Below are positions 1 to 64,000 of a DNA stretch of 64,000 nt, piece after piece (position 1 is the first letter of the stretch; each line of letters opens with the position of its first letter). Location of the stretch: NCBI GenBank assembly GCA_022563395.1, contig JADFNM010000001.1, positions 526,342-590,341 on the forward strand, in the 5' to 3' direction. A model generated the notes under the pieces. The model made no database searches. It had not been told where the DNA came from and saw nothing but the letters and a program-made list of their open reading frames with translations. Both the position numbers and the translations under genes were made by a program. This stretch comes from Patescibacteria group bacterium. Lineage in GTDB: Bacteria; Patescibacteriota; Minisyncoccia; Minisyncoccales; UBA10102.

Positions 1-2
1 CC

Positions 3-269
3 CTAACCGCTGATTTTCTGGAGGAGCTTGGTCAGGCGCGACTTCTTTCTGGCAGCAGTGTTCTTTTTGATGATTCCCCGCTTTGCTGCCTTGTCAATTG
101 CTTTGTAGAGTTTGGGGAGAAGTTTTACTGCCTCCTCTTTTTTTTGTGCACTGGCCAGTTTCTTTGTTTGCTTCACCAGGGCCTTCATGGCGTTCTTTCG
201 TTTTAAGTTTCTGATTTTCCCCCTTACATTCTGGCGCAGCGCCTTTTTCGCAGACTTTGTTATTGGCAT
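3..269 (-). CDS. rpsT: 30S ribosomal protein S20
   Basis: 88-aa K/R-rich ORF with N-terminus MPITKSAKKALRQ and a length typical of bS20. It starts 3 nt after the uvrB stop. Confidence 0.9.
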   Translation of the reverse strand: MPITKSAKKALRQNVRGKIRNLKRKNAMKALVKQTKKLASAQKKEEAVKLLPKLYKAIDKAAKRGIIKKNTAARKKSRLTKLLQKISG

Positions 270-272
270 ATT

Positions 273-2234
273 TTACAAGGTAGCATCTTTCCTCTCCTTT
301 ATCAAGTCCCGAATCTCGGCTGCACGTTCAAAGTCCAGATTCCCTGCAGCAATCTTCATTTCTTTTTTAAGGAGCTGAGGGTCATCAAGACCCGCAAATT
401 CTGCTGCAACTTCTTTTTCTTTTTGCCCAATCTTCCAGTCTCGAATTTCTTTTACGATAGGCAAAGGGGTTATGGCATGTTCTTTGTTGTATTTCTCTTG
501 GATGGCCCGCCTTCGTTTTACTTCCTGTATGGCATTTTTCATAGACAGAGTTGTTTTGTCTGCGTACAAGATGACCCTTCCTTCCTGGTGTCTTGCTGCT
601 CTTCCCATGGTTTGAATTAAGGTGGTCTCGTTTCTCAAAAACCCTTCTTTGTCTGCATCCAAAATGGCAACCAGGGCAACCTCTGGGAGATCAAGGCCTT
701 CTCTTAAAAGGTTAATGCCGACAATGGCGTCGAGCTCTCCCTTTCTCAAACTCTGAAGAAAGGCAGGACGCTCCAAGGTTTTTACTTCTGAGTGGAGCCA
801 TTGGATTTTGAGGCCCTGCTCTGCAAGGAAACTTGCGATTTCCTCTGCCAACCTCTTGGTTAAGGTGATAACCAGGGCGCGCTGTCCCTTTGCTTTTAAC
901 TCTTTTAATTCTTTGGTCAGGTCTTTAAGCTGGTTCTTGGTTTTTTTGATTTCAATCTCTGGTTCCAAGAGGCCGGTGGGGCGGATGAGCTGCTCCACAA
1001 TATATTCCTGGCCACCCTCCTTAATGGCGAGATCCTGTTCAAACTCTCCCGGGGTGGCAGAAACATGGATTCTCTGTTTTGTTTTGCCAAAGAATTCCTT
1101 GAAGTTTAAAGGCCGATTATCCACCGCAGAAGGAAGGCGAAACCCAAAGTTAATCAACGATTCTTTTCTTGCCCTGTCTCCCACCGACATGGCGCGCAGT
1201 TGGGACAGAGTAAGATGGCTTTCGTCTAAAAATACAAGGAAGTCATCTGCGAAGTAATCGAGCAAGGTGAAAGGAGGCTCTCCCGGGGCGCGAAACTCCA
1301 TGTGCCGAGAGTAGTTCTCAATGCCGTGGCAGTACCCGGTTTCCTCAATCATTTCCAGGTCATAGTTTGTCCGTTGCTCCAAACGTTGTGCTTCTAGGAG
1401 CTTGTTTTGTTTTTTTAGTTCGGCCAACCTGTCTTGCAGCTCTTTTCTAATATTCTGCATTGCAATCTTGAGCTTGTCTTCTGAAGTAATCCAGAACTTT
1501 GCAGGATAGAGCTGGTAGGTTCCCTCCCACGCTTGGTATACTGGATTGAGATGGTCTTCGGCGGTTACAATACTCTCTATGGTGTCGCCGCCAAACTCCA
1601 CCTTGAGGACTTCTTTTCCTGTAACCAAGAAAACTTCAACAACTGGGCCACGGACCCGGAACTTGCCTGGGGTAAAGTCAATATCGTTTCTCTCATACTG
1701 TAGGGTTGTTAAAGCAAAGAGAAACTCTTTTCTTTTGAACCTTTGCCCCTGCGCAATGCCCAAGGAAACTTTTTGGTATTCTTCTGGGTTTCCAATGTTG
1801 TAGATGCAAGAGACCGAGGCCACTACGATAGAGTCGCGGCGACCCAAGAGATCCTGTACTGTCTCGTGTCGCATGCGATCTAGGGTTTCGTTAATCTGTG
1901 CGTCTTTTTCAATGTAGGTGTCGGTCTGGGGGATATATGCCTCGGGCTGGTAATAGTCATAGTAGGAAACAAAGTAATGGACTGCATTGTTGGGGAAGAA
2001 CTCTTTGAATTCTTGGTAGAGCTGGGCAGCCAAGGTCTTGTTGGGGGAGATGATAAGGGCGGGTCTTTTTGTTTTTGCAATAACATTTGACATGGTAAAG
2101 GTTTTGCCACTTCCTGTTACGCCCAAAAGCACCTGGTTTTTAGCGCCAGACTTAAGGTTCTTTGCCAGCTTTGCTATGGCTTGCGGCTGGTCGCCGGTCG
2201 GACGGAATGTTGATTGTAGGTTAAACTGTTGCAT
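273..2234 (-). CDS. uvrB: Excinuclease ABC subunit B
   Basis: 653 aa. Walker A GVTGSGKTF, helicase motifs (LDESH, QTMGRAAR) and C-terminal UVR motif DFERAAEIRDLI. Confidence 0.95.
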   Translation of the reverse strand: MQQFNLQSTFRPTGDQPQAIAKLAKNLKSGAKNQVLLGVTGSGKTFTMSNVIAKTKRPALIISPNKTLAAQLYQEFKEFFPNNAVHYFVSYYDYYQPEAYIPQTDTYIEKDAQINETLDRMRHETVQDLLGRRDSIVVASVSCIYNIGNPEEYQKVSLGIAQGQRFKRKEFLFALTTLQYERNDIDFTPGKFRVRGPVVEVFLVTGKEVLKVEFGGDTIESIVTAEDHLNPVYQAWEGTYQLYPAKFWITSEDKLKIAMQNIRKELQDRLAELKKQNKLLEAQRLEQRTNYDLEMIEETGYCHGIENYSRHMEFRAPGEPPFTLLDYFADDFLVFLDESHLTLSQLRAMSVGDRARKESLINFGFRLPSAVDNRPLNFKEFFGKTKQRIHVSATPGEFEQDLAIKEGGQEYIVEQLIRPTGLLEPEIEIKKTKNQLKDLTKELKELKAKGQRALVITLTKRLAEEIASFLAEQGLKIQWLHSEVKTLERPAFLQSLRKGELDAIVGINLLREGLDLPEVALVAILDADKEGFLRNETTLIQTMGRAARHQEGRVILYADKTTLSMKNAIQEVKRRRAIQEKYNKEHAITPLPIVKEIRDWKIGQKEKEVAAEFAGLDDPQLLKKEMKIAAGNLDFERAAEIRDLIKERKDATL

Positions 2235-2244
2235 GAAAGAAGCT

Positions 2245-2290
2245 ATGGACGGTTTGCCTGCCCGCCGAAGCCCGAGGGCGAAGGCGGGAA
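2245..2290. repeat. F2 GC-rich repeat copy (uvrB/ruvA divergent spacer)
   Basis: Contains CCCGCC...GGCGGG hairpin arms. The 11-mer GCGAAGGCGGG at 2278-2288 is identical to 41886-41896 and 59039-59049. Confidence 0.6.
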
Positions 2291-2313
2291 ATTGGAAACT
2301 AACTGAAAATCCA

Positions 2314-2322
2314 TGCTAGAAT
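2314..2322 (+). promoter_or_regulatory. Extended -10 box TGcTAGAAT, 6 nt upstream of the ruvA ATG
   Basis: TGCTAGAAT, then agaacc, then ATG at 2329. No SD is present. Confidence 0.5.
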
Positions 2323-2328
2323 AGAACC

Positions 2329-2904
2329 ATGATTTCTTACCTTAAAGGAAAAGTCATAGCCCAAGGCCCAGATTATATCATAACAGAGACCGGGGGGGTA
2401 GGGTACAAGGTTTATATAGCAGAGAGCCGCCTTTCTTCTTACCCCGTGGGCAAGGAGACGGAGCTGTACTGTCATTTGCATATGAAACGAGAAGAAACCT
2501 TAGAGCTTTACGGCGTGGAGTCGCCTCAGGCGTTGGAAGTGTTTGAAACTCTAAACAATATTTCTGGTATTGGGCCAAAAGCTGCTTTGAACATTGCTTC
2601 CTTGGGTACCATGGAGCAGTTAAGGGGGGCAGTTGAAAAAGGGGATGCAAGCTATTTTGCCAAGGTTCATGGGATAGGGCAAAAAAGGATACAAAAGATT
2701 ATCCTGGAGCTTACCGGAAAGCTAAAAAGCCTGGACCAACAAAAGAATGGCAGACCAGAAGAAAAAGAGGCAGTAGATGCCTTGGTTGCTTTGGGATTTT
2801 CTCGGAAAAAGGCAAAGGAAGCGCTCTCTGAGATTTCTTCTGAAATCTCCCCTGTGGAAGAACGGGTGAAACAGGCCTTACGCCACATTCGCATATCTCC
2901 TTAA
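2329..2904 (+). CDS. ruvA: Holliday junction DNA helicase RuvA
   Basis: 191 aa with N-terminus MISYLKGKV and HhH motifs ISGIGPKAA and VHGIGQKRIQKI. The last codons and stop (ATA TCT CCT TAA) lie inside an R1 repeat flank. Confidence 0.9.
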   Translation: MISYLKGKVIAQGPDYIITETGGVGYKVYIAESRLSSYPVGKETELYCHLHMKREETLELYGVESPQALEVFETLNNISGIGPKAALNIASLGTMEQLRGAVEKGDASYFAKVHGIGQKRIQKIILELTGKLKSLDQQKNGRPEEKEAVDALVALGFSRKKAKEALSEISSEISPVEERVKQALRHIRISP

Positions 2905-2936
2905 TGAGATTAAGGATGCCTTAACGAGAGTAAGGA
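2893..2936. repeat. R1 repeat copy (two direct half-sites)
   Basis: ATATCTCC-TTAATGAGATTAAGGA-tgcc-TTAACGAGAGTAAGGA. It overlaps the ruvA stop codon. Confidence 0.7.
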
Positions 2937-2945
2937 TAGCTTTGC

Positions 2946-4229
2946 ATGCTGAATATTCTTAGAAAAGTTACCCCAAAGTTTCTCTTGAGCTGGTACCATT
3001 TTGTGTGGGCGTTAGCCGGGGCTTTGGTGTTCCGCTTTCCTGCCCGTGGCATGGTTGTTATTGGTGTGACAGGAACCAATGGGAAGTCTACCACTGTGGA
3101 CATGATTTCCCGTATTTTTAAGGAAGCTGGTTTAAACAGCGCCTCCATGTCTTCGGTTCGTTTTCAACTGAAAGATACAGAGTGGCGAAATACCATGAAA
3201 ATGACCATGCCAGGGCGTTTTGTCATCCAACAGTTCTTGCGCCAGGCAAAGACTAAGGGATGCACTCACGTGGTTTTAGAAGTGACGTCAGAAGGAATGC
3301 TCCAACATCGCCACCGCTTCATACCCTTTCACACCGCCGTCTTTACCAATCTTTCGCCAGAACACATTGAACGTCATGGTTCTTTTGAAAACTACAAGAA
3401 AACAAAAGGCAAGCTCTTTTCTCTTGCACAGGGAGTGCATGTTATCAATATAGATGATAAGCATACCCCATTCTTTCTTAAGTTCCCCGCACAAGAGATA
3501 TATACCTATGGCATATATCCTAAACGAGATTTAGGAATTCCTAAATCTCGTTTGAGCACCACACATATTCAAGGAGAAGATGTGAGAGAAAATGGGGGGC
3601 TGGATTTTAAAGCGCTGGGAACTAAATTTCATTTAGGACTTCTTGGTAGGTTTAATGTGTACAATGCTTTAGCTGCAATTGCAGTGGCACGATCTCAGGG
3701 AATCTCTCTTAAAGTTTGCAAAAATGCCCTAGAGAAAATGCAGGTGGTTCCAGGAAGAATGGAAGAAGTGATTTCTTCCCCCTTTCGGGTGGTGGTAGAT
3801 TACGCCTTTACCCCGGCTGCCTTAGAAAAAGTATACGAAACGCTTAAGCCCGCTTCTGGAAAGTTGCTCTGTGTTTTGGGAGCAGCCGGCGGAGGACGGG
3901 ATGCTTGGAAACGCCCTATCTTGGGTAAGATTGCATTGCAACATTGCAACACAGTCATCGTAACAGATGAGGATCCGTATGAAGAAAACCCAGAGAAAAT
4001 CATGGATGAGGTGATTGCGGGGGCCAAGGGAGAAGCAGAGAAGGTGCAAGATAGAAGGCAAGCTGTTGCAAAGGCATTGAGCATGGCACAAGCGGGAGAC
4101 ACCGTTGTTATTACCGGAAAAGGGTCTGAGGATTCCATGGCAGTTAAGGGAGGAAAGAAAATTCCTTGGGATGATAGAGAAGTGGTTAAAGAGGAGTGGA
4201 CGAAACTCAAAGAACGTGGTACGCTTTGA
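2946..4229 (+). CDS. Mur ligase family protein (MurE-like, short, TM-anchored)
   Basis: 427 aa. N-terminal hydrophobic helix, then P-loop GVTGTNGKSTT and a C-terminal Mur ligase domain (VITGKGSE). It lacks the N-terminal UDP-binding domain of canonical MurE. Confidence 0.75.
   Translation: MLNILRKVTPKFLLSWYHFVWALAGALVFRFPARGMVVIGVTGTNGKSTTVDMISRIFKEAGLNSASMSSVRFQLKDTEWRNTMKMTMPGRFVIQQFLRQAKTKGCTHVVLEVTSEGMLQHRHRFIPFHTAVFTNLSPEHIERHGSFENYKKTKGKLFSLAQGVHVINIDDKHTPFFLKFPAQEIYTYGIYPKRDLGIPKSRLSTTHIQGEDVRENGGLDFKALGTKFHLGLLGRFNVYNALAAIAVARSQGISLKVCKNALEKMQVVPGRMEEVISSPFRVVVDYAFTPAALEKVYETLKPASGKLLCVLGAAGGGRDAWKRPILGKIALQHCNTVIVTDEDPYEENPEKIMDEVIAGAKGEAEKVQDRRQAVAKALSMAQAGDTVVITGKGSEDSMAVKGGKKIPWDDREVVKEEWTKLKERGTL
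3519..3556. repeat. R1 repeat copy, in frame within the Mur ligase gene
   Basis: CCTAAACGAGATTTAGGAATTCCTAAATCTCGTTTGAG is translated as PKRDLGIPKSRLS. The left flank GCATATATCC resembles the common GCATATCTCC flank. Confidence 0.85.
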
Positions 4230-4273
4230 AGGTATTATTATGCGAGAAATGATAATATTTGCCGCATTTTTCT

Positions 4274-4504
4274 ATGACAAAACCTCTCTTTTCAAAGAGC
4301 ATACGAAAGCATATTCGTTTTCAGAAGGCCCATATTCGGAGGGAGATTTTGGATTTTAAAAAGCAGCAAGAGCTTATACAAGAACTCTATCAGAGATTTG
4401 TTAGGAAACCCGAGAAGAAGGAAGAAAAGGTAAAAGAAGAACCCGCCTCATCGGCGGGGGTGCAAAAGAGGCGCAAAAAAGAAGCAGAAGCTGTTGTAAA
4501 ATGA
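4274..4504 (+). CDS. Hypothetical small basic protein
   Basis: 76-aa K/E/R-rich ORF whose stop overlaps the next gene start (ATGA). No recognisable domain. It contains the mini hairpin CCCGCC-N5-GGCGGG at 4441-4457. Confidence 0.3.
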   Translation: MTKPLFSKSIRKHIRFQKAHIRREILDFKKQQELIQELYQRFVRKPEKKEEKVKEEPASSAGVQKRRKKEAEAVVK

Positions 4505-5436
4505 AAATACAAGACATCTACAATAAAGCTATTCAAATGGGCATAGACGCTGACTTTCGCAGCAATGAGTACGTTGCTAAGCTTTTAGAAAGAAAAAAGC
4601 AGAAGTTTGAAAAGCTTTCTGACAAAGAAAAAGAAGAGTTTGACCGAGAGTCCTTAGCCAACCCCTATTCTGACACCAGAGTTTTACATATTGCAGACGA
4701 TAAGGAGATAAAGAAAGTTCTTGTCGGCATTGATATTGATGTAGCTGAACTTCTTTTAGCAAAAAAGTTGGGAGATATTGACCTTGTTATTTCGCACCAT
4801 CCAATGGGTAGGGCTCTATCTGATATGCATGAAGTAATGGAGCTTCAGGCAGATGTGTTTAACCAGTATGGAGTGCCTATTAATGTTGGTGAAGCTTTAA
4901 CGCGAGAAAGGATTGGAGAAGTTGAAAGAGGATTTAATCCGAGGAATAATTGGCGCGTTATTGACGCAGCAAAACTTCTAGGAATTAACCTTATATGCCT
5001 CCATACTGTTGCAGATAATATTTCTGCAAAGGTTGTGAGAGACAAGCTAGCTAAAAGCAATCCAGAACGTATAGAGGACTTGATGGGGGCCCTTGGAGAA
5101 ATTGGAGAATATAAAGAAGCAATATCGCGAGGAGTAGGTCCGAGGATTTTTGTCGGTAGCTCAGAAAACCGTTGTGGTAAGATTTTAGTTGAAATGACAG
5201 GTGGCACGGAACCTTCCCCAAAGGTGTTTGAAAAGATAGCGAGCGCTGGCATTGGCACCATTGTAGGCATGCATATCGCAGAAGAAGGGAAAAAAGAAGC
5301 TGAAGCAGTTTACCTCAATGTAGTTATTGCGGGGCACATGTCTTCTGATTCTATTGGAATGAATCTAATTTTAGATGAAATGCAAAAGCAGGGAGTTGAG
5401 ATTGTGTCTTGCGGAGGACTTTTTAGTGTTTCTTGA
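4501..5436 (+). CDS. NIF3 (NGG1p-interacting factor 3)/YbgI family dinuclear metal centre protein
   Basis: 311 aa. Motif DLVISHHP near the N-terminal third and AGHMSSDS near the C-terminus, as in the NIF3 family. Confidence 0.65.
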   Translation: MKIQDIYNKAIQMGIDADFRSNEYVAKLLERKKQKFEKLSDKEKEEFDRESLANPYSDTRVLHIADDKEIKKVLVGIDIDVAELLLAKKLGDIDLVISHHPMGRALSDMHEVMELQADVFNQYGVPINVGEALTRERIGEVERGFNPRNNWRVIDAAKLLGINLICLHTVADNISAKVVRDKLAKSNPERIEDLMGALGEIGEYKEAISRGVGPRIFVGSSENRCGKILVEMTGGTEPSPKVFEKIASAGIGTIVGMHIAEEGKKEAEAVYLNVVIAGHMSSDSIGMNLILDEMQKQGVEIVSCGGLFSVS

Positions 5437-5445
5437 GCGAAGTAA

Positions 5446-5520
5446 GCTCTCGTAGTTTAACGGATAGAACGCGGGCCTCCGGAGTTCGCGATACAGGTTC
5501 AATTCCTGTCGAGAGCACCA
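5446..5520 (+). tRNA. tRNA-Arg (anticodon CCG), encoded CCA
   Basis: Cloverleaf by hand: acceptor GCTCTCG/CGAGAGC, D stem GTTT/GAAC, anticodon stem CGGGC/GTTCG with loop CT-CCG-GA, T arm ACAGG-TTCAATT-CCTGT, discriminator A plus CCA. Confidence 0.9.
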
Positions 5521-5551
5521 TTGATGTTTCGTTTTTCCTTCTTTCCTGGTG

Positions 5552-5560
5552 TGGTATAAT
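5552..5560 (+). promoter_or_regulatory. Extended -10 box TGgTATAAT, 8 nt upstream of ATG 5569
   Basis: TGGTATAAT, then tggagtat, then ATG. No SD is present. Confidence 0.5.
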
Positions 5561-5568
5561 TGGAGTAT

Positions 5569-5985
5569 ATGAAAAAGAAAACAACAAGGGCAAAAAAGTC
5601 TACCAAAGTTGCCTCAACGGTGACCCGCCGAAGAGGCGGGAAGGTGGCGCCAAAGAAAAAGAAAAATCTAGGCCCGGGGCGCTCTTCGACCTCTCGCCGC
5701 GGAGGGCTCAAGGCACGCGCCCGCGAGAGACAAGCAGTTGTCTCTCGCCCCATCGGCAGGGTTTCTCATTATTTTGACAACATCAAGGTGGCAGCCATAA
5801 AACTCAAGGCCCCCCTAAAGAAAGGAGACACCATTCGTATTGAAGGGGGGACTACCCTGGTAAAAGTAAAGATTTCTTCAATGCAAAAGAACCACAAGCC
5901 CGTGGCCTCTGCCAAGGCCAGAGACGAGATTGGCATTAAGGTTTCAAAGAAAGTCCGTGAGGGGTACCGCGTCTTTAAGGTGTAA
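5569..5985 (+). CDS. Hypothetical protein, basic N-terminus plus C-terminal small beta-barrel (EF-Tu domain 2-like)
   Basis: 138 aa from the ATG. The C-terminal segment IGRVSHYFDNIKVAAIKLKAPLKKGDTIRIEG...GIKV..VREGYRVFKV resembles translation-factor-like barrel proteins. A GC-rich stretch with an 11-bp perfect hairpin (GCGAGAGACAA/TTGTCTCTCGC) lies in the N-terminal part. Confidence 0.55.
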   Translation: MKKKTTRAKKSTKVASTVTRRRGGKVAPKKKKNLGPGRSSTSRRGGLKARARERQAVVSRPIGRVSHYFDNIKVAAIKLKAPLKKGDTIRIEGGTTLVKVKISSMQKNHKPVASAKARDEIGIKVSKKVREGYRVFKV

Positions 5986-5986
5986 C

Positions 5987-6024
5987 TAAATCTCATTTAG
6001 TTGTTAACAACTAAATGAGATTTA
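5987..6024. repeat. R1 repeat copy (perfect 38-bp palindrome)
   Basis: CTAAATCTCATTTAGTTGT|TAACAACTAAATGAGATTTA(A)G has 19-bp perfect arms around GTTAAC. It lies between the stop at 5985 and the GTG start at 6031. Confidence 0.9.
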
Positions 6025-6030
6025 AGCAAC

Positions 6031-7176
6031 GTGAATCATTCTTTTGTTCTGGCGCTCTCTGTCCTGATGGGCACGATTATTGGAGCTGGTATTTTTGCTA
6101 TCCCTTTTGTGGTGGCAAAGAGCGGGTTTTTGCCCGCTATTTTTTATTTCCTTGTTTTGGGGGGAGCTGTTATGTTGTTGCACCTGTTCTTTGGGGAGGT
6201 TGTTTTAAGAACAGAGAAGAAAGCACGGCTTATTGGGTATTGCGCGACCTATCTTGGAAAACCAGGAAAGATTGCAGCTGTTTTTTCTACCCTTTTTGGC
6301 ATTGTTGGAGCTTTGCTTGCTTATACCATTATAGGGGGAAGCTTTTTGCACATTTTGTTCGGTGAGTTTTCTGGCATTTCTACAACTTGGTTTTCTATTC
6401 TGCTTTGGGCATTCCTATCGTTGTTTATCCTGCGTGGCATTCAGCTCATTGCCCGGGCTGAATTTTTCATGAACATTGCATTGTTTGCTGCGGTCTTTCT
6501 CATCTTTTTCTTTGCTGCTCCTCATGTAAAGTTAGAGAACTTTTCTCTCATTAACACAAGCAACCTCTTTTTGCCCTACGGCGTCATTTTGTTTGCTTTG
6601 GCTGGATGGACTGCCATTCCTGAGATTGCAGATTTCTTCAAGAGCAGCCGCGACAAGAGAACCTTAGACAACCTCATTGTCTGGGCTGGCATTATTACCA
6701 CCCTGCTCTTTCTTCTGTTTGCCTTCTTTGTGGTGGGAGTTTCAGGAGCGGCGACTTCTCCCGATGCCTTGCAAGGATTAATTCCTTTCTTGGGCAAGGG
6801 GGTGGTTGCCTTGGGAGCTGTGTTTGGGCTGGTTGCCATCGCAGCTTCCTTCTTGGTTTTGGGTAACTACCTAAAAAACTCTTTGCGATACGATTTTCGT
6901 CTTCCGTACCGTGTTGCAGCTGGCATTGCAATCTTTTTCCCCATAGTTTTGTTCTTGCTTGGGTTCCGAGAGTTCATTGTGGTGTTGGGTTTGGTGGGGA
7001 TTGTCATTGGGATAATTGAAGGGACTCTTATTGTATTGGTATACCACAAGGCAAAGCGCATGGGAGACAGGGCTCCCGAGTATAGTTTGCGCCTTCCCCG
7101 AGTTCTTCCCTACCTTGTTTTGTTTATCATTGTAGGGGGAGCCATGGCCGAACTCTTTTTCTCCTATGTTAGATAA
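6031..7176 (+). CDS. Amino acid permease (Trp/Tyr/Ser-type transporter family)
   Basis: 381 aa with about 11 hydrophobic segments. N-terminus LSVLMGTIIGAGIFAIPF is typical of amino acid/H+ symporters. GTG start. Confidence 0.65.
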   Translation: MNHSFVLALSVLMGTIIGAGIFAIPFVVAKSGFLPAIFYFLVLGGAVMLLHLFFGEVVLRTEKKARLIGYCATYLGKPGKIAAVFSTLFGIVGALLAYTIIGGSFLHILFGEFSGISTTWFSILLWAFLSLFILRGIQLIARAEFFMNIALFAAVFLIFFFAAPHVKLENFSLINTSNLFLPYGVILFALAGWTAIPEIADFFKSSRDKRTLDNLIVWAGIITTLLFLLFAFFVVGVSGAATSPDALQGLIPFLGKGVVALGAVFGLVAIAASFLVLGNYLKNSLRYDFRLPYRVAAGIAIFFPIVLFLLGFREFIVVLGLVGIVIGIIEGTLIVLVYHKAKRMGDRAPEYSLRLPRVLPYLVLFIIVGGAMAELFFSYVR

Positions 7177-7456
7177 CAAAAGAGTTCACCTCTTGATTTC
7201 AGGAAGGGTGCAGGGAGTATTATTTCGCCAGCATGCCAGAACAAAGGCGTTAGAGCTTGGTTTAGCGGGCTTTGCAAAGAATCTTATTGACGGCAAAGTG
7301 GAGATTATTGTTGAAGGCCCAAAAGGAAAAGTGGAGGAGTTTGTAGAGTGGGCAAAGAGCGGACCTTTACTCGCCAGGGTGGACAATGTGGAAATGGCAG
7401 AAGAGGAATATACCGGGGAGTTTGAGGATTTTGTTGTGCGTGAGTTTGGCTTTTAA
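7166..7456 (+). CDS. acyP: Acylphosphatase
   Basis: 96 aa with the signature ISGRVQGVLFR and the GFAKNL..G.VEI..EG pattern. Confidence 0.85.
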   Translation: MLDNKRVHLLISGRVQGVLFRQHARTKALELGLAGFAKNLIDGKVEIIVEGPKGKVEEFVEWAKSGPLLARVDNVEMAEEEYTGEFEDFVVREFGF

Positions 7457-7472
7457 CCAGAGAAACGCAGTT

Positions 7473-7513
7473 CTCCTAAATGAAATTAAAGAATCCTTAA
7501 TTTCATTTAGGAG
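7473..7513. repeat. R1 repeat copy
   Basis: CTCCTAAATGAAATTAAAGAATCCTTAATTTCATTTAGGAG has 17 perfect outer base pairs. It lies between the convergent acyP and pyrD genes. Confidence 0.9.
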
Positions 7514-7526
7514 GTATTGGCATAAA

Positions 7527-7568
7527 AAAAGAAGAGGGACGTGTTCTTATGGGAACATCCCTCTTTTC
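7527..7568. terminator. Bidirectional intrinsic terminator (acyP / pyrD)
   Basis: Stem GAAGAGGGACGTGTTC / GAACATCCCTCTT, preceded by an A-run and followed by TTTTCGTT. It is U-tailed on both strands. Confidence 0.7.
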
Positions 7569-7576
7569 GTTGCGCC

Positions 7577-8644
7577 CTAAAGACTCGGCGACGCGATTCT
7601 AGAAGGAGCAAACTTTACTCCCCGTGCTATCTTTCGCGGAAGGGAGGGCCCTTCGTAGATCAGCCCTGTGTAGAGTTGCACGAGGTCAGCTCCCGCAACT
7701 TCTATCATGCGTCGGGCATCGTCAATAGTGAAGATGCCCCCAACGCCAATGATGAGAAGATTGGGAGCTTGTCTCCGTACATGGCGCACTACCGAGAGTG
7801 CCTTGTCTGTGAGAGGTCTCCCGCTCAAGCCACCAGAAACGTCGGTTGGAGAACTGAGCCCTTCCCTGCTCAGGGTGGTATTGGTTGCGATTATTCCTGG
7901 AACGCTCTCATCCGCACACACCTGGAGCACATCGTCTATGGCATCTGGCGTGAGGTCAGGGGCAATCTTGACGAGCAAGGGCTTTGGCTGTTGTCCTTGC
8001 GCCAAGGCAATCAACTTCGCTTGGAGGGCTTTAAGGAGTGTTGAGAGCTGTTCTTTGCCCTGGAGTCCTCTTAAGCCCGGGGTGTTCGGAGAGCTGACGT
8101 TTAAAGCGAAGTAATCCCCGAACTGGTGGAGCAGCAGAAGCGAGTAGAGGTGGTCTTCGATAACTGCCCCCAGGTCTTCTGGGTCCACCACCTTTGACTT
8201 GCCCAAGCTGATGCCTATGGGAATGAGTGGTTTTCCCGAGCGAGACAAGGTTTGCATCATCTTTGCTGCTCCATGGTTGTTGAATCCCATGGCATTGATG
8301 AGTGCCTCGTCTTTCGGGAATCTAAAGATGCGTGGCCTCGGGTTCCCCGCCTGCTCCTTTGCAGTTACGGTGCCAACTTCCAAAAACCCAAACCCAAGAG
8401 CTGAGAGCGCCCATATGGCACGGGCGTCTTTGTCAAGACCCGCTGCCAGGCCCACGCGGTTCGGGAAGCGAATCCCGAGCAGCTCAACAGGGTCATCTAC
8501 CCTGAGGAAGTTTCCTACGGCCTGGGAGAGCACATGTGGCGTCCCAAGGTAGTGAAGCAGGGTGATGACCAGCTTGTGTGCCCTCTCTGCATCTCCTGTT
8601 GAGAGCGCAAATAGGAGCGGCCGGATCAGTAATTTGTACAGCAT
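7577..8644 (-). CDS. pyrD: Dihydroorotate dehydrogenase (quinone), class 2
   Basis: 355 aa with N-terminal membrane-association helix MLYKLLIRPLLF. Motifs GLAAGLDK, GF.EVGT, NVSSPNTPGLR and IIGVGGI. GC-rich, and preceded by the SD GAGAGGAGAG. Confidence 0.9.
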   Translation of the reverse strand: MLYKLLIRPLLFALSTGDAERAHKLVITLLHYLGTPHVLSQAVGNFLRVDDPVELLGIRFPNRVGLAAGLDKDARAIWALSALGFGFLEVGTVTAKEQAGNPRPRIFRFPKDEALINAMGFNNHGAAKMMQTLSRSGKPLIPIGISLGKSKVVDPEDLGAVIEDHLYSLLLLHQFGDYFALNVSSPNTPGLRGLQGKEQLSTLLKALQAKLIALAQGQQPKPLLVKIAPDLTPDAIDDVLQVCADESVPGIIATNTTLSREGLSSPTDVSGGLSGRPLTDKALSVVRHVRRQAPNLLIIGVGGIFTIDDARRMIEVAGADLVQLYTGLIYEGPSLPRKIARGVKFAPSRIASPSL

Positions 8645-8707
8645 GACTCTCCTCTCTATAGTTTTCAGGGTGCTTACTCTGTGATGGAGTTCTAGCAGGC
8701 GGCAAGG

Positions 8708-8736
8708 TTGCTGTCAACTTGACTATCTGGTACAAT
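8708..8736 (+). promoter_or_regulatory. Sigma70-like promoter TTGCTG-N17-TACAAT
   Basis: Read directly from the sequence. It lies upstream of ORF 8753. Confidence 0.45.
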
Positions 8737-8752
8737 AGGGGGTGCAGGAAAC

Positions 8753-9133
8753 ATGAGGAGGATTGTTGCGAAAATATCGCGAGGGCAGATTATGCAAACC
8801 GTTCCCAAGGCATCTTTGGGAGTTTTGCCCATGCTTATTTCCTTTGAGCTGGGGTTTGCGTTGTTTGCAGGATACTTTGCAGCGTACTTTTTTGCAGGGC
8901 AAAAGACCTCAGAGCAAGGACGCATTCCTTCACTGGTTTTTGACATGGGGGACTGGAGGGTGCACCTTCATCACTGGCTGGTGTTTTTAGGTATTTTTGT
9001 TGGAGCAGCCATAGCAAGCTTTTTCATTGTTTCTCCTTTTTTGTTCTACGGATTCTTGGGTGGAGTCATTGTGCAGGGGCTTTTGCACTACGATGACTGG
9101 CCTCGCATTGTGAGTAAGCAAGAAAAGACATAA
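8753..9133 (+). CDS. Hypothetical membrane protein
   Basis: 126 aa with 3-4 hydrophobic segments. No recognisable motif, and the start is uncertain. Confidence 0.45.
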   Translation: MRRIVAKISRGQIMQTVPKASLGVLPMLISFELGFALFAGYFAAYFFAGQKTSEQGRIPSLVFDMGDWRVHLHHWLVFLGIFVGAAIASFFIVSPFLFYGFLGGVIVQGLLHYDDWPRIVSKQEKT

Positions 9134-9135
9134 TC

Positions 9136-9927
9136 ATGGCGGGGGACAAAGACCAGCTTCGCTCCGAAGAAAAGAAAAAGAAGCAGTACTTTAAGTTAGT
9201 AGAGAACAAACAGTACCAGGAAGCAGAGAAGGTATGGCACAGATTGCACCAGGGTACCTATATTGGTGATCTGGTGTTTGGGGCCAATGACGGCATCATT
9301 ACCACCTTTGCTGTGGTTGCGGGAGCTGCGGGAGCCCTGCTTTCCCCGGGGATTATTATCATTCTTGGGTTGGCAAACCTCATTGCAGACGGGTTTTCCA
9401 TGGGAGCTTCAAATTTTCTTTCCCTGCGTTCACAGCGGGATTTTGTGAAGCTCCAGCGCAAAAAGGAAGAGTGGGAAGTGAAGCATTTCCCTGAGATTGA
9501 GCGGGAAGAAATTAGGAGCATCCTGCTCCACTGGGGGATTCCGAGAGAGCATGTGGAACCTGCCACGAACGCCATCACAAGAGACGAGAAACGCTGGGTT
9601 GATTTAATGATGCGAGAAGAGCTGGACCTCAAAGAAGAAGAGCCCGGTTCTCCTGCACAGCATGGGTTTGCAACTTTTCTTGCCTTTATCATTGCAGGAT
9701 TCTTTCCCCTAATCCCCTACCTTTTGCCGCAGGTTCCCAACCAGTTTTTGCTATCAAGTGTGGTAGCGGGAGTCGCCTTTTTTGGAGTGGGAGCTGCCAG
9801 GAGTTTGGTGACTGCAGCCCCACCCTTGAAAGCAGGATTGGAAATGCTTTTGATTGGAGGACTTGCCGCTGCCGTGGCATTCGGCATCGGGTTTGCGATA
9901 AAGACACTATTTGGCATTGTGGTATAA
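9136..9927 (+). CDS. VIT1/CCC1 family iron/manganese transporter
   Basis: 263 aa. Motif GDLVFGANDGIITTFAVVAGAAGA and C-terminal TM helices typical of the VIT family. Confidence 0.8.
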   Translation: MAGDKDQLRSEEKKKKQYFKLVENKQYQEAEKVWHRLHQGTYIGDLVFGANDGIITTFAVVAGAAGALLSPGIIIILGLANLIADGFSMGASNFLSLRSQRDFVKLQRKKEEWEVKHFPEIEREEIRSILLHWGIPREHVEPATNAITRDEKRWVDLMMREELDLKEEEPGSPAQHGFATFLAFIIAGFFPLIPYLLPQVPNQFLLSSVVAGVAFFGVGAARSLVTAAPPLKAGLEMLLIGGLAAAVAFGIGFAIKTLFGIVV

Positions 9928-9929
9928 CT

Positions 9930-10241
9930 ATGGAAGCTGTACTGCTTGCAGGATTTGGCGGAGGAGTGATAAGAGGATTGGTGGGATTCTTAAAACACAA
10001 GTATTCCTACAAAGAGACTTCTTTCTCTTTGCCAAGCTTTCTTTCCACCGTGTTGATTGCAGGAGGTATTGGTGTGGTAACAGCTATTACGGTTAGAGAA
10101 CTGGGATTAACCTTTCTTGGTTCTCCCCTGACTCCTGCCATGGCTCTTATCGTGGGCTATGCCGGAGGTGACTTTTTGCAAAACGTTTGGAAAATCATTA
10201 CCAAAAACCCAGAACTCTATTCCTTTTCAAAGAAGCAATAA
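9930..10241 (+). CDS. Hypothetical small membrane protein
   Basis: 103 aa with 3 hydrophobic segments. It starts 2 nt after the VIT1 stop. Confidence 0.45.
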   Translation: MEAVLLAGFGGGVIRGLVGFLKHKYSYKETSFSLPSFLSTVLIAGGIGVVTAITVRELGLTFLGSPLTPAMALIVGYAGGDFLQNVWKIITKNPELYSFSKKQ

Positions 10242-10260
10242 AATTTACTACATAAATTTT

Positions 10261-10404
10261 CAGTTTCCCCCGTGTAGGAAATTATTCAAAACCGAGGGGT
10301 CAGAGTGAACTACTTCACTCTGACGGGCGATTTCACGAGGCGTCCCTGCCGAGTGTTAAAAATCGCACCGGGTCTGGATAGTAAAGGGGGGTCGGGGGAA
10401 ACTG
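10261..10404 (+). ncRNA. Structured RNA element of unknown class (three-way junction) upstream of the nuclease gene
   Basis: P1 is 12 bp perfect (10261-10272 / 10393-10404). Hairpin A has an 11-bp stem (10299-10309 / 10314-10324). Hairpin B is closed by GCGATTT/AAATCGC with tandem G.A mismatches inside. The P1 3' strand covers the G-rich SD-like tract before ATG 10412. Confidence 0.4.
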
Positions 10405-10411
10405 TGTGACC

Positions 10412-11152
10412 ATGACTCTTGATTATTTCAAGCACAAGTATGGATACGAGGTGGAGGGCGTATGGATGCCAAGGGTGACCGCCATTACCTCGCTTACGTC
10501 CAGGCCTTTTTTTGTTGGAAGTTATCGTTCAGCCGACTGGGGGAACATGGTGCACTCTGCCATTGAGAAAATCTTAAAAGGAGAACCTCATGATGGTGAA
10601 AAGAAGATTGGGCCTTCCCTTCACGCTTTTGAGAAGTGGAGAAGGGCACACGCAGTACATATTACAAACCCCGCAGCAGACATTGAATGCAGGGTATATG
10701 ACTTTGAGAACGGGTATGCAGGAACCATAGACATGATAGCTGAGGTTAAGGGGAAAAGAGGTATTGTAGATTTGAAAACGGGAAATGGCATAAGAGACGA
10801 GTATTCTTTGCAGACCGCGGCTTATCTTAACGCGTATAACAAAGGGGCCTTAAAAAAGCTGCAGGCTACTACAAGATGGATTCTCAGAATTGATCAGTAC
10901 GAAGAATGCAAAGGATGTTTTGCAAAAAAGAAAGAAAAGGATGGGAAAGAGCGAATTTCCGGAGGAAATGAATGGTGTAATCATCAATGGTCTCTTCCAA
11001 CCGGAGAAGCCGAGTTTCTGGAACTGGAGGGGCAGGAAGAAGACCTTAAAGCATTTCTGGCAGCAAAGGAGGTATGGGAATGGTACCACCGCTCCTTCTT
11101 GAGAAAAGTTGCAAACTATCCAAAAAACAGCGTGCAAAAGGTACTAATATGA
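10412..11152 (+). CDS. PD-(D/E)XK nuclease superfamily protein (RecB/Cas4-like fold)
   Basis: Motifs GYAGTIDM...IVDLKTG (D..D-x-K) and SLQTAAYLNAY (QxxxY), plus a C-terminal Cys trio C-x2-C...C. A GTG at 10406 is an alternative start. Confidence 0.6.
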   Translation: MTLDYFKHKYGYEVEGVWMPRVTAITSLTSRPFFVGSYRSADWGNMVHSAIEKILKGEPHDGEKKIGPSLHAFEKWRRAHAVHITNPAADIECRVYDFENGYAGTIDMIAEVKGKRGIVDLKTGNGIRDEYSLQTAAYLNAYNKGALKKLQATTRWILRIDQYEECKGCFAKKKEKDGKERISGGNEWCNHQWSLPTGEAEFLELEGQEEDLKAFLAAKEVWEWYHRSFLRKVANYPKNSVQKVLI

Positions 11153-11496
11153 TAACGCAACGGATTCTTGGTTTTTTACTCCTTGCAGCAGGCCTTGCTA
11201 TTATCTTTGGCACCCTCTTTTTGTCCTACCAGATTTTCACGGGAGTGAGCCCCGCGCCAGAACTCTTTTCTCCTACTCAGACAGAACGCGAGGGTTCTTT
11301 GCCCCTTTTGCCCGGATCTCTTCAAGATTTGCAAAGACAACTGCCAGATCTTTTGGGAGAACAGTTGCAGGGGTTGCTGCCAGCTGACGTCATTCCACAA
11401 ATGCTCAACTTCGCTATCTGGTCTATGCTAGCAGGCCTCTTTTTGTTCGGCGGTTCTTTGGTTGCCGGCATTGGAGTAAGGTTGTTGAAGGGATGA
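11149..11496 (+). CDS. Hypothetical membrane protein
   Basis: 115 aa from the ATG that overlaps the upstream stop (ATGA). Two hydrophobic helices flank a soluble loop. Confidence 0.5.
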   Translation: MITQRILGFLLLAAGLAIIFGTLFLSYQIFTGVSPAPELFSPTQTEREGSLPLLPGSLQDLQRQLPDLLGEQLQGLLPADVIPQMLNFAIWSMLAGLFLFGGSLVAGIGVRLLKG

Positions 11497-11519
11497 GATT
11501 AAGAAACAATCCAATAGTT

Positions 11520-11563
11520 CTTAAATGAAATTAAGGAATCCTTAATTTCATTTAGGAGATATG
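11520..11563. repeat. R1 repeat copy with GGAGATATG flank
   Basis: CTTAAATGAAATTAAGGAATCCTTAATTTCATTTAGGAGATATG. A partial half-site GATGAGATTAAGA lies at 11492-11504. Confidence 0.9.
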
Positions 11564-11570
11564 TTGTAGT

Positions 11571-12830
11571 ATGCGAATTGTTGCTGATTTCCACATTCAC
11601 TCTCGTTTTGCGAGAGCCACCTCAAAGAGCATAAACCTGGAGAATCTTGACCTGTGGGCTAAAAAGAAGGGCATTTTAGTCATGGGGACTGGGGACTTTA
11701 CCCACCCCATGTGGATTAAAGAGTTAAAGGCAGAGCTGGAGCCAGCAGAGCAGGGTCTGCAGAAAAGAAAAGGAGGAGGAGAAACAAGGTTTGTCTTTTC
11801 TGCTGAAATCAGCTGCATCTACTCAAAGGGAGGACAGGTAAGAAAGATTCATCTTCTTTTGCTTGTTCCCTCGCTTTCTGCGGTAGAGAAAATCAACACG
11901 CAGCTTTCATGGATAGGGAATCTAAGGAGTGACGGCAGACCCATCTTGGGCATTGATGCAAAGGAAGTGGTAAAGATTGTCTTGGATGCTGACCCCTCTT
12001 CTTTGGTAGTTCCGGCTCACGCTTGGACCCCCTGGTTTTCGATATTTGGGTCAAAATCGGGATTTAACTCGCTTAGAGAATGTTTTGATGAATATACCAA
12101 GTATATCTATGCCATTGAGACCGGGCTTTCCTCAGATCCCGCAATGAATTGGAGGTTGTCTGCGTTGGATACTATCACCCTGCTTAGCAATTCAGATTCA
12201 CATTCCTTAGAAAAGATTGGAAGGGAGGTGAATGTTTTTGATACCGAACTAAGCTATCCTGCAATAAGGGAAGCTATTGTAAAGAAAGACCCAAAGAAAT
12301 TTTTGTTTACTGTTGAGTTTTTTCCCGAGGAAGGAAAATACCATTATGACGGACACCGTCTATGCAATGTTTCCCTGAGTCCAGAAGAGTCAAAAAAACA
12401 AGGAAACCAATGCCATGTATGCAAGAGGCCTTTAACCATTGGGGTATTGAACCGAGTGGCGGAGCTTGCTGATAGGCCCGCCTTCAATAAATCTTCGGCG
12501 GATAAACCAGAAGGTGCAATACCGTACAAATCCCTCATTCCTCTACAAGAAATTATTGCAGATGCACTGCACCAAGGGGTTGGCACCAAGCAAGGAAAGA
12601 CAGAGTATGAAAAGCTTATCTTGAGATTTCAAACCGAGTTTGCAGTGCTTTTAGATGCAAAGGCAGGGGAATTAAAAGAAGCAACGCTTCCTGAAATTGC
12701 AGAGGGCATTGTATGGGCGAGGGAAGGAAAGGTGCAAATTGAACCTGGGTATGACGGGGAGTTTGGCAAGATTAAGATTTTTAAAGATGACGAGCAAAAG
12801 GACAGTGCCATCCAAAAAAGTTTGTTTTGA
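11571..12830 (+). CDS. PHP-domain protein, endonuclease Q-like
   Basis: 419 aa. N-terminal PHP motif DFHIHSRFARATS...GTGDFTHP and an internal zinc-finger-like CNVS...CHVCKRPLTIGVLNRV. The architecture matches EndoQ/TIGR00375-type proteins, judged from memory. Confidence 0.6.
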   Translation: MRIVADFHIHSRFARATSKSINLENLDLWAKKKGILVMGTGDFTHPMWIKELKAELEPAEQGLQKRKGGGETRFVFSAEISCIYSKGGQVRKIHLLLLVPSLSAVEKINTQLSWIGNLRSDGRPILGIDAKEVVKIVLDADPSSLVVPAHAWTPWFSIFGSKSGFNSLRECFDEYTKYIYAIETGLSSDPAMNWRLSALDTITLLSNSDSHSLEKIGREVNVFDTELSYPAIREAIVKKDPKKFLFTVEFFPEEGKYHYDGHRLCNVSLSPEESKKQGNQCHVCKRPLTIGVLNRVAELADRPAFNKSSADKPEGAIPYKSLIPLQEIIADALHQGVGTKQGKTEYEKLILRFQTEFAVLLDAKAGELKEATLPEIAEGIVWAREGKVQIEPGYDGEFGKIKIFKDDEQKDSAIQKSLF

Positions 12831-12837
12831 GATTCTG

Positions 12838-12866
12838 TTGACAACGTTTTGCTTGCATAATATGAT
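12838..12866 (+). promoter_or_regulatory. Sigma70-like promoter TTGACA-N17-TATGAT (argG)
   Basis: Read directly from the sequence. Confidence 0.5.
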
Positions 12867-12902
12867 AAATGCGCCTTTTTAGTTTAAAAAAATAAACTCA
12901 TT

Positions 12903-14171
12903 ATGATAACGGTAGCGGATTTAAAGGGTAAAACAGTAGCAGCTGCGGTCTCCGGAGGGCTAGACTCCTGTACTTTAACCCGTTGGCTGACAGATAACAG
13001 TGTTACGGTTATCTGTTTTGTAGTTGATCTCGCGCAACCAGATGAGGTGAACTTTGATAACGCGAAAAAGAGACTGTTAATAGCGGGTGCCAAAGAAGTT
13101 GTAGTTGTAGATGGGAAAAATGATTTAGCGCACATTGGGATTTTGGGAGTACAAATGCAAGCAAAATATGAGGGGGGGTATTGGAATACCACAGGTTTAG
13201 CTCGCTATGTAATCACAGAACTGGTACTTCGGGAAATGAAAAAAAGAAGAATAACTATTCTTACCCATGGTGCAACTGGAAGAGGAAATGATCAAGTGAG
13301 ATTTCAACTTATCGCCAATATGCTTGACCCGAACATCGATGTTTATGCGCCCTGGAGAGACGATGCTTTTCTCGATGCCTTTGGGGGAAGAAAAGAAATG
13401 ATTGCCTTTTGTAAAAAGCGAAATATCCCAATTACAGCAACCATACACAAGTCCTATAGTACAGACGCCAATATGCTTGGCCTGACTCATGAGGCAGGAA
13501 AGTTAGAATCACTAGCTACCCCCGCTGACTTTGTTGTTCCCGAAATGGGAGTTCTTCCCCAAAATGCTCCAGACAGAGAGGAGAAGTTTTACGTGACATT
13601 TAAGAAAGGATTTCCGGTCAAAGTGAATGGCAAAAAAACAACGCTCCTTGAAGCATTTCTCCTGGCGAATAAAGTTGGGGGAAGAAATGGAGTAGGTATA
13701 GGAATTCATGTTGTAGAAAATAGGTTTGTGGGTATAAAATCGCGAGGGGTTTATGAAATGCCAGGCATGGAGCTCTTGGGGAATTGTTATGAATTTCTTC
13801 TGCAGCTTGTTTTAGAACGCCGTTCTCGAAAACTCTTTCAATCTCTTTCGGGATTCCTTTCTGAACAAATTTACCAAGGTTACTTTTACGACCCCGCATC
13901 TCAAGCTGCAATGTCTGCGGTCAAGTACATTTCCTCTCTTATCAGCGGCACTGTATACGTAAAGCTTTATAAGGGGAATGTTTTCTACCAAAAAATCGAA
14001 GATGCAAGGCACTCTCTTTACTCAGAAGAAACAGCCTCTATGGAAAAGATTGGGACCTTTAACCATGCTGATTCTGAAGGACTTTTGAATATACTCGGTA
14101 TTACTGCAAAGGCTCAGAGCGTGGCAAAACAGATTAATCTTACGCCCACAAAGGCAAAGCCCGGAGCTTAG
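12903..14171 (+). CDS. argG: Argininosuccinate synthase
   Basis: 422 aa. N-terminal PP-loop AAVSGGLDS plus the motifs GATGRGNDQVRF and STDANMLG. Confidence 0.9.
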   Translation: MITVADLKGKTVAAAVSGGLDSCTLTRWLTDNSVTVICFVVDLAQPDEVNFDNAKKRLLIAGAKEVVVVDGKNDLAHIGILGVQMQAKYEGGYWNTTGLARYVITELVLREMKKRRITILTHGATGRGNDQVRFQLIANMLDPNIDVYAPWRDDAFLDAFGGRKEMIAFCKKRNIPITATIHKSYSTDANMLGLTHEAGKLESLATPADFVVPEMGVLPQNAPDREEKFYVTFKKGFPVKVNGKKTTLLEAFLLANKVGGRNGVGIGIHVVENRFVGIKSRGVYEMPGMELLGNCYEFLLQLVLERRSRKLFQSLSGFLSEQIYQGYFYDPASQAAMSAVKYISSLISGTVYVKLYKGNVFYQKIEDARHSLYSEETASMEKIGTFNHADSEGLLNILGITAKAQSVAKQINLTPTKAKPGA

Positions 14172-14172
14172 A

Positions 14173-15672
14173 TTAGATTTGGTTTAGATAGTTAGTAACT
14201 ACTTGTTCGTCACTCCATTTAAATTGTTTATCTCTAATCTCAAGAAACTTTTCGTCACCCTTTCCCGTAATAACCACAAAATCTCCTTCTCTCGCATACT
14301 CTAAACCCTTTTGTATTGCTTTTTTTCTATCAATTTCTACCATGAAATTGTTCTTTTTTATTCCCCTCACTATCTCTTGAACGATCCTTCTTGGATTTTC
14401 ATTGCGGGGATCTTCAGATGTAATGATTGAAAAATCTGCTAATCTGGTAGCGACCCCTCCCATCTCTGCTCTTTTTTTAGGATCTCTATCGCCGGCACAA
14501 CCAAAAATTACTATCAAGCGCTTGGGAGAGTTCTTTTTCAGTGTTTTGAGACAAACCTCAAGGGATTCGGGCGTGTGGGCATAGTCTATTAGTACTCTGA
14601 ACCCCCTATTATTTTTGACTTCTTGTGCCCTACCTGGTACCCCAGAAAATCTCGCCAAGGAATTCTTGATTTTTTTGTAGGAGATTCCAAAATGAGAAGC
14701 AACGGCGATAGCAGCACATACGTTATAAACGTTATGCAGCCCAATCAAAGACGATTCGAATGTTTGGTTGCCTACTTTGAACACTGTTCTGTTGTTTTCT
14801 ATCTTAATCGATCTGGCGTTAATATCTGCGTGATTACGAACTCCGTAAGTTATTATTTTTGAGGTCACTCTCTTTTTTAGAAACTGGCAACTTTGCATGT
14901 CATTATTTATCACGGCACACTTTTCAAGGTTTTTGTTTTGGGACGTAGATAACAAATCAAAAAGTTTTGCCTTCGCGAGATAATAGTCCCTTTTGCTTTT
15001 ATGGAAGTCAAGATGTTCGCTTTGCAAGTTGGTTATGACGGCAACGTCATACTGGCACTCTTCAGCTGCTCTGCATAGTTTTAAGGCGTGCGAAGTAGCC
15101 TCGATTATGGCAACCTTTGTACCCAGCTCCACCATTCGTTTGAGGCTTTTTTGGAGCTCTGGTGCTTCGGGGCAGGTTAGGTGCGTTTCATTGACTTTGT
15201 CTGTGTAGTTTGAGATTGAATGTGCCCCTATTTTAAAATCAGCAGTTGAAAAAAACCCTGTCTTTATTCCTGCGTCTTCTAGCAGGTGACTTATTAAATA
15301 CACTGTTGTAGTTTTGCCTTTTGTTCCGGTTACACCTATCGTAAAGAGCTTTTTTGCTGGGTAAGAATAAAAGAAAGCAGAGAGTCTTTCTAAAACTTTT
15401 CTAGGGTTTGAGTTAATAATCTGACAAACATCTTCATTGATGTTCTGTCTCTTTTTGAGAATTAAAGCTTTTGCCCCATTTCTTATAGCTTTCCTAATGA
15501 ATACATGACCATCTCTTTCTTTCCCCTGATGGTTAAAAACGTCGATTGCGGCGTAAATATTATTGGGTCTTACTTTACGGTAATCATAACTCACCCCACT
15601 AACCCTGAAGTCTTTGTAGTTTAAAATTAAAGAGTCTTCTCTTAGAACAGATGACATGACGCTAAATCTCAT
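14173..15672 (-). CDS. murE: UDP-MurNAc-L-Ala-D-Glu:diamino acid ligase (full-length MurE-like)
   Basis: 499 aa. N-terminal domain (YDYRKV.PNNIY...DGH.FI..A..NGA), P-loop GVTGTKGKTTT, and C-terminal TSEDPRNENP (compare the DNPR motif). Very AT-rich, and convergent with argG with a 1-nt gap. Confidence 0.75.
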   Translation of the reverse strand: MRFSVMSSVLREDSLILNYKDFRVSGVSYDYRKVRPNNIYAAIDVFNHQGKERDGHVFIRKAIRNGAKALILKKRQNINEDVCQIINSNPRKVLERLSAFFYSYPAKKLFTIGVTGTKGKTTTVYLISHLLEDAGIKTGFFSTADFKIGAHSISNYTDKVNETHLTCPEAPELQKSLKRMVELGTKVAIIEATSHALKLCRAAEECQYDVAVITNLQSEHLDFHKSKRDYYLAKAKLFDLLSTSQNKNLEKCAVINNDMQSCQFLKKRVTSKIITYGVRNHADINARSIKIENNRTVFKVGNQTFESSLIGLHNVYNVCAAIAVASHFGISYKKIKNSLARFSGVPGRAQEVKNNRGFRVLIDYAHTPESLEVCLKTLKKNSPKRLIVIFGCAGDRDPKKRAEMGGVATRLADFSIITSEDPRNENPRRIVQEIVRGIKKNNFMVEIDRKKAIQKGLEYAREGDFVVITGKGDEKFLEIRDKQFKWSDEQVVTNYLNQI

Positions 15673-15673
15673 T

Positions 15674-16636
15674 CTAGAACGCAGGAATAAAAGCTCTTTT
15701 AAGGGACGATGACCTCCGAATTGCTTTTGAGAGCCCGAGATTAGCTATAAGACGCACAAAGGGAAGGACTTGTTTGCTATACCTTTTTGAGCATTTTAAT
15801 GGCGCAAGTCCTGGAAGGCTATATATGCACATGTGGTAAATTTCTCTTCCGTTAATACCCACAGAGTAATAAGGCTTATCGAGGGTGGTTGGCCTGCAGG
15901 TTTCAATACAGCTTATAGGGTCCGCAGAGAGGTCTAAGACCAAAGATTCTTTGTTTAAAAGCACGAGTTGCTCTTTTGTTATCAAGTATTTCCCAACTTC
16001 CTCTGCTTTTCTAAGAGTAGCGTTGACGACCACCTCTGCGTTTTTTAGGTGCTTGCCCATATTTTTCTTAGACGTTTGTTTTTCTCCAAGAACCGTTACT
16101 GAGGCCCCAAACTTACAAGCCGTTTGTATCGCTGGAATTGCCAAGTTGCCATACCCCATGATTACAATATTTTCAGGAGTTTTTTTATAGATTTTTTCAA
16201 AGAGTTTAAAGCCTGTTTTTATGCCTTCTGAACCAGAAATTTCAAAGGCTTCTACGAGCCTTTTCCCATCACTATTCTTAATCTCGTTTAATTCAATGAC
16301 GTTTATCCTTCTTTTTTTGAATTCTGCAACCATTTCTGGATGAGTGTCTCTATGAACCATGCAGATAAGGACACTATTTTTTTTCATGAGGTCTAATTCA
16401 TCAAGGGTAGGGATTCTTATTCTTAAAACAATATCTGAGGAATACACCTCTTTTTTTGAAGATATTATGGCCCCGGCCCTTTTATATTCTTCGTTTGTAA
16501 ACTTAAGTTTCCTGCCAGCATCTTTCTCTACTCTCACGGTATGGCCGTCTTTTACAAGACGTTGAACAAATTGGGGGAGTAAGAGTACTCTTTTTTCTGT
16601 TTTTTCTCTATTTTCTTTTGAAACACCAATAAGCAT
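15674..16636 (-). CDS. AlaDH/PNT-family NAD(P)-dependent dehydrogenase (CEOS-like in size)
   Basis: 320 aa. N-terminus IGVSKENREKTEKRVLLLP and Rossmann motif IVIMGYGNLAIPAIQ. Its stop is 1 nt from the murE start. Very AT-rich. Confidence 0.6.
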   Translation of the reverse strand: MLIGVSKENREKTEKRVLLLPQFVQRLVKDGHTVRVEKDAGRKLKFTNEEYKRAGAIISSKKEVYSSDIVLRIRIPTLDELDLMKKNSVLICMVHRDTHPEMVAEFKKRRINVIELNEIKNSDGKRLVEAFEISGSEGIKTGFKLFEKIYKKTPENIVIMGYGNLAIPAIQTACKFGASVTVLGEKQTSKKNMGKHLKNAEVVVNATLRKAEEVGKYLITKEQLVLLNKESLVLDLSADPISCIETCRPTTLDKPYYSVGINGREIYHMCIYSLPGLAPLKCSKRYSKQVLPFVRLIANLGLSKAIRRSSSLKRAFIPAF

Positions 16637-16764
16637 ATTAGTAACTCTAGTAAGGCCCCTATATCTCGTACTGTAAAGGCATGAATACTTTTGTCAATGC
16701 TGTACTTTAAGGCAAATTGACATTGCCCCCCTTTGCACATTAGAATGAAACGGTAGGAAGAATC

Positions 16765-17919
16765 ATGGCAAAGAAAAACAAGCTAAACTTTGGCTTTCCA
16801 TTTGGTGCGCTCCAAGATGAGATAATAGAGCTTTTTGAGGCCGCAGGGTACAAGGTAAAAGTTGATCAGACGCTCCAGAAGATTGAAATCAGCGACCCCG
16901 ACATCACATGCCTTTCTGCCCGTCCCATTGCCATATCCTCCATGGTTGAGAGGGGAATTTTGGATGTGGGCATTTCTACGGAAGCATCGGTCATAGAGGC
17001 AAAGACAAAAAGGGTGAAAGAAGTATGTGATCTTGAGTATGAAAAATCCCTTTGGGGAAAGACCAATGTGGTGTTGGCGGTCCCCAAGGATTCCAAGATT
17101 GCAAGCGTGAAAGGCCTTCGGGGCAAGAAAATCATCACCAGGATTCCCGAAATCACCAAAGAGTTTTTGCGAAAAAACAAGATTCAGGCTGAAATTCTGT
17201 ATTCTGACTCCCTGGTGAACGAATCTAAGGTTGGGGTGACTGCAGATGCCATTGTGGAGTTTTCCAGAAGGGGGGATGTGCTGGCAGCCTACAGCTTAAA
17301 AGTCCTCAAAACCCTGTTTGAGAGCTCGGTGATTTTGATTGCAAACCCAAAGGCGCTGCAGGATGCCACAAAGAAAAAGAAGATTCAAGAACTCGCAACC
17401 CGTCTCAGGAGAGCCCGTTCTCAGCAGGAGCAGATGGTGAGTCCCTACACTCCATCTGGGAGTACAACTCATCTTGATGATATTGACCTCAAGATTCTCC
17501 AGGAGCTTTTTGAAGATGGGAGAAAGTCCTTTGTGGAAATCGCCAAAGATACAAAACTGAGTTCGGTTGGTGTTAAAAAAAGAATAGAGAAACTGCTGCG
17601 AGAAGATATTGTACAGGTTCGGGGGTTCATGAACATTGAGAAGATGTATGCCATGAGTGCTGTAATCGGGGTGGAGGCAGACAGCAAGACTTTAGCAGAG
17701 CTTGTAGAGCGGTTCCAACGCTCTCACTTTGTATATATGCTTGTGAAAACTTCGGGGAGATACAACCTTGCTGTGGGAGTGCTTGCCTCAGACCTCGGGA
17801 GTCTTGAGAGTTTCATCACGAAAGAGATCCGGGAGAAGAAAGGAGTAAAACAAGTAGAGGTGAGTGTTGGAGAACTGCCCCTTATCCCCAAGTGGGTTTC
17901 CCCACCTTTTTATAAATAG
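16765..17919 (+). CDS. HisG-like domain fused to an Lrp/AsnC-type regulator (HTH plus RAM domain)
   Basis: 384 aa. Residues 1 to about 215 follow the ATP-phosphoribosyltransferase (short HisG) pattern (ARPIAISSMVERGILDVGIS..., ...VGVTADAIVEF..RGDVLAA). Residues from about 235 carry the AsnC HTH (DDIDLKILQELFEDGRKSFVEIAK) and a C-terminal RAM-like domain. Confidence 0.55.
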   Translation: MAKKNKLNFGFPFGALQDEIIELFEAAGYKVKVDQTLQKIEISDPDITCLSARPIAISSMVERGILDVGISTEASVIEAKTKRVKEVCDLEYEKSLWGKTNVVLAVPKDSKIASVKGLRGKKIITRIPEITKEFLRKNKIQAEILYSDSLVNESKVGVTADAIVEFSRRGDVLAAYSLKVLKTLFESSVILIANPKALQDATKKKKIQELATRLRRARSQQEQMVSPYTPSGSTTHLDDIDLKILQELFEDGRKSFVEIAKDTKLSSVGVKKRIEKLLREDIVQVRGFMNIEKMYAMSAVIGVEADSKTLAELVERFQRSHFVYMLVKTSGRYNLAVGVLASDLGSLESFITKEIREKKGVKQVEVSVGELPLIPKWVSPPFYK

Positions 17920-17930
17920 TAAGGCAGGGC

Positions 17931-17959
17931 TTGACAAGGATCCTTGCCACGAATATAAT
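17931..17959 (+). promoter_or_regulatory. Perfect consensus sigma70 promoter TTGACA-N17-TATAAT
   Basis: TTGACA at 17931-17936, a 17-nt spacer, and TATAAT at 17954-17959. Confidence 0.6.
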
Positions 17960-18060
17960 ATACTCTGGTAGCAAAGTCAGATATTGAACAGTATTTACAG
18001 GATTGGTTAATATTTTAAACTCTTTTAGAAGATTTGGTTCAGAAAGTAAACCGCTAGCCA

Positions 18061-18089
18061 TTGACAAGGTTGTTTGATAAACATACAAT
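18061..18089 (+). promoter_or_regulatory. Sigma70-like promoter TTGACA-N17-TACAAT
   Basis: TTGACA at 18061-18066 and TACAAT at 18084-18089. It lies about 195 nt upstream of greA. Confidence 0.55.
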
Positions 18090-18283
18090 AAACTCCCCAG
18101 GACTGGGAGAACTATAGAGAAAAAATATGAAATTTAAATATCAATTATTCGGAACCTTTGTAGGATTGATTTACGCCAAGAAGATTATTGGCCGGATTTA
18201 TTGACCCATTCAGCAGTTCAGTGGAGGAATGTCAATAAATCTGGTCCCCGCAAAGGACTAGTTTTCATCACAACAACATTACC

Positions 18284-18757
18284 ATGACAGAAACCAAATA
18301 CTACGTTACAAAGCAAGGGCTCCAGAAGATTGAGAAGGACTATCAGAATCTTTTGGAATTCAAGAAGAAAAAGACCACGGGAGAGGGGGTGCCGAGCATT
18401 TGGCATTCAGAGGAAGTAAATCCAGATTATCTTGCCTTCCAAGAAGACATGAGTCTTTTGGAGACAAAGCTGACAGAGCTTGAGGTTATCTTAAAGAATA
18501 TTGAAATCATTACAGTCCCCAAAGGGGAAGAACGTAACCTTGTTGGCCTGGGAGCTACCATTACCGTTGACCTAGGAGGAGAAATTGATGAGTTCACCAT
18601 TGTGGGGACTCTTGAAGCTGACCCTCTGCAAAAGAAAATCTCCAACGAGTCTCCTCTTGGAGGTGGGTTATTGGGAGCAGAAGTAGGAGACGTAGTGAAG
18701 GTGAAAACTACTCTGGTAAACCACGACTGCAAGATACTGAAGATTGTCTACCGTTGA
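18284..18757 (+). CDS. greA: Transcription elongation factor GreA
   Basis: 157 aa. N-terminal coiled-coil (YYVTKQGLQKIEKDYQNLLEFKK) and a C-terminal FKBP-like domain (SNESPLGGGLLGAEVGDVV). Confidence 0.85.
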   Translation: MTETKYYVTKQGLQKIEKDYQNLLEFKKKKTTGEGVPSIWHSEEVNPDYLAFQEDMSLLETKLTELEVILKNIEIITVPKGEERNLVGLGATITVDLGGEIDEFTIVGTLEADPLQKKISNESPLGGGLLGAEVGDVVKVKTTLVNHDCKILKIVYR

Positions 18758-18765
18758 TAGATAGA

Positions 18766-20163
18766 ATGAAGGCGTTTTTGCGGTTTTCAAAGGGGCACCC
18801 GAAACTCTCCCCGCAGGAGAGGAAAGTTGTTCAAAAACTTACCGAAGCGGCAAAGATCATATCTTCTCTCTATCTTATGCAAAAGAACCCCAGATACCTG
18901 GGGGCGAATTTTTATCCGCATGATGCAACAAAAAAGGAAATTCAAGAGGCAGCAAAGAACAATCCTGATATCCTCAGCCCCTACACCTTTGTGGAGCGGA
19001 AGAAAGGAAAACTTATTGCTGTTTTCTATCACGTAAAGTTCAAAAAGGAGGTTGGGCAGATTGCAAAGCTGCTTCGTGAAGCGGCCGCCTTGAGTTCTGA
19101 CAAAAAGCTTAAGGCGTACCTGAAAGCAAGAGCAGAGGATTTTCTGAAGGATAACTATGACAAGAGCAACATTTTGTGGTTGCAGACCGAGTACTCAAAA
19201 ATTGGTGTGGTGATTGGCCCTTTTGACCGATACCTTGACCAGCTCTTTTTTAAGAAGCGAGCCTATATGGCATGGGTTGGAGTGTTAGATGAGAAAACGA
19301 CCAATGATATGACAGCGTTCAAAGAACTCATTCTCACGAGTGAACGTATCTATCTCCCAGGTTCCAAACGTGTGAAGATTTCTCAGGTGAAGGTCCGAAT
19401 TGAGGATACTCTGCTGTTTTCCGGGCTTGTAGCAGACTTTGTTTTTGTTGGAAACAACCTCCCCTCTTCTGCCGACACCTCTCTTATTAAGAAATACGGC
19501 ACTATCTTTACAGTCTTTGAGCCGACGCTTGCGTGGCGTTTTGAGCAGTCGGTTCTCCCTATTTTTCGGCGGGTATTCGCTCCTGCAGTCCAGCAAAAAT
19601 ACTCGTCTGAAGAGATAAAGAAAGCATTCCTTCAGATTTCCGTGCTCCACGAGGCCTGCCATTCTTTGATGAGATACGAGGATGCCCCAGCGAGGCTCGA
19701 GGAACTCTTCCCGTACTTTGACGAGCTTTTTACGAATCTCCTGGGAATTAAGGGATGCGGTGCTCTTATTTTAAAAAATGCGCTCACCGAACGAGAGCTG
19801 GAACTCATTACGCTTGTTGCCATCTGTCAGAGTCTGTATTTTTATGCCTCTCTTCAAGAGCGACCCCATATTAAGGCTTATGCAACGGGTGGAGCCCTCA
19901 TGTTGGAATTTTTGCAAAAAGGGAAAGCGCTTTCGAAACGCCCCGACGGTTTTCACTTTGATCCCTACCGTGCCCTCATTGCGCTCAATCAGCTCACCTC
20001 AATCATTGAGTACTACATTGCCCTTGGGAATCACAACGAGGCGGAAGAATTCTTAAAGAAATTTCCTCTTGGCAGAATCTTTTCTCCCTTTAAACCATAC
20101 TTGAAAGGCATTCCAAGAAAGAAGATACTCTTGTTGACAAAAAAGAAAAGTGATATAAAGTAG
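18766..20163 (+). CDS. Putative zinc metallopeptidase (DPP III / M49-like)
   Basis: 465 aa from the ATG (a TTG at 18754 is possible). HExxH motif LHEACHSL. The N-terminal pattern FYP.D.TK.E...SPYT...R and ...WL....KIGVVIGP...Y.D resembles M49-like hydrolases, judged from memory. Confidence 0.5.
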   Translation: MKAFLRFSKGHPKLSPQERKVVQKLTEAAKIISSLYLMQKNPRYLGANFYPHDATKKEIQEAAKNNPDILSPYTFVERKKGKLIAVFYHVKFKKEVGQIAKLLREAAALSSDKKLKAYLKARAEDFLKDNYDKSNILWLQTEYSKIGVVIGPFDRYLDQLFFKKRAYMAWVGVLDEKTTNDMTAFKELILTSERIYLPGSKRVKISQVKVRIEDTLLFSGLVADFVFVGNNLPSSADTSLIKKYGTIFTVFEPTLAWRFEQSVLPIFRRVFAPAVQQKYSSEEIKKAFLQISVLHEACHSLMRYEDAPARLEELFPYFDELFTNLLGIKGCGALILKNALTERELELITLVAICQSLYFYASLQERPHIKAYATGGALMLEFLQKGKALSKRPDGFHFDPYRALIALNQLTSIIEYYIALGNHNEAEEFLKKFPLGRIFSPFKPYLKGIPRKKILLLTKKKSDIK

Positions 20164-20229
20164 CAACACCTTCAAGAAGAGAAGGAAACTAGCTCTTACA
20201 AAAGAGCAACAATAGAGGGGAGGGGAACT

Positions 20230-21147
20230 ATGAGATACGGCATCGTCGTTCATGGCGGTGCTGGCGGCATCTCTCCTCCAACAAGGAAGGGATGTCGTCA
20301 GGCTGCCGAGGTTGGTATGGAGACTCTCCGGCAAGGAGGTTCTTCCCTGGATGTTGCGGTGGCAGCGGTACGCTGGATGGAAGACAGCGGTCGTTTCAAT
20401 GCAGGCACGGGTTCTGTTCTCCGGATTGATGGAACCATTGAGATGGATGCAGTGGTCGCAACCTCCCAAGGACTTCAGGGAACGGTGAGCGCTGTGCCCG
20501 AAGTCAAGAACCCAGTACTGCTTGCCCTTGAGGTGGCTCGCAGCAACATGCGGCACATCAGTGGACCCGGAGGCAGTCGCTTCGCACAGGAACAGGGCTT
20601 GGAATCTCATCCAGGAGCAACCCGTAGGGCGCGACAGCGCTTGGGGGTGCTCAAGGCAGAAATCAGACAGGCCTTGGCCAAGGGCGAGGTTCCTCAGGGG
20701 TGGACAGAAGAGGAACTCCGAAGATTCGTTGGATCCGATGGGGCACATCCTTCCCGCTGTCTCCAGGCTGTAGAGATGCAGCACGATACCGTAGGCGCAA
20801 TTGCGCTTGACAGGAATGGTGTAGTTGCACTGGCAGCATCCACCGGCGGAAACGGTCTCATGCGGAGCGGAAGAACAGGAGACGTATCGCACCGAGGCGA
20901 TGGATGGGACATTAAACCAGAAGAAGGTGTCCTTGCCACCGGTGTTGGGGAGGCGATCATTGACGAAAGAGGTGCCGACGTCGTGCTAGGGCTCTTGGGT
21001 CTTGGCTTTACGCCACAGCAGGCGTGTGAACAGGCACTGGAGCGCTTTTCGCCCCAAACCAACGTTGGGTTCATCGCCCTCGCAAGGGATGCCATTGGGA
21101 TAGCAGCAAACTGCCCCATGGCGTCTCACAGCATAACAGAGGGATAA
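20230..21147 (+). CDS. iaaA: Isoaspartyl peptidase / L-asparaginase (Ntn hydrolase, plant type)
   Basis: 305 aa. Motifs HGGAG, FNAGTGS, and the autoprocessing site HDTVGAIALD. GC-rich with a strong SD GAGGGGAGGGG. Confidence 0.85.
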   Translation: MRYGIVVHGGAGGISPPTRKGCRQAAEVGMETLRQGGSSLDVAVAAVRWMEDSGRFNAGTGSVLRIDGTIEMDAVVATSQGLQGTVSAVPEVKNPVLLALEVARSNMRHISGPGGSRFAQEQGLESHPGATRRARQRLGVLKAEIRQALAKGEVPQGWTEEELRRFVGSDGAHPSRCLQAVEMQHDTVGAIALDRNGVVALAASTGGNGLMRSGRTGDVSHRGDGWDIKPEEGVLATGVGEAIIDERGADVVLGLLGLGFTPQQACEQALERFSPQTNVGFIALARDAIGIAANCPMASHSITEG

Positions 21148-21162
21148 CAACTCTGTGTGCTT

Positions 21163-21205
21163 AGGTCCTTACCTGCCAGGTAAGGACCTTTCTCTTTGTT
21201 TTTCT
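21163..21205 (+). terminator. Intrinsic terminator after iaaA
   Basis: Stem AGGTCCTTACC / GGTAAGGACCT followed by TTTCTCTTTGTTTTT. Confidence 0.75.
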
Positions 21206-21209
21206 TGCG

Positions 21210-21218
21210 TGATATAAT
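21210..21218 (+). promoter_or_regulatory. Extended -10 box TGaTATAAT, 8 nt upstream of ATG 21227
   Basis: TGATATAAT, then ggcagatt, then ATG. Confidence 0.5.
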
Positions 21219-21226
21219 GGCAGATT

Positions 21227-22216
21227 ATGAAACGGCTCCTGGCATTCGTTGTATTCCTTGTCTTGGGGATTATCCTTTTTTCAAGCGTGGTGCGGGCTGT
21301 AGGATGGAGTGAGGTGTGGAGTGCCGTTCAGGAGTTCTGGGGAGGAAAGGGGGTGCTGCTTTTAATTCTTACGTTTTTGATTCTCGCCTTGGGGAATTGG
21401 CGCTGGAAAGAAATCTTGAAGTCCCAAGGATATCACATTCCTTTCTTTTCTCTTTTTAAGGTATATCTTGGAGGGTTCTCCGTGGCTTTTTTTATCCCTA
21501 CGTTGCCTTTTGGATCAGATCTGCTCCGGGCGTATACCATACAAAAAACATATAACATCCCCTTTTCAAGGATTTTTGTTTCTGCTCTCATAGAACGAAT
21601 TTTAGAAATCACGGCATATCTTGTTGTGATTCTGGGAGGGGTTACCATTTTTCTCTTTTCCACGCAGATTTTCCATACCATGGTTTTGATTTTATTTGGG
21701 GCGGCTTTACTGTTTATAACAATTCTCTCTCTTTTTTATTTCAAAAGTTTCAAAAGAGAAAGCATTGTCAGAATGATTCTGCCAAGTATTAAAAAGACAA
21801 ACAACATTCTTGAGATAGAAAGGGGGGTATTTAATTTTTTTAAGTTGCGCAATTCTGCGCTATGGAAAGGATTCCTATTCTCTTTTCTTAAGAGCTTGAG
21901 TGCCTTGTTGCGTGCCTGGGTTCTGGTATTCTTTCTTTGGAAAACCATAGGATTTCTTCCCACCCTTTCTGTTTTAGGGTTTTCATACTTAGCTTTGTTG
22001 GTGCCCATTCCAGCTGCGCTCGGTTCTCATGATGCGCTTCAGGCCCTACTCTTTCAATCGTTGGGAGCGGGCGCTCATATGGGAGCTGCATTTGCTCTCC
22101 TCATTCGTGCAGCAGAATTCGCCTTTGCGCTGGTTGGCATACTCTTCCTTATATGGCTGGGTATAGTATTATTCAAAAACACAGTGGTAAAAAAAAGAGA
22201 GAGATTCCTCTCTTGA
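21227..22216 (+). CDS. Flippase-like / lysyl-PG synthase TM-domain family membrane protein (UPF0104)
   Basis: 329 aa with about 8 TM segments. N-terminal region ...WSEVWSAVQEFWGGKGVLLLIL...NWRWKEIL is typical of UPF0104. Confidence 0.6.
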   Translation: MKRLLAFVVFLVLGIILFSSVVRAVGWSEVWSAVQEFWGGKGVLLLILTFLILALGNWRWKEILKSQGYHIPFFSLFKVYLGGFSVAFFIPTLPFGSDLLRAYTIQKTYNIPFSRIFVSALIERILEITAYLVVILGGVTIFLFSTQIFHTMVLILFGAALLFITILSLFYFKSFKRESIVRMILPSIKKTNNILEIERGVFNFFKLRNSALWKGFLFSFLKSLSALLRAWVLVFFLWKTIGFLPTLSVLGFSYLALLVPIPAALGSHDALQALLFQSLGAGAHMGAAFALLIRAAEFAFALVGILFLIWLGIVLFKNTVVKKRERFLS

Positions 22217-22221
22217 GCTAT

Positions 22222-23949
22222 ATGAAAAACCAAGAACTCAGTCATCTTTTTTCTCAACTCGCAACGTACCTCAGAATGGATGAGGTTTCTTTCAAACCCC
22301 AGGCCTTTTTGAAAGTTGCAGAAACCCTAAAAGTTCTTGGAGAGGATGTGGGGGAGATATATGAAAAAGCAGGACTCAAGGGATTGGAAGATATCCCCGG
22401 TGTGGGGAAAGGCATTGCAGGGAAGATGGAAGAATATTTGAAGACCGGGAAAATCAGGGAACTTACGGCGTACAAAAGAAAGATGCCAGTGAATATTGAG
22501 GAGTTGACTCTCGTAGAGGGCATTGGCCCCAAAATGGTAAAGGAACTGTGGAAATACCTTAAGATAAAAAACCTCAAAGATTTAGAGAGAAAAGCGAAAG
22601 CAGGGAAGGTGGCAAAACTTTCCGGGTTTGGCGCAGTAAAGGAGCAAAATATTCTTGAGGCCATTACCTTTCTCAAGCGCTCTTCCGGAAGGGGGCTGCT
22701 CGGGGAAATCTATCCCATTGCGCAAAAGTACGCGGAAGAGCTGAAAGGTTCAGGGTTGGTGCAGCAGGCAATTCCTGCCGGCTCCCTTCGGCGTATGAAA
22801 GAAACTATTGGGGACATAGATATTCTGGTTACTACAAAGCAGCCAGAAAAGGTCATGGACTTTTTTGTGCACATGATCCCCCATGAGAAGGTGTGGGGCA
22901 AAGGAAAAACCAAGACGTCCTTGCGTAGCAAAGAAGGGTTTGACGTGGATGTGAGGGTGGTTGAAGAGAAAGTGTTTGGGGCCTCACTTCAATATTTTAC
23001 CGGCTCAAAGGAGCACAATGTGAAAATAAGAACCCTGGCTGCAAAGAAAGGGTTCAAGCTGTCTGAGTATGGATTATTCAAAGGCAAAAAGCTTATTGCC
23101 TGCAAAACTGAAGAGGCAATCTACAAGGCCCTGGGTATGGAATACATAGAGCCAGAACTCAGGGAAGACCGGGGAGAAGTGGAAGCTGCTCTCAAAGGAA
23201 ATCTTCCAAACCTCATTTTGTATGATTCCTTGAAAGGGGATCTTCAGGTGCAGACCAACTGGACCGACGGGAAACATTCCATTGAGGAAATGGCAAAAGA
23301 AGCAAAAAAGCAAGGGTTAGAATACATTGCCATTACCGACCACACCAGAGATCTTGCCATGGTAGGAGGGGCAGACGAGAAAAAGCTCATGGCGCAAATG
23401 GCAGAGATAGACAAGGTGCAAAAGAAGGTATCTGGCATCAAGATTTTGAAAGGGGCTGAGGTGAACATTCGAAAGGACGGCACCTTAGATATTGAAGACA
23501 AAGCACTAGCAAAGCTGGACGTGGTGGGAGTTGCTGTGCACTCATACTTTAAGATGGCAAGAAAAGATATGACCAAGAGGATCATTCAGGCAATGGAAAA
23601 CCCCAACGTGGATATTCTTTTTCACCCAACAGGAAGACGTCTACTCTTGCGCCAAGAATATGATATAGATATGGACAAGATTATTGCAGCGGCAAAAAAG
23701 ACTGGGACAATTCTTGAGGCGAACGCTTCCTCGCGCATGGACCTGAGTGATATCAACATTAAAAAGGCAACGTACGCCGGAGTAAAGCTCGCTATCAACA
23801 GTGACGCCCATGACAAAAGCCATTTTGCATTCCTTAAGTTTGGCATTGCACAGGCAAGGAGAGGCTGGGCAAGGCGGGAGGATATCATCAACACATGGTC
23901 TCTGGAGAAGATGCTGTCGTTTTTGAAAGACCGAAAAAATAAAAAGTAG
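22222..23949 (+). CDS. polX: DNA polymerase X family protein with C-terminal PHP domain
   Basis: 575 aa from ATG 22222. N-terminal HhH 8-kDa/fingers region (NQELSHLFSQLATYLRM), catalytic GSLRRMKETIGDIDILV, and PHP motifs ITDHT...HSYF...NSDAH. Confidence 0.85.
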   Translation: MKNQELSHLFSQLATYLRMDEVSFKPQAFLKVAETLKVLGEDVGEIYEKAGLKGLEDIPGVGKGIAGKMEEYLKTGKIRELTAYKRKMPVNIEELTLVEGIGPKMVKELWKYLKIKNLKDLERKAKAGKVAKLSGFGAVKEQNILEAITFLKRSSGRGLLGEIYPIAQKYAEELKGSGLVQQAIPAGSLRRMKETIGDIDILVTTKQPEKVMDFFVHMIPHEKVWGKGKTKTSLRSKEGFDVDVRVVEEKVFGASLQYFTGSKEHNVKIRTLAAKKGFKLSEYGLFKGKKLIACKTEEAIYKALGMEYIEPELREDRGEVEAALKGNLPNLILYDSLKGDLQVQTNWTDGKHSIEEMAKEAKKQGLEYIAITDHTRDLAMVGGADEKKLMAQMAEIDKVQKKVSGIKILKGAEVNIRKDGTLDIEDKALAKLDVVGVAVHSYFKMARKDMTKRIIQAMENPNVDILFHPTGRRLLLRQEYDIDMDKIIAAAKKTGTILEANASSRMDLSDINIKKATYAGVKLAINSDAHDKSHFAFLKFGIAQARRGWARREDIINTWSLEKMLSFLKDRKNKK

Positions 23950-23953
23950 GATT

Positions 23954-24400
23954 ATGCCAAAAGAACAATCAGCCGGAGCTGTCATATTCCGCATCGAAAA
24001 CAAAGAACCTCGTTATTTATTACTTCATTATCCTACGGGGGCACGCACCAAAAAAGAGTATTGGGATTTTCCCAAAGGACACCTAGAAAAAGGAGAAACC
24101 GAAAAACAGGCTGCGCTAAGAGAGGTTGCAGAAGAGACTGGGTTGCGCGACGTCTTCTTTGTACCTGGGTTCAAACAGCGCATTCAATACTACTTTCGTA
24201 TAGAGGGGAAAACCATATTTAAAACGGTGGTGTTCTTTCTTGCCTTTACCAAGAAAAAGAAGGTGAAGATTTCTTTTGAACACAAGGGATTTATATGGTT
24301 GCCTTTTGAGGAGGCAATGAAGAAACTCAAGTTTACCAATGCAAGAAGAATTCTTACCAGGGTGCACCACTTCTTGAAGAAGCAAAAACAGGACTTGTAA
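23954..24400 (+). CDS. NUDIX hydrolase
   Basis: 148 aa with the Nudix box GHLEKGETEKQAALREVAEETGL. Confidence 0.85.
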   Translation: MPKEQSAGAVIFRIENKEPRYLLLHYPTGARTKKEYWDFPKGHLEKGETEKQAALREVAEETGLRDVFFVPGFKQRIQYYFRIEGKTIFKTVVFFLAFTKKKKVKISFEHKGFIWLPFEEAMKKLKFTNARRILTRVHHFLKKQKQDL

Positions 24401-24412
24401 GTCCCGCTTTTG

Positions 24413-24763
24413 TTACTTCTCCTTTACCTGCTCCACAATCTTTTGGAAGACTTGAGGATGTTTTTCTCTGAGTTCTGCAAGTATCTTTCGGTCCAGGGCA
24501 ATACCCTGTTTTTTTAACAGAGGGAGGAATTTGCTATAGGTCAAGCCCTGCTCACGTACCCCTCCTGAAATCTTGGTTTCCCAGAGCTTTCGGTATGATC
24601 TCTTTTTGGTTTTTCGGTCGCGGAACGAATACACCCAGGCGTGACGGAGGGCGTCTTTTGCCAGACGGTACTTTTTGCTTCGGCCCCAGCGAAAACCCTT
24701 GGCCTTTTTTAAGATATTCTTTCTCCTCTTTTTTGCGGTGGTTCCTCGTTTTACCCGTGCCAT
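24413..24763 (-). CDS. rplT: 50S ribosomal protein L20
   Basis: 116 aa beginning MARVKRGTTAKKRRKNILKKAKGF. Confidence 0.95.
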   Translation of the reverse strand: MARVKRGTTAKKRRKNILKKAKGFRWGRSKKYRLAKDALRHAWVYSFRDRKTKKRSYRKLWETKISGGVREQGLTYSKFLPLLKKQGIALDRKILAELREKHPQVFQKIVEQVKEK

Positions 24764-24764
24764 G

Positions 24765-24965
24765 TTATGAAGTCAACAAGCTCTTGATTTTTTTTGCGTC
24801 AGGTTTACTTAAGGCTGTCCACTTTTTCATGTGACGCCGCTGCTTTCCGGTGCGTTTCATTCGGTAGTGGTCTTGTCCCGCAGAGCGCTTCAAAATCTTT
24901 CCACCTTTAGTGAACTTAAAACGTTTTATAATGGATTTCCTCGTTTTTGTCTTTTTCCTTGCCAT
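24765..24965 (-). CDS. rpmI: 50S ribosomal protein L35
   Basis: 66 aa, basic, and located between infC and rplT in the canonical operon order. Confidence 0.9.
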   Translation of the reverse strand: MARKKTKTRKSIIKRFKFTKGGKILKRSAGQDHYRMKRTGKQRRHMKKWTALSKPDAKKIKSLLTS

Positions 24966-24966
24966 A

Positions 24967-25476
24967 CTACTTTTTTGTGATAACCATGGTAAGTCCCCTT
25001 GGTTCCAACTTCATGTCGCGTTCCGTTCGAATGGGAATTAAGGCGTTGAGTTGTTCTGTGAACTTCAGGATCTTTTCTTTTGCGTGTTCCAGTAATGCTT
25101 TCTGTCGTCCCCTCAGCCTTAGGTTGATTCTGACGTTGTCCCCTCGCTTTAAAAACTTTGCTGCCTGTCTTACCCTTGTCTCAAGGTCGTGGTCTGAGAT
25201 GTTGAAAGTGAGACGGATTTCTTTTAAATCTCCCCCCGTGTGCTTTTTTGCCTCCCGTTCCTTCTTACCCTGCTGGTAGAGATACTTTCCGTAGTCTGCA
25301 ATTCTTACTACGGGAGGGGTTACCTTCTCGGTTACCTGAATGAGGTCGAGCCCAGCTGCCTCGGCCCGTTGTATGGCCTCCGCCAAGGGAACCATGCCTA
25401 CCTGAGTTCCTGCCTCGTCAATTAAGCGAACTTCGGTTGCCCGTATTTGGTTGTTTATGTATGTTTGTTTCGGCAA
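24967..25476 (-). CDS. infC: Translation initiation factor IF-3
   Basis: 169 aa: INNQIRATEVRLIDEAG...LDLIQV...PPVVRIADYGKY. There is no ATG at the 5' end. The frame opens with TTG, preceded by ATT ATA, so the start is non-canonical. Confidence 0.9.
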   Translation of the reverse strand: MPKQTYINNQIRATEVRLIDEAGTQVGMVPLAEAIQRAEAAGLDLIQVTEKVTPPVVRIADYGKYLYQQGKKEREAKKHTGGDLKEIRLTFNISDHDLETRVRQAAKFLKRGDNVRINLRLRGRQKALLEHAKEKILKFTEQLNALIPIRTERDMKLEPRGLTMVITKK

Positions 25477-25598
25477 TATAATTTGTCGCGAGTGTCAAAC
25501 TTGTTTTGCACGAGCGACACCTTGGTGTTCTTTTACGGTTGGAACTCCCCTCCAAATTTGCAAAAGCAAATTTGGAGAATAAAAAGGGTCCAAATTAG

Positions 25599-25951
25599 TG
25601 GAGGTGGGGGCGGTGAAGCCCCGTCTAGAAGATATTCTACCAGTACTTCTACAGGCATAGTCCCATTGAAAGAGAAAGAAGGCGGGAATGGGACGAAGTT
25701 CTTCTTTCTTATGATTCTGTTTGTGTCGCAGCGTTCCCGAATCGCGAAACGATGCCTTTCTCGATGGTTGACACCTGTTTTGCCTATCGAGAGTCAGCAA
25801 ACAGATGGCTTACGGTATTATGCGTAGGCAAACGCCGGTTGTGCCGGCTTGAAAACGTTGGCATTTGTGGTGCCCCAGGTTTTTTTATGAGGAGCCTGGA
25901 ACCTCAGCCTGCATACTGGTGTCCTTTCCTCTATCGAAACAATTCACCCCC
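25599..25951 (-). ncRNA. ssrA: tmRNA (SsrA), one-piece
   Basis: 5' end GGGGGTGAATTGTTTCGATAG. The 3' T arm is GGGGC-TTCACC-GCCCC, followed by acceptor strand CACCTCC and discriminator A. The 7-bp acceptor has a G3:U70 pair. The tag ORF GCC AAC GTT TTC AAG CCG GCA CAA CCG GCG TTT GCC TAC GCA TAA encodes ANVFKPAQPAFAYA*. It lies directly downstream of smpB on the same strand. Confidence 0.85.
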
Positions 25952-26042
25952 GTCCTTCGCTTTCCTTCGTCAAGCTTCGGACGGCAAGCCGTTCAATGCA
26001 TAAGGGCGAAGGACGCCCTTTCAAAGCTTTAGCGAAGGAGGG
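25952..26042. repeat. F2 GC-rich repeat copy (smpB-ssrA spacer)
   Basis: A 10-bp hairpin pairs CGTCCTTCGC (25951-25960) with GCGAAGGACG (26013-26022). The 14-mer AGCTTTAGCGAAGG at 26025-26038 is identical to 41879-41892. Confidence 0.65.
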
Positions 26043-26489
26043 CTATCTTCTTTTCAGTGCCCGTTCCATCTCTCTTTGGGCTTCTCTTTTTTTCAAGAGT
26101 TCTCGCTTGTCTCCTTTTCTCTTTCCTCTGGCAATACCAAAGGCAAGCTTAAGCTTTGCCTTGCTAGTATACACCCTTAAGGGCACAAAAGTCAATCCCT
26201 CCTGCTTTGATCTTCCGTACAAAGAGCGCAGCTCTTCTTTCTTCATTAAGAGCTTTCTTGCCCGGTCAGGATCGTAGTCAGACCCTGCGTTCTTTGGCTG
26301 GTACGGAGGTAGGGTAGAGCCCAAAAGATAGAGTTCTCCGCCCCGAAAGGAAACAAAAGAGCCCGCCAGCTGCAGCTTCCCTTGACGTATTGCCTTTACC
26401 TCTTGGCCTTTCAGCACCAACCCTGCCTCCAGGGTTTCAAGGATTTGGTAGTCGTGATGCGCCTTTCTGTTTTCAGCTAAAGTTGGCAT
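26043..26489 (-). CDS. smpB: SsrA-binding protein SmpB
   Basis: 148 aa: NRKAHHDYQILETLEAGLVLKGQEVK...KLLMKKEEL. Confidence 0.95.
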   Translation of the reverse strand: MPTLAENRKAHHDYQILETLEAGLVLKGQEVKAIRQGKLQLAGSFVSFRGGELYLLGSTLPPYQPKNAGSDYDPDRARKLLMKKEELRSLYGRSKQEGLTFVPLRVYTSKAKLKLAFGIARGKRKGDKRELLKKREAQREMERALKRR

Positions 26490-26530
26490 AGCTTCATTCT
26501 AAAGGAAAATGTGCTACATTAAAAACAGGT

Positions 26531-28288
26531 ATGATAGTTAAGCATCTAGAAAAACTTGTCCAGAGTGCGCTCAAATCCCTTAAAACCGAAGGTCTCCTTA
26601 ATGAGATTAAGGATTCCTTAATTTCGTTTGAGCATCCGGAGAACCCAGAACACGGGGATTATTCCACCAACGTTGCCCTGGTGCTAGGGAAGCAACTGAA
26701 CCAAAACCCAAGGAAAATTGCAGATTTAATACACTCAAGACTAAACATCAGAGACACAGGGTTTGTAAGCGAAATTAAGGCAGAAGGCCTCGGCTTCATC
26801 AACTTTTTCTTAAAGCAAGAGTACCTTATAGGAGAGTTGCAGGAAGTGATTAAGAAGAAAGAAAAGTATGGTCAAGGCGATGCTCAAAAGAAAAAGGTAA
26901 TGGTTGAGTTTACCGACCCCAACCCCTTCAAGGAGTTTCACATTGGGCATTTGTACAGCAATACCGTTGGGGAGAGTTTGTCTCGACTCCTTGAGGCGCA
27001 GGGAGCTCAGGTAAAGCGGGTGAACTATCAAGGAGATGTGGGGTTGCATGTTGCAAAGGCAGTCTGGGGCATGCAAAGGAATCTTGAAGAACAGCATCTC
27101 TCCCTAAAGGAGTTGGCGAAAAAAGATCTGTCAGTAAGGATGAAGTTTCTCGGGCAGTCATATGCAAAGGGGAACCAAGCGTATGAAACAGGAAACGCAA
27201 AAGAGGATATTGAAAGCTTGAATGCAAAAATCTTCGCCCTAGACAAAGAAATTAAGGAGCTTTATCAGCAAGGCAGAAAATGGAGTCTTGAATATTTTGA
27301 ACAAATCTACAAGCGCTTGGGAACCAAGTTTGACTATTACTACTTTGAAAGCGAAGTAGGAAAGGTAGGGGAAAAGCTTGTAGAAGAAGGAATGAAAAAA
27401 GGAATCTTTGAGAAAAGCCAGGGAGCAGTTATTTTTCCTGGAGAGAAATACGGCCTCCATAGCAGGGTATTCATTACTTCTCAGGGATTGCCAACCTATG
27501 AGGCAAAAGAGCTTGGGTTGGCTCCCACAAAATACAAAGACTTTAAGTATGATCTTTCCCTCATTATTACTGGGAATGAAATCATTGATTATTTTAAAGT
27601 ACTACTGGCCGCATTAAAGGAAATAAATCCAGAGCTTGGGAGAAAAACCAAGCATCTTTCCCACGGCATGGTACGTCTGCCAGAAGGCAAGATGTCGAGC
27701 CGTACCGGAAACGTTGTTACAGGGGAAGAGCTGATTGAAGAGGTAAAAGGCAGAGTACAAAAGATTATGAAGTCCTCGGGAAGCGAGATTCCCGAAAAGG
27801 AGCAGGAAGCTGCAACAGAAAGCATTGCAGTTGGGGCAGTAAAATATTCTTTGTTGAGGATCGGTCTTGGTAGAGATATCACTTTTGATTTTGATAAATC
27901 TCTGAGTTTAGAGGGGGAAAGTGGTCCATATCTTCAATACACGTATGCCAGATGCCGCAGCATCCTCCGCAAGGCAAACTTAAAGAGACTAAGTTATTCA
28001 CACCTTAAAGAAACTAAGTTGCTCCCAGAGGAGATGGCTTTGTTGAGGTTGCTGTATAGATTTCCAGAAATTGTTAGAGATGCAGCAGACAACTTTTCTC
28101 CTAATCTTGTTTGCAGCTTTGTGTTTGATATTGCCCAGGCCTACAACAACTTCTACAACACCCACCGGGTTTTGCAGGCAGAAATTGAGGAGCAAAAGAA
28201 CTTTCGCCTTGTGCTTACTGCAGCCACAGCCCAGATTATTCAGAATTCTCTCAAACTCTTGGGCATTAAAACCCCAGAGCGCATGTAA
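26531..28288 (+). CDS. argS: Arginine--tRNA ligase
   Basis: 585 aa. Motifs HGDYSTNVA, class I motif FHIGHLYS, and GKMSSRTGN, followed by a C-terminal DALR anticodon-binding domain. Confidence 0.95.
   Translation: MIVKHLEKLVQSALKSLKTEGLLNEIKDSLISFEHPENPEHGDYSTNVALVLGKQLNQNPRKIADLIHSRLNIRDTGFVSEIKAEGLGFINFFLKQEYLIGELQEVIKKKEKYGQGDAQKKKVMVEFTDPNPFKEFHIGHLYSNTVGESLSRLLEAQGAQVKRVNYQGDVGLHVAKAVWGMQRNLEEQHLSLKELAKKDLSVRMKFLGQSYAKGNQAYETGNAKEDIESLNAKIFALDKEIKELYQQGRKWSLEYFEQIYKRLGTKFDYYYFESEVGKVGEKLVEEGMKKGIFEKSQGAVIFPGEKYGLHSRVFITSQGLPTYEAKELGLAPTKYKDFKYDLSLIITGNEIIDYFKVLLAALKEINPELGRKTKHLSHGMVRLPEGKMSSRTGNVVTGEELIEEVKGRVQKIMKSSGSEIPEKEQEAATESIAVGAVKYSLLRIGLGRDITFDFDKSLSLEGESGPYLQYTYARCRSILRKANLKRLSYSHLKETKLLPEEMALLRLLYRFPEIVRDAADNFSPNLVCSFVFDIAQAYNNFYNTHRVLQAEIEEQKNFRLVLTAATAQIIQNSLKLLGIKTPERM
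26594..26632. repeat. R1 repeat copy, in frame within argS
   Basis: CTCCTTAATGAGATTAAGGATTCCTTAATTTCGTTTGAG is translated as LLNEIKDSLISFE (ArgS residues 22-34). Confidence 0.85.
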
Positions 28289-28346
28289 ACTTAGTTTAAC
28301 TAAGGACGCATTGAAAAGCGCCTCAAAAGGTGATACTTTACTATAT

Positions 28347-31226
28347 ATGGAAGTGAATTTTCCCAAGCTGGAAGAGCAAATCCTCAAGCGCTGGAGACGA
28401 GAAAAAACCTTTGTAAAATCCGTGGCAAGGAGAAAAAACTCTCCTCGCTTTGTGTTTTACGAAGGTCCTCCCACCGCCAACGGGAAACCAGGTTTGCACC
28501 ATGTGGAGTCCCGGTCTTTTAAAGACGTTGTGCTCCGCTACAAAACCATGCGGGGATTTTTTGTTCCGAGGCGTGCTGGGTGGGATACCCATGGTCTTCC
28601 TGTGGAGCTGGAGGTGGAAAAACAACTGGGGCTAAAGTCCAAAAAAGACATTGAAAAGTACGGCATAGCAAAGTTTAACGAGGAGTGCAGAAAGTCGGTG
28701 TGGAAATACAAGAAAGAGTGGGAAGAGCTCACAAACAGGGCGGGAGTATGGCTGGATACGGATAATGCGTATATTACCTATGAAACCCCGTACATTGAAA
28801 CCCTGTGGCAGATAATCAAAACCTGGTGGCAAAAAGGTCTCTTGTACAAAGACTACAAGGTAGTGCCTTTTTGCACGAGGTGCGGCACTCCCTTGTCTTC
28901 CCATGAGCTGGCCCAGGGGTACAAAACCGTAAAAGACCTTTCTGTCTATGTGAAGTTCAGGGCAAAAGGAAAGAAGCTTCCGCAAAAGACCTTCTTTCTT
29001 GCTTGGACCACCACGCCCTGGACCTTGCCTGGTAACGTTGCCTTGGCAGTAGGCAGGAATATTTCCTATGTCTTGGTAAAAAAAGACAATGAGCATTATC
29101 TCATGGCTAAAGGTTTGGCAGAGAAAGTGCTTCTAAAGTATGACGTTGTCAAAACGTTTTCTGGCAAAGACCTTGTGGGAATGAAATATGAGCCCCTGTT
29201 TTCTTTTAAAAAGCCAGAACAAGGAAAAAAGGCATGGGAAGTTGTTGCAGCAGACTTTGTTTCTACTAAGGAGGGAACCGGCATTGTGCATACCGCAGTT
29301 GCCTACGGAGTAGAGGACTTTGAGCTGGGGAAAAAAGAAAATCTTGCCATGCTCCACCTTGTGGACGAGCAAGGGAAGTTTGTAAAGGAAGCCACTCCTT
29401 TTAAAGGAAAGTTTGTAAAGGATGCTGACCCCTTGATTATAGCCGACCTGAAAAAGCGAAACCTCTTGTTCAAAGAGGAGTGGTATGAGCACGAGTATCC
29501 TTTTTGTTGGAGATGCTCCACACCATTGCTGTATTATGCAAAGGAAACATGGTTTATAAACATGCAGAAGGTGAAAAAACAACTCTTGGCAAACAACAGG
29601 AAGATAAACTGGATTCCAGGACACTTAAAGGAAGGCAGGATGGGAGAATGGCTAAAGGAGGTGAAGGACTGGGCGTTTTCCCGAGAACGGTACTGGGGAA
29701 CTCCATTGCCCATTTGGGAGTGCACCATGTGCGAAGAAAAAGAGGTTATCGGCTCTGTAAAAGAACTGCTTTCAAAGAAGCTTTTGCAAAACCCCTACAA
29801 AGGAAAGAAAGATATTGACTTGCACCGGCCGTATGTAGATGAAGTGGAGTTTCCTTGCACAAACTGCAAGGGAATCATGAAGAGGGTAAAGGATGTGGTG
29901 GATGTTTGGTATGATTCTGGTGCCATGCCCTTTGCCCAAAACCACTGGATGGGAGAAAAGAAACCAAAAGAGTTTCCTGCAGACTATATTGTAGAAGCCA
30001 TAGACCAGACCAGGGGTTGGTTCTATACCCTGCTTGCAGTATCCACGCTTCTTGGTTTTGGTCCCCCGTTCAAGAATGTTATCTCTTTGGGTCATCTGTT
30101 GGACGCAAAGGGAGAAAAGATGTCTAAGTCCAAGGGTAACGTGGTGAATCCTTGGGATGTGGCAGACAAATACGGCATGGATGCGGTGCGCTGGTACTTC
30201 TTTTCTGTAAATCATCCCTGGGACCCGAAGCTTTTTTCCGAGCGAGACCTTCAACAGACCTTAAGAAAGTTTATCTTAACCCTGTGGAATTCCCTGGCGT
30301 TCTATGAAACGTATAATCCTAAACGAGATTTAGGAGTTCCTAAATCTCGTTTAAGCGAGAATGTGCTGGATCAATGGATCGTGTCTCGCTTAAACACAAC
30401 CACAGCAGACATGACAAGGAAGATGGACGAATACGATATTACAGGAGCTGCCCGCGCCTTGGAATCTTTTGTTATTGAAAATCTTTCTCTGTGGTACATT
30501 CGAAGATCGAGAAGCAGGTTTCAGAACCCCAAAAGCAAGAAGGAATTGCAGGATGCGGTTTCAACCCTTGGATATGTACTTTTTCAGACAAGCTTGCTTT
30601 CTGCCCCGTTTATTCCTTTTTTGAGCGAGGTTGTGTTTGAGAAAAGCAATGGAAAAGGGAGCGTACACTTGCAGGATTGGCCCTTCGACCCAGCTCAGGA
30701 TAAACCAAAAGCCCCAAAACAAGATAAAAAATTAGAACAGGAGATGGAGAAAGTACGGCACATTGCAAGCAAAGGGCTGGCCTTGAGGGCAAAGGCGGGT
30801 CTTCGGGTGCGCCAACCCTTGGCAAAACTCACCATAAAAGAAAAACTTCAAAAAGAATTGCTGCTTTTGCTTCAAGATGAGTTAAACGTAAAAGAAGTGG
30901 TGGTGAGCTCAAAGCTTAAAGGGGATGTGCAGTTGGACACCAAACTTACGCCTCAATTAAGAGAAGAGGGGCTGGTGCGGGAGTTGTTGCGCCATATTCA
31001 GGGCATGAGAAAAGATGCAGGGTATAAGCCGCGCCATCGCGTTCGGTTGCGCTATGCCGGGACAGCCGACGTCAAAAATCTGTTTTCTCGCCACAAAGAA
31101 ACCCTTGTAAAGATTGGAGGCATCACAGAACTTTTGGAAGGAGACCGCCCCAAACAGGTGTTTGATATTGAGAAAACAATAAAGATTGGAGGAAAGAAGC
31201 TGTGGCTCGGCATCCGCAAGATTTGA
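28347..31226 (+). CDS. ileS: Isoleucine--tRNA ligase
   Basis: 959 aa from ATG 28347. The 1051-aa track ORF is an upstream extension that overlaps argS. Motifs PPTANGKPGLHH, an editing domain, and KMSKSKGN. Confidence 0.95.
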   Translation: MEVNFPKLEEQILKRWRREKTFVKSVARRKNSPRFVFYEGPPTANGKPGLHHVESRSFKDVVLRYKTMRGFFVPRRAGWDTHGLPVELEVEKQLGLKSKKDIEKYGIAKFNEECRKSVWKYKKEWEELTNRAGVWLDTDNAYITYETPYIETLWQIIKTWWQKGLLYKDYKVVPFCTRCGTPLSSHELAQGYKTVKDLSVYVKFRAKGKKLPQKTFFLAWTTTPWTLPGNVALAVGRNISYVLVKKDNEHYLMAKGLAEKVLLKYDVVKTFSGKDLVGMKYEPLFSFKKPEQGKKAWEVVAADFVSTKEGTGIVHTAVAYGVEDFELGKKENLAMLHLVDEQGKFVKEATPFKGKFVKDADPLIIADLKKRNLLFKEEWYEHEYPFCWRCSTPLLYYAKETWFINMQKVKKQLLANNRKINWIPGHLKEGRMGEWLKEVKDWAFSRERYWGTPLPIWECTMCEEKEVIGSVKELLSKKLLQNPYKGKKDIDLHRPYVDEVEFPCTNCKGIMKRVKDVVDVWYDSGAMPFAQNHWMGEKKPKEFPADYIVEAIDQTRGWFYTLLAVSTLLGFGPPFKNVISLGHLLDAKGEKMSKSKGNVVNPWDVADKYGMDAVRWYFFSVNHPWDPKLFSERDLQQTLRKFILTLWNSLAFYETYNPKRDLGVPKSRLSENVLDQWIVSRLNTTTADMTRKMDEYDITGAARALESFVIENLSLWYIRRSRSRFQNPKSKKELQDAVSTLGYVLFQTSLLSAPFIPFLSEVVFEKSNGKGSVHLQDWPFDPAQDKPKAPKQDKKLEQEMEKVRHIASKGLALRAKAGLRVRQPLAKLTIKEKLQKELLLLLQDELNVKEVVVSSKLKGDVQLDTKLTPQLREEGLVRELLRHIQGMRKDAGYKPRHRVRLRYAGTADVKNLFSRHKETLVKIGGITELLEGDRPKQVFDIEKTIKIGGKKLWLGIRKI
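30318..30355. repeat. R1 repeat copy, in frame within ileS
   Basis: CCTAAACGAGATTTAGGAGTTCCTAAATCTCGTTTAAG is translated as PKRDLGVPKSRLS. Confidence 0.85.
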
Positions 31227-31346
31227 CTTTTTAGGCAACTTGTGCTGTATATATTCTTGGATGCAGCAAATCTATAACATAGCTGCGCGAGCACCTAGCA
31301 AGGGCCCGCTGAAAGGCGACGCCCCAAAAGAAAGGGAGGACTTGCA

Positions 31347-31985
31347 ATGGAAATAGCAACCCTCGATCAGGCAACGAAGATACTAGCCCACTTTAAGGAT
31401 GAGCCAAGGGACCAAGTTCAGGCACTTATTGAGTCTGGACTTCTAGCTGACCTTCGGGATGCCAATTTCAACGAGGAGATTGACCGAGACGCAGTTCGGA
31501 AGCTTCTTGGCCTTAAGCCACTCAACCAGCCGTTTCTGGAGGAGGGCGGCACGGCCATGATTCCGGCGACTACTGAGCAGTTTGTGGTCCGAGAGAAGTT
31601 TGTGAGGGGCAATACCTTGTTTCTTGGCATGAATTTCGAGGGGTGGTTTGAAGGCAAGACCGAGGAAGCAGTCATGGAGACAGAGCTTCGCTACGCGACG
31701 CTTACAGGATCTTTGGTGGGCAGGCCAATTCTCGCCGAACTCGGCGACAAGGCCGAAACCACACTTGCCCAGATTTGGGCTCTCATGGAGCGCCAGCCCA
31801 ACGGCGAGGAAGGCGTTTTGCTCACCGGCGGGTGGGAGAATGTCTTCTATGTCCGTGATGTCAACGGCGAGCTCCGTGTGGTGTACGTCAGCCGGGGCGG
31901 TAGCAGCTGGCTCGTGGATGCTGACTTGGCCACGCGCATGCGTAGTTTGAGCGTTGGCTATCGGGTGTTCTCCCGCAATTCCTAG
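31347..31985 (+). CDS. Hypothetical protein (orphan, GC-rich islet)
   Basis: 212 aa with the strong SD AAGGGAGGA. No motif I can recognise. Composition is clearly GC-richer than the flanking ileS and recO. Confidence 0.6.
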   Translation: MEIATLDQATKILAHFKDEPRDQVQALIESGLLADLRDANFNEEIDRDAVRKLLGLKPLNQPFLEEGGTAMIPATTEQFVVREKFVRGNTLFLGMNFEGWFEGKTEEAVMETELRYATLTGSLVGRPILAELGDKAETTLAQIWALMERQPNGEEGVLLTGGWENVFYVRDVNGELRVVYVSRGGSSWLVDADLATRMRSLSVGYRVFSRNS

Positions 31986-32007
31986 AGCTTTGTCTCTTGG
32001 AACCTTT

Positions 32008-32050
32008 GCCCTCGGCTTGCGATTGTGCGAGCTGAGGGCATTTCTTTATC
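32008..32050 (+). terminator. Intrinsic terminator after the orphan gene
   Basis: 13-bp stem GCCCTCGGCTTGC / GCGAGCTGAGGGC (two G.U pairs) followed by ATTTCTTTAT. Confidence 0.65.
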
Positions 32051-32109
32051 TCATGGAAATACGAACAAATTAAGGCAAGAAATCGCAAAAATACTGCTGC
32101 TCTGCCAAG

Positions 32110-32138
32110 ATGACAAAGAGGGGACTGTAAGATATAAT
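32110..32138 (+). promoter_or_regulatory. Sigma70-like promoter ATGACA-N17-TATAAT (recO)
   Basis: Read directly from the sequence. Confidence 0.5.
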
Positions 32139-32164
32139 GGGGAACGTTAAGCGAATTTGAGCCA

Positions 32165-32626
32165 ATGGCATTTCATTACAAAACCCAAGGCATTATACTA
32201 AAGAAGCAAGATCAAGGTGAGGCAAACCGAATCTTTAAGGTGTTTTGCAAAGAGTACGGCAAACTTACGATGTTTGCGGTATCAGAGCGAAAGATCACCT
32301 CAAAGCTAAGAGGCGGATTGGAGCTCTTTTCTCTTTCGTACTTAGAGTTTGTGCAAGGGAAACAAAAAAAGGTACTGGTGGAAGCAATTTCACTCAGACA
32401 GTATCTCGCTTCCCCTCAGGATCTTTCTTACTTGCGCTCGGCCTTGCAAATTGCAAAACTTGTTGATCAACATATGGCAGAACAAGAAAGAGACGAGAAG
32501 GTGTGGGATTTGCTTCTCCAATCTTTTTCTGAACTTAAAGAGGGCACTGCTCCAGAAAAGGCATACCAGTCATTTGTGCCCCGGTTCATGACCTTGGCAG
32601 GATATGGAAAAGAAGTTGTTGTATGA
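32165..32626 (+). CDS. recO: DNA repair protein RecO (short form, OB-fold N-domain)
   Basis: 153 aa. The segment TQGIILKKQDQGEANRIFKVFCKEYGKLTMFAVSERK..SKLRGGLELFS matches the RecO N-terminal pattern. The zinc-finger/C-terminal domain is absent. Confidence 0.65.
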   Translation: MAFHYKTQGIILKKQDQGEANRIFKVFCKEYGKLTMFAVSERKITSKLRGGLELFSLSYLEFVQGKQKKVLVEAISLRQYLASPQDLSYLRSALQIAKLVDQHMAEQERDEKVWDLLLQSFSELKEGTAPEKAYQSFVPRFMTLAGYGKEVVV

Positions 32627-34287
32627 GAATCTCTCGATTTCAATTAATTATTATCTTTATCGCAGTTCTCGTGGGAATAGCCGGGTTTTGGCTGTGGCAG
32701 AAAAATAGCTACTCAAAGGAAATCTTAAAACTGGAGATTATAGCTCCTTCTGAAGCAACAATGGGAGAGGAGATTACCTATGTTGTGAAATACAAAAACA
32801 ACGGAAATGTGCGTTTGCAAAACCCCGTCTTAATCTTTGAGTATCCAGCGGGAGCTGTGCCGACAACAGACCAAAACACCAGAATCACTCAGTCCTTAGA
32901 TGATATCTATCCGGGGCAGGAGAGAAACTCCTCTTTTTCCTCTAGGCTTTTTGGCAAGGAGGGAGAGATAAAAGAGGCAAAGGTACTGCTGCAATACACC
33001 CCAAGAAATCTCAATGCCCAGTTTGAGTCCGAAACCACTGCAACCACGCTCATTTCCCACGTTCCCTTGACCTTTGAGCTGGACCTGCCTTCTCGCATGG
33101 AAGCCGGCCAGGAGTTTTCTTTTGCCTTAAACTACTTTTCCAACTCAGAATATCCCTTATCTGACCTTAGAATTACCATAGAGTATCCAGAAGGGTTTTT
33201 CTTTACTAAAGCTACTCCTTCTCCCATTGGTGAGTCGGAATGGAACGTTGGTCTTTTAAACAAGGCAGAAGGGGGCCGCATTTCTATTACAGGCTCTTTG
33301 GAAGGAGAGGTTCAGGAAGCCAAGATTTTCAAGGCGACCCTGGGAACCTGGAAGGAAGGTAAGTTTACCCTGCTCCGTGAAGCAATCAAAGGAATTGAGA
33401 TTACAAGGACCCGTATCTTAATCTCCCAAGAGGTCAATGGCGTTGCAGATTATGTTGCCTCACCCAAAGATACCCTTCACTACGTTATCTCTTTTAAAAA
33501 TGTTTCAGAAAAGACCTTGGAAAACCTGTTTTTGGTGGTTTCTCTGGAAGGGCGCCCCTTTGATTTAACAAGTATAAAATCAGATTTTGGGACCTTCCAG
33601 CTAGGAGACAATTCCATCATCTTTGAATCAAAGAAGGTTTCAAGACTGCGGTTTCTTGGGAAGGGTGAGGAAGGAAAGGTAGAGTTTTGGGTGAATGTAA
33701 AAGAAGAATGGGAAACCTTTAGTTCCCAAGACAAGAGTTTTGTTGCACGAAACCGCATTATTCTTTCTGACGTTACCGAAGAGTTTGAGCTCAAGGTGAA
33801 CTCAAAGCTAGAAATTGGCCAGGCAGCCTATTTTCAAGACGAGGTGTTTGGCAATCAAGGCCCCTTGCCCCCGCAGGTTGGAGTACCCACAACGTACACC
33901 GTAGTATGGCAGGTAAAGAACCTGTACAATGACGTTCAAAACGCAAAGGTGAGAGCGGTTCTTCCTCTGGGAATAAGTTTAACTGGAAGTGTGTTCAAAG
34001 AAGGAGAATCCCTAACCTTTGACCAGGTATCCCGGGAGGTGGTATGGGAAGTGGGAGATCTTTCAGCTGGTACAGGACCCTTTGAAACTGCCCCTTCAGT
34101 GGCTTTTCAGATACGCTTGACCCCTTCAGAATCCCAACAAGGAAATGTTGTCCAGTTAATTGGTGAAGCAAACATACAGGCAGACGACCTGTTTACCGAG
34201 CAATCTTTGTCTGCCGCCGACTCTCCTATTAATACCACGCTCCCAGACGACGATTCCGTTACAGCTCAAATGGGAGTGATACAATAA
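32623..34287 (+). CDS. Membrane-anchored surface protein with DUF11/CARDB-like beta-sandwich repeats
   Basis: 554 aa with an N-terminal TM helix. It has repeated segments of the type EITYVVKYKNNGNVRLQNPVL... Its start overlaps the recO stop (ATGA). Confidence 0.45.
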   Translation: MRISRFQLIIIFIAVLVGIAGFWLWQKNSYSKEILKLEIIAPSEATMGEEITYVVKYKNNGNVRLQNPVLIFEYPAGAVPTTDQNTRITQSLDDIYPGQERNSSFSSRLFGKEGEIKEAKVLLQYTPRNLNAQFESETTATTLISHVPLTFELDLPSRMEAGQEFSFALNYFSNSEYPLSDLRITIEYPEGFFFTKATPSPIGESEWNVGLLNKAEGGRISITGSLEGEVQEAKIFKATLGTWKEGKFTLLREAIKGIEITRTRILISQEVNGVADYVASPKDTLHYVISFKNVSEKTLENLFLVVSLEGRPFDLTSIKSDFGTFQLGDNSIIFESKKVSRLRFLGKGEEGKVEFWVNVKEEWETFSSQDKSFVARNRIILSDVTEEFELKVNSKLEIGQAAYFQDEVFGNQGPLPPQVGVPTTYTVVWQVKNLYNDVQNAKVRAVLPLGISLTGSVFKEGESLTFDQVSREVVWEVGDLSAGTGPFETAPSVAFQIRLTPSESQQGNVVQLIGEANIQADDLFTEQSLSAADSPINTTLPDDDSVTAQMGVIQ

Positions 34288-34290
34288 TCT

Positions 34291-35628
34291 ATGGATGATC
34301 TTATGCAAAAAGTCATATCTTTGGCAAAGCGCAGGGGCTTTGTGTTTCCTTCTTCTGAAATCTATGGAGGCGTGGAAGCTTTGTATGACTACGGCCCCCT
34401 GGGTTCTTTGTTTAAAAACAACATCAAGCGAGAGTGGCTCAAGAGATTCGTGCAGCAAAGAGAAGAAGTAGCCCTGATTGATGCCTCCATTTTAATGAGC
34501 CCCAAGGTGTGGGAAGCCTCAGGACACTTGGAAAACTTTACCGACCCTTTAGTTGAATGCAAAAAGTGCAATACCAGACTCAGAGAAGATTACATACAAG
34601 ATGGCAAGTGTCCCAGTTGCGGAGGCAAAGATTTTACACAGCCCAAAAACTTCAACCTCATGTTCAAGACCTTTTTGGGTCCGGTTGAGGATGAAAAGAA
34701 CGCAACTTATCTTCGTCCTGAAACCGCCCAAGCCATGTTTACCAACTTTCGTCTGGTACAAGAATCCCAGCGTCTGCAGGTTCCCTTTGGGATAGCTCAA
34801 GTTGGCAAAGCATTTCGAAATGAGATTACCACGGGAAATTATCTGTTTCGCTTAAGGGAGCTGGAACAAATGGAGATTGAGTACTTTGTAAAGCCCGGTG
34901 AAGACGAGAAGTGGTTTGACTATTGGGCAAAACAGTGGTGGCAGTTCTTTTTGGACATGGGGCTCAAAGAAAGGAATATGCGGTTGTACGAGCACCCAAA
35001 AGAATCTTTGTCCCACTACTCAAAGCGAACCGTGGACATTGAGTACAAGTTTCCTTTTGGATGGGGAGAGCTGGCAGGTATTGCCAATAGAACCGACTTT
35101 GATTTAAAACAGCACGCTGAACATTCCGGCCAAGACTTAAGGTATACAGATCCTGAAACCAAAGAAAAATATTATCCTTTTGTAATAGAACCCACCATGG
35201 GTGTGGATAGGCTGTTTTTGGCTTTGTTGCTTGAAGGTTATGAAGAGGTAAAAGGGGCAAGGACCAAAACTACAGAGGCTACAAAGGAGGTGGAGACGGT
35301 TTTGAAACTAAAACCCTCCTTAGCTCCTGTGCAGGTTGCAGTATTCCCCTTGGTGAAAAACAAAGAAGAGCTGATAAAGAAAGCGCGAGAGGTCTTTGAC
35401 TCGCTCAAGATGCACTTTTCCTGCCAGTACGATGAAGCTGGAGCTATTGGAAGAAGATACCGGCGCCAAGATGAGATTGGTACGCCCTTTTGTGTGACTG
35501 TTGATTTTGATACCGCCAAAGAAAACTCAGTTACTTTGCGCGACCGAGATACCATGGAGCAAGAGCGAGTTTCTTTGGATTCTCTTGCAATAACTATTAG
35601 GAAGCAGTTGGATGATAAAGACAACTAA
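34291..35628 (+). CDS. glyQS: Glycine--tRNA ligase (dimeric class II type)
   Basis: 445 aa. Motifs GFVFPSSEIYGG..ALYDYGPLG, FRNEITTGNYLFRLRE, and the zinc-binding CKKCNTR...CPSCG. Confidence 0.93.
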   Translation: MDDLMQKVISLAKRRGFVFPSSEIYGGVEALYDYGPLGSLFKNNIKREWLKRFVQQREEVALIDASILMSPKVWEASGHLENFTDPLVECKKCNTRLREDYIQDGKCPSCGGKDFTQPKNFNLMFKTFLGPVEDEKNATYLRPETAQAMFTNFRLVQESQRLQVPFGIAQVGKAFRNEITTGNYLFRLRELEQMEIEYFVKPGEDEKWFDYWAKQWWQFFLDMGLKERNMRLYEHPKESLSHYSKRTVDIEYKFPFGWGELAGIANRTDFDLKQHAEHSGQDLRYTDPETKEKYYPFVIEPTMGVDRLFLALLLEGYEEVKGARTKTTEATKEVETVLKLKPSLAPVQVAVFPLVKNKEELIKKAREVFDSLKMHFSCQYDEAGAIGRRYRRQDEIGTPFCVTVDFDTAKENSVTLRDRDTMEQERVSLDSLAITIRKQLDDKDN

Positions 35629-36874
35629 ACTCAAAAGTGGACTTAGGGTCCTTACCATTCCCCAGCAGAATACCAGGACCGTGACGGTGTTGGTATTGGT
35701 GGGAACCGGTTCCAAATACGAGGAAAAGAGGGTGAACGGCGTGTCTCACTTTTTGGAGCATATGTTTTTCAAGGGGACAAAGAAGCGCCCCACCCCCTTG
35801 AAAATTGCAGGCCCCATTGAGAATGTTGGAGGAGCCCTTAACGCTTTCACATCCCAAGACCTTACCGGGTACTATATTAAAGTTGATGCCTCGCACCTTA
35901 AGTTGGCATTGGATATGGTGGCAGACATATTCTTAAACTCTTTGCTTGCCCAAAAAGAAATTACAAAAGAGAAAGGGGTGGTGATAGAAGAAATCAACAT
36001 GAGGAAAGACATCCCCATGATTCATGTGGCAGACCTGCTGGAGCAGTTCTTGTACGGAGACCAGCCAGCTGGCTGGGATACGGCCGGAACAAAAGAAACG
36101 GTTCAAGGTCTTTCTCAAGCTGACCTCCTCTCCTACATGCAAAGCCAGTATGTTGCATCAAACACGGTGGTGTGCGTGGCAGGAAACATAAAAGAAGAGA
36201 AGGTAAAGGAAAGAGTGGGAAAGCTCTTTTCTTCTATCTCCTTAAAGAACTTCAAAGATAAGGTTGCGGTACATGAGTCACAAGAGAAGCCCAAAGTGCT
36301 CTTGGAACATCGAGCAACCGACCAGACTCACCTTGCGTTTGCAGCACGCGGTTTTAACCTTTCCCATAAAGACAGGTTCGTGCAGGAGATTATTGCCGCA
36401 ATCTTAGGGGGAGGAATGAGTTCCCGCTTGTTCACTGAGGTCAGGGAGAAGCTTGGCCTTGCCTACTACATTTCAACTTCTAGCGAGTCAAACCCGGACA
36501 CCGGCTTTCTTGCAACCTTTGCTGGGGTTAAAAACGAGAACGCACAAAAGGTTGTGGGGATCATTGCCAAAGAATACAAGAAGCTGGCAGTCACCAAGAT
36601 TACCTCCACACAACTGCGCAACGCAAAAGACCGCATCAAGGGAAGAATGGCGTTGTCTTTGGAATCTTCAGATGCCAAGGCCGAGTTTTACGGCATGCAG
36701 GAGATTTTAGAGCACCGATTTTTCACCCCAGAGCAACTTTATGATAAAATAGAGAAGGTGAAGGTTTCAGACATTCAGAGGGTGGCAAAAAATATGTTCA
36801 CGCCCAAAAATCTCAACCTTGTAATACTGGGACCTTTTACACATAAGCAGAGATTTCAAAAGTTTCTCTCATGA
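35612..36874 (+). CDS. M16 family zinc peptidase (insulinase-like)
   Basis: 420 aa with the inverted zinc motif HFLEHMFFKGT. Confidence 0.85.
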   Translation: MIKTTKLKSGLRVLTIPQQNTRTVTVLVLVGTGSKYEEKRVNGVSHFLEHMFFKGTKKRPTPLKIAGPIENVGGALNAFTSQDLTGYYIKVDASHLKLALDMVADIFLNSLLAQKEITKEKGVVIEEINMRKDIPMIHVADLLEQFLYGDQPAGWDTAGTKETVQGLSQADLLSYMQSQYVASNTVVCVAGNIKEEKVKERVGKLFSSISLKNFKDKVAVHESQEKPKVLLEHRATDQTHLAFAARGFNLSHKDRFVQEIIAAILGGGMSSRLFTEVREKLGLAYYISTSSESNPDTGFLATFAGVKNENAQKVVGIIAKEYKKLAVTKITSTQLRNAKDRIKGRMALSLESSDAKAEFYGMQEILEHRFFTPEQLYDKIEKVKVSDIQRVAKNMFTPKNLNLVILGPFTHKQRFQKFLS

Positions 36875-36914
36875 TCCTTTGACAGACTCAGGGTCATGGT
36901 GAACAAGTTGAACC

Positions 36915-37946
36915 ATGAACAATCAAGGAAAAATGTTGGATATTTCCTGGGGCACCATTTTAAAGCTTGCGGTGGCAGGTCTTGTGGTCTATGTTTTGTT
37001 CTTGGTTAAGGATATTTTGGTATGGGTCCTGTTTGGCTTGATTATCTCTATTCTCTTTGACCCTGCCATTGATTTTCTGCAGCGAAGACGAGTCCCCAGA
37101 GTGCTGGGAACTATTGGAGTGTACTCGGTTATTTTTGGCATTTTGGCCTTTATCATCTGGAGCATAGCACCCTTCTTTGTAAGCGAGATTCAGAGATTCT
37201 CCCAGCTTTTCCCTCAGTACTTTGAGACGTTTTCTCCTGTTCTGCGAGGCCTTGGCATTGCGGCTTTTAGCGACGTTCAGACCTTCTTTGATGCCTTGAG
37301 CTTGGGGGTGGAAAAGCTTGCAGGCAACATCTTTTCCGCCTTATTTGTGGTGTTTGGTGGAATCTTCTCTACCATATTCGTTCTTTCTATTGCCATTTTC
37401 CTTTCCATTGAAGAAAAATCCATTGAAAAGACCATAGGGCTTTTGTTCCCTAAAAAGTACGAGGCGTTCGCTTTAGATTTGTGGGCACGCTCTCAACGCA
37501 AGGTTTCAGGCTGGTTCGCCGCAAGGCTCATTACCTCCATTTTTGTTGGTGTTGCAACCTACCTTACCTTGTTTTTGTTCAATGTGCAGTACCCCTTCTC
37601 TTTGGGACTTTTGGCAACCATCTTAAACTTTGTTCCCATTATTGGCCCCTTGGTGACAGGCCTCCTGCTGTTTATCATTGTTGCCCTGGATTCTACCTTA
37701 AAGGCAGTCTTTATCCTCCTTGCCTTTACCTTAATCCAGCAGATTGAGGGGAACATCTTAACTCCCTTGCTCACCAAGAGATTTTTGGGCATTCCCCCCG
37801 CCCTGGTGTTAATAGCTCTGGCCGTGGGGCTGCAACTTTGGGGGATTATGGGAGCCATTTTGGCAATCCCCTTGGCCGGAATCCTCTTTGAGTTCCTGCG
37901 GGATTTCTTAAAGAAGCGTAAGGAAGAAAACAATACCATTGTTTAA
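36915..37946 (+). CDS. AI-2E family transporter (PerM/UPF0118)
   Basis: 343 aa with about 8 TM segments. C-terminal pattern NFVPIIGP...QQIEGNILTP is typical of the family. Confidence 0.75.
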   Translation: MNNQGKMLDISWGTILKLAVAGLVVYVLFLVKDILVWVLFGLIISILFDPAIDFLQRRRVPRVLGTIGVYSVIFGILAFIIWSIAPFFVSEIQRFSQLFPQYFETFSPVLRGLGIAAFSDVQTFFDALSLGVEKLAGNIFSALFVVFGGIFSTIFVLSIAIFLSIEEKSIEKTIGLLFPKKYEAFALDLWARSQRKVSGWFAARLITSIFVGVATYLTLFLFNVQYPFSLGLLATILNFVPIIGPLVTGLLLFIIVALDSTLKAVFILLAFTLIQQIEGNILTPLLTKRFLGIPPALVLIALAVGLQLWGIMGAILAIPLAGILFEFLRDFLKKRKEENNTIV

Positions 37947-37949
37947 TTG

Positions 37950-38019
37950 TTGATATTGCCTAAACGTGTTGATATTGCCTAAACGAGATTTAAGCATGAG
38001 TGCTTAAATCTCGTTTAGG
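37950..38019. repeat. R1 repeat copy with a tandemly duplicated left edge
   Basis: TTGATATTGCCTAAACG occurs twice, 19 bp apart (37950-37966 and 37969-37985). It is followed by the palindrome CCTAAACGAGATTTAAGCA-tgag-TGCTTAAATCTCGTTTAGG (37978-38019). Confidence 0.85.
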
Positions 38020-38036
38020 AGAACTTCGGTAGAACT

Positions 38037-38717
38037 ATGGGGACTCTGTATATTGTTGCGACCCCGATTGGGAATTTGGGGGATATAACTTTGAGAGCGC
38101 TTGAAACCTTAAAAGAGGTTGATTTTGTCTTGGCAGAAGACACCAGGGTGACAAAGAAACTCTTATCCCATTACACTATCCAGACACCGTTAATGAGTTA
38201 TCACCAGCACAGCAAAGAAAGTGTGACGGAGAAAGTGTTTCAACTTCTTTTGGAAGGAAAGAATCTTGCCCTGGTCACGGATGCTGGCACTCCAGGAATT
38301 TCTGACCCAGGAAATGAGCTTGTTTCTTTTCTCGTAAAAAAGAATCCTGAGATATCTGTTGTGCCCATTCCAGGCCCCTCGGCCCTCACTACTTTAGCGA
38401 GCATTGCAGGTATTCCAATGGATAAGTTCTTGTTCTTGGGATACCCGCCCCACAAGAAGGGAAGAAAGAAGTTTTTTCAAGAAGTTGTTTCCAGTAAACA
38501 TCCCGTATTATTCTATGAATCCCCCCACCGTATTATCAAAAGCTTACAGGAATTGGAAACACTGGATAGTAACCTTTCTCTTGTTGTGGGACGAGAGCTT
38601 ACCAAGAAATTTGAGACCATATATCGGGGGGCTCTTGACGAAGTTCTGAAAATGTTAGAGAAAGGGAATACAAAAGGTGAGTTTGTAGTACTCGTGAATC
38701 CAAGCAAAGTTCCTTGA
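38037..38717 (+). CDS. rsmI: 16S rRNA (cytidine1402-2'-O)-methyltransferase
   Basis: 226 aa: GTLYIVATPIGNLGDITLRALETLKEVDFVLAEDTR. Confidence 0.9.
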   Translation: MGTLYIVATPIGNLGDITLRALETLKEVDFVLAEDTRVTKKLLSHYTIQTPLMSYHQHSKESVTEKVFQLLLEGKNLALVTDAGTPGISDPGNELVSFLVKKNPEISVVPIPGPSALTTLASIAGIPMDKFLFLGYPPHKKGRKKFFQEVVSSKHPVLFYESPHRIIKSLQELETLDSNLSLVVGRELTKKFETIYRGALDEVLKMLEKGNTKGEFVVLVNPSKVP

Positions 38718-39008
38718 GGAGATGTGACGTGTATATACCCAAAGTAGAAGAGGCTCGGAATTCTCTCGTGACCGGCAGTGCGGTCTATTGGCGAGAGGCT
38801 GGAAGGGGTGAGTTGTACAGGGGCGTACTGAAGAAGGAGAGGCAGGGAGGGAGAGATCCGGAGTTCTACTTTGAGAGCACCGAAGACAGAAGGGGAGCTC
38901 ATGTGTGGGCCCAACTCTCACATCTCCTCATCGAGGTTGAGGTAAGGAGTCCTACAGCATGAACTGCTTAGGGACTTCCAGGACTTCGTTTTGTGCGGAG
39001 TCTTTTTT
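38715..39008 (+). ncRNA. Structured purine-rich RNA candidate of unknown class, ending in an intrinsic terminator
   Basis: P1 is 13 bp perfect (38715-38727 / 38918-38930). P2 is 9 bp perfect (38741-38749 / 38864-38872). Inner hairpins include CTCTCG/CGAGAG. No convincing ORF. A terminator lies at 38982-39008. Confidence 0.4.
38982..39008 (+). terminator. Intrinsic terminator
   Basis: Stem GACTTCG / CGAGTC-type (CGGAGTC) of 7 bp including a G.U pair, followed by TTTTTTATT. Confidence 0.65.
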
Positions 39009-39009
39009 A

Positions 39010-39038
39010 TTGGAAAAGCAAGGATTTTGTGCTACAAG
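39010..39038 (+). promoter_or_regulatory. Promoter TTGGAA-N17-(TGc)TACAAG, 6 nt upstream of the metG ATG
   Basis: Read directly from the sequence. No SD lies before ATG 39045. Confidence 0.5.
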
Positions 39039-39044
39039 AACAGC

Positions 39045-40487
39045 ATGGCAAAGTTTTATATTACAACCGCAATCCCTTATGTGAATGCAAAGCCGCACAT
39101 TGGCCATATTTTGGATTTTGTGCAGGCAGACGTGGTTGCACGTTCTCATCGCCAGAAAGGCGAGGAGGTTTTGTTGTTGTCTGGAAGCGATGAGAATGCC
39201 TTAAAAAACGTGCAGGCAGCAGAACAGGCTGGCGTGCCAATACAACAGTTTATTGATGAGAATGCCGAGCTGTTCCGCAAACTGGCTGAAGCCCTAGGCG
39301 TGCAGTTTGATGTGTTTCAAAAAGGCAGCAATCCAAAGCACCATGAGTCCAGCCAGAAGTTATGGGAGTTGTGCAATAAGGCAGGAGATATTTACAAGAA
39401 GTCCTATGAAGGCCTCTATTGTGTTGGGTGCGAAACCTTTTATAGCCCAAACGAACTCACAGAAAATCTGGAGTGCAAAGAACATCCGGGCAAAAAGCTT
39501 GAGACTGTTTCTGAAGAAAACTACTTTTTTAAGCTCTCAAAGTATCAAGATGTATTGGTGCAACTTATTGAAAAAGATGAGCTTAAGGTTATCCCTGTTT
39601 CAAAAAAGAATGAGGTACTAGCTTTCTTAAAGCAGCCTTTACAGGATATTAGTATTTCCCGTTCCAACGAACGAGCCAAAAACTGGGGAGTTCCTGCTCC
39701 CGGAGACGATTCTCAGAGAATGTATGTTTGGTTTGATGCACTCAATATCTACCAGTCAGGCATAGGTTTCGGGTTTGATGAACAAACATACAAAAAGTGG
39801 TGGCCAGCAGATGTTCATGTGATAGGCAAGGGCATTACTCGTTTTCATGCCATTTATTGGCCGGCCTTTCTATTGTCTGCAGGCCTATCTCTTCCTAAAA
39901 CCATTTTTGTGCATGGATATATCACGGTAGATGGGCAGAAGATGTCCAAATCCTTGGGTAATGTTATCGACCCTTTTGAGTTGGTAGAAAAGTATGGCAC
40001 CGATGCCGTACGCTACTTTTTCTTGCGAGAAATTCCTTCTACGGAGGATGGCGACTTTAGCTATGAGAAGTTTGAGACTAGGTATAATGCAGACTTGGCA
40101 GGAGGATTGGGTAACCTGGTAGCAAGAGTTCTTACTATGGCAGAAAAGGCTGAGCTTAAGACTCCAGATGAGTTTTACGGCAAGGATTTCAAAGAACTTT
40201 TGTCAAAGAAAGAACAGGAAGTTTCAGAGCTTCTTGGTGATTTTCAGTTCAGCCAGGCTTTGGAGCGGATCTGGGAGGTGATTCAGTTTTGTGACAGATA
40301 CATTGAAAAGAAACGCCCCTGGGAAGAGTCTGAGAGACAGAAGGAAGTAATAGGGGATTTACTTCTTGCAGTTTCCCACATAGTTGAGCTTTTGCAGCCC
40401 TTTCTTCCCGAAACCTCAAAGAAAATCATCCAGCAACTTGAGCAAGGCAAAGGAGAGTCTCTCTTTCCCCGTCTTCGCGGGACATAG
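39045..40487 (+). CDS. metG: Methionine--tRNA ligase
   Basis: 480 aa from ATG 39045. Motifs AIPYVNAKPHIGH, the zinc knuckle CVGCETF...C, and KMSKSLGN. Confidence 0.95.
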   Translation: MAKFYITTAIPYVNAKPHIGHILDFVQADVVARSHRQKGEEVLLLSGSDENALKNVQAAEQAGVPIQQFIDENAELFRKLAEALGVQFDVFQKGSNPKHHESSQKLWELCNKAGDIYKKSYEGLYCVGCETFYSPNELTENLECKEHPGKKLETVSEENYFFKLSKYQDVLVQLIEKDELKVIPVSKKNEVLAFLKQPLQDISISRSNERAKNWGVPAPGDDSQRMYVWFDALNIYQSGIGFGFDEQTYKKWWPADVHVIGKGITRFHAIYWPAFLLSAGLSLPKTIFVHGYITVDGQKMSKSLGNVIDPFELVEKYGTDAVRYFFLREIPSTEDGDFSYEKFETRYNADLAGGLGNLVARVLTMAEKAELKTPDEFYGKDFKELLSKKEQEVSELLGDFQFSQALERIWEVIQFCDRYIEKKRPWEESERQKEVIGDLLLAVSHIVELLQPFLPETSKKIIQQLEQGKGESLFPRLRGT

Positions 40488-40510
40488 CCCGCTTCAGCGG
40501 GCGACGGCCC

Positions 40511-40554
40511 GCATATCTCCTAAATGAAATTAAAGAATCCTTAATTTCATTAAG
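40511..40554. repeat. R1 repeat copy with GCATATCTCC flank
   Basis: GCATATCTCCTAAATGAAATTAAAGAATCCTTAATTTCATTAAG. It is preceded by the small GC hairpin GCCCGC-TTCA-GCGGGC (40487-40502). Confidence 0.9.
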
Positions 40555-40566
40555 TTTTTATAGGGC

Positions 40567-40595
40567 TTGACGTATTTCTTTGTATGGTGTATATA
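40567..40595 (+). promoter_or_regulatory. Sigma70-like promoter TTGACG-N17-TATATA
   Basis: Read directly from the sequence. The ATG of a 26-codon ORF follows 8 nt after the -10 box. Confidence 0.5.
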
Positions 40596-40603
40596 GTTTT
40601 ATT

Positions 40604-40684
40604 ATGAACAATTTTCCAGCCAGGAAGTTTATTAGCATCTTGGTCTTGGACCTCCGTAAACGGTTGGGAGATTTTGTTGCATAG
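40604..40684 (+). CDS. Candidate leader peptide (26 aa, MNNFPARKFISILVLDLRKRLGDFVA)
   Basis: Short ORF between a promoter and a terminator. It covers the 5' strand of a putative antiterminator. Confidence 0.3.
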   Translation: MNNFPARKFISILVLDLRKRLGDFVA

Positions 40685-40706
40685 ATTCACCTCTTTGAAA
40701 ACAAAC

Positions 40707-40739
40707 GAAACCTCCCAACCACGGGAGGTTTCTTCTTTT
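40707..40739 (+). terminator. Intrinsic terminator with a competing upstream antiterminator
   Basis: 10-bp stem GAAACCTCCC / GGGAGGTTTC followed by TTCTTTT. GGTTGGGAG (40662-40670) is perfectly complementary to CTCCCAACC (40712-40720). Confidence 0.7.
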
Positions 40740-40828
40740 GCCCTGAAAATTGTTTATTGCGACGTAGATAATTTTCAGGCCAAAACAGTGGTCTGAGAAA
40801 AACTGTACCTTCAAGGAGAGGGAAAGCG

Positions 40829-41017
40829 ATGGAGTCTAGGGATCCCGTTCTTATACAGAGGTTTGGTAATCAAGTCTCAGAGGTTGAAAGTCTTCGGCGT
40901 AAATCACAACGCCCAGGACTCTCTCTTCATCAACGGAAAGGCCTTGGGTTTCACTTACAACGCGCAGAAAGAAACATGCAACACACCAGAGACCTGCTGG
41001 GGTCTAGTCTTCCTTAG
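40829..41017 (+). CDS. Orphan 62-aa basic ORF (doubtful)
   Basis: The SD AAGGAG lies 11 nt upstream, and a terminator lies at 41045-41075. No recognisable motif. The region could instead be non-coding RNA. Confidence 0.25.
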   Translation: MESRDPVLIQRFGNQVSEVESLRRKSQRPGLSLHQRKGLGFHLQRAERNMQHTRDLLGSSLP

Positions 41018-41044
41018 GGGCATGTTTTTTCTCCTTACGAGGAA

Positions 41045-41075
41045 GGGCTCGCCTAAAAAGCGAGCCCACTTTTTT
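41045..41075 (+). terminator. Intrinsic terminator
   Basis: Stem GGGCTCGC / GCGAGCCC with loop CTAAAAA, followed by ACTTTTTT. Confidence 0.75.
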
Positions 41076-41081
41076 AGCTCA

Positions 41082-41090
41082 TGGTACAAT
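41082..41090 (+). promoter_or_regulatory. Extended -10 box TGgTACAAT, 6 nt upstream of the tatD ATG
   Basis: TGGTACAAT, then gtggat, then ATG at 41097. Confidence 0.5.
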
Positions 41091-41096
41091 GTGGAT

Positions 41097-42035
41097 ATGC
41101 TAATAGATACCCACGGACACGTCAACTTTGCCGCTTTCAAGAATGACGCAAAAGAGGTTCTGCACCGTACCTTGAAAGGAGATACCTGGGTTATAATGCC
41201 AGGCACCCAGTATGCTACCTCAAAGAAAGCAGTAGAAATGGCAGAGCAGTATAGAGAAGGAGTGTATGCCGCAATTGGTCTGCACCCTATTCATCTTTCA
41301 GAAAAGCGCAAGGTTGATGTATTGGAAGTGCAGTCAGAAAACACCAAGGAGGAAGAATGGATGACCTTTGAAACACAAGAGGAGGAGTTTTTGTATGAAA
41401 AGTACAAAGAATTGGGACAAAGCAAAAAGGTGGCGGCAGTCGGTGAGTGCGGCCTGGATTATTACTATGAACCAAAGAGCAAAGAAAGAAGAGAAGCTCA
41501 ACGGCGTAAACAAAAGGCAGCGCTTGCCTTGCAACTGAAGTTGGCAGACGAGCTAAACTTGCCGATTATTTTCCATTGCCGCAAGGCACATGATGATTTG
41601 ATTGAATTTCTAACAAACTACAAACTACAAACTAAAAATTTGAGAGGTGTCGTGCACTGCTACACTGGAGACTTAAAACAGGCAGAGCAGTTCTACAATA
41701 TTGGCCTCTCTTTTGGGTTTAACGGCCTTATTTTCAAAGATGTTCCTGCGCTTCCCAATCCAAAGGAGATTATTGGAGCTTTACCCTTGGAGCGAATTGT
41801 TCTGGAAACTGATTCTCCCTACTTACTGCCGCCCTTGCCCGCCGACCCGGCCTCCGTAGCCACTTCGGCGAAGGGGGCAGCTTTAGCGAAGGCGGGACAG
41901 GCAGGACGCAACGAACCCCTGTTTGTAAAATATGTAGCAGAGGAGATAGCTCGTATTAAAGGTATCTTAGTAGACGAAGTTTCCTCTGCGACAACCAAAA
42001 ACGCCAAAGCCTTATTTCGCTTAAATGAGATTTAG
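41097..42035 (+). CDS. tatD: TatD family metal-dependent deoxyribonuclease/hydrolase
   Basis: 312 aa from ATG 41097 (the track ORF from 40863 is an upstream extension). Motifs IDTHGH, GECGLDYY, HCR, VHCYTG and ETDSPYL. It contains an F2 insertion, and its stop codon lies in an R1 copy. Confidence 0.9.
   Translation: MLIDTHGHVNFAAFKNDAKEVLHRTLKGDTWVIMPGTQYATSKKAVEMAEQYREGVYAAIGLHPIHLSEKRKVDVLEVQSENTKEEEWMTFETQEEEFLYEKYKELGQSKKVAAVGECGLDYYYEPKSKERREAQRRKQKAALALQLKLADELNLPIIFHCRKAHDDLIEFLTNYKLQTKNLRGVVHCYTGDLKQAEQFYNIGLSFGFNGLIFKDVPALPNPKEIIGALPLERIVLETDSPYLLPPLPADPASVATSAKGAALAKAGQAGRNEPLFVKYVAEEIARIKGILVDEVSSATTKNAKALFRLNEI
41832..41906. repeat. F2 GC-rich repeat copy, in frame within tatD (75 nt)
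   Basis: Encodes PLPADPASVATSAKGAALAKAGQAG between the conserved SPYLLP and RNEP. It contains GCGAAGGCGGG (41886-41896) and AGCTTTAGCGAAGG (41879-41892). Confidence 0.7.
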
Positions 42036-42061
42036 GTGTGGATAACTAAATCTCGTTTAAG
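42020..42061. repeat. R1 repeat copy (tatD / mutY-like convergent junction)
   Basis: CTTAAATGAGATTTAGG-tgtggataa-CTAAATCTCGTTTAAG. The tatD stop TAG (42033-42035) lies inside the left arm. Confidence 0.85.
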
Positions 42062-42066
42062 CGAGA

Positions 42067-42876
42067 TTAGAGGGAATAGAAGTTTCTTTTCTTTTTTATG
42101 AGGCCATCTTTTTCTAAAGAGGCAAGAATCTTTTCTGGCACATAGGGGCTCTTCGCTTTTTTGAGCAGTCGCTGGATTTTGCTTGCAGTGGCAGTTTGAT
42201 TTGGCTGGTCTAAGAGAAAGCGCATTACTTTGGTGCGAAACGAGCGGAGAGAACCTTCAAATCTGCTTTGCTTTGCATAGTGCTTGCTTTGCTTGTTTAT
42301 CTTTTTGTCTTTGAGAACCGTTGCCCCGTAGTCAAAGAGGGCATAGTGCCATTGTCGAGGATTCTTTTTCCACACTGCCTTTTCTGCAATATGCAGAATC
42401 TCTTTGTCTGACACGTCTTTCTTTTTTGGAAAGAAAAAGTGCAGGTATACTCTTCTGATGTTTGTATCTAAGAATGCGTCTTTGTTTTGAAAAGCAAAGC
42501 AGGCGATAGCCCCAGCAGTGTAAGGACCAATGCCAGGGAGTTTTTGTAAGTCCTTAGGGTTTTCAGGAAACTTTTCTTCATGACTCTTTATTATCTCCTT
42601 TGCAGCTTTCTTTAAAGAAAGGGCACGTTTCCAGTATCCAAGGCCTCGCCAAACTTTAAGGAGTTTTCCATCTGGAGTTTTTGCAAGAGATTGCAAGGTT
42701 GGGAACTCTTTGAGAAACTCTTTGTATTTGGGAAGGACTCTTGCAACCTGGGTCTGTTGAAGCATGACCTCAGACACCAATATCTTGTAGGGGTTGTCGG
42801 TTTCTCTCCAGGGCATATCCCTTTGGTTCTTTTTGCGGGAATCTAAGATGAGTTTTTGGAACTTGGGAATGGTCAT
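42067..42876 (-). CDS. HhH-GPD DNA glycosylase, MutY/Nth-like, without a recognisable Fe-S cysteine cluster
   Basis: 269 aa. Motifs PWRET.NPYKILVSEVMLQQTQV, HhH-GPD LPGIGPYTAGAI, and catalytic-region DTNIRRV. No C-x6-C-x2-C-x5-C motif is seen. Confidence 0.65.
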   Translation of the reverse strand: MTIPKFQKLILDSRKKNQRDMPWRETDNPYKILVSEVMLQQTQVARVLPKYKEFLKEFPTLQSLAKTPDGKLLKVWRGLGYWKRALSLKKAAKEIIKSHEEKFPENPKDLQKLPGIGPYTAGAIACFAFQNKDAFLDTNIRRVYLHFFFPKKKDVSDKEILHIAEKAVWKKNPRQWHYALFDYGATVLKDKKINKQSKHYAKQSRFEGSLRSFRTKVMRFLLDQPNQTATASKIQRLLKKAKSPYVPEKILASLEKDGLIKKKRNFYSL

Positions 42877-42932
42877 GAACCCATTTTAGCACAATGGACA
42901 AATAAGGGGGGATTGGCTACAATCTGTGTATT

Positions 42933-45344
42933 ATGACGCGCTACGAGCATGAGAAAATAGAGGCAAAGTGGCAGAAACGCTGGGAGAAAAAGAAGGCCTG
43001 GGAGGTGGATTTGGACAAGGCAAAAAAGCCCTACTATAACTTAATGATGTTCCCCTATCCTTCAGCAGAGGGGCTGCATGTAGGGAATGTCTATGCCTTT
43101 ACCATCTCTGACATTCATGGAAGGTTCCGCAGAATGCAGGGATATGATGTGTTTGAGCCCATGGGGTTTGATGCCTTTGGCATTCATTCAGAAAACTTTG
43201 CCATTAAACAGGGGACGCACCCAAAAGAGCAGACTGCAAAGAACATTACGCACTTCACAAAACAGCTCAAGCAATTGGGAGCTCTTTTTGATTGGCAAAG
43301 AGCAGTTATTACCAGTGACCCCGAATACTACAAATGGACCCAGTGGCTGTTTGTGCAACTCTACAAAGCAGGTCTGGCATATAAGGGGAAAGCCCCTGTT
43401 GACTGGTGTCCTTCTTGCAAGACCGTGCTGGCAGATGAGCAGGTTATAGAAGGGCAATGCGAACGATGTGACACTCAGGTTGTGCAAAAGGAATTGGAGC
43501 AGTGGTTTTTTCGCATTACCAAGTATGCGGACCGCCTATTAAAAAACTTGGAGTGGATTGACTGGACCGAAAAGACCAAACTCGCGCAAAGAAACTGGAT
43601 TGGAAAGGCAGAAGGCACAACCATAAAATTCAAAGTTCCCAATTCCAAGCATGAGGTTGAAGTCTTTACGACGCGTGCCGATACGCTTTACGGCGCAACG
43701 TTTATTGTTTTAGCACCAGAACACCCCATGGTAGCTTCCCTCCAAAACTCAAAAGAGGTTCAAAAGTATGTAGAGAAATCAAAGCAGAGAACCGAACTGG
43801 AAAGAAAAGCCGAGGAAAAAGAAAAAACAGGCGTTTTCTCGGGCCTGTACGCGATAAACCCGCTCAACAAGGAAAAAATTCCTGTTTGGATTGCTGATTA
43901 TGTGTTAATGGGTTATGGAACAGGTGCCTTGTTTGGAGATGCTCACGACGAGCGTGATGTCGAATTTGCTAGAAAGTATAACATTCCACTCAAACCCACC
44001 GTAATCACAGGAGATAAAGAGAAAGACCGGAAGATCTTAAGCCTTGAAGAATGTTTTACAGGTTATGGCACCTTAGTGGACTCTGGTCCATTTACAGGCT
44101 TGACCTCAAAGGAAGCAATAGCAAAAGTGATGGAGTGGCTTATCAGGAAAGGACAGGGCGGGCGGAAAGTAACGTACCACCTCAGAGATTGGCTTATCTC
44201 TCGTCAGCGCTACTGGGGGTCTCCCATCCCTATTATCTATTGCGCAAAATGCGGCACGGTTCCGGTTCCAGAAAAAGACCTTCCGGTAAAGTTACCCGAG
44301 GTAAAGGATTTTCGACCTTCTGGCACGGGTAAGTCGCCCTTGGCTTCCGTTGCGAGCTTTGTGAAAACCAAGTGCCCTCAATGTAAAGGGCCAGCTGAGA
44401 GGGAAACAGATGTTTCAGACACGTTTTTAGATTCAGCCTGGTATTTTTTCCGCTATCCCTCAACCGAGTTTAAAACAAAACCTTTTGATAAGGTAAGGGT
44501 AAAGAAGTGGCTTCCTGTGAATATGTACATTGGAGGGCACGAGCACGCTGTCTTGCACCTCTTGTACACCAGATTCATTACTATGGCCCTAAAAGACATG
44601 GGACACATTTCTTTTGAGGAACCCTTTGAGAAATTCCGCGCCCACGGTTTAATCACCAAAGGCGGGGTAAAGATGTCCAAATCCAGAGGGAACGTGGTGA
44701 ACCCAGACGAGTACTTTGTAAAGTACGGCGCAGACACGGTGCGTACCTATTTAATGTTTCTGGGTCCTCTGGCAGATGGGGGAGGTTGGTCAGACAGGGG
44801 AATCGTTGGCATCTCCCGGTTTTTCAACCGTCTCTGGGTATTTGTGCCTAAATCTCGTTTAGGAGATCCTAAACGAGATTTAGGAAATGAGGCCTTGCGG
44901 CATAGAACAATCAAGAAAGTTACTGAAGACCTAGAGAATCTGCGATATAACACCGCAATTGCAGCTTGCATGGAATATTTTAATGCCCTTCAAAAATCCA
45001 GCAATCCAACAAAAGAAGAGACAGATACTTTACTCATTCTTCTTTCGCCTTTTGCCCCTCATTTAACGCAAGAACTCTGGGAAAAACTTGGCAACAAGGG
45101 AAGTGTGCATGACCAACCTTGGCCAAAGCATGACCCAAAGGCATTGCAGGAAAAAGTTGTTCGGCTTGTGGTACAGGTGAATGGAAGAGTCAGAGAAGTT
45201 CTTTTAGTTTCTCCCGGCATTTCAGAAAAGGAGGCTGTTGCTCGGGCGCTGCAGCAAGAAAAGGTAAAGAAATGGTTCCCCACGGGAAAGCCAAAGAACG
45301 TGGTGTTTGTGAAAGGAAGATTACTAAATCTTGTATCGTATTAA
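42933..45344 (+). CDS. leuS: Leucine--tRNA ligase
   Basis: 803 aa. Motifs MFPYPSAEGLHVGN, a CP1 editing domain, and VKMSKSRGN. Confidence 0.95.
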   Translation: MTRYEHEKIEAKWQKRWEKKKAWEVDLDKAKKPYYNLMMFPYPSAEGLHVGNVYAFTISDIHGRFRRMQGYDVFEPMGFDAFGIHSENFAIKQGTHPKEQTAKNITHFTKQLKQLGALFDWQRAVITSDPEYYKWTQWLFVQLYKAGLAYKGKAPVDWCPSCKTVLADEQVIEGQCERCDTQVVQKELEQWFFRITKYADRLLKNLEWIDWTEKTKLAQRNWIGKAEGTTIKFKVPNSKHEVEVFTTRADTLYGATFIVLAPEHPMVASLQNSKEVQKYVEKSKQRTELERKAEEKEKTGVFSGLYAINPLNKEKIPVWIADYVLMGYGTGALFGDAHDERDVEFARKYNIPLKPTVITGDKEKDRKILSLEECFTGYGTLVDSGPFTGLTSKEAIAKVMEWLIRKGQGGRKVTYHLRDWLISRQRYWGSPIPIIYCAKCGTVPVPEKDLPVKLPEVKDFRPSGTGKSPLASVASFVKTKCPQCKGPAERETDVSDTFLDSAWYFFRYPSTEFKTKPFDKVRVKKWLPVNMYIGGHEHAVLHLLYTRFITMALKDMGHISFEEPFEKFRAHGLITKGGVKMSKSRGNVVNPDEYFVKYGADTVRTYLMFLGPLADGGGWSDRGIVGISRFFNRLWVFVPKSRLGDPKRDLGNEALRHRTIKKVTEDLENLRYNTAIAACMEYFNALQKSSNPTKEETDTLLILLSPFAPHLTQELWEKLGNKGSVHDQPWPKHDPKALQEKVVRLVVQVNGRVREVLLVSPGISEKEAVARALQQEKVKKWFPTGKPKNVVFVKGRLLNLVSY
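44847..44885. repeat. R1 repeat copy, in frame within leuS (perfect 17-bp arms)
   Basis: CCTAAATCTCGTTTAGG-agat-CCTAAACGAGATTTAGG is translated as PKSRLGDPKRDLG. Confidence 0.9.
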
Positions 45345-45345
45345 A

Positions 45346-45380
45346 CTTAATGAAATTAAGGAATCCTTAATTTCATTAAG
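45346..45380. repeat. R1 repeat copy (perfect 35-bp palindrome), flank supplies the glmS SD
   Basis: CTTAATGAAATTAAGGAATCCTTAATTTCATTAAG is followed by GAGATATTCAT-ATG. The sequence AAGGAG ends 8 nt before ATG 45392. Confidence 0.9.
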
Positions 45381-45391
45381 GAGATATTCAT

Positions 45392-47224
45392 ATGTGTGGA
45401 ATTGTTGGTTACATTGGTCACAGCACAGATATTCGCATTGGCATGGAGGCTTTAAAGCGCCTGGAGTACCGGGGGTATGATTCAGCTGGCATGGCGGTGT
45501 ACAACAAAGACAGAAAAGAGGTGGATTCGGTAAAAGCGGTAGGAAAGGTGGCGAACCTTGAAGAAAAGCTCCAGGGAATGAATCTGAAAGGCAGCCCTTT
45601 TCTCTTCTATACCAGGTGGGCCACCCACGGGGGAGTGACAGAAGAAAACTGTCATCCTCACACTGACTGTAAGCAAAATATATGGGTGGCGCACAACGGA
45701 ATTATTGAGAACTACCGCCAGCTCAAAGAAGAGCTTTCAAAAGAAGGCCATGTTTTTGTTTCTGAAACAGACACCGAAGTAATTCCTCACTTAATAGAAA
45801 AGTTCTTTGAAGGAAATCTGGAAGAAGCAACAAGAAAAGCCTTGTCTTCGGTTCGGGGAGCGTACGCCTTGGCAATCATTGCAAAAGACGATCCAGAAAA
45901 ACTGGTCTTAGCAAAATACTCCGCCCCCCTGCTCATTGGCCTGGGAAAAGACGAGTATCTGGCAGCCTCCGACCCTTCTGCGGTCATTACCCATACCAAC
46001 AAGGTGGTGTATTTGGAAGATGGTGAGCTTGCGGTATTGACCCCAGAAAGCTTCTCTATTCAGGACTACCGACAAAACCATGTATCAAGGCAAGCAGAAA
46101 AGATTGATTGGAGCTTGGAGGATGCCAAAAAGGGCGGATATGCGCATTTCATGCTCAAAGAAATTATGGAGCAGCCAGAGAGCATTCAAAATGCCTTACG
46201 AGGGAGAATGGTTGCACAAGAGGGTACTGCAAAGCTTGGTGGGCTTGAGGATATGGAAGAAAAGCTCAGAGAAATTGAGCGCGTACAGATTTTAGCTTGT
46301 GGCACTGCTTCTTTTATGGGGAGAGTTGGGGAGTACATGATTGAAGAGTATGTAGGCTTATCCTGTGAGGTGGACATTGGTTCTGAGTTTCGGTATCGAA
46401 AACCAGTTATCGACAAGAGAACACTTACCATTGCTATCTCTCAGTCTGGGGAAACAGCAGACACGCTAGCTGCCCTTAAAGAAGCAAAGCGGAAAGGGAG
46501 CCCTACGGTGGGAATCGTAAACGTGGTGGGCTCTTCTGTTGCAAGAGAGGTGGATGTAGGCGTGTACACTCATGCTGGACCAGAAGTTGCAGTTGCCTCT
46601 ACCAAGGCCTCTACTGCCCAGCTTGCGGTTCTTTCCCTTCTTACTTTGTTTTTGGGAAGACAGCGCCAGCTTTCTCTTGTGATGGGACAACGCATTGCAA
46701 AGGAACTTTCTCGCATACCCGAACTTGTCAAAAGTATTCTGGAGCGAGACGAGGAAGTAAAAAGAATCGCAGAAAAATACAAAGAGGTAACGAACCTTTG
46801 GGTTATAGGACGCAAGTACAATTATCCTATTGCCTTGGAAGGCGCTTTGAAAATCAAGGAAACCTCTTATGTACACGCAGAAGGCATAGCTGGAGGAGAG
46901 CTGAAACATGGCGCCTTGGCTTTGGTTGATGAAGATTTTCTCACCATAGCCATTGTTCCCTCAGATTCTGTGTATGAAAAGATGATTTCTAATATTCAAG
47001 AAATAAAAGCAAGAAAGGGGCCGGTGGTTACAATTGCCACTGAAGGCAACAAAGATATTGCATCCATTGCAGATGACGTAATCTATATCCCAAAAACCCT
47101 AGAAATGCTTACCCCTATTCTTTCTGTTATTCCCTTACAGCTCTTTGCCTATTATATGGGAGTATTGAAAGGATACGATGTAGACAGGCCAAGGAACCTT
47201 GCAAAGTCAGTGACGGTAGAGTAA
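45392..47224 (+). CDS. glmS: Glutamine--fructose-6-phosphate aminotransferase
   Basis: 610 aa. N-terminal nucleophile MCGIVGY, two SIS domains, and C-terminal KSVTVE. Confidence 0.95.
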   Translation: MCGIVGYIGHSTDIRIGMEALKRLEYRGYDSAGMAVYNKDRKEVDSVKAVGKVANLEEKLQGMNLKGSPFLFYTRWATHGGVTEENCHPHTDCKQNIWVAHNGIIENYRQLKEELSKEGHVFVSETDTEVIPHLIEKFFEGNLEEATRKALSSVRGAYALAIIAKDDPEKLVLAKYSAPLLIGLGKDEYLAASDPSAVITHTNKVVYLEDGELAVLTPESFSIQDYRQNHVSRQAEKIDWSLEDAKKGGYAHFMLKEIMEQPESIQNALRGRMVAQEGTAKLGGLEDMEEKLREIERVQILACGTASFMGRVGEYMIEEYVGLSCEVDIGSEFRYRKPVIDKRTLTIAISQSGETADTLAALKEAKRKGSPTVGIVNVVGSSVAREVDVGVYTHAGPEVAVASTKASTAQLAVLSLLTLFLGRQRQLSLVMGQRIAKELSRIPELVKSILERDEEVKRIAEKYKEVTNLWVIGRKYNYPIALEGALKIKETSYVHAEGIAGGELKHGALALVDEDFLTIAIVPSDSVYEKMISNIQEIKARKGPVVTIATEGNKDIASIADDVIYIPKTLEMLTPILSVIPLQLFAYYMGVLKGYDVDRPRNLAKSVTVE

Positions 47225-47257
47225 GCTGATATATCCAAAAGAAAGGGGGGACACTTA

Positions 47258-47743
47258 ATGTTTACCGTGAGGTCAATGCGGAAAGAAGACCTTGGCATCG
47301 TCGCCCAGCTGAACAAAGAGTGCTTCCCCGAGGATAACAGCACCTTGACGGATGCACGAGAGTGGATTGAGGCCAATTGGAAAGCTGCGCCCCGGACCTC
47401 CTACTTTGTTCTTATAGACGAAGAGGGGCAGGTTGAAGGATACATCCTCTGGTTGGAAAAGGGAGGATTCCGCAAGGAGGCAGTGCTCGAGCTTGAGCAG
47501 ATAGCGGTTATACCCTCTCAGAGAGGAAGGGGTGGAGGTAGGACACTTATCCAGCAAACCCTTCCCCAGCTCAAGGAGAGGCTTGCGCTCCAAGGGCGCA
47601 CCATCAAGCTCATTGAGGTGACTACAGCCGCAGACAACGAGGCGCAACGCCTCTATCGTGATACTCTTGGGGCTGAGGTAGAGGCTACGATTCACGACCT
47701 ATTTAGGGGAAACGAAGTCATCATGGTCGCGAGAAATCTGTAG
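47258..47743 (+). CDS. GNAT family N-acetyltransferase
   Basis: 161 aa with the acetyl-CoA motif IAVIPSQRGRGGGRTLI. GC-richer than its neighbours, with the SD AAAGGGGGG. Confidence 0.8.
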   Translation: MFTVRSMRKEDLGIVAQLNKECFPEDNSTLTDAREWIEANWKAAPRTSYFVLIDEEGQVEGYILWLEKGGFRKEAVLELEQIAVIPSQRGRGGGRTLIQQTLPQLKERLALQGRTIKLIEVTTAADNEAQRLYRDTLGAEVEATIHDLFRGNEVIMVARNL

Positions 47744-47804
47744 TTGTTTCGCATAAAGAACTGGGGCCCCCCACCCCAGTTCTCATTCTATCTGGGTATT
47801 TTTC

Positions 47805-48920
47805 ATGATTACTCCAAATCTCAGGAAAGTTATCGCAAAGCTTGGCTTCCAGGACGCATACATTCAAAGAAAAGCTGAAGAGGTTTTATCTATTGCACGT
47901 ACAAAGGGGTTGCACATAGAGCACGATGCTCTCATACTTGTTTGTTATGATATGAATGGTCCCCTGACAAGTACGCGAGATACGGCGCTCCATCCAATTA
48001 CGGGAATCCAGGAAGCAATCGGCGTACTTGAAAAAGACAACATACAAAAAGCTTTGGTGTCTGGTTGGGACATGACGACTCTTGCGCGTTTTCGCGACCA
48101 ACGCCTCCAGGCTCCTTATTTGCATATTGTTGGGGAGCTTGGCATGGTATGGGACTGGAAGGGAGAAGTACAAGAAGTAAGCCCCATTGCAATGCAGGAG
48201 GTGTATCGCATGAAGGAAATCCTTTATCGGGAAGTGGCACGAGAAAATTTAAAGATTGGGGTACAGGGAAATAAATCCTCAAGAATTACCGGTGTTTTTT
48301 TTGAAGCGGAAGGTTTTCGGCGTGCGAATCTCGTAAACCATCTTTTGCTCAAGGGCAAGAAAATTACGACTAAGGATATCTTCCAATCTTTGCAAAACGA
48401 GCAGGATTTTGTCTGGGATGACGACAGGATCATATTTCCCTGCAAGCAACCATATATTCAAGAAATTGATAGAGTCCTTCGCACTGTGTTCACACTGCAT
48501 TCGGTGAGGCTGGCGCTTGAAAAAGACAGGATCGCACTTTGGGTTGATCACATTGATAAAGAAGATTACTCACCTAAAGACATGAAGAGTTTTTTCAGTA
48601 AGATTCTGCCAGCTCCATGGGAAGTTTTTGTTCACGATGACTTTGGGGCAGAAATTATGTTCCGCGACGAAGAAGGGAAGAAAATTAGTAAGGAATCAAC
48701 CGCGCATCTTTTAGGGGAGAGATTATTCAATGACAAACCCTTCATACTGACCCATGTTGGGGATAGGTCCTCTGACGTATTCATCGGAGATGACAGCATC
48801 TTTTTTGCACAAAAAGGCACCTCAGCTGAAATGTATTGTATAGAAAACAACATTCCTTATATATCAGTCATGCACGGTGGAGATTATAGCTTAATCCTTG
48901 CGGCGTTGCTAAAAATATGA
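47805..48920 (+). CDS. HAD superfamily-like hydrolase (atypical motif I)
   Basis: 371 aa. A motif I-like YDMNGPLT (DxN instead of DxD) and C-terminal THVGDRSSDVFIGDD (motif III/IV-like). The assignment is tentative. Confidence 0.45.
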   Translation: MITPNLRKVIAKLGFQDAYIQRKAEEVLSIARTKGLHIEHDALILVCYDMNGPLTSTRDTALHPITGIQEAIGVLEKDNIQKALVSGWDMTTLARFRDQRLQAPYLHIVGELGMVWDWKGEVQEVSPIAMQEVYRMKEILYREVARENLKIGVQGNKSSRITGVFFEAEGFRRANLVNHLLLKGKKITTKDIFQSLQNEQDFVWDDDRIIFPCKQPYIQEIDRVLRTVFTLHSVRLALEKDRIALWVDHIDKEDYSPKDMKSFFSKILPAPWEVFVHDDFGAEIMFRDEEGKKISKESTAHLLGERLFNDKPFILTHVGDRSSDVFIGDDSIFFAQKGTSAEMYCIENNIPYISVMHGGDYSLILAALLKI

Positions 48921-49891
48921 AAGAAGAGGTTGCAGTGCAATTTGGGTTGACACCGCCCCTTGGAGTGATTTCTGCTCCCCCTGGCTTACTTCATCAAACG
49001 TTTTTTGTACAGGCAAAAGAGGGAGATTTTGTCTTTCAGCGATTGCATCAGATCATAAAGCCAGAAACTTGCCAAGATGCAAAAGTAATCACTGATTACG
49101 TGAGGGTGCGGGGAATGGCGGTGCCAGAGTTTTTTGTAACAAAGGAAGGGAATCCATGGTATAGGACCTCTGATGGTTCCTTGTGGCGCGCAATGTCACG
49201 TTTGCCAGGTTCCAGTCACTCTAAAGTTCAGTCTGCAGAGGAGGCCTATGCGGCAGCGCAGTTCTTGGGAGGGTTTCATACATCCCTTGCGGAATTCTCT
49301 TACGAATGCAGTGGAGCAATTCCTCGTTTTCATGACACCCCCTACCTTTTTGAGCAATTCAATGAAGTTGTTTTGAAATACAAAGAGACTCCGCTCTTTG
49401 TACCTGTTGCCAAAGACACAGCATACATTACAGAGCATATGCCCAAAGAGTTCCTGCCGTCCAATCTTCCTCGCCAGATTGTGCATGGAGACCCCAAGAT
49501 CTCCAACTTTCTCTTTGATAAAGATAGTGTGTGTGGTCTTATTGATTTTGACACTTGCATGAATCACACCAAATTGGTAGATATAGGGGATGCGCTGCGG
49601 AGCTGGTGTAACCGAGAAGACGAAGATACCAAGCCTGTCTTTGACCGCACTTTCTACAATGCTGCCGTGGAAGGATATAGGAGTTCTGCAATACTTACCG
49701 AGATGGAACGCCAGCTTATCCCTCAGGCATTGAGGTTGATTACAACTGAGCTTGCAATGCGTTTTTTGCAAGATTATTTTGAGGATTCCTATTTTGGCTG
49801 GGATGCAGCGCACTTTGCAACAAGACGAGAACACAATCTTACGCGCGCCCGAAACCAAATAGAACTACACCACCAGATTATGCAGTCATGA
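48917..49891 (+). CDS. APH-fold sugar anomeric kinase (NahK/AmgK-like N-acetylhexosamine 1-kinase family)
   Basis: 324 aa. Catalytic loop IVHGDPKISNFLFD, DFD metal motif GLIDFDT, and a C-terminal ELAMRFLQDYF..SYF......HNLTRARNQ pattern recalled from the NahK family. Its start overlaps the HAD stop (ATGA). Confidence 0.6.
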   Translation: MKEEVAVQFGLTPPLGVISAPPGLLHQTFFVQAKEGDFVFQRLHQIIKPETCQDAKVITDYVRVRGMAVPEFFVTKEGNPWYRTSDGSLWRAMSRLPGSSHSKVQSAEEAYAAAQFLGGFHTSLAEFSYECSGAIPRFHDTPYLFEQFNEVVLKYKETPLFVPVAKDTAYITEHMPKEFLPSNLPRQIVHGDPKISNFLFDKDSVCGLIDFDTCMNHTKLVDIGDALRSWCNREDEDTKPVFDRTFYNAAVEGYRSSAILTEMERQLIPQALRLITTELAMRFLQDYFEDSYFGWDAAHFATRREHNLTRARNQIELHHQIMQS

Positions 49892-49922
49892 GTTACTAGA
49901 TCCAAAAAGCTAATTACAAACT

Positions 49923-50615
49923 ATGCAAGCAGTAATTCTGGCAGCAGGAAAGGGTACGCGCATGCGGCCCTTAACCTCAAAGCTTCCAAAACCTCTTCTG
50001 CAAATTGGGGGGCAAAGAATTTTAGAGCACACCATTGACCAGCTGCAAGGCATTGTGGACGAAGTGATTCTTGTGGTGGGATACAGGGGTAAGCTCATCC
50101 AGAAATCTTTTCGGGACAATTACAAGGGGATAAAGATTACCTATGCGTGGCAAAAAGAGCAACTGGGCACGGGGGACGCTGCGCAAAAAGCCCTTCCGTA
50201 TCTCAAAGGCCCTTTTCTCTTATTATATGGAGATGATATGTATTATAGGCGCGATATTCTTGAGGTTATAAAATACTGTCCTTCCCTATTGTTGGGGAAG
50301 ATGAAAAATGCTTCTCAATTTGGAGTGGTTCAAACAAAGGGCAAATGGGTTACGGGTATTGTAGAGAAGCCAAAAAATCCCAAGAGTAGTTTTGTGAACG
50401 CAGGCATGTATTTTTTAAATCCTTCTGTTTTTCGCACAAAGTTAAGGAAATCAAAAAGAGGAGAATATGAGTTTACCGACTACATCAAACACCTTTTAAA
50501 AAAGGGCAAGCGCCTTGCGTTTCATGTAACCGACCGTTGGCAGCCCATTTCCAACCCAGAGAATCTGCGTGAAGCCCGTCTTACGCTCAACCCGAGCAAA
50601 CAAAGATTGATATAG
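49923..50615 (+). CDS. Sugar-1-phosphate nucleotidyltransferase
   Basis: 230 aa with N-terminal signature MQAVILAAGKGTRMRPLT, plus GTGDA and YGDD. Confidence 0.8.
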   Translation: MQAVILAAGKGTRMRPLTSKLPKPLLQIGGQRILEHTIDQLQGIVDEVILVVGYRGKLIQKSFRDNYKGIKITYAWQKEQLGTGDAAQKALPYLKGPFLLLYGDDMYYRRDILEVIKYCPSLLLGKMKNASQFGVVQTKGKWVTGIVEKPKNPKSSFVNAGMYFLNPSVFRTKLRKSKRGEYEFTDYIKHLLKKGKRLAFHVTDRWQPISNPENLREARLTLNPSKQRLI

Positions 50616-50684
50616 TTTGTCAGGGGGTATCTTTGATCTTAAGCCCTATGAAGGGCCCTTATTTTGCCTAAAAGTTTTCCACCA

Positions 50685-50712
50685 TTGACAGGGTTATTTA
50701 CTACGGTAAAGT
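50685..50712 (+). promoter_or_regulatory. Sigma70-like promoter TTGACA-N16-TAAAGT
   Basis: Read directly from the sequence. It precedes a GC-rich, ORF-poor region. Confidence 0.5.
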
Positions 50713-50719
50713 GATATAA

Positions 50720-50962
50720 CGCTTGTTCACTTGATTAGTTTCTGAGATGGCCCCTGGCCGCGAGTCCTTTCCACCTTCCAGACAGGCCAGGTCGGATGTT
50801 TGAGTTCCCGTTCGTTTGGCGGGGGCCATCTCTCGTCCCTTTGAAGGCGCGCACAGGTGTGCGCCGTATAGAGCCCCGCTGCAAAGCGTCCGCGCGGGGC
50901 CCCCGATCCCGGGCGTCGTTTCTCTCGCTCCCCCGAGCGCAGACGACGCCCCTTTTTCTTTT
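50720..50962 (+). ncRNA. GC-rich structured RNA candidate of unknown class (promoter to terminator)
   Basis: 11-bp helix 50744-50754 / 50822-50832. Hairpins at 50846-50865 and at GCCCCGC/GCGGGGC (50873-50879 / 50894-50900). Terminator GGGCGTCGT / ACGACGCCC (50911-50951) followed by CTTTTTCTTTT. No credible ORF. Confidence 0.45.
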
Positions 50963-50994
50963 CCAAAGAAAACTGATATACTAAAAAAGAAATC

Positions 50995-51043
50995 ATCGCA
51001 TATCTCCTAAACAAAATTAAGGAAAACCTTAATTTTGTTCAGG
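50995..51043. repeat. R1 repeat copy (variant) with GCATATCTCC flank
   Basis: ATCGCATATCTCCTAAACAAAATTAAGGAAAACCTTAATTTTGTTCAGG. Confidence 0.85.
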
Positions 51044-51052
51044 AACTACTGT

Positions 51053-51643
51053 ATGCAATCCTCCTTACTTTCTCAACAGGATTTTCCAAGAGTAGTCAAG
51101 AAAGCAACAGCGGCGCTTTTGAAAGGAAAGGTGCTTGTTTGCCCCACGGATACGGTCTATGGTTTGTTGGCAGACGCCACGAGCAGGAAAGCTGTACAAA
51201 AGGTGTTTTTAGTGAAGGGAAGAGAGAAGGGAAAACCTCTGCCCATCTTTGTAAAGGACATTGCCATGGCAAAGACCCTTGCAAAGGTCTCTTTCTTGCA
51301 AGAAAAGTATATGAGAAGAGTGTGGCCGGGAAAGGTGACTCTTGTGCTGAAAAGCAGGGGAAAGCTGCCCAGAGAAACTGGGACTGCAGAGCGTATTGGT
51401 CTTCGCATTCCAAAGTATGCCTTTGTTCAGCAGCTTTTAGCGAACCTTAGTAGACCTCTTACCGGGACTTCAGCCAACCTTGCAGGGAAACCTTCTTTGT
51501 TTGAGAGCAAGAAGGTGATAGTGCAGTTTCAAAAAAGAAGGCAGCAGCCAGATATAATGTTTGATGCCGGTAAACTCTCTCGTTCTCACCCCTCAAAAGT
51601 GCTCGATATTACAGGAATAAAGCCAAAAGTCTTACGTAAATAG
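51053..51643 (+). CDS. tsaC: L-threonylcarbamoyladenylate synthase (YrdC/TsaC domain)
   Basis: 196 aa from the ATG: LKGKVLVCPTDTVYGLLADA, ...RVWPGKVTLVL, GLRIP, TSANLAGKP. Confidence 0.85.
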   Translation: MQSSLLSQQDFPRVVKKATAALLKGKVLVCPTDTVYGLLADATSRKAVQKVFLVKGREKGKPLPIFVKDIAMAKTLAKVSFLQEKYMRRVWPGKVTLVLKSRGKLPRETGTAERIGLRIPKYAFVQQLLANLSRPLTGTSANLAGKPSLFESKKVIVQFQKRRQQPDIMFDAGKLSRSHPSKVLDITGIKPKVLRK

Positions 51644-51649
51644 TTTCTT

Positions 51650-52852
51650 ATGGTTCTTCCTTTAGATTTCCATCATTACTTTGAGTACCTCTTAAAGCGC
51701 GACGTTACGAAGCTCTACATTGCTATTGCTATTCGCAACCTGGCTTTGGGCATGGTGCTTTTGTTTGAGCCAATTTATATCTATCTGTTTTTTGGAGAAT
51801 CCTTGCCCCTTACCATTTTGTTTTTTGCCGTTATCTATGGCATGTATGGAGTATTAGCTCCGTTTAGTGGAATGATTATGGGAAAAATAGGGCCCACCAA
51901 GACTATTCTTATCAGTCTCTTTTTATACTTTAGCTATTACCTTGCTTTGTTTTTCTTGCCGCAGTCCTTATGGCTTCTGCCCCTTGCCATCATTTTGGCG
52001 GTTTTCGCCATGCTTTTGTTTTGGACTGCCTTTGATACGGACTTTGCCAGGTTTTCCTCAAGGCAGAGCAGAGGAGGGGATGTGGGAAAGCTCAACGTCA
52101 TGAAACTGTTTCCCATGATTGTAGCTCCTGTTATTGGAGGATGGATACTTGTTGTGTTCGGGTACCCCGTGCTTTTTATGATGGTTCTTGTAGTACTTTT
52201 GGCTTCTACTATTCCCCTGTTTTACTCTAAGGAAACCCATGAGGTATACACCGATTCTTACAAAGAAGCCTGGAAAAGGATGTGGAAAAAAGAGAATGTA
52301 CTTCCCAGTATTGGATTTGCGGCAAACTCAGTGGAGACTGTCATTGCCTTTTTATTCTGGCCCTTGTTTATGTTTCTTTTGGCAACCTCTTTTGATGCAA
52401 TGGGAGCTATTTCCTCCTTTGCCTTGGTTATCTCGGCCCTGTTTATGTTATATGTTGGCAAGGTGTCAGACACACAAGAGCGCCCCTGGCTCTTGAACGT
52501 TGGAGCTTTGTGGACTGGGATTTCTTGGGTTATTAAGTTCTTTGTGGGTACCACTTTCGATGCCCTCCTTGCGCACACCCTCTATCGCATTTCCAGGTCC
52601 GCTGCCGCTGTGCCCTTTGGAACCTTCTTTTACGAACGAGCTGCAGCAAAGGGACCGGAGACAGATGAGTTTGTGGTGAATAGACAAATCATACAGGGCG
52701 TCTCCAGGGGAGTATTTTTGCTTCTTGCCGCCGCCGCGTTTTGGATTGTTCCGAACCTCCCTCTTCAGGCTGTGTTCTTTGTAGCAGCAGTTTTGTCTCT
52801 TGGGTTCATGTTTTCTGGAAAGCTCCCATTTTCTTTTAATCGCCATGGATAA
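51650..52852 (+). CDS. MFS-type transporter
   Basis: 400 aa with about 12 TM segments. No specific substrate motif is recognised. Confidence 0.55.
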   Translation: MVLPLDFHHYFEYLLKRDVTKLYIAIAIRNLALGMVLLFEPIYIYLFFGESLPLTILFFAVIYGMYGVLAPFSGMIMGKIGPTKTILISLFLYFSYYLALFFLPQSLWLLPLAIILAVFAMLLFWTAFDTDFARFSSRQSRGGDVGKLNVMKLFPMIVAPVIGGWILVVFGYPVLFMMVLVVLLASTIPLFYSKETHEVYTDSYKEAWKRMWKKENVLPSIGFAANSVETVIAFLFWPLFMFLLATSFDAMGAISSFALVISALFMLYVGKVSDTQERPWLLNVGALWTGISWVIKFFVGTTFDALLAHTLYRISRSAAAVPFGTFFYERAAAKGPETDEFVVNRQIIQGVSRGVFLLLAAAAFWIVPNLPLQAVFFVAAVLSLGFMFSGKLPFSFNRHG

Positions 52853-54179
52853 AAAAAACTTACAACAACAAGACCCAAAAATTGCAGGATTCATTAAAGA
52901 AGAGCTGCAGCGGAGAAGAGACGGCTTGGAAATGATTCCTTCAGAAAACCATACCTCGCTTGCGGTGCTGGAGGCTTTAGGTTCCATACTTACCGACAAG
53001 TATTCAGAAGGATACCCTGGTAAGAGATACTACGCGGGAAACGAGATTATAGACAAGGTGGAGAGCTTGGCCCAAGAGAGAGCAAAAAAGGCCTTTGGTG
53101 TGCCCCATGCTAATGTGCAGCCTTTGTCTGGGGCTCCTGCAAACAGCGCCGTATATCTTGCGGTATGTGAGCCAGGAGACGTTATTATGGGCCAGAACTT
53201 GGCTGACGGAGGTCACCTTACGCATGGAGCAAAAGGCACCTTTTCCGCACGATTCTACAAAAGTGTCCCATACTATGTTGAGCAGGATGGCTCTATTGAT
53301 TTTGAGAGAGTTCGCAGCGCAGCTTTAAAGAATAAGCCAAAGTTAATATGGGTGGGAGCTTCTGCCTACCCCAAGCTCTTTCCTTTTAAAGAAATGGCAG
53401 AGATTGCAGATGAAGTGGGAGCGTATTTGGTAGCCGACATTGCTCACGTTGCAGGGTTGGTTCTCGCTGGGGCTCATCCAAGTCCCGTTCCTTTTGTGCA
53501 TATCATTACCACCACCACGCACAAGACCCTGCGTGGTCCTAGGGGTGCCATTATTATGGTGACCCAGAAGGGGTTGGATAAGGATGCAGATTTGGCAAAG
53601 AAGGTGGATAAAGCAGTGTTTCCGGCTGGTATTCAGGCCGGTCCCCACAACCACCAGACAGCAGCCATTGCCGTTGCCTTGAAAGAAGCAATGACCCCGG
53701 AGTTTAAAGAGTACGGCCAGCAGATTGTGAGAAATGCAAAGGCGTTAGCTGAATCCTTAAAAGAAGAAGGGCTGCACCTGGTTTCCGGAGGGACAGACAA
53801 CCACATGATACTCGTTGACCTTACCCCATTTGGAAAGGGGACTGGGGTGTTTGCGCAAGATGCCTTAGATAAGGCCGGAATCACAGTAAACAAGAACACC
53901 ATTCCCAAAGATCCTTCCTCTCCCTTTTATCCAAGCGGTGTTCGTTTGGGCACTCCTGCCATTACGACAAGAGGCATGAAAGAAAAAGAGATGGCACAGA
54001 TTGGAAAATGGATTGCAGAGGTTATCCATGAAGTAAAAGGTTATCAGCTTCCAGAAACAAAAGAAGAACGCATTGCGTATCTCAAGCAGTTCAAGAAAGA
54101 CATTGCAGAGAACCAAAAGCTTAAGGATGTAAAAAAGCAGGTAAAGAAACTTTGCAGCAAGTTTCCCCTTCCATATTAA
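52845..54179 (+). CDS. glyA: Serine hydroxymethyltransferase
   Basis: 444 aa from ATG 52845 (8-nt overlap with the MFS gene). Motifs LEMIPSENHTS, YPGKRYYAGNE, and the PLP site TTTTHKTLRGPRG. Confidence 0.95.
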   Translation: MDKKNLQQQDPKIAGFIKEELQRRRDGLEMIPSENHTSLAVLEALGSILTDKYSEGYPGKRYYAGNEIIDKVESLAQERAKKAFGVPHANVQPLSGAPANSAVYLAVCEPGDVIMGQNLADGGHLTHGAKGTFSARFYKSVPYYVEQDGSIDFERVRSAALKNKPKLIWVGASAYPKLFPFKEMAEIADEVGAYLVADIAHVAGLVLAGAHPSPVPFVHIITTTTHKTLRGPRGAIIMVTQKGLDKDADLAKKVDKAVFPAGIQAGPHNHQTAAIAVALKEAMTPEFKEYGQQIVRNAKALAESLKEEGLHLVSGGTDNHMILVDLTPFGKGTGVFAQDALDKAGITVNKNTIPKDPSSPFYPSGVRLGTPAITTRGMKEKEMAQIGKWIAEVIHEVKGYQLPETKEERIAYLKQFKKDIAENQKLKDVKKQVKKLCSKFPLPY

Positions 54180-54183
54180 TTCT

Positions 54184-54262
54184 TTAATCTCGTTTAGTTA
54201 TCCACGCCCCTTCGGGTCTGAAGCCCTTCAGGGTCTGAACGACTTAATGAGATTAAGTTTAG
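54184..54262. repeat. Composite: R1 arms separated by a GC-rich F2-like insert
   Basis: The left arm TTAATCTCGTTTAG (54184-54197) and right arm CTTAATGAGATTAAG (54243-54257) are split. The insert is GCCCCTTCGGGTCTGAAGCCCTTCAGGGTCTGAACGA, itself an imperfect direct duplication. Confidence 0.7.
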
Positions 54263-54273
54263 GATACTGCATT

Positions 54274-55110
54274 ATGGTCCACATTCTTTCTGGTGAAACA
54301 ATAGCTCGGCGGATTCTCAGTAATCTGAAAAAGAAGAAAACGAGGGAAAGACTCTCTCTTGTTGTAGTTCAGGTTGGGGGGAATCCAGTGTCTTTAAAGT
54401 ATGTGGAAGAGAAGCGAAAGGTTGCCAAAGAGCTTGGTGTTACATTCCATTTCGTTGTTCTCCCCTCAAATGTCTCTCAAACGAAATTTGAGCAACAGAT
54501 AAAAAAGATGGGCAAAGACAAAAAGGTTTCTGGCATGATAGTGCAGCTTCCTCTGCCAAGGCGGTTGAATACCCAGCGTGTTTTAGACTGTATCCCCATA
54601 GAAAAAGATGTGGATGTGCTGTCTTCAGCTTCCTTCTCGGATTTTGTCCTGGGAACTCTGCCCATTTTGCCTCCCACAGTTGCTGCAATTGGTTTATTGC
54701 TTAAAAAAGCCAAGAAAAACCTGGAGAGTACAAAGGTTGCCGTGGTGGGAGTTGGCAGGTTGGTGGGCTTGCCTACTGCTCTGTGGCTGGTTCAACAGGG
54801 AGCCACCATTTCTTTGGTTCAGAAAGGGACAAGGAACGCTTCCCAGTTGATTTCAAAAGCGGACATCGTCATTTCCGGAGTAGGAAAGCCAGGTTTGATA
54901 ACAGGCAAGATGATAAAAAAGGGAGCTGTGGTGATTGATGCTGGAACCTCGGTGGAATATGTTAGACCTCCGAGGTCTAACATGATAAAGGGGGATATAG
55001 ATTTTGAGAGTGTTTCAAAAAAGGCAAGCTTCCTGAGCCCTGTCCCGGGAGGCGTTGGCCCTTTGACCGTTGCTTGTTTATTTAAAAATCTTTTCTTACT
55101 CAATGACTGA
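54274..55110 (+). CDS. folD: Bifunctional methylene-THF dehydrogenase / methenyl-THF cyclohydrolase
   Basis: 278 aa from ATG 54274. Motifs VQVGGNPVS..YV, IVQLPLP, VVGVGRLVG.P, and PVPGGVGPLTVA. Confidence 0.9.
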   Translation: MVHILSGETIARRILSNLKKKKTRERLSLVVVQVGGNPVSLKYVEEKRKVAKELGVTFHFVVLPSNVSQTKFEQQIKKMGKDKKVSGMIVQLPLPRRLNTQRVLDCIPIEKDVDVLSSASFSDFVLGTLPILPPTVAAIGLLLKKAKKNLESTKVAVVGVGRLVGLPTALWLVQQGATISLVQKGTRNASQLISKADIVISGVGKPGLITGKMIKKGAVVIDAGTSVEYVRPPRSNMIKGDIDFESVSKKASFLSPVPGGVGPLTVACLFKNLFLLND

Positions 55111-55558
55111 TATCATCGTTTTTCTTGGAGAATATCTTTCACATATCCTCATTGCCGGGATTTTGGTGTTTTGGTGGGAGAATAAAAAGAGATACCCCAA
55201 ATTTTTGTGGGAGTCTTTTCTTGCAGCCTTACTTTCCAGAGGCATTATCACCGAGCTCATACGGTTCTTTTGGGAAAGACCAAGGCCGTTTGTTGAACAA
55301 AACATTACTCCCTTAATTGAACACGCAGCTTCTGCTTCTTTTCCCTCTGGCCACGCAACCTTCTTTTTTGCGCTTGGAACCATTCTCTTTTTCTATAACA
55401 AAACAGCAGGAGCTTTGTTCCTACTGGGAGCCGCAGTTCTTACTTCAGCTCGGGTATTTGCCTTTCTCCACTGGCCCTCTGATATTATTGGAGGAGCTGT
55501 AATCGGGATTGCCTCAGCATTTCTCGTTGTTCAGCTCTCTCGGAGGTTTTTTAAATAG
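55103..55558 (+). CDS. PAP2 family phosphatase (undecaprenyl-diphosphatase-like)
   Basis: 151 aa. Motifs RPRP, SFPSGHA and HWPSD, with 4 TM segments. It overlaps the folD stop by 8 nt. Confidence 0.75.
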   Translation: MTDIIVFLGEYLSHILIAGILVFWWENKKRYPKFLWESFLAALLSRGIITELIRFFWERPRPFVEQNITPLIEHAASASFPSGHATFFFALGTILFFYNKTAGALFLLGAAVLTSARVFAFLHWPSDIIGGAVIGIASAFLVVQLSRRFFK

Positions 55559-55823
55559 TGCAGTATTCATTGCTCAACCGAGTCTAGCAATCTATAACCC
55601 CTAAAAAATAAGGTCCTGATAAAAGTTACCACGACCAAGTGAGGAACGAGGAAGGGTTGAGACAAATAAGGGACCGATTGTTTCCACCGGGATCCCCATC
55701 ATAATGTCAACCATCAGGATATTCAAACCCAACCCCCTTGTTTTTATACGTTTTCCAATTTGCGGTTTTATCTTTCACTCTCTTTTCTGCCTTCGGAAAC
55801 TCTACGGGAGTTGTTACTGTTGG

Positions 55824-57863
55824 CTACTCCTGTGTTGGTGGATCAGAAGGTTTGTTTCGGAGTATTCGATATGCCAACGCCGCTCCAGCAACTAAAATTA
55901 TAATCACAATACTAATGCCGATGATTGTCGGCAGCCAGCGACGCAAAGGAGATTGGGCTGGCTGGGATTGATTGGATTGCTGGGGCTGAGTATTCAATTG
56001 TGGATCTTGGTTGATTGTGGGCGTAGGTGCAGGCGTAGGTGTGGATGTAGGTGTGGTCGTATCATATCCTGCAGAGGAGGTAGCTGCTACGGAGAATGAA
56101 ATAGAATAATCACTTGTATTTTTGTTGCCCGCTGTGTCTTTGCAGCGTACATAGAAAGTGTAAGAACTTTTGTCGGTAAGGCTGGTGATGAGAGTTGAAT
56201 AGATATTCCCCCAATGCCTGCGAAAAGTATTTGTCATTGAATCATATGCTGTGCCTGCGGCTGCTGAATATCGGCAGGTTGCTGATTCATTGGTTGTAAG
56301 GGAAATATTTGTCTGTGTAATTCCAGAAGTCAGTGTTCCCGATGGTAATGCACTTGAGCGCACCGGAGGAAGAATGTCTTGGGGAGGAGGAACTGCAGCC
56401 GTCTTAAATGTTTGTGTTGTGCTTATAATAAGGTTTCCCGCGGTATCCTTTGATTTAATCCTGTAGTAATAGGTTGTGTTTGCGGTGAGAGTGAAGAGAT
56501 TGATGACATGGGTTGTGATGAGACTTGAAACAAGGGGTGTGTTGTTTGAGCAGGGACAGGGAGAAGTGCTAAATTCAATTTGGCCATCTGCGGGCTCATT
56601 GGTACTCCAGTTAATACTTGCAGTAGATTCTGTAAGATTGGAAATACTGATGTTGGAGATTGAGTCGATGGTGAATGGGTCTACGGTCGGAGCGGGAGGA
56701 GGGGGAGGAGGAGCATTTGGATCAACTAATGGATTTGTACCGTTTTGTATTTCAGTTAAATCATCTACTCCATCGCCATCAGTATCGGCGGTTAAAAAGT
56801 TCGTTTTGTATCCTAACACACCCTGTAATTCAGCCCAGTTCAATATACCATCTCTATCGCTATCATGATTACTAGGAAGTACTCCTTCTTTCATTAGTGC
56901 ATTGTCTTTAGGAAAAACCTCGTCAATTGTGAATGATTCAAAAGAGCAGCCCGTTAAGTCGCATGTAGTTACTTTATCTATTGCACTTACTTGGCCTCTG
57001 TCTATTAGACCCATCTGGAACAGAGTCATATCATGCCAGCTGGCAGCTTCAAAGAACTGTTGGTAAGTTAGCCCAAGATTTTCATATTTTCCATTTGTAT
57101 TCTTTAAATAAAAATCTTTACCTAGATTTAAAAAGTCATTTGCGACTGTATTACGACCATAATGAGAACCCAAGCTATCCGTAAGTCCAAGAGGATTAGA
57201 ATTTGAAAAATCCCCCATAATTACACCCCATTGGTGGACAGTTTCCCGCATTAAAACGCTGGCTTTCCAATAAATATCTTGGACTAATGCACCACACAGC
57301 TTATTTATGTTCGCTAGCCAGTTCAGCCCCTTAAATCTACACGTGTTTACACCGTCACCGCAAAAGTTTTCTGAAGATATCTCGACGTCAAGACGATGAG
57401 GTATAATCTTATGGTCGCAAAACCATGTTCCTTCTGTCCAAGTGTCTGCAATAGTTATGAAATCATAAGTATCTTTTTTGTCTGGATTCTCTCTGTAAAA
57501 CTGGGGGATTGCAGCACGCCAGTATCCAGGACCTGTACCACGTTCAGGAGTCGGTTTATATTCAAACTGATAAAAGTCTGTTGCATCTATTTGACTTCCG
57601 GGAGTTATGCTGTTCCATTTACCTTCAAACAAATTTACAGCTGTTTTCAAATCTTGAATATTGCCCTCTGTTGCTGGAAAACCAGGAATACTAATCAACA
57701 AAGTAGCCATCTTGAATTTGCAAGTGCCAGTTTCGCATTGTGTTTTTGGGGCAATGGCATAAACACTTGATGGCGACAAGCTAGTAAATATAAATCCCAG
57801 AGCACCCGCCAACACGACGATCAAAATAATGAACGCTATGTTTACAAATCCTTTTTGATTCAT
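55824..57863 (-). CDS. Large surface protein: signal/TM anchor, unknown N-domain, TSP3-type Ca-binding repeats, 2x FN3-like, P/T/Q-rich stalk, C-terminal TM
   Basis: 679 aa from ATG 57863 (the track ORF start at 57914 overlaps the tRNA). Features include DSDRDGILNWAE and DTDGDGVDDLTE, a PPPPPPAP linker, two Ig-like repeats, and TTTPTSTPTPAPTPT. The C-terminus is LPTIIGISIVIIILVAGAALAYRILRNK. Confidence 0.7.
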   Translation of the reverse strand: MNQKGFVNIAFIILIVVLAGALGFIFTSLSPSSVYAIAPKTQCETGTCKFKMATLLISIPGFPATEGNIQDLKTAVNLFEGKWNSITPGSQIDATDFYQFEYKPTPERGTGPGYWRAAIPQFYRENPDKKDTYDFITIADTWTEGTWFCDHKIIPHRLDVEISSENFCGDGVNTCRFKGLNWLANINKLCGALVQDIYWKASVLMRETVHQWGVIMGDFSNSNPLGLTDSLGSHYGRNTVANDFLNLGKDFYLKNTNGKYENLGLTYQQFFEAASWHDMTLFQMGLIDRGQVSAIDKVTTCDLTGCSFESFTIDEVFPKDNALMKEGVLPSNHDSDRDGILNWAELQGVLGYKTNFLTADTDGDGVDDLTEIQNGTNPLVDPNAPPPPPPAPTVDPFTIDSISNISISNLTESTASINWSTNEPADGQIEFSTSPCPCSNNTPLVSSLITTHVINLFTLTANTTYYYRIKSKDTAGNLIISTTQTFKTAAVPPPQDILPPVRSSALPSGTLTSGITQTNISLTTNESATCRYSAAAGTAYDSMTNTFRRHWGNIYSTLITSLTDKSSYTFYVRCKDTAGNKNTSDYSISFSVAATSSAGYDTTTPTSTPTPAPTPTINQDPQLNTQPQQSNQSQPAQSPLRRWLPTIIGISIVIIILVAGAALAYRILRNKPSDPPTQE

Positions 57864-57873
57864 ATGGTAGTTG

Positions 57874-57957
57874 TGCCCGGGGTGGGAGTTGAACCCACAC
57901 GGTGTTGCCACCACGGGATTTTGAGTCCCGCATGTCTGCCAGTTCCATCACCCAGGC
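57874..57957 (-). tRNA. tRNA-Leu (anticodon CAA), class II long variable arm
   Basis: Minus-strand cloverleaf: acceptor GCCTGGG/CCCGGGC, anticodon stem CGGGA/TCCCG with loop CT-CAA-AA, variable arm TGGTGGCAACACCGT, T arm GTGGG-TTCAACT-CCCAC. CCA is not encoded. Confidence 0.9.
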
Positions 57958-57969
57958 ATTTTCTTACAA

Positions 57970-60066
57970 TTATACTGATTTTTTCTTTTTTTGCAAACCA
58001 GAACACCCTTTATTAGAGCACTTAATTGTGTCTTTTGTGCCTTGTACCAGCAAACTTCCACAGTTTTTGCATATTTCTCCCGTGGGTTTGTACCATAGGG
58101 CATAATCGCAGTCAGGATACTGATTACAGGCATAGAATATCTTGCCTCGACGAGTTCGTTTTTCCACTAATTCACCCTTCTTACACTTGGGACAAATAAT
58201 GTCTAGAGACCTTGGTTTGTTCTTTTCTAAGGGCTCCGTGTGCCGGCATTCAGGGAACTTAGAGCAGGCATAGAACTTGCCGTACCTACCAAAACGTATC
58301 ACTATAGGGGCTCCACACTCTGGGCAGTCCTTGTCTTTAACAACTTCCACCAGGTCTTTTTTTTGAACCTCCTCATACTTTTTTTGAAGGTTCACGTCAA
58401 AGGGCTTGTAGAATTCTTGTAGCATGGGAACCCAGTCTTTTTTTCCCTCTGCAATATCGTCTAAGCCCTCTTCCATATTTGCAGTAAACTTTAGGTCCAC
58501 GATGTCGGGGAAATGTTGCATTAAGAGATCGTTAACTGTAGTTCCAAGCTCGGTGGGAAACAGTCTTCTTTTCTCGTCTTTTTCCACATATCCTCTTTCT
58601 TGAATGGTAGAGAGAGTAGGAGCGTAGGTTGAGGGTCTTCCGATGCCGTGTTCTTCCAAGATTTTAATTAAAGAGGCCTCCGTGTATCTTGCAGGGGGTT
58701 GGGTGAAGTGCTGCAAGGAAAGCAGTTCTTTTAAAGAAAGGATATCTCCTTTTTGCATTGTGGGGAGGTCTGCTTCCTCAAACTTCATTTCATATACCTT
58801 AAGATATCCTTCAAATTTCAACATCTGTCCTGTTACGCGAAAGATGTAATTACCCCCTCCAGAGGCGGGTCCGCCTTTGGCAGAAGCCAGAATATCTATA
58901 CTGGTAGCATCTACCAGCGCAGAAGACATTTGAGAAGCAATGAACCTTTGCCAAACAAGTTCATACAGTTTTAACTTGGGGCCCACGAGACCCGAGGATT
59001 CAAGAGTTGCAAAGGCGGGCTTGCCCGTCGAAGCCTTGGCGAAGGCGGGGCGTATTGCTTCATGCGCTTCTTGGGCACCCCGGGATTTGGTTTTGAAGGT
59101 TCTCTGAAAGCCTGGCCAGTAATTTTTACCGTAGGTTTTCTGGATAAACGCTTTTGCAGAACTCAAAGAAAGTTGGGATAGATTCAAAGAGTCTGTTCTA
59201 TGATAGGTAATGAGTCCTTGCTCGTATAACTGCTGGGCAAGCTGCATGGTAAACTTTGCTGGGAAATGGAACTTTTGTCCCGCGGCCTGTTGCAGTGTGG
59301 AGGTGGTAAAAGGAGGCAGGGGATTTCGTTTCACTTCTTTTCGCTCAACTTCCTGGACCTTGTATTCTGCTTTTTTGAGATCCTTTAAAATTGCATCTGC
59401 TTCTTTCTTGTCTTGGATGCCGAGCTTTTCGAAGATTTTTTCTCCTCTTTTTTGCAATATGGCTCTGAACACTTTCTTTTCTTTTTGAAGGTCAGCTTCA
59501 ATGCTCCAATATTCTTGCGCCTTGAATTTTTTAATTTCCTGTTCTCGGTCAGCTAAAATTCTGACTGCAACAGACTGTACCCTTCCGGCTGATAATCCTC
59601 TTGAAACCTTTTTCCAAAGAAAAGGAGAAAGTTTGTATCCTACCAGTCTATCTAATATTCTCCTTGCCTGCTGGGCATTTACTCGGTCTTCATCAATTTT
59701 CCGCGGGTTTTTTAGTGCTTCCTGAATGGCGGGTTTGGTAATCTCATGGAACACAATACGTTCTGGCTCTTTTAACTCCAGGATTTCAGCCAAATGCCAG
59801 GCAATGGCTTCACCTTCTCGGTCTTCATCTGTTGCCAGGATTACCTTTTTTGCCTTCTTTGCAGCATTTTTTAAAGAGGTGACTGTCTTTCTTGCCTTGG
59901 TGGGGATGACATAGGTTGGCTCAAAGTCTTTTTCAACATCAATGCCAAGCTTCCCTTTTGGAAGGTCTCTTATGTGTCCAAACGAAGACTGCACGTTATA
60001 TTCTTTTCCCAAGAAGCCCTCCAAGGTTCTCGCTTTTGTTGGTGATTCTACTATGACAAGGCGCAT
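57970..60066 (-). CDS. topA: DNA topoisomerase I
   Basis: 698 aa. Toprim MRLVIVESPTKA...DEDREGE, active-site region TYHRTDS, and C-terminal Cys4 zinc ribbons (CPECG..C, CPKC..C, C.NCG..C). Confidence 0.95.
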   Translation of the reverse strand: MRLVIVESPTKARTLEGFLGKEYNVQSSFGHIRDLPKGKLGIDVEKDFEPTYVIPTKARKTVTSLKNAAKKAKKVILATDEDREGEAIAWHLAEILELKEPERIVFHEITKPAIQEALKNPRKIDEDRVNAQQARRILDRLVGYKLSPFLWKKVSRGLSAGRVQSVAVRILADREQEIKKFKAQEYWSIEADLQKEKKVFRAILQKRGEKIFEKLGIQDKKEADAILKDLKKAEYKVQEVERKEVKRNPLPPFTTSTLQQAAGQKFHFPAKFTMQLAQQLYEQGLITYHRTDSLNLSQLSLSSAKAFIQKTYGKNYWPGFQRTFKTKSRGAQEAHEAIRPAFAKASTGKPAFATLESSGLVGPKLKLYELVWQRFIASQMSSALVDATSIDILASAKGGPASGGGNYIFRVTGQMLKFEGYLKVYEMKFEEADLPTMQKGDILSLKELLSLQHFTQPPARYTEASLIKILEEHGIGRPSTYAPTLSTIQERGYVEKDEKRRLFPTELGTTVNDLLMQHFPDIVDLKFTANMEEGLDDIAEGKKDWVPMLQEFYKPFDVNLQKKYEEVQKKDLVEVVKDKDCPECGAPIVIRFGRYGKFYACSKFPECRHTEPLEKNKPRSLDIICPKCKKGELVEKRTRRGKIFYACNQYPDCDYALWYKPTGEICKNCGSLLVQGTKDTIKCSNKGCSGLQKKKKSV
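58985..59055. repeat. F2 GC-rich repeat copy, in frame within topA
   Basis: The plus-strand text contains GCGAAGGCGGG (59039-59049). On the coding strand it encodes PAFAKASTGKPAFATLESSG, just after the conserved EAHEAIRP. Confidence 0.6.
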
Positions 60067-60201
60067 AATGGTTTTAGTATAGTATCATTTTATCCTTGTT
60101 GACAAATCAGAGGGTTCTCGGTAAGCTTCAACCAGTTTTGGTTCGTTGTCAACTGAATACAGAAAGGGAAGCTTCGAAAAGAACATTCTGGAGGTGCAAC
60201 G

Positions 60202-61395
60202 ATGACCCAAAAGACTATTGAACGGCGGTCATGGCTGCCCGAAGGAAAACAAAATCTCTTTCAGGCAGTCAAGGCCAAGCGGGCCGAGGCTGAAGCGCGC
60301 GGGATTAAGGTGTTGAACCTTGCCATTGGGCAGCCCACGGGTCCTGCGTTTTTGGTTGCTAGGATGGTGGCGGCCCAGGCGGTGATGAGCAAGGAAGAGT
60401 CCATGCACGAGTACCAAGACAACGGAAGTCCTGGTGTGCCGGACTTTGCCAGGAAGTTTGTTCAGCTCCACGTCAAGCGAGATCTAGGCGGAGAGGACGT
60501 CACGTTCCTTCCAATCCCTGGTATCAAACCCATGCTTGGGCTCATTCCATTGGCATGCGGCGCTGCCGGACGCGATATCAATGTGGGCACCATGACCAGA
60601 CCTGGGTACCCAACGCCTGCTGACTGGTGTTCCTACCTTGGTGTGGAAACTACGCAGCTTCTCCTGACTCCCGAGAACGAGTTTCGGTTCGCTTCCGAGG
60701 ACATCACAGCGGAGCTCTTGATGCTCAACTATCCGCATAACCCGTCAGGGCAGGTGGCGACCCGCGAGTGGTGGCAGGAGATCTGCGCCTCTTGTCAGAA
60801 GAACGGTATACGCATCTTCAACGATGCTGCATACGCCATGCTGGCCCACACCAAGGAAGCGTGCACGCTCTCTGAGGTGGCGCCTGACTACCCGGACCTT
60901 TCGTGGGCGGAGGCGTTCTCTGCTTCCAAGGCAATCGGCAACGGCACGGGGTGGCGAGTTGGGGCCATCGCGGGGTCCCCGGATTTTGTTAAGGATATTG
61001 CCACCATCAAGGGGAATACAGATAGCGGGTTTGTGGCCCCTATGGCAGCGGGCGCGCTGGCCGCCCTTCAAGACGGCATGGCGAGCGTGGTCTCGGTTCG
61101 TGAGACCTATGCCAGACGTATCTCTCTGCTCATCTCCGCACTCAAAGCACAGGGCATGGAGCTGGCGGTGCAGCCAGGAGCCGGGTTCTTCACTCTATGG
61201 AAAGTGCCCAAGATAGCGTTCGGAGAACCGGTGCTGGATGCAGAACAGTTCAACTTCCACATGATCGAGGAGACAGGCGTCACCGGAGTGCACTTCAACC
61301 CCGACTATATCCGCTATGCGGTGTGCGGGGATGTGGAGGCGATGCTCCCCGACATCGTGAGGGGATTCCAAAAGGCCGCTGTTTCCTACGAGTAG
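60202..61395 (+). CDS. PLP-dependent aminotransferase, class I/II (DapL/AspC-like)
   Basis: 397 aa. Motifs LNYPHNPSG, the PLP-lysine context FSASKAIG, and RVG. GC-rich with the SD GGAGGT. Confidence 0.8.
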   Translation: MTQKTIERRSWLPEGKQNLFQAVKAKRAEAEARGIKVLNLAIGQPTGPAFLVARMVAAQAVMSKEESMHEYQDNGSPGVPDFARKFVQLHVKRDLGGEDVTFLPIPGIKPMLGLIPLACGAAGRDINVGTMTRPGYPTPADWCSYLGVETTQLLLTPENEFRFASEDITAELLMLNYPHNPSGQVATREWWQEICASCQKNGIRIFNDAAYAMLAHTKEACTLSEVAPDYPDLSWAEAFSASKAIGNGTGWRVGAIAGSPDFVKDIATIKGNTDSGFVAPMAAGALAALQDGMASVVSVRETYARRISLLISALKAQGMELAVQPGAGFFTLWKVPKIAFGEPVLDAEQFNFHMIEETGVTGVHFNPDYIRYAVCGDVEAMLPDIVRGFQKAAVSYE

Positions 61396-61439
61396 CACAC
61401 TCGTCGGCACGGCTATCGACACAATGGGCAACCAGCGTA

Positions 61440-63404
61440 CTACGTTGGCTGCCCTTTTCTTTTGAGTTTTTCTACCGCATCACTCAACATTTGGCAATAT
61501 AAGTTTAAACCGACGGCGTTCATGTTGCCGGATTGTTCCTTTCCCAGAATGTTTCCTGCTCCTCTAATCTCCATGTCCCGCAGGGCAATCTTGTACCCAG
61601 AACCAAGCTCTCCTGCCTCTTTTAAAGCTTGCAATCTGAGCTTTGCCTTGTCTGTGAGTTTTGCGCCGTGCAGGAAGTAAGCAAAAGATTCTGTGTGTGA
61701 CCTTCCAATGCGTCCCCTAATCTGGTAGGCCTGGGAAAGCCCCAACTTTGTTGCGTCTTCCACAATTAAGGTATTCACATTGGGAAGATCCAGCCCATTT
61801 TCAATAATGGTGGTGGCAAGCAGAATATCATATTTCCTTTGCTGGAAATCCTCCATGACGCGTACCATTTCTTTTTCTGGAAGCCTGCCGTGTATAATTC
61901 CAATCTTTGCTTTGGGCAGAAGCTTTTGCAAAGCTTTCTTTACCATGCCAATGGTCCCAACCCGGTTGTGGAGGTAATAGACCTGCCCGCCTCGCTTAAG
62001 CTCTCTTTCTATTGCTTCTTTTACGATCTTGCTGTTCCTTTTTTGCACAGACATTTGAACCGGAAACCTTCCCTCGGGGGGCGTCTGTACCATACTCATA
62101 CCTTTCAAAGAAGACAAAGACATATACAGGGTTCTTGGGATGGGGGTTGCAGAAAGGGAGAGTACGTCCAGAGAAGTTCTAAGTTCTCGCAGCTTTTCTT
62201 TTTGCTTCACCCCAAATCTTTGCTCGTCGTCAATGATAAGAAGGCCGAGGTTTTTGAACTTCACGTCCGAGGAAAGAAGCCGGTGAGTCCCAACAATAAT
62301 GTCTACCTTCCCCTCCTGTATTTCCTGCAGAATCTCTTCTTGTTCTTTTTTTGTTTGCAGGCGCGAGAGCAACTGCACTTTTAAGGGAAGATCTTTTAAA
62401 CGTTCTTTGAAGTTCTGGAAATGTTGGTGAGCCAAAATGGTGGTAGGGGAAAGCATTGCTGCTTGGTACCCTTGTTCTGTTGCATGGACCATGGTGCGCA
62501 AGGCAATCTCTGTTTTGCCAAACCCTACGTCTCCCAATACGATTCTGTCCATGGGTTCTTCTTTTGAGAGGTCTTGCTCAATATCCTTTAGTGCTTGGAG
62601 CTGGTCTGGCGTTTCTTGGTAGGGGAAAGAAGACGCCACCCTGCGCGAAAGTTCGTCTGGAGGATTGTAGGAAGGCCTTAAAGAAACCTCCCTTGCGGCA
62701 TACAGCTCTAAGAGTTCTCTTGCGAGTTTCTCTACCTCTTCTCTGATTCTTCGTTTGGTCTTTATCCAAAAAGGAGAACCCAGACGGGATACCTTGGGTT
62801 CTCTGAAGCCAACATATCTTGAGAGCTTTTTTTCCAATCCTTTGGGCAAAAAGAGCTTGTCTCCTGCTGCATATTCAAGAATATAGTAGGGCTGTTCTCG
62901 TATTTCTGTAATGCCTGTGAACTTTGCTACCCCATGGTCTAGGTGCACCACGTACTCATTTTCTTTAAGTCCGGTAATGTCTGAAAATGCCCTTTGGGAC
63001 TGGAGGCGCTTTTTGAGAACTGCGAGGGAAGATTTTTCCTCTGTGGTAACGGGAAGTTCTTCTATCTCTTCAATCTTGTTTCCTATAAACTCAATTCGCA
63101 GGGCATTCTTTCTGCTTAAAGGGAATACCTCTACGGTTCCACCCTGGTGTGAAAACTCTCCGGGATCTCTAACCCCAAACACCTTCTCATATCCCAGTTC
63201 GTCCAACCGCCTCAAAAGGGGGGTCAGACCCCCCTTTGAGCCTTGTTCTAGGAGCAGGGTGTTTTCCTGGAAAAAGGGTTGGGTCTGTCGTGCCTTGAGA
63301 ATGCGAGAAAAGTTTTCTTCAAACCAAAGCCACCCCTTTTCTACAAAGTATGGGGTGATAGCTACTATTAATACTCTATTGATTGATTTGGATGTTAGTG
63401 GCAT
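61440..63404 (-). CDS. mfd: Transcription-repair coupling factor Mfd (shortened form)
   Basis: 654 aa from ATG 63404 (a GTG at 63464 is possible). RNAP-interacting domain EYVVHLDHGVAKFTGI, SF2 helicase motifs GDVGFGKTE, DDEQRFG, SATPIPRT, and the TRG region. The protein ends soon after the translocase module, so there is no D7. Confidence 0.85.
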   Translation of the reverse strand: MPLTSKSINRVLIVAITPYFVEKGWLWFEENFSRILKARQTQPFFQENTLLLEQGSKGGLTPLLRRLDELGYEKVFGVRDPGEFSHQGGTVEVFPLSRKNALRIEFIGNKIEEIEELPVTTEEKSSLAVLKKRLQSQRAFSDITGLKENEYVVHLDHGVAKFTGITEIREQPYYILEYAAGDKLFLPKGLEKKLSRYVGFREPKVSRLGSPFWIKTKRRIREEVEKLARELLELYAAREVSLRPSYNPPDELSRRVASSFPYQETPDQLQALKDIEQDLSKEEPMDRIVLGDVGFGKTEIALRTMVHATEQGYQAAMLSPTTILAHQHFQNFKERLKDLPLKVQLLSRLQTKKEQEEILQEIQEGKVDIIVGTHRLLSSDVKFKNLGLLIIDDEQRFGVKQKEKLRELRTSLDVLSLSATPIPRTLYMSLSSLKGMSMVQTPPEGRFPVQMSVQKRNSKIVKEAIERELKRGGQVYYLHNRVGTIGMVKKALQKLLPKAKIGIIHGRLPEKEMVRVMEDFQQRKYDILLATTIIENGLDLPNVNTLIVEDATKLGLSQAYQIRGRIGRSHTESFAYFLHGAKLTDKAKLRLQALKEAGELGSGYKIALRDMEIRGAGNILGKEQSGNMNAVGLNLYCQMLSDAVEKLKRKGQPT

Positions 63405-63537
63405 CCGTACCATGTATAACAAAAACCCCCATATTTTCATAGAGGGGCTGGTTGACAATCCCACACATCTCTAGTGTAATAAAAGAGCAAGGGAAGTCAA
63501 TTGCACCTTGAAAATCACAACGGAAAGGAGGAAAGGC

Positions 63538-64000
63538 ATGAGCAACAGAATACTTGTTTTCAGTGGATCCAACTCTCCCCGCGTACGCCGAGCCTTCCTC
63601 CTTATTGCTGCAATTGCAAAAACGCAATGGGAGATAATAGGAGAAAGCTTCTACGTCTGGGTGGGAGACGATACGAGAACATCAGTGAAACAGCTTGCAG
63701 ACCAGTTCCAACTACAAAGTAGACTGCCAAGCAGAAAAACAGAACAGGGAGGCACAGCCCTTCAGCTTTTGCCGACTCCTGAGCAACGAAAGCTTTCGTT
63801 CAATCTTGACCACCCAGTTTCTCTAGCAATTCCTGTCGCAAAAGAAACAAGAAGGAGGAAAGTCCATTCTTATCTTGGCAAACCAATTCCCATTAAGTCT
63901 CTTCTGGAGGAGGAGAAAAGAGGAAGGAGCAAGAAGCTATCTGATGGCGACTTGCGTAAATCTCTGCGAAAACGTGGGCTTGAGGGAACTGCTAAACATT
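63538..64000 (+). CDS. Hypothetical protein, 5' partial view (runs off the window)
   Basis: Hand translation from ATG 63538 (MSNRILVFSGSNSPRVRRAFLLIAAIAK...) stays open to position 64000. A strong SD AAAGGAGGAAAGG lies directly upstream. It is absent from the ORF track because no stop lies in the window. Confidence 0.55.
   Translation, partial: MSNRILVFSGSNSPRVRRAFLLIAAIAKTQWEIIGESFYVWVGDDTRTSVKQLADQFQLQSRLPSRKTEQGGTALQLLPTPEQRKLSFNLDHPVSLAIPVAKETRRRKVHSYLGKPIPIKSLLEEEKRGRSKKLSDGDLRKSLRKRGLEGTAKH

What the first reader, a model, noticed from the sequence alone, without database searches (positions are those of the whole stretch)
2893..54262. Dispersed nested-palindrome repeat family R1: at least 14 copies in 64 kb with no associated transposase
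**Element.** A 35-45 bp element built from two inverted arms of about 17 nt recurs at 2893, 3519, 5987, 7473, 11520, 26594, 30318, 37978, 40511, 42020, 44847, 45346, 51006 and 54184.
- The arm consensus is roughly CCTAAAYGARATTWAGG.
- Observed variants are TAAACGAGATTTAGG, TAAATGAGATTTAGG, TAAATGAAATTAAGG and TAAACAAAATTAAGG.
- Several copies are perfect palindromes: 5987-6024 has 19-bp arms and no spacer, and 44847-44885 and 45346-45380 have 17-bp arms.

**Structure.** Each arm is itself a small palindrome (CCTAAA-N5-TTTAGG). The element can therefore fold as one long hairpin or as two short ones. Both arm orders occur (ACGAGAT..ATCTCGT and ATCTCGT..ACGAGAT). Many copies share an outer flank GCATATCTCC on one side and GGAGATATG on the other.

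**Distribution.** Copies lie at gene 3' ends, between convergent genes, and inside ORFs. The density and sequence conservation argue for a recently active or selectively maintained REP/MITE-like element.
Basis: seen in the sequence. Interest (0 to 1): 0.75.

Follow-up and report, generated by a model that had tools for sequence, protein, structure and literature searches.

The report
REP-like hairpin repeats in a CPR genome
A tiny-genome Patescibacteria (CPR) bacterium carries many copies of a 40-55 bp double-hairpin repeat, in gene gaps and translated in frame inside essential genes; related contigs place the same repeats on both sides of a REP-type tyrosine transposase gene, so it is most likely a REP/REPIN-style element family not reported for this phylum in the library I searched.

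Summary
All 14 listed copies exist. I add a degenerate 15th copy at 27978-28019 and three lone arms. The arm motif occurs 28 times against 0.1 expected. Six or more independent assemblies carry the copies unchanged.

The window comes from a Wildermuthbacteria-like CPR genome. Ten copies fill short intergenic gaps. Five lie in frame inside a Mur ligase, ArgS (twice), IleS and LeuS, in the only reading frame without stop codons.

Arm-to-arm pairing is kept through many compensatory changes. Related genomes hold lineage-specific versions, often at the same sites, and some sites are empty.

The window has no transposase. However, marine contigs retrieved only by the repeat pattern carry a 239-aa HUH/Tyr protein flanked on both sides by the same repeat family. 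It matches Pfam Y1_Tnp, and its best fold match is the E. coli REP-associated transposase. Two further homologues sit between their own palindromes.

Best reading: a REP/REPIN-RAYT-type system with Rickettsia-RPE-like coding insertions. It lacks the GTAG/CGTC tag. Whether the window's own genome has a partner gene remains untested.

The parts
2899..2935 (.). Two-arm copy with a 3-nt loop; the arm cores are in direct rather than inverted order. It overlaps the ruvA stop codon (TAA 2902-2904) and ends 10 nt before the Mur-ligase ATG at 2946. Its left flank is cGCATATCT.
3519..3556 (+). Two-arm copy in frame inside the Mur ligase gene (2946-4229). It is translated as YGIY-PKRDLGIPKSRLS. Its left flank TATGGCATATAT is shared with an in-ORF copy in the marine locus L078.
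3621..3637 (-). Lone arm (ACTAAATTTCATTTAGG, 16 of 17 matches to the family) inside the Mur ligase gene, 65 nt after the full copy.
5985..6026 (.). Two-arm copy with the 8-nt loop TGTTAACA and perfect 19-21 bp arms. It fills the gap between the stop codon of a 138-aa ORF (5985) and the amino-acid permease start (6031).
7475..7511 (.). Two-arm copy (TGAAA core) between the convergent acylphosphatase (+) and DHODH (-) genes.
11520..11556 (-). Two-arm copy (TGAAA core). Its right end TTTAGGAGATATG lies 14 nt before the ATG at 11571. It folds into a hairpin of -23.8 kcal/mol.
26596..26632 (+). Two-arm copy (CCTTAA-type arms) in frame in the ArgS N-terminus, translated LLNEIKDSLISFE. It is shared with L006 and absent from L008 and L097, a net gain of 33 nt.
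27978..28019 (+). Degenerate two-arm copy in frame in the ArgS C-terminal part (NLKRLSYSHLKETKL). Its loop is TATTCACA (read with the last base of arm 1, the DnaA-box-like 9-mer TTATTCACA at 27994-28002). L008 has a perfect 24-bp-arm palindrome at the same site.
28289..28305 (.). Lone arm ACTTAGTTTAACTAAGG directly after the ArgS stop codon; it is conserved in L097.
30318..30355 (+). Two-arm copy in frame in IleS at the catalytic/anticodon-domain linker, translated N-PKRDLGVPKSRLS. Homologues carry lineage-specific palindromic peptides at this same site.
37947..38019 (-). Two-arm copy at 37978-38019 (8-nt loop CATGAGTG, 19-bp perfect arms) between AI-2E and a TP_methylase gene. It is preceded by a 19-nt tandem duplication (TGTTGATATTGCCTAAACG x2) that includes the element's first 7 nt.
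40519..40555 (+). Two-arm copy (TGAAA core) 31 nt after the MetRS stop codon, with left flank cGCATATCT.
42020..42061 (.). Two-arm copy with loop TGTGGATA (read with the first base of arm 2, TGTGGATAA at 42037-42045, a perfect DnaA-box 9-mer). It overlaps the last 16 nt of tatD and ends 5 nt from the convergent HhH-GPD gene. The hairpin is 25 bp, -33.6 kcal/mol.
44847..44884 (-). Perfect 17+17 palindrome in frame in LeuS at the linker homologous to the IleS site, translated V-PKSRLGDPKRDLG.
45345..45381 (-). Two-arm copy that fills the LeuS-GlmS gap. Its end AAGGAG lies 8 nt before the glmS ATG. Orthologous copies are present in L096 and, decayed, in L095.
51006..51043 (+). Two-arm copy (CAAAA/TTTTG core) 9 nt before the Sua5/TsaC-like gene ATG. 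The site is empty in L095 and orthologous in L096.
54182..54258 (.). Long-loop copy between GlyA and FolD. The arms at 54182-54198 and 54242-54258 are separated by a 43-nt loop (54199-54241): TATCCAC followed by a unique 36-nt G+C-rich segment (54206-54241). With the last base of arm 1 the loop start reads TTATCCACG at 54198-54206. The site is empty in L095, which has a 20-nt spacer.

Best explanation
**What it is.** The repeats are a REP/REPIN-type family.
- Each 17-nt arm (CCTWAA-N5-TTWAGG) is a small hairpin unit.
- Two arms, usually in inverted order and 3-8 nt apart, form a doublet that folds into a long hairpin of 17-25 bp.
- An asymmetric flank (cGCATATCT on one side, AACTAT on the other) belongs to the element.

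**How it most likely works (inferred).**
- The doublets are, or were, copied around the chromosome as single-stranded hairpin DNA by a chromosomal HUH/Tyr (Y1, RAYT-like) transposase acting in trans. That gene is itself bracketed by the repeats.
- In a very compact genome, copies persist only where they are tolerated. These places are the short gaps between genes, where the arm end TAAGGAG can double as a ribosome-binding site, and permissive linkers inside proteins.
- Inside proteins the single stop-free frame is translated as a 13-17 aa hydrophilic loop (PKRDLGxPKSRL or LNEIKxSLIS).
- Once inserted, copies are inherited vertically for long periods. Arm pairing is preserved by compensatory change, and sites are re-used or overwritten by lineage-specific variants.

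**Shown versus inferred.**
- Shown here: the family, its structure and covariation, the in-frame coding copies, filled versus empty orthologous sites, and the association with a Y1 gene in related contigs.
- Inferred: the mobilising activity, and the presence of a partner gene in this particular genome.
For: **The family is real.**
- 28 arms are found against 0.1 expected. Profile and repeat-finder scans agree.

**Structure.**
- The long hairpins fold at -20 to -34 kcal/mol, with z-scores of -5 to -8.
- On 27 copies from 11 loci, the long helix is 92.6% paired. It has 60 double-change cells against 21 in shuffles (0 of 500 shuffles reach this), with 3-4 pair types at the core positions.
- The short helices are 92.0% paired, with 29 double-change cells against 12.5.
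- Core complementarity is 4.4 of 5 within a copy and 2.5 of 5 between copies.

**The copies are insertions.**
- GlyA-FolD and Sua5-upstream are empty in L095.
- The ArgS N-terminal site is empty in L008 and L097.
- The site upstream of LeuS is filled in L096 and empty in the window.

**In-frame copies.** They occupy only the stop-free frame, at length-variable linkers of IleS and LeuS.

**Partner protein.**
- L078/L099 was pulled in by the DNA pattern alone.
- It has a 239-aa ORF that matches Pfam Y1_Tnp at 26.2 bits, above the 23-bit cut-off.
- The HUH motif (NHFH) and the Tyr motif (YINVINP) are present.
- The AlphaFold model has pLDDT 94, and its best PDB match is 4er8, the REP-associated tyrosine transposase bound to a REP hairpin.
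- The gene is flanked on both sides by two-arm elements, and the upstream flank holds the commonest 16-mers of that genome sample.
- It keeps a fixed chromosomal context: 11 contigs carrying it were read, and the 7 places shown, from several samples, have the same context.
- A 32%-identical paralogue in L046 is also flanked by elements.
- Homologues P0392 and P0400 sit between their own lineage-specific palindromes.
- L078 carries the window's exact CGAGA variant, including the flank TATGGCATAT, in frame at the 3' end of the 311-aa longest ORF that matches DprA; the ENA gene calls place it at the DprA/ComM junction.
Against: - No Y1 gene lies in the window or in the 7 kb to its left. The rest of the 671-kb genome could not be read.
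- At the locus where relative L105 has its Y1 gene (TsaE-Y1-PolA), the window genome has none.
- The taxonomy of the marine contigs is not established.
- The REP hallmark GTAG/CGTC head is absent.
- The NCBIfam RAYT equivalog scores only 18 bits against a cut-off of 80.
- P0241 lacks the RAYT N-terminal Thr and has NPGQ instead of NP(L/V)(R/K)xG.
- One third of the copies are intragenic, against the definition of REP.
- Near-identical strains show no insertion polymorphism, and orthologous copies are old. Current mobility is therefore unproven.
- The two elements flanking the Y1 gene carry their loop motif in the same orientation, not an inverted one.
Confidence: 0.68

Rival explanations
1. 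The hairpins are host-function sites kept by selection rather than mobile DNA. Examples would be mRNA 3'-end or processing and stabilising hairpins, translational-coupling structures that hide or present the Shine-Dalgarno sequence, or binding sites for a nucleoid or replication protein. The 8-nt-loop class, read with one flanking arm base, gives the DnaA-box 9-mer TTATCCACA. This is partly compatible with the main explanation, because REPs are often co-opted.
For: - Pairing is conserved by compensatory changes in old, vertically inherited copies.
- Of the 10 intergenic copies, 6-7 end 4-17 nt before a start codon, with TAAGGA(G) in the stem.
- In L078 nearly every gene junction of an operon carries one.
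- The loop TGTGGATAA / TTATCCACA recurs in the window, L096, L078 and L031.
Against: - Five copies lie inside essential ORFs, where a terminator or processing site would be harmful.
- None fits an intrinsic terminator.
- Orthologous gaps in relatives work without the element.
- The core sequence differs freely between lineages, which argues against one conserved binding protein.
- DnaA-box-like 9-mers are not enriched in the window overall: 16 against 13 expected.
- This reading does not explain the Y1-gene association.
Confidence: 0.15
2. It is a classical MITE: a deletion derivative of a DDE-type insertion sequence, with terminal inverted repeats and target-site duplications. Under this reading the coding insertions would be the same kind of event as Rickettsia RPEs or Correia elements.
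For: - The element is small, dispersed and palindromic.
- In-frame ORF insertions resemble those reported for RPEs.
- A possible ACTA or TTAA duplication can be read at two filled/empty pairs.
Against: - No consistent target-site duplication appears at any filled/empty comparison.
- The ends are asymmetric, not terminal inverted repeats.
- No DDE transposase was seen in about 300 kb of related loci. The only transposase-like gene found with the repeats is of the HUH/Y1 type.
- The element is 40-55 bp, against 100-150 bp or more for RPE and Correia elements.
Confidence: 0.07
3. The arms are DNA-uptake sequences, or another word spread by molecular drive. They would accumulate by point mutation and biased uptake and recombination in naturally competent CPR cells, with lineage-specific 'dialects'.
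For: - The density is about one arm per 2.3 kb.
- Variants at the same sites are lineage-specific.
- The arrangement as inverted pairs near gene ends resembles Neisseria DUS pairs (from my own knowledge).
- In the marine contigs the Y1 gene sits beside comFC-dprA-comM.
Against: - Twenty-six of the 28 arms are in tight pairs rather than single.
- Copies differ from empty orthologous sites by insertions of 33-75 nt, not by substitutions.
- An asymmetric 8-12 nt flank travels with the arms.
Confidence: 0.05
4. The palindromes arise and are perfected locally, by template switching (quasi-palindrome correction) or slippage, without any dedicated enzyme. The apparent family would then only reflect a shared Shine-Dalgarno-like seed.
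For: - Perfect arms persist in diverged orthologous copies.
- Partial duplications lie next to copies, at 37947-37985 and in L096 LeuS.
Against: - Identical 17-mers plus a shared asymmetric flank occur in unrelated genes and in different organisms.
- The expected chance count is 0.1.
- The flanking of Y1 genes is unexplained.
Confidence: 0.05

Closest known systems
REP / REPIN elements with their RAYT (REP-associated tyrosine transposase; E. coli TnpA-REP, PDB 4ER8; Nunvar 2010 PMC2817692; Bertels & Rainey 2011 PMC3116915; Bertels 2017 PMC5581495)
   Same: - A short palindromic unit occurs in high copy.
- Units pair in inverted order into a hairpin-forming doublet.
- A chromosomal Y1 HUH gene is bracketed by the repeats, and its flanks hold the genome's commonest 16-mers.
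- Repeat sequence is lineage-specific and changes together with the associated protein.
- Palindromy is preserved by complementary mutations.
- Inheritance is long-term and vertical.
- The best fold match of the associated protein is the solved RAYT.
   Different: - The host is a CPR/Patescibacteria lineage.
- The arms are A+T-rich 17-mers only 3-8 nt apart, giving a doublet of 37-42 bp against about 100 bp for a REPIN.
- There is no GTAG/CGTC head.
- One third of the copies are intragenic and translated.
- The associated protein is about 240 aa, in a family that scores below the NCBIfam RAYT cut-off and lacks some RAYT-specific residues.
- The partner gene has not yet been seen in this genome.
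Rickettsia palindromic elements (RPE; Ogata et al. 2000, as summarised in PMC10969869)
   Same: - Palindromic repeats are inserted in frame into unrelated housekeeping genes of a reduced genome.
- Each family encodes a conserved peptide.
- Insertions are tolerated at permissive, presumably surface, positions.
   Different: - RPEs are about 100-150 bp, and no transposase is known for them.
- The elements here are 38-55 bp and are linked to a Y1 gene.
- Insertion sites are shared across a clade, with lineage-specific sequence variants.
- Sequence similarity to RPEs was not tested.
IS200/IS605 insertion sequences and their hairpin-only derivatives (TnpA of IS608, ISDra2)
   Same: - The enzyme has the HUH/Tyr fold (fold-search ranks 2-14).
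- Recognition elements are small hairpins on one strand, with adjacent asymmetric guide or cleavage sequence.
- No target duplication is made.
   Different: - The Y1 gene is about 90 aa longer.
- It keeps a fixed chromosomal context across samples rather than existing as multiple IS copies.
- There is no tnpB.
- Complete repeat doublets, not distinct left and right ends, flank the gene.
- No conserved tetranucleotide target was identified.

Membership tests
REP/REPIN-RAYT system | Short (20-40 nt) imperfect palindrome dispersed in many copies | tested here: met
   28 arms against 0.1 expected. There are 15 doublets in 64 kb, and they supply the commonest 16-mers.
REP/REPIN-RAYT system | Units paired in inverted orientation that fold into one long hairpin (REPIN) | tested here: met
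   - Fold energies are -20 to -34 kcal/mol.
- Covariation supports the 17-bp inter-arm helix, with 0 of 500 shuffles reaching the observed value.
- Exceptions with direct or chimeric arms are the copy at 2899, the copy at 27978, L031 and L043.
REP/REPIN-RAYT system | A Y1 (HUH + Tyr) transposase gene flanked by the same repeats | tested here: met
   - Met in the related marine contigs L078/L099 (P0241) and L046/L110 (P0413), which carry this repeat family.
- Also met for homologues with other palindromes, in L105 and L108.
- For the window's own genome this could not be tested. There is no such gene in the window or in the 7 kb to its left.
REP/REPIN-RAYT system | RAYT protein signature (curated NCBIfam equivalog; N-terminal Thr; NP(L/V)(R/K)xG next to the Tyr) | tested here: inconclusive
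   - Pfam Y1_Tnp passes its cut-off (26.2 against 23).
- The best fold match is the RAYT structure 4er8.
- The family consensus reads YIHxNPL.
- NF047646 scores only 18 bits against a cut-off of 80.
- P0241 has YHVFNRG and NPGQ.
REP/REPIN-RAYT system | Conserved GTAG or CGTC tetranucleotide head next to the stem (Di Nocera 2013, PMC3733652; Nunvar 2010) | tested here: not met
   The aligned copies and flanks show cGCATATCT / AACTAT, and no GTAG or CGTC.
REP/REPIN-RAYT system | Extragenic location | tested here: not met
   5 of the 15 doublets and 1 lone arm lie inside ORFs, in frame.
Rickettsia palindromic elements (RPE) | In-frame insertion into unrelated protein-coding genes, encoding a conserved peptide | tested here: met
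   PKRDLGxPKSRL occurs in the Mur ligase, IleS and LeuS. LNEIKDSLIS occurs in ArgS. SKRDLGAPKSRLG occurs in the marine locus in the DprA-matching ORF.
Rickettsia palindromic elements (RPE) | Element length of about 100-150 bp and membership of one of the described RPE sequence families | tested here: not met
   The length is 38-55 bp. Sequence comparison with RPE consensus sequences was not done, because none was available to the tools.
MITE of a DDE transposon | Terminal inverted repeats plus a target-site duplication of fixed length | tested here: inconclusive
   Four filled/empty comparisons show no consistent duplication. The relatives are too diverged (82-88% aa identity) to fix the boundaries to the base.
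DNA uptake sequences (DUS/USS) | A single short word, mostly solitary, created by substitutions rather than insertions | tested here: not met
   26 of 28 arms are in tight pairs. Filled sites differ from empty ones by insertions of 33-75 nt.
TIGR arrays (Tas systems, reported in CPR) | Tandem arrays of 5-15 units next to a Nop-domain Tas gene | tested here: not met
   The copies are solitary and dispersed, and there is no Nop-domain gene. The definition is taken from PMC12045711.
Intrinsic (rho-independent) terminators | G+C-rich stem followed by a T tract | tested here: not met
   None of the 7 copies in 36-56 kb is among the 39 terminator-like sites found there.

The most novel reading that the evidence does not exclude
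The repeat-transposase pair is a domesticated system that keeps rewriting the same chromosomal sites, including linker loops of aminoacyl-tRNA synthetases, with the lineage's current hairpin variant.
- Across the clade, IleS, LeuS and ArgS would then carry a short peptide and RNA hairpin that co-evolves with a Y1 enzyme.
- One class of the hairpins would distribute DnaA-box loops (TTATCCACA) and Shine-Dalgarno stems around a minimal genome. That would give the element a role in replication control or in operon translation.
Probability: 0.15. Interest if true: 0.8.

Novelty: new variant of a known kind. Interest (0 to 1): 0.6.

Why it matters
- REP/REPIN-RAYT systems have been studied mostly in Proteobacteria. 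In the library I searched, no paper links REPs, RAYTs or palindromic repeats of this kind with CPR/Patescibacteria.
- If the reading holds, ultra-reduced CPR genomes, which carry very little non-coding DNA, still maintain a hairpin repeat family at about one doublet per 4 kb.
- These genomes also let the repeats be translated inside essential enzymes. This joins two phenomena so far described separately: REP-RAYT systems and Rickettsia-type coding palindromes.
- It also offers practical markers. Lineage-specific repeat words could help with binning and strain typing of CPR MAGs.
- It warns annotators that short conserved 'PKxxLGxPKxxLG' inserts in CPR proteins are repeat-derived.
- The roughly 240-aa Y1 family has 13,022 representatives at 50% clustering. 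It is a ready set for testing hairpin-specific single-strand DNA enzymes.

Tried and rejected
- **GTDB species representatives.** A scan with a two-arm pattern gave only two single hits, in Algoriphagus and Alistipes, which I take to be chance.
- **JGI metagenomes.** It was mostly filled by an unrelated tandem repeat from one sample (Ga0224511), and only about 8 loci were relevant.
- **Synthetic peptide query.** I tried to census in-ORF copies with a 52-aa query made of the encoded peptides. The first attempt failed on an E-value limit. The second returned 'no candidate shares three words' and consumed the last homologue search.
- **Viral contigs.** No match.
- **Rfam.** No family covers the copies; only a tmRNA and two tRNAs were found.
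- **TIGR-Tas arrays.** Considered because they occur in CPR, and rejected because they are tandem arrays beside Nop-domain genes.
- **Intrinsic terminator role.** Rejected.
- **Target-site duplications.** The attempt was inconclusive at the available divergence.
- **ArgS as a gain/loss marker.** The ArgS N-terminal site in L097 is confounded, because that relative's ArgS is only 47% identical and the gene appears to have been replaced.
- **Finding the Y1 gene of the window's own genome.** The tools only reach about 10 kb around known proteins. The syntenic TsaE-PolA junction, where L105 has its Y1 gene, holds none in the window genome.
- **DnaA-box enrichment.** The window as a whole is not enriched: 16 against 13 expected.
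- **Structure of a host protein.** I skipped a structure prediction to show the insert as a surface loop. The alignments already show that the sites are length-variable linkers.

Full report
**1. The observation**

The 17-nt arm CCTAAAYGARATTWAGG, allowing two mismatches, matches 28 times in the window. Shuffles give 0.10 on average and never more than 1.

The 14th locus (54182-54258) has two arms separated by a 43-nt loop. A profile search and the general inverted-repeat finder return the same loci. The family also accounts for all of the most frequent 16-mers in the window.

A looser arm definition adds three things:
- a degenerate doublet inside ArgS (27978-28019);
- a lone arm at 3621-3637;
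- a lone arm at 28289-28305.

The same DNA, copies included, is present at 99.7-100% identity and without indels in contigs from at least six independent assemblies. It is therefore not an assembly artefact.

**2. Source and gene context**

IleS and LeuS homologues place the window in a Wildermuthbacteria-like lineage of Patescibacteria (CPR). The identical LeuS is on a 671,501-bp NCBI contig. All sizeable ORFs are housekeeping genes, and none is a transposase.

Ten doublets occupy, and largely fill, short intergenic gaps:
- Two overlap stop codons (ruvA and tatD).
- Two sit between convergent genes.
- Six or seven end 4-17 nt before a start codon, with the arm end TAAGGA(G) in Shine-Dalgarno position. 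The clearest case is AAGGAG-8 nt-ATG of glmS.

Five doublets are inside ORFs and in frame:

| Gene | Encoded peptide |
|---|---|
| Mur ligase | YPKRDLGIPKSRLS |
| IleS | NPKRDLGVPKSRLS |
| LeuS | VPKSRLGDPKRDLG |
| ArgS N-terminus | LLNEIKDSLISFE |
| ArgS C-terminal part | NLKRLSYSHLKETKL |

CCTAAA-type arms have stop codons in two of the three frames, and so do CCTTAA-type arms. Every in-ORF copy uses the one open frame. The IleS and LeuS copies lie at the homologous linker between the catalytic and anticodon-binding domains. That region varies in length across homologues.

**3. Anatomy**

- Each arm is CCTWAA-N5-TTWAGG, a 6-bp mini-stem with a 5-nt core.
- Two arms are separated either by 3-4 nt (AAT, ATT, AATT, AGTT, AGAT) or by an 8-nt loop (TGTGGATA, TATTCACA, TGTTAACA, CATGAGTG).
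- Oriented alignment shows an asymmetric flank: cGCATATCT (or TATGGCATATAT) on one side and AACTAT on the other.
- The long hairpins fold at -20 to -34 kcal/mol, with z-scores of -5 to -8.

Covariation was measured on 27 short-loop copies from the window and ten other loci:

| Structure | Paired cells | Double-change cells, observed vs shuffled | Shuffles reaching observed |
|---|---|---|---|
| 17-bp inter-arm helix | 92.6% | 60 vs 21 | 0 of 500 |
| Two 6-bp mini-helices | 92.0% | 29 vs 12.5 | 0 of 500 |

The core positions of the long helix show three or four different Watson-Crick pair types. The nested-palindrome description is therefore correct. Core complementarity is a property of each copy: 4.4 of 5 within copies against 2.5 of 5 between copies.

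A few copies have direct or chimeric arms (2899, 27978, L031, L043). This suggests that the arm is the basic module.

**4. Relatives**

Syntenic DNA from four related genomes was compared:
- L096/L097, with IleS 88% identical to the window's and LeuS 84%;
- L095, with LeuS 82% identical;
- L006 and L008, with IleS about 80% identical.

*Shared sites.* L096/L097 has doublets at five of the window's sites: the tatD end, LeuS internal, LeuS-glmS, Sua5 upstream and IleS internal. These copies are 82-92% identical to the window's, much like the flanking coding DNA at 75-87%. The differences are largely compensatory. Examples are TGAAA/TTTCA against CGAAA/TTTCG, and TCTCG/CGAGA against TCCGA/TCGGA, with both copies perfect palindromes.

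*Empty sites.*
- GlyA-FolD and Sua5-upstream are empty in L095. Its GlyA-FolD spacer is 20 nt with an ordinary AAGGAAG ribosome-binding site.
- The ArgS N-terminal site is empty in L008 and L097, a net difference of 33 nt.
- A site upstream of LeuS is filled in L096 but empty in the window.

*Same site, different sequence.*
- At the IleS site, L006 has CCTAAACCCGGTTTAGG-TGTT-CCTAAACCGGGTTTAGG.
- L008 has CCTAAGCTTAGCTTAGG-AGCT-CCTAAGCTAAGCTTAGG. The same variant recurs elsewhere in L008, at the AI-2E/TP_methylase gap that is also occupied in the window.
- At protein level, 20 of 240 IleS and LeuS homologues carry PKxxLGxPKxxLG-type palindromic peptides at these two sites only.

The elements are therefore insertions. 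They are old at many sites, their pairing is maintained, and over deeper divergence the occupant of a site matches the lineage's own variant. No consistent target-site duplication could be read.

**5. The partner**

The single JGI-metagenome scan with a generic two-arm pattern was mostly consumed by an unrelated repeat. It also returned eight relevant loci.

*P0241 in L078.*
- L078 is a Tara Oceans contig that has an element at almost every gene junction.
- It carries the window's exact CGAGA variant with the flank TATGGCATAT, in frame at the 3' end of the 311-aa longest ORF that matches DprA (SKRDLGAPKSRLG). The ENA gene calls place this copy at the DprA/ComM junction.
- Its 239-aa ORF (P0241) matches Pfam Y1_Tnp above the curated cut-off (26.2 against 23 bits). 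It matches the NCBIfam RAYT model weakly (18 bits against a cut-off of 80).
- It contains YHVFNRG, the HUH motif NHFHLLL and the tyrosine motif YINVINP.
- Its family has 13,022 representatives at E <= 0.001. In the family alignment the second His of the HUH motif and the Tyr are invariant, the first His is kept in at least 90% of sequences, and the consensus reads YIHxNPL.
- An AlphaFold model built on that alignment has pLDDT 94. Its best match among solved structures is 4er8, the E. coli REP-associated tyrosine transposase bound to a REP hairpin. The ISDra2 and IS608 TnpA structures follow.
- The gene is flanked on both sides by two-arm elements of the TTATCCACA-loop class. One ends 41 nt before the start codon and the other begins 2 nt after the stop codon. 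The upstream flank contains the commonest 16-mers in 20 kb of that genome.
- Eleven contigs carrying it were read. The 7 places shown, from several samples, have the same context: Y1-ComFC-DprA-ComM-YraN-TPR-TPR-RpoB.

*Other homologues.*
- A 32%-identical paralogue (P0413) is likewise bracketed by elements. Its HUH motif is degenerate (RYH), and its source labels it COG1943/K07491. It co-occurs with P0241 in three samples.
- P0392 lies in L105, a locus syntenic with the DNA just left of the window. It sits between copies of its own palindrome, ATGTGTGAGGCCCGGCCTCACACAT.
- P0400 sits between copies of CAGGTAATCnGATTACCTG.

A Y1 gene bracketed by the genome's repeat, with repeat and protein changing together, is the organisation that defines RAYTs (PMC2817692; PMC5581495).

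**6. Interpretation**

The best-supported reading is a REP/REPIN-type family served in trans by a RAYT-like Y1 transposase. I inferred three steps rather than showing them:
- that the enzyme copies the hairpins;
- that the window's genome encodes one;
- that any copy is still mobile.

Several facts stand against simple membership:
- There is no GTAG/CGTC head.
- The arms are very short, A+T-rich and close together.
- One third of the copies are intragenic.
- The protein family lies outside the curated RAYT equivalog.
- The flanking elements carry their loop in the same orientation.
- The junction where L105 has its Y1 gene is empty in the window genome.

The coding copies behave like Rickettsia palindromic elements, but they are three times shorter.

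Rival readings:
- Host-function roles (mRNA structure, ribosome-binding-site presentation, DnaA-box loops) are possible additions rather than alternatives. None of the copies looks like an intrinsic terminator, and DnaA-box-like words are not enriched overall.
- The DNA-uptake-sequence reading is disfavoured, because the arms are paired and the copies are insertions.
- The DDE-MITE reading is disfavoured, because there are no terminal repeats, target duplications or parent insertion sequence.
- TIGR arrays are a different architecture.
- Rfam has no family for the copies.

**7. Novelty and verdict**

No paper in the searched library connects REP, RAYT or similar palindromic repeats with CPR.

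I rate this a new variant of a known kind: a REP-RAYT-like system in Patescibacteria with unusually small nested doublets and frequent translated insertions in essential genes. Interest is moderate to high at 0.6. The decisive missing piece is a scan of the complete 671-kb genome for the Y1 gene and a genome-wide census.

Noticed in passing
window 42037-42045, 54198-54206, 27994-28002; L096 2032-2040; L078/L099 loops: The 8-nt loop class of the element, read with one flanking arm base, gives TGTGGATAA / TTATCCACA, the consensus DnaA box. It is perfect at 42037-42045 and twice in L078, and one mismatch off elsewhere. Both elements that bracket the Y1 gene P0241 are of this class. DnaA-box-like 9-mers are not enriched in the window as a whole (16 against 13 expected).
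   Followed up: partly
window 54206-54241: A 36-nt G+C-rich segment (GCCCCTTCGGGTCTGAAGCCCTTCAGGGTCTGAACG) with its own small repeats sits inside the loop of the GlyA-FolD copy. It is unique in the window and may be a nested insertion.
   Followed up: partly
window 37947-37985: A 19-nt tandem duplication (TGTTGATATTGCCTAAACG x2) joins flank DNA to the first 7 nt of the element at 37978. A similar partial duplication (GATTTAGGCAGAGA x2) follows the LeuS copy in L096 at 4910-4945. These may be footprints of slippage or re-insertion.
   Followed up: no
L097 4144-5826 versus window 26531-28288: In a relative whose IleS is 88% identical, the adjacent ArgS is only 47% identical, although the gene ends and the synteny are kept. 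This looks like replacement of most of the gene by recombination or horizontal transfer.
   Followed up: partly
window 16765-17919: This ORF combines an ATP phosphoribosyltransferase (HisG) domain with an AsnC/Lrp-type HTH and ligand-binding domain, which is an unusual fusion.
   Followed up: no
IleS homologues P0009, P0016-P0018 and others: Many related CPR IleS proteins are 1,130-1,240 aa long and carry an extra histidine-phosphatase (PF00300) domain. The window's IleS, at 954 aa, lacks it.
   Followed up: no
window 25596-25951 (-), 5446-5517 (+), 57874-57957 (-): A tmRNA and two tRNA genes (Rfam gathering hits). None is associated with an element copy.
   Followed up: yes
L011, L014, L020-L025 and about 35 more loci from Ga0224511/Ga0224510: An unrelated high-copy repeat (GCGCCATTTTCCTAAACGGTGTTTAGGAATCCTAAATCACATTTCGGAATCCTAAAAGT, tandem TCCTAAA units) from one JGI metagenome filled most of the 80-locus quota of the pattern scan.
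   Followed up: no
L107 8210-10759: Another homologue of the Y1 protein (P0249) lies directly after a reverse transcriptase (RVT_1) and bAvd / 23S_rRNA_IVP genes, a DGR-like neighbourhood. No obvious flanking repeat pair was found there.
   Followed up: no
L099 958-4897 (also L098, L100-L104): In the marine genome the Y1 gene sits immediately upstream of the competence genes comFC, dprA and comM. In L105 its homologue lies instead between tsaE and a dCMP deaminase and polA, so the gene's position is not conserved between lineages.
   Followed up: partly
L110 3700-3736 and 3997-4033: Two more two-arm copies lie inside a gene of more than 1,900 aa in the marine genome, so coding insertions are not special to the window organism.
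   Followed up: no
L004 6786-6814 (Algoriphagus marinus) and L005 3401-3429 (Alistipes MAG): These are single exact matches to the two-arm pattern in two Bacteroidota genomes. I judged them to be chance or unrelated because each genome has only one.
   Followed up: no

What the first reader, a model, noticed from the sequence alone, without database searches (positions are those of the whole stretch)
3519..3556. R1 palindrome translated in frame inside the Mur ligase gene (PKRDLGIPKSRLS), using the only stop-free frame
The 38-nt R1 copy lies in frame within ORF 2946-4229 (offset 573 = 191 codons). It reads CCT AAA CGA GAT TTA GGA ATT CCT AAA TCT CGT TTG AGC.

For both arms the other two frames contain stops: CC TAA, and C CTA AAC GAG ATT TAG. 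The arm-to-arm period is 21 nt, so both arms fall in the single open frame. The same frame and the same 21-nt period are used by the ileS and leuS copies. The intergenic copy at 37978 has a different spacer and is closed by TAA.

This pattern is what one expects if insertions into coding DNA survive only in the ORF-compatible phase. Rickettsia palindromic elements are the established precedent for this. The insertion falls in a region between conserved Mur ligase blocks.
Basis: partly seen in the sequence, partly recalled or inferred. Interest (0 to 1): 0.8.

Follow-up and report, generated by a model that had tools for sequence, protein, structure and literature searches.

The report
Translated palindromic repeat inside housekeeping genes
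A 38-base DNA palindrome from a dispersed repeat family sits in frame inside a cell-wall ligase gene of a small-genome (CPR) bacterium; related genomes carry their own sequence versions of it at the same spots, so something keeps rewriting these repeats in place.

Summary
Window 3519-3556 is a near-perfect 38-nt palindrome: two inverted 17-nt arms plus AATT. It lies in frame in a MurE-family ORF and reads PKRDLGIPKSRLS in the only stop-free frame.

It belongs to a REP/REPIN-like family with about 13 copies in 64 kb. Nine copies are intergenic; some supply stop codons or a Shine-Dalgarno sequence. Four are in frame, in murE-like, argS, ileS and leuS.

The RPE-like reading is only partly right.
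- The site is a hypervariable loop, predicted as coil.
- The net indel against palindrome-free orthologues is 7-8 aa, which is one 21-nt unit, not 13 aa.
- Diverged relatives (61-89% aa identity) carry a 38-nt palindrome at the same codon of murE, ileS and leuS. Their cores differ but are still self-complementary (CGAGA, CTAAG, CCAGG, CTCGG and others).
- Copies within a genome are 36-38/38 identical. Orthologous copies between genomes are no more alike than random pairs (25/38).
- 9 of 17 stem pairs covary and G-U pairs are almost absent.
- One relative that lacks the family keeps a decayed 13-aa remnant.

So this is an old insert kept palindromic and homogenised within each genome by a DNA-level process. 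That process is not identified. No transposase lies in the window.

The parts
3519..3556 (+). The finding: a 38-nt palindromic doublet (arm CCTAAACGAGATTTAGG, centre AATT, inverted arm) in frame in the MurE-like gene, aa 192-204 PKRDLGIPKSRLS. The flank GCATATAT at 3511-3518 resembles the family's outer motif GCATATCT.
   Evidence: RNA fold -20.3 kcal/mol, z -7.6; covariance model 57.9 bits
2946..4229 (+). Host gene: a MurE-family ligase paralogue of 427 aa. It has no N-terminal domain and carries a hydrophobic N-terminal helix instead. It is intact and conserved in synteny after ruvA in relatives.
30318..30355 (+). In-frame doublet in ileS (PKRDLGVPKSRLS). It lies in the variable loop at the start of the anticodon-binding domain.
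44847..44884 (+). In-frame doublet in leuS with arms in the opposite order (PKSRLGDPKRDLG). Its 17-nt arms are perfectly complementary (17/17).
26596..26632 (+). In-frame variant doublet (CCTTAATGAGATTAAGG-ATT-CCTTAATTTCGTTTGAG) in the argS N-terminal domain (LNEIKDSLISFE), read in a different frame. It is conserved in L210, decayed in L211 and absent in L209.
37978..38019 (.). Intergenic doublet with an 8-nt spacer, between the AI-2E transporter and methylase genes. It is preceded by a 19-nt tandem duplication at 37948-37985. The same junction in L209 holds that genome's own variant.
42020..42061 (.). Doublet at the tatD 3' end. The tatD stop codon TAG (42033-42035) lies inside the first arm. 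L213 has its own variant at the same place.
2899..2935 (.). Two arms in direct order between ruvA and the MurE-like gene. The ruvA stop TAA (2902-2904) lies in the arm, and the second arm ends in TAAGGA 10 nt before the ATG at 2946. A single arm sits at the same place in L001 and L004.
5985..6026 (.). Intergenic doublet directly after a stop codon and upstream of the amino-acid permease gene. It is orthologous to L004 13150.
7475..7511 (.). Intergenic doublet of the TGAAA-core subfamily (CCTAAATGAAATTAAAG-AAT-CCTTAATTTCATTTAGG), followed by AG.
11520..11556 (.). Intergenic doublet of the TGAAA-core subfamily. Its 3' end TTTAGGAG lies upstream of the ATG at 11571.
40519..40554 (.). Intergenic doublet after metG, preceded by GCATATCT.
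45345..45381 (.). Intergenic doublet that fills the leuS-glmS spacer. It starts right after the leuS TAA, and its end AAGGAG lies 9 nt before the glmS ATG at 45392.
51006..51043 (.). Intergenic doublet (CAAAA core), preceded by GCATATCT.
54182..54198 (.). Single arm directly after the glyA stop codon.

Best explanation
**What it is.** The 38-nt palindrome is one copy of a REP/REPIN-like family of very short palindromic repeats in a Wildermuthbacteria-type (Patescibacteria/CPR) genome.

**Anatomy (shown).**
- The unit is a 17-nt arm that is itself a mini-hairpin (CCTAAA-N5-TTTAGG).
- Two inverted arms around a 3-8-nt centre make a 17-19-bp hairpin or cruciform.
- The conserved ends CCTAR/YTAGG put TAA or TAG in two of the three frames on both strands.

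**Consequences of the anatomy (shown).**
- Inside genes, only copies in the CCT-AAR phase with an arm period that is a multiple of 3 (21 nt = 7 codons) leave the ORF open.
- Between genes, the same stop codons end upstream ORFs, and the 3' ...TAGGAG end can serve as a ribosome-binding site.
- The murE-like copy lies in a surface loop of variable length. It adds 7-8 residues net and is read through as PKRDLGIPKSRLS.

**History (shown).** The insert is old. It is shared with relatives at 71-86% aa identity.

**Mechanism (inferred).**
- The family is kept perfectly self-complementary and near-identical within each genome by a DNA-level copying process acting on existing copies.
- The candidates are hairpin-specific excision and re-insertion by a trans-acting enzyme of the RAYT / IS200-IS605 kind, short-patch gene conversion between copies, and arm-to-arm template switching.
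- Each lineage therefore shows its own core 'dialect' at the same gene positions. Where the activity is lost, the insert decays into ordinary loop sequence.
- The peptide itself has no function. Selection only demands that it be tolerated.
For: **Family and distribution**
- Searches find 12 doublets by covariance model, plus one direct pair, in 64 kb.
- Other Patescibacteria ileS loci give 0 hits in 1.14 Mb.
- 9 of 13 copies lie in the roughly 12% of the window that is non-coding. My binomial estimate is p about 2e-6.
- Element-borne stop codons and Shine-Dalgarno sequences are shown.

**In-frame copies in loops**
- In-frame placement.
- Hypervariable loops.
- The AlphaFold model (mean pLDDT 90.6) puts aa 190-203 in coil between two strands, with local pLDDT 72-80.

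**Nucleotide-level rather than protein-level constraint**
- Pro is always CCT and Leu is TTA or CTA in intact arms. Genome usage is 28% for CCT and 18% for TTA plus CTA.

**Same codon, different compensated cores**
- murE: window, L001, L002 and L006, with a single arm in L004.
- ileS: window, L209, L210, L211 and L076.
- leuS: window, L212 (8 coordinated changes at 86% aa identity) and L213.
- Intergenic: the AI-2E/methylase junction and the tatD 3' end.

**Covariation**
- 97% of cells are paired, 9 of 17 pairs change on both sides, and 42 cells are compensated, with 0 of 500 shuffles reaching this. Only 3 of 238 cells are G-U.
- 11 of 20 doublets have a self-complementary centre, AATT or AGCT.

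**Genome-specific dialects**
- The second genome (JAQBTT/MEHR18) has 8 of 8 copies with the CTAAG core.
- L213's leuS and tatD copies share the CCGAG core.
- Within a genome, paralogues are 36-38/38 identical if arm order is ignored. Orthologues between genomes average 25/38, the same as random between-genome pairs.

**Decay and turnover**
- L129 has no family members in 17.8 kb, and its ileS keeps a 13-aa remnant with 5 of 17 positions complementary.
- The nth-leuS spacer holds an element in L212 and L213 but not in the window.

**Precedents**
- Intragenic REP dimers, and REP ends that supply stop codons (PMC3733652).
- REP classes that track host clades and cognate RAYTs (PMC3686654).
Against: - No RAYT, IS200/IS605 or other transposase gene is found among the window ORFs scanned against Pfam. 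The rest of the genome could not be read, so the trans-acting factor is pure inference.
- The GTAG or CGTC tag that defines the known REP superfamilies is absent.
- No target-site duplication is seen.
- Five assemblies of the same species show no presence/absence change at three elements, so there is no sign of current mobility.
- Within the closest clade (at least 86% aa identity), the murE and ileS copies share old terminal mismatches (TTTGAG, TTTAAG) and look vertically inherited with slow decay. Any rewriting is therefore episodic.
- Some genomes (TARA, L212) hold several dialects at once.
- Several of the sequences used for covariation were selected because they were palindromic, or by PK..LG peptides. 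This inflates the percentage paired.
- Translation of the insert is inferred from ORF integrity only.
Confidence: 0.55

Rival explanations
1. This is the first reader's reading: a one-off insertion of a mobile, RPE-like miniature element that landed in an ORF-compatible phase. It is now a passive passenger evolving neutrally.
For: - The repeat family is dispersed.
- The copy is in frame in a tolerant loop.
- Orthologues without it exist.
- The remnant in L129 and the decaying copies in P0241-P0244, P0260 and L001 look neutral.
- RPEs are a precedent (PMC10969869).
Against: - The same codon is occupied in lineages at 61-80% identity by perfect palindromes with different cores. Neutral passengers would lose complementarity, as L129 did.
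- Identity follows the genome, not the locus.
- The net indel is 7-8 aa, not the element length.
Confidence: 0.15
2. The palindromes are functional structures kept by selection at each site. Each site evolves in place by compensatory mutation, with no copying between loci. Possible roles are DNA cruciforms or binding sites for a dimeric protein, or RNA hairpins such as RNase III sites, mRNA stabilisers or translational pause signals.
For: - Covariation is strong.
- Positions are conserved across deep divergence, including intergenic gene ends where other lineages have unrelated hairpins.
- Folds are stable: -20 to -44 kcal/mol, z -6 to -10.
- The ends are conserved.
- The 21-bp arm spacing equals two helical turns.
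Against: - Independent compensatory drift would not give the same core at many loci of one genome, nor recurring core types across genes.
- Many relatives do without the element at every site.
- The near absence of G-U pairs and the self-complementary centres argue against an RNA-level target.
- There is no Rfam match.
Confidence: 0.15
3. Uptake-sequence-like molecular drive. The arm would be a preferred DNA-uptake or recombination signal. Biased uptake plus homologous replacement from conspecific DNA would enrich it and update it in place, as with USS/DUS dialects.
For: - Dialects sit at orthologous positions.
- Copies occur in tolerant coding loops in a fixed frame and as inverted pairs at gene ends.
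- From general knowledge, not tested here: Patescibacteria commonly encode competence machinery.
Against: - Arms occur almost only as tight inverted pairs. The window has 12 doublets against at most 3 single arms, whereas uptake signals are mostly single.
- Density of about 1 per 5 kb is lower than for USS/DUS.
- Complementarity between the two arms' variable 5-nt loops has no role in an uptake model.
Confidence: 0.07
4. It is native loop sequence that is palindromic by chance, or an assembly artefact.
For: A single-arm-like stretch (TKFHLG, 3621-3637) does lie in a conserved MurE motif.
Against: - 0 matches are expected by chance.
- The element appears in independent assemblies.
- Codon choice is fixed.
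- Identical arms occur in unrelated genes.
Confidence: 0.02

Closest known systems
Intragenic REP dimers / REPINs (GTAG- and CGTC-tagged REP superfamilies; Di Nocera et al. 2013, PMC3733652; REP-RAYT systems, PMC3686654, bioRxiv 10.1101/2021.07.10.451892)
   Same: - Short stem-loop units of about 17-40 nt, mostly paired head-to-head into a longer hairpin.
- Tens of copies or more, mostly just downstream of ORFs.
- Ends that provide stop codons.
- Some dimers lie inside genes for replication, repair and translation proteins and encode 13-30 extra residues.
- The sequence class is specific to the host clade.
   Different: - No GTAG or CGTC tag.
- Much tighter doublets, with a 3-8-nt centre that is often itself palindromic.
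- The host phylum (Patescibacteria) is not among those described.
- The fraction of in-frame copies is high: 4 of 13 in the window, and most of the 8 in the second genome.
- Clade-specific variants replace each other at the same codon of the same genes.
- No RAYT has been seen.
Rickettsia palindromic elements (RPE; Ogata et al. 2000, as summarised in PMC10969869)
   Same: - A palindromic repeat inserted in frame into unrelated housekeeping genes.
- One reading frame is used.
- Copies sit at positions compatible with the protein fold.
- Copies also occur between genes.
   Different: - RPEs are about 100-150 bp and restricted to Rickettsia; this element is 38-54 nt.
- No sequence relation is known, and none was tested by alignment.
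- From my recollection of Ogata et al. 2002 (not checked here), RPE copies at orthologous sites look vertically inherited and diverge with the host. Here identity follows the genome rather than the locus.
Quasipalindrome correction by template switching, and coding palindromes of Nematomorpha mitochondria (PMC6649704)
   Same: - Perfect inverted repeats persist inside translated genes while their sequence changes.
- The constraint is at DNA level, with strict Watson-Crick symmetry.
   Different: - The Nematomorpha repeats are long (up to 284 bp), unique to each locus and encode conserved residues.
- Here a short dispersed family is involved, and the peptide is unconstrained.
DNA uptake sequences (USS/DUS) and HIP1 of cyanobacteria (PMC5861425, PMC4390886)
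   Same: - Short motifs are over-represented genome-wide, including inside genes in tolerated frames.
- They are kept at conserved positions.
- Lineage-specific variants exist.
   Different: - Those motifs are 8-12 nt, mostly single and far denser.
- They do not need two arms with complementary variable cores.

Membership tests
REP / REPIN | Short (about 20-40 nt) imperfect palindrome repeated many times in one genome | tested here: met
   The 17-nt arm has 20 matches against 0.2 expected. The covariance model finds 12 doublets in 64 kb.
REP / REPIN | Units paired in inverted orientation so that they form a larger hairpin (REPIN / dimer) | tested here: met
   Inverted pairs are listed. Folds are -20 to -28 kcal/mol with z about -6 to -8.
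REP / REPIN | Predominantly extragenic, close to ORF 3' ends | tested here: met
   9 of 13 copies lie in the roughly 12% non-coding DNA, several abutting or overlapping stop codons. However, 4 of 13 are intragenic, and in the second genome most copies are intragenic.
REP / REPIN | Conserved unpaired GTAG (or CGTC) tetranucleotide tag at one end | tested here: not met
   The ends are CCTAR...YTAGG, with the outer motif GCATATCT / AGATATGC. No GTAG or CGTC tag was seen.
REP / REPIN | A cognate single-copy RAYT (Y1 transposase, PF01797) gene flanked by the repeats | not testable with these tools
   None was found among the window ORFs scanned against Pfam. The other roughly 600 kb of the genome could not be fetched.
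Rickettsia palindromic elements (RPE) | In-frame insertion into ORFs of unrelated housekeeping genes | tested here: met
   The copies in murE-like, ileS and leuS are at offset 0 mod 3, and the argS copy is also in frame.
Rickettsia palindromic elements (RPE) | Element of about 100-150 bp belonging to RPE sequence families 1-10 of Rickettsia | tested here: not met
   The element is 38 nt (54 nt with outer flanks) and the host is a Patescibacteria genome. Sequence comparison with RPE consensus sequences was not run.
Rickettsia palindromic elements (RPE) | The insert lies where the protein fold tolerates it (surface loop) | tested here: met
   The AlphaFold model shows coil between two strands with lower local pLDDT. 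The loop length is hypervariable, 21-79 aa between anchors. Solvent exposure was not computed.
Rickettsia palindromic elements (RPE) | The insert is translated | not testable with these tools
   Translation is inferred only. All of the roughly 9 distinct coding sites use the one open phase.
MITE | Terminal inverted repeats flanked by a target-site duplication, derived from a parent IS | tested here: not met
   No direct duplication flanks the copies. No parent IS or transposase lies in the window.
DNA uptake sequence (USS/DUS) | Short asymmetric motif, mostly single, about 1 per kb, both orientations | tested here: not met
   Arms occur almost only as tight inverted pairs, at about 1 doublet per 5 kb.
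Rfam RNA families | Match to a curated covariance model | tested here: not met
   There is no match at 3400-3700 at E up to 1. The only matches in the window are a tmRNA and two tRNAs.

The most novel reading that the evidence does not exclude
Some CPR/Patescibacteria lineages possess an unrecognised DNA-level system that rewrites about 40-nt palindromes in place, including inside essential genes such as ileS, leuS, uvrC, rnhB and dprA. Candidates are a hairpin- or cruciform-specific nuclease/transposase, or templated conversion from a master copy. Each genome would then carry its own 'dialect' at fixed positions while the ends CCTAR/YTAGG stay constant. The ends carry built-in stop codons in two frames and a Shine-Dalgarno-like AGGAG, so the element would double as portable gene punctuation (stop + hairpin + ribosome-binding site) in very compact genomes.
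Probability: 0.3. Interest if true: 0.85.

Novelty: new variant of a known kind. Interest (0 to 1): 0.65.

Why it matters
**If the picture holds.** Short palindromic repeats in CPR bacteria are more than junk tolerated in protein loops. They would be a population of sequences kept perfect and genome-specific at fixed places, even inside essential genes.

**What becomes testable.** How REP-like sequences undergo concerted evolution is an old, unsettled question. Here the same codon in the same gene can be followed across many lineages, with the reading frame as an internal control.

**Practical consequences.**
- These inserts create lineage-specific 7-14-residue peptides (PKxxLGxPKxxLG) in aminoacyl-tRNA synthetases and repair enzymes.
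- They can mislead alignments, start-codon calls and phylogenies of CPR marker genes. Two apparent 'coding' copies turned out to lie upstream of the true start codon.

Tried and rejected
- **Public genome scan** with a general doublet pattern. Only about 15 loci were true palindromes, so no census of the source genome was obtained.
- **Metagenome scan with IleS**. It returned mainly distant relatives (45-60% identity) without the element. These were useful only as a negative control.
- **Two viral-contig scans** for the window dialect and the second dialect found 0 hits. There is no sign of a phage vehicle.
- **Rate test, window versus L001.** The element shows 3 differences in 38 nt against a mean of 6.7, but 20% of 38-nt windows are as conserved. 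This is not significant and was dropped as evidence for constraint.
- **'5 of 5 coding' in the second genome** was corrected. The L125/L209 copy lies just upstream of the methylase gene's evident start, judged by alignment with the window. For L065 I judged the true start to be a downstream Met; this was not tested.
- **Transposase search** among the window ORFs scanned against Pfam found none.
- **Strain-level comparison** of five assemblies showed no polymorphism at three elements.
- **Rejected ideas:** an RNA intron or bypass (all copies use the open phase), a protein-level motif (no synonymous variation), parS, operator or attC sites, and CRISPR repeats. None of these fits the anatomy.
Full report
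**1. The observation**

Window 3519-3556 reads CCTAAACGAGATTTAGG-AATT-CCTAAATCTCGTTTGAG.
- The two 17-nt arms are complementary at 15 of 17 positions.
- Because the centre AATT is self-complementary, there is a 32-nt perfect palindrome at 3522-3553.
- Each arm is also a mini-hairpin: CCTAAA, a 5-nt loop, then TTTAGG.
- The element starts 573 nt into ORF 2946-4229 and is read CCT AAA CGA GAT TTA GGA ATT CCT AAA TCT CGT TTG AGC, giving PKRDLGIPKSRLS.
- The 38-mer (up to 3 mismatches) has 2 matches in the window against 0 expected. The arm has 20 matches against 0.2 expected.
- As RNA it folds at -20.3 kcal/mol, z = -7.6.

**2. Host and organism**

- The ORF carries Mur_ligase_M and Mur_ligase_C.
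- Its closest relatives are annotated as MurE of Candidatus Wildermuthbacteria / Patescibacteria.
- It is in fact a paralogue without the N-terminal domain. It passes only the murE subfamily model.
- A full-length murE that passes an equivalog model lies at 14173-15672 on the minus strand.
- The paralogue is conserved in synteny (uvrB, ruvA, this gene, NIF3-like) in relatives down to about 70% identity.

**3. The family in the window**

A covariance model built from 14 doublets finds 12 doublets in the window: 3519, 5985, 7475, 11520, 26596, 30318, 37978, 40519, 42020, 44847, 45346 and 51006. There is also a direct pair at 2899 and a single arm at 54182.

*Intergenic copies*
- Nine of the 13 paired copies lie in the roughly 12% of the window that is non-coding. 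My binomial estimate is p about 2e-6.
- These copies hug gene ends:
  - the ruvA stop TAA and the tatD stop TAG lie inside arms;
  - the leuS-glmS spacer is essentially one element, whose AAGGAG end lies 9 nt before the glmS ATG;
  - the arm before the MurE-like gene ends in TAAGGA 10 nt before its ATG.
- An outer motif, GCATATCT, directly precedes three elements exactly and the murE copy with one mismatch. That accounts for 3 of its 4 exact occurrences in the window.

*In-frame copies*
- Four copies are in frame in genes: the MurE-like gene, ileS (PKRDLGVPKSRLS), leuS (PKSRLGDPKRDLG) and a CCTTAA variant in argS.
- Coding doublets have arm periods of 21 nt (24 nt in one copy of a related genome). 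Intergenic ones have 20, 21 or 25 nt.
- The ends CCTAR and YTAGG carry TAA or TAG in two frames on both strands.

**4. Is it an insertion?**

- In an alignment of 120 homologues the site is a loop of very variable length.
- Between two invariant anchors the loop is 54 aa in all doublet carriers, 47 aa in single-arm carriers (P0008 SPKSSLG, P0020 PKKGLG) and 46 aa (median) in the rest, including close relatives at 74-79% identity.
- The net gain is therefore one 21-nt unit (7-8 aa), not a clean 13-aa block.
- The AlphaFold model (mean pLDDT 90.6) puts residues 190-203 in coil between strands 184-189 and 204-215, with local pLDDT 72-80 against more than 90 around it.

**5. The same codon carries different palindromes in relatives**

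This is the unexpected result. DNA of the orthologues shows the following.

| Gene | Locus | Sequence or note |
|---|---|---|
| murE-like | L001 (86% aa) | CCTAAAGGAGATTTAGG-AACT-CCTCAATCTCGTTTGAG; shares the derived TTTGAG, so it is orthologous and slightly decayed |
| murE-like | L002 (72%) | CCTAAGCTAAGCTTAGG-AGCT-CCTAAGCTTAGCTTAGG; a 54-nt palindrome with its flanks, -43.6 kcal/mol |
| murE-like | L006 (71%) | CCTAGACCAGGTCTAGG-AGTT-CCTAGACCTGGTCTAGG |
| murE-like | L004 (74%) | single arm |
| ileS | window, L209, L210, L211, L076 | five different cores, all starting two codons after the conserved ...ACN TAT |
| leuS | L212 (86%) | CCTAGGTCTCGCCTAGG-AGTT-CCTAGGCGAGACCTAGG; eight coordinated changes relative to the window |
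| leuS | L213 | core CTCGG / CCGAG |

Protein alignments show the same pattern more widely. The recurring pairs RD/SR, LS/LS, PG/PG, LG/PS and LR/RS are exactly the translations of complementary hexamers.

Two intergenic positions behave the same way: the AI-2E/methylase junction and the tatD 3' end.

**6. Quantification**

- On 14 doublets, 97.1% of cells pair, 9 of 17 pairs change on both sides, and 42 cells are compensated. No shuffle out of 500 reaches this, and slid controls collapse.
- Only 3 of 238 cells are G-U.
- 11 of 20 doublets have a self-complementary centre, AATT or AGCT, against a chance of 1 in 16.
- Pro is always CCT and Leu is TTA or CTA in intact arms, against 28% and 18% in the genome.
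- Together these point to a DNA-level constraint with strict Watson-Crick symmetry, not to a protein-level or RNA-level one.
- Caveat: several sequences were picked because they were palindromic or because of PK..LG peptides.

**7. Identity follows the genome**

- The second genome (JAQBTT / MEHR18; loci L002, L003, L045, L048, L065, L125, L209) has eight copies, all with the CTAAG core. They lie in murE-like, ileS, argS (C-terminal part), rnhB, uvrC and two 5' regions.
- L213 has the same core in leuS and after tatD.
- Paralogues within a genome are 36-38/38 identical once arm order is ignored. Orthologous copies between genomes average 25/38, the same as random between-genome pairs.
- An NJ tree of IleS shows one clade in which nearly every member has the element, with cores differing by subclade. 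In a second clade the presence is patchy.
- L129, a 79% IleS relative, has no family member in 17.8 kb. Its ileS keeps a 13-aa remnant with 5 of 17 positions complementary.
- The nth-leuS spacer holds an element in L212 and L213 but not in the window.
- 1.14 Mb around ileS of more distant Patescibacteria has no copy.
- Related palindromes occur in MAGs labelled Yanofskybacteria (dprA) and Saccharibacteria.

**8. Interpretation**

*Shown*
- A REP/REPIN-like family exists in this genome.
- Its in-frame copies sit in tolerant loops in the only open phase.
- The murE insert is old.
- The palindrome is maintained with compensated, genome-specific cores.
- The insert decays where the family is absent.

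*Inferred*
- Translation of the 13 codons. All of about 9 distinct coding sites use the open phase, which would not be required if the element were removed before translation.
- A DNA-level copying process that renews existing copies. The candidates are a RAYT/IS200-like hairpin transposase, short-patch conversion, or template switching between arms.

*Against a currently active process*
- No transposase lies in the window.
- There is no target-site duplication.
- Five conspecific assemblies are identical at three elements.
- Within the closest clade, the copies share old terminal mismatches and look vertically inherited.

*Rivals*
- The plain passenger-insertion reading explains the frame use and the decaying copies, but not the renewed perfect palindromes.
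- A purely site-by-site functional hairpin does not explain shared cores within a genome.
- An uptake-signal-like drive does not explain obligate pairing of arms with complementary loops.

**9. Comparison with known systems**

- The closest are intragenic REP dimers (PMC3733652) and REPIN-RAYT systems (PMC3686654). The architecture, the placement at gene ends, the end-borne stop codons and the clade-specific sequence classes all match.
- However, the defining GTAG/CGTC tag is absent and a RAYT could not be looked for. I therefore do not file it as a member.
- It works like Rickettsia RPEs in being read in frame (PMC10969869), but it is a quarter of their size and behaves differently across genomes.
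- No Rfam family matches.
- My literature searches found no description of such elements in CPR bacteria.

**10. Verdict**

- It is a new variant of a known kind, with one surprising property: genome-specific rewriting at fixed codons of essential genes.
- Interest 0.65.

Noticed in passing
window 2946-4229 and 14173-15672(-): The window has two MurE-family genes. The host of the finding lacks the N-terminal domain, has a hydrophobic N-terminal helix and passes only the subfamily model. The other is a full-length murE that passes an equivalog model. The substrate of the truncated paralogue is unknown.
   Followed up: partly
window 37948-37985: A 19-nt tandem duplication, TGTTGATATTGCCTAAACG twice, includes 11 nt of flank and the first 8 nt of the 37978 element. 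It looks like slippage at the hairpin rather than a target-site duplication.
   Followed up: no
window 3621-3637 (and L001 10676): ACTAAATTTCATTTAGG encodes the conserved MurE motif TKFHLG. It is 15/17 identical to the intergenic arm CCTTAATTTCATTTAGG (7495, 11540). It could be chance, a source of the arm, or a conversion product.
   Followed up: no
window 2891, 40511, 50998 (and 3511): The octamer GCATATCT directly precedes elements in 3 of its 4 exact occurrences. The inverse, AGATATG, follows others (11557, 45382). The full element may therefore be a 54-nt nested palindrome. In ruvA the last four codons (R I S P, then stop) come from it.
   Followed up: partly
IleS, LeuS and MurE-like homologues, e.g. 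P0276, P0284, P0050, P0058: In other Wildermuthbacteria the same loops hold peptides such as KIQNPKSKI or NTKYQILNTKYQ. These are what heptanucleotide tandem repeats give when read through three frames. The DNA was not inspected.
   Followed up: no
IleS homologues P0249-P0360: Most IleS relatives are 1,120-1,240 aa long and carry a histidine-phosphatase domain (PF00300) that the window's 959-aa IleS lacks.
   Followed up: no
MurE-like homologues P0108, P0120: Some MurE-like relatives are fused to an archease domain (PF01951).
   Followed up: no
L213 8079-9005: L213 has a tyrosine recombinase (Phage_integrase) gene between tatD and nth, next to that genome's element. The window has only the 42020 element there.
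   Followed up: no
L212 217-254, L213 9924-9966, against window 42877-42932: The nth-leuS spacer holds a palindromic element in two relatives (with different cores) and none in the window. Downstream, the leuS promoter-like region (TGGACAAATAAG...TACAAT) is conserved.
   Followed up: partly
L002 17995-19730: In this relative the orthologue of window ORF 11571-12830 (MJ0043_C-like) is 836 aa and has faint intein and LAGLIDADG hits. The window copy is 419 aa with no Pfam hit.
   Followed up: no
window 25596-25951(-), 5446-5517(+), 57874-57957(-): A tmRNA lies next to smpB, and there are two tRNA genes. Nothing unusual was seen.
   Followed up: no
window 28071-28346: The mechanical ileS ORF starts at a TTG inside argS. 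The Pfam match begins at residue 103, and the likely start is the ATG at 28347.
   Followed up: partly
L009-L128: Many Bacteroidota genomes (Prevotella, Chitinophagaceae, Flavihumibacter, Paludibacteraceae) hold tandem arrays of 11- or 22-nt units built on CCTAGG or CCTAA...TTAGG. These are unrelated to the palindromic doublets but matched the search pattern.
   Followed up: no
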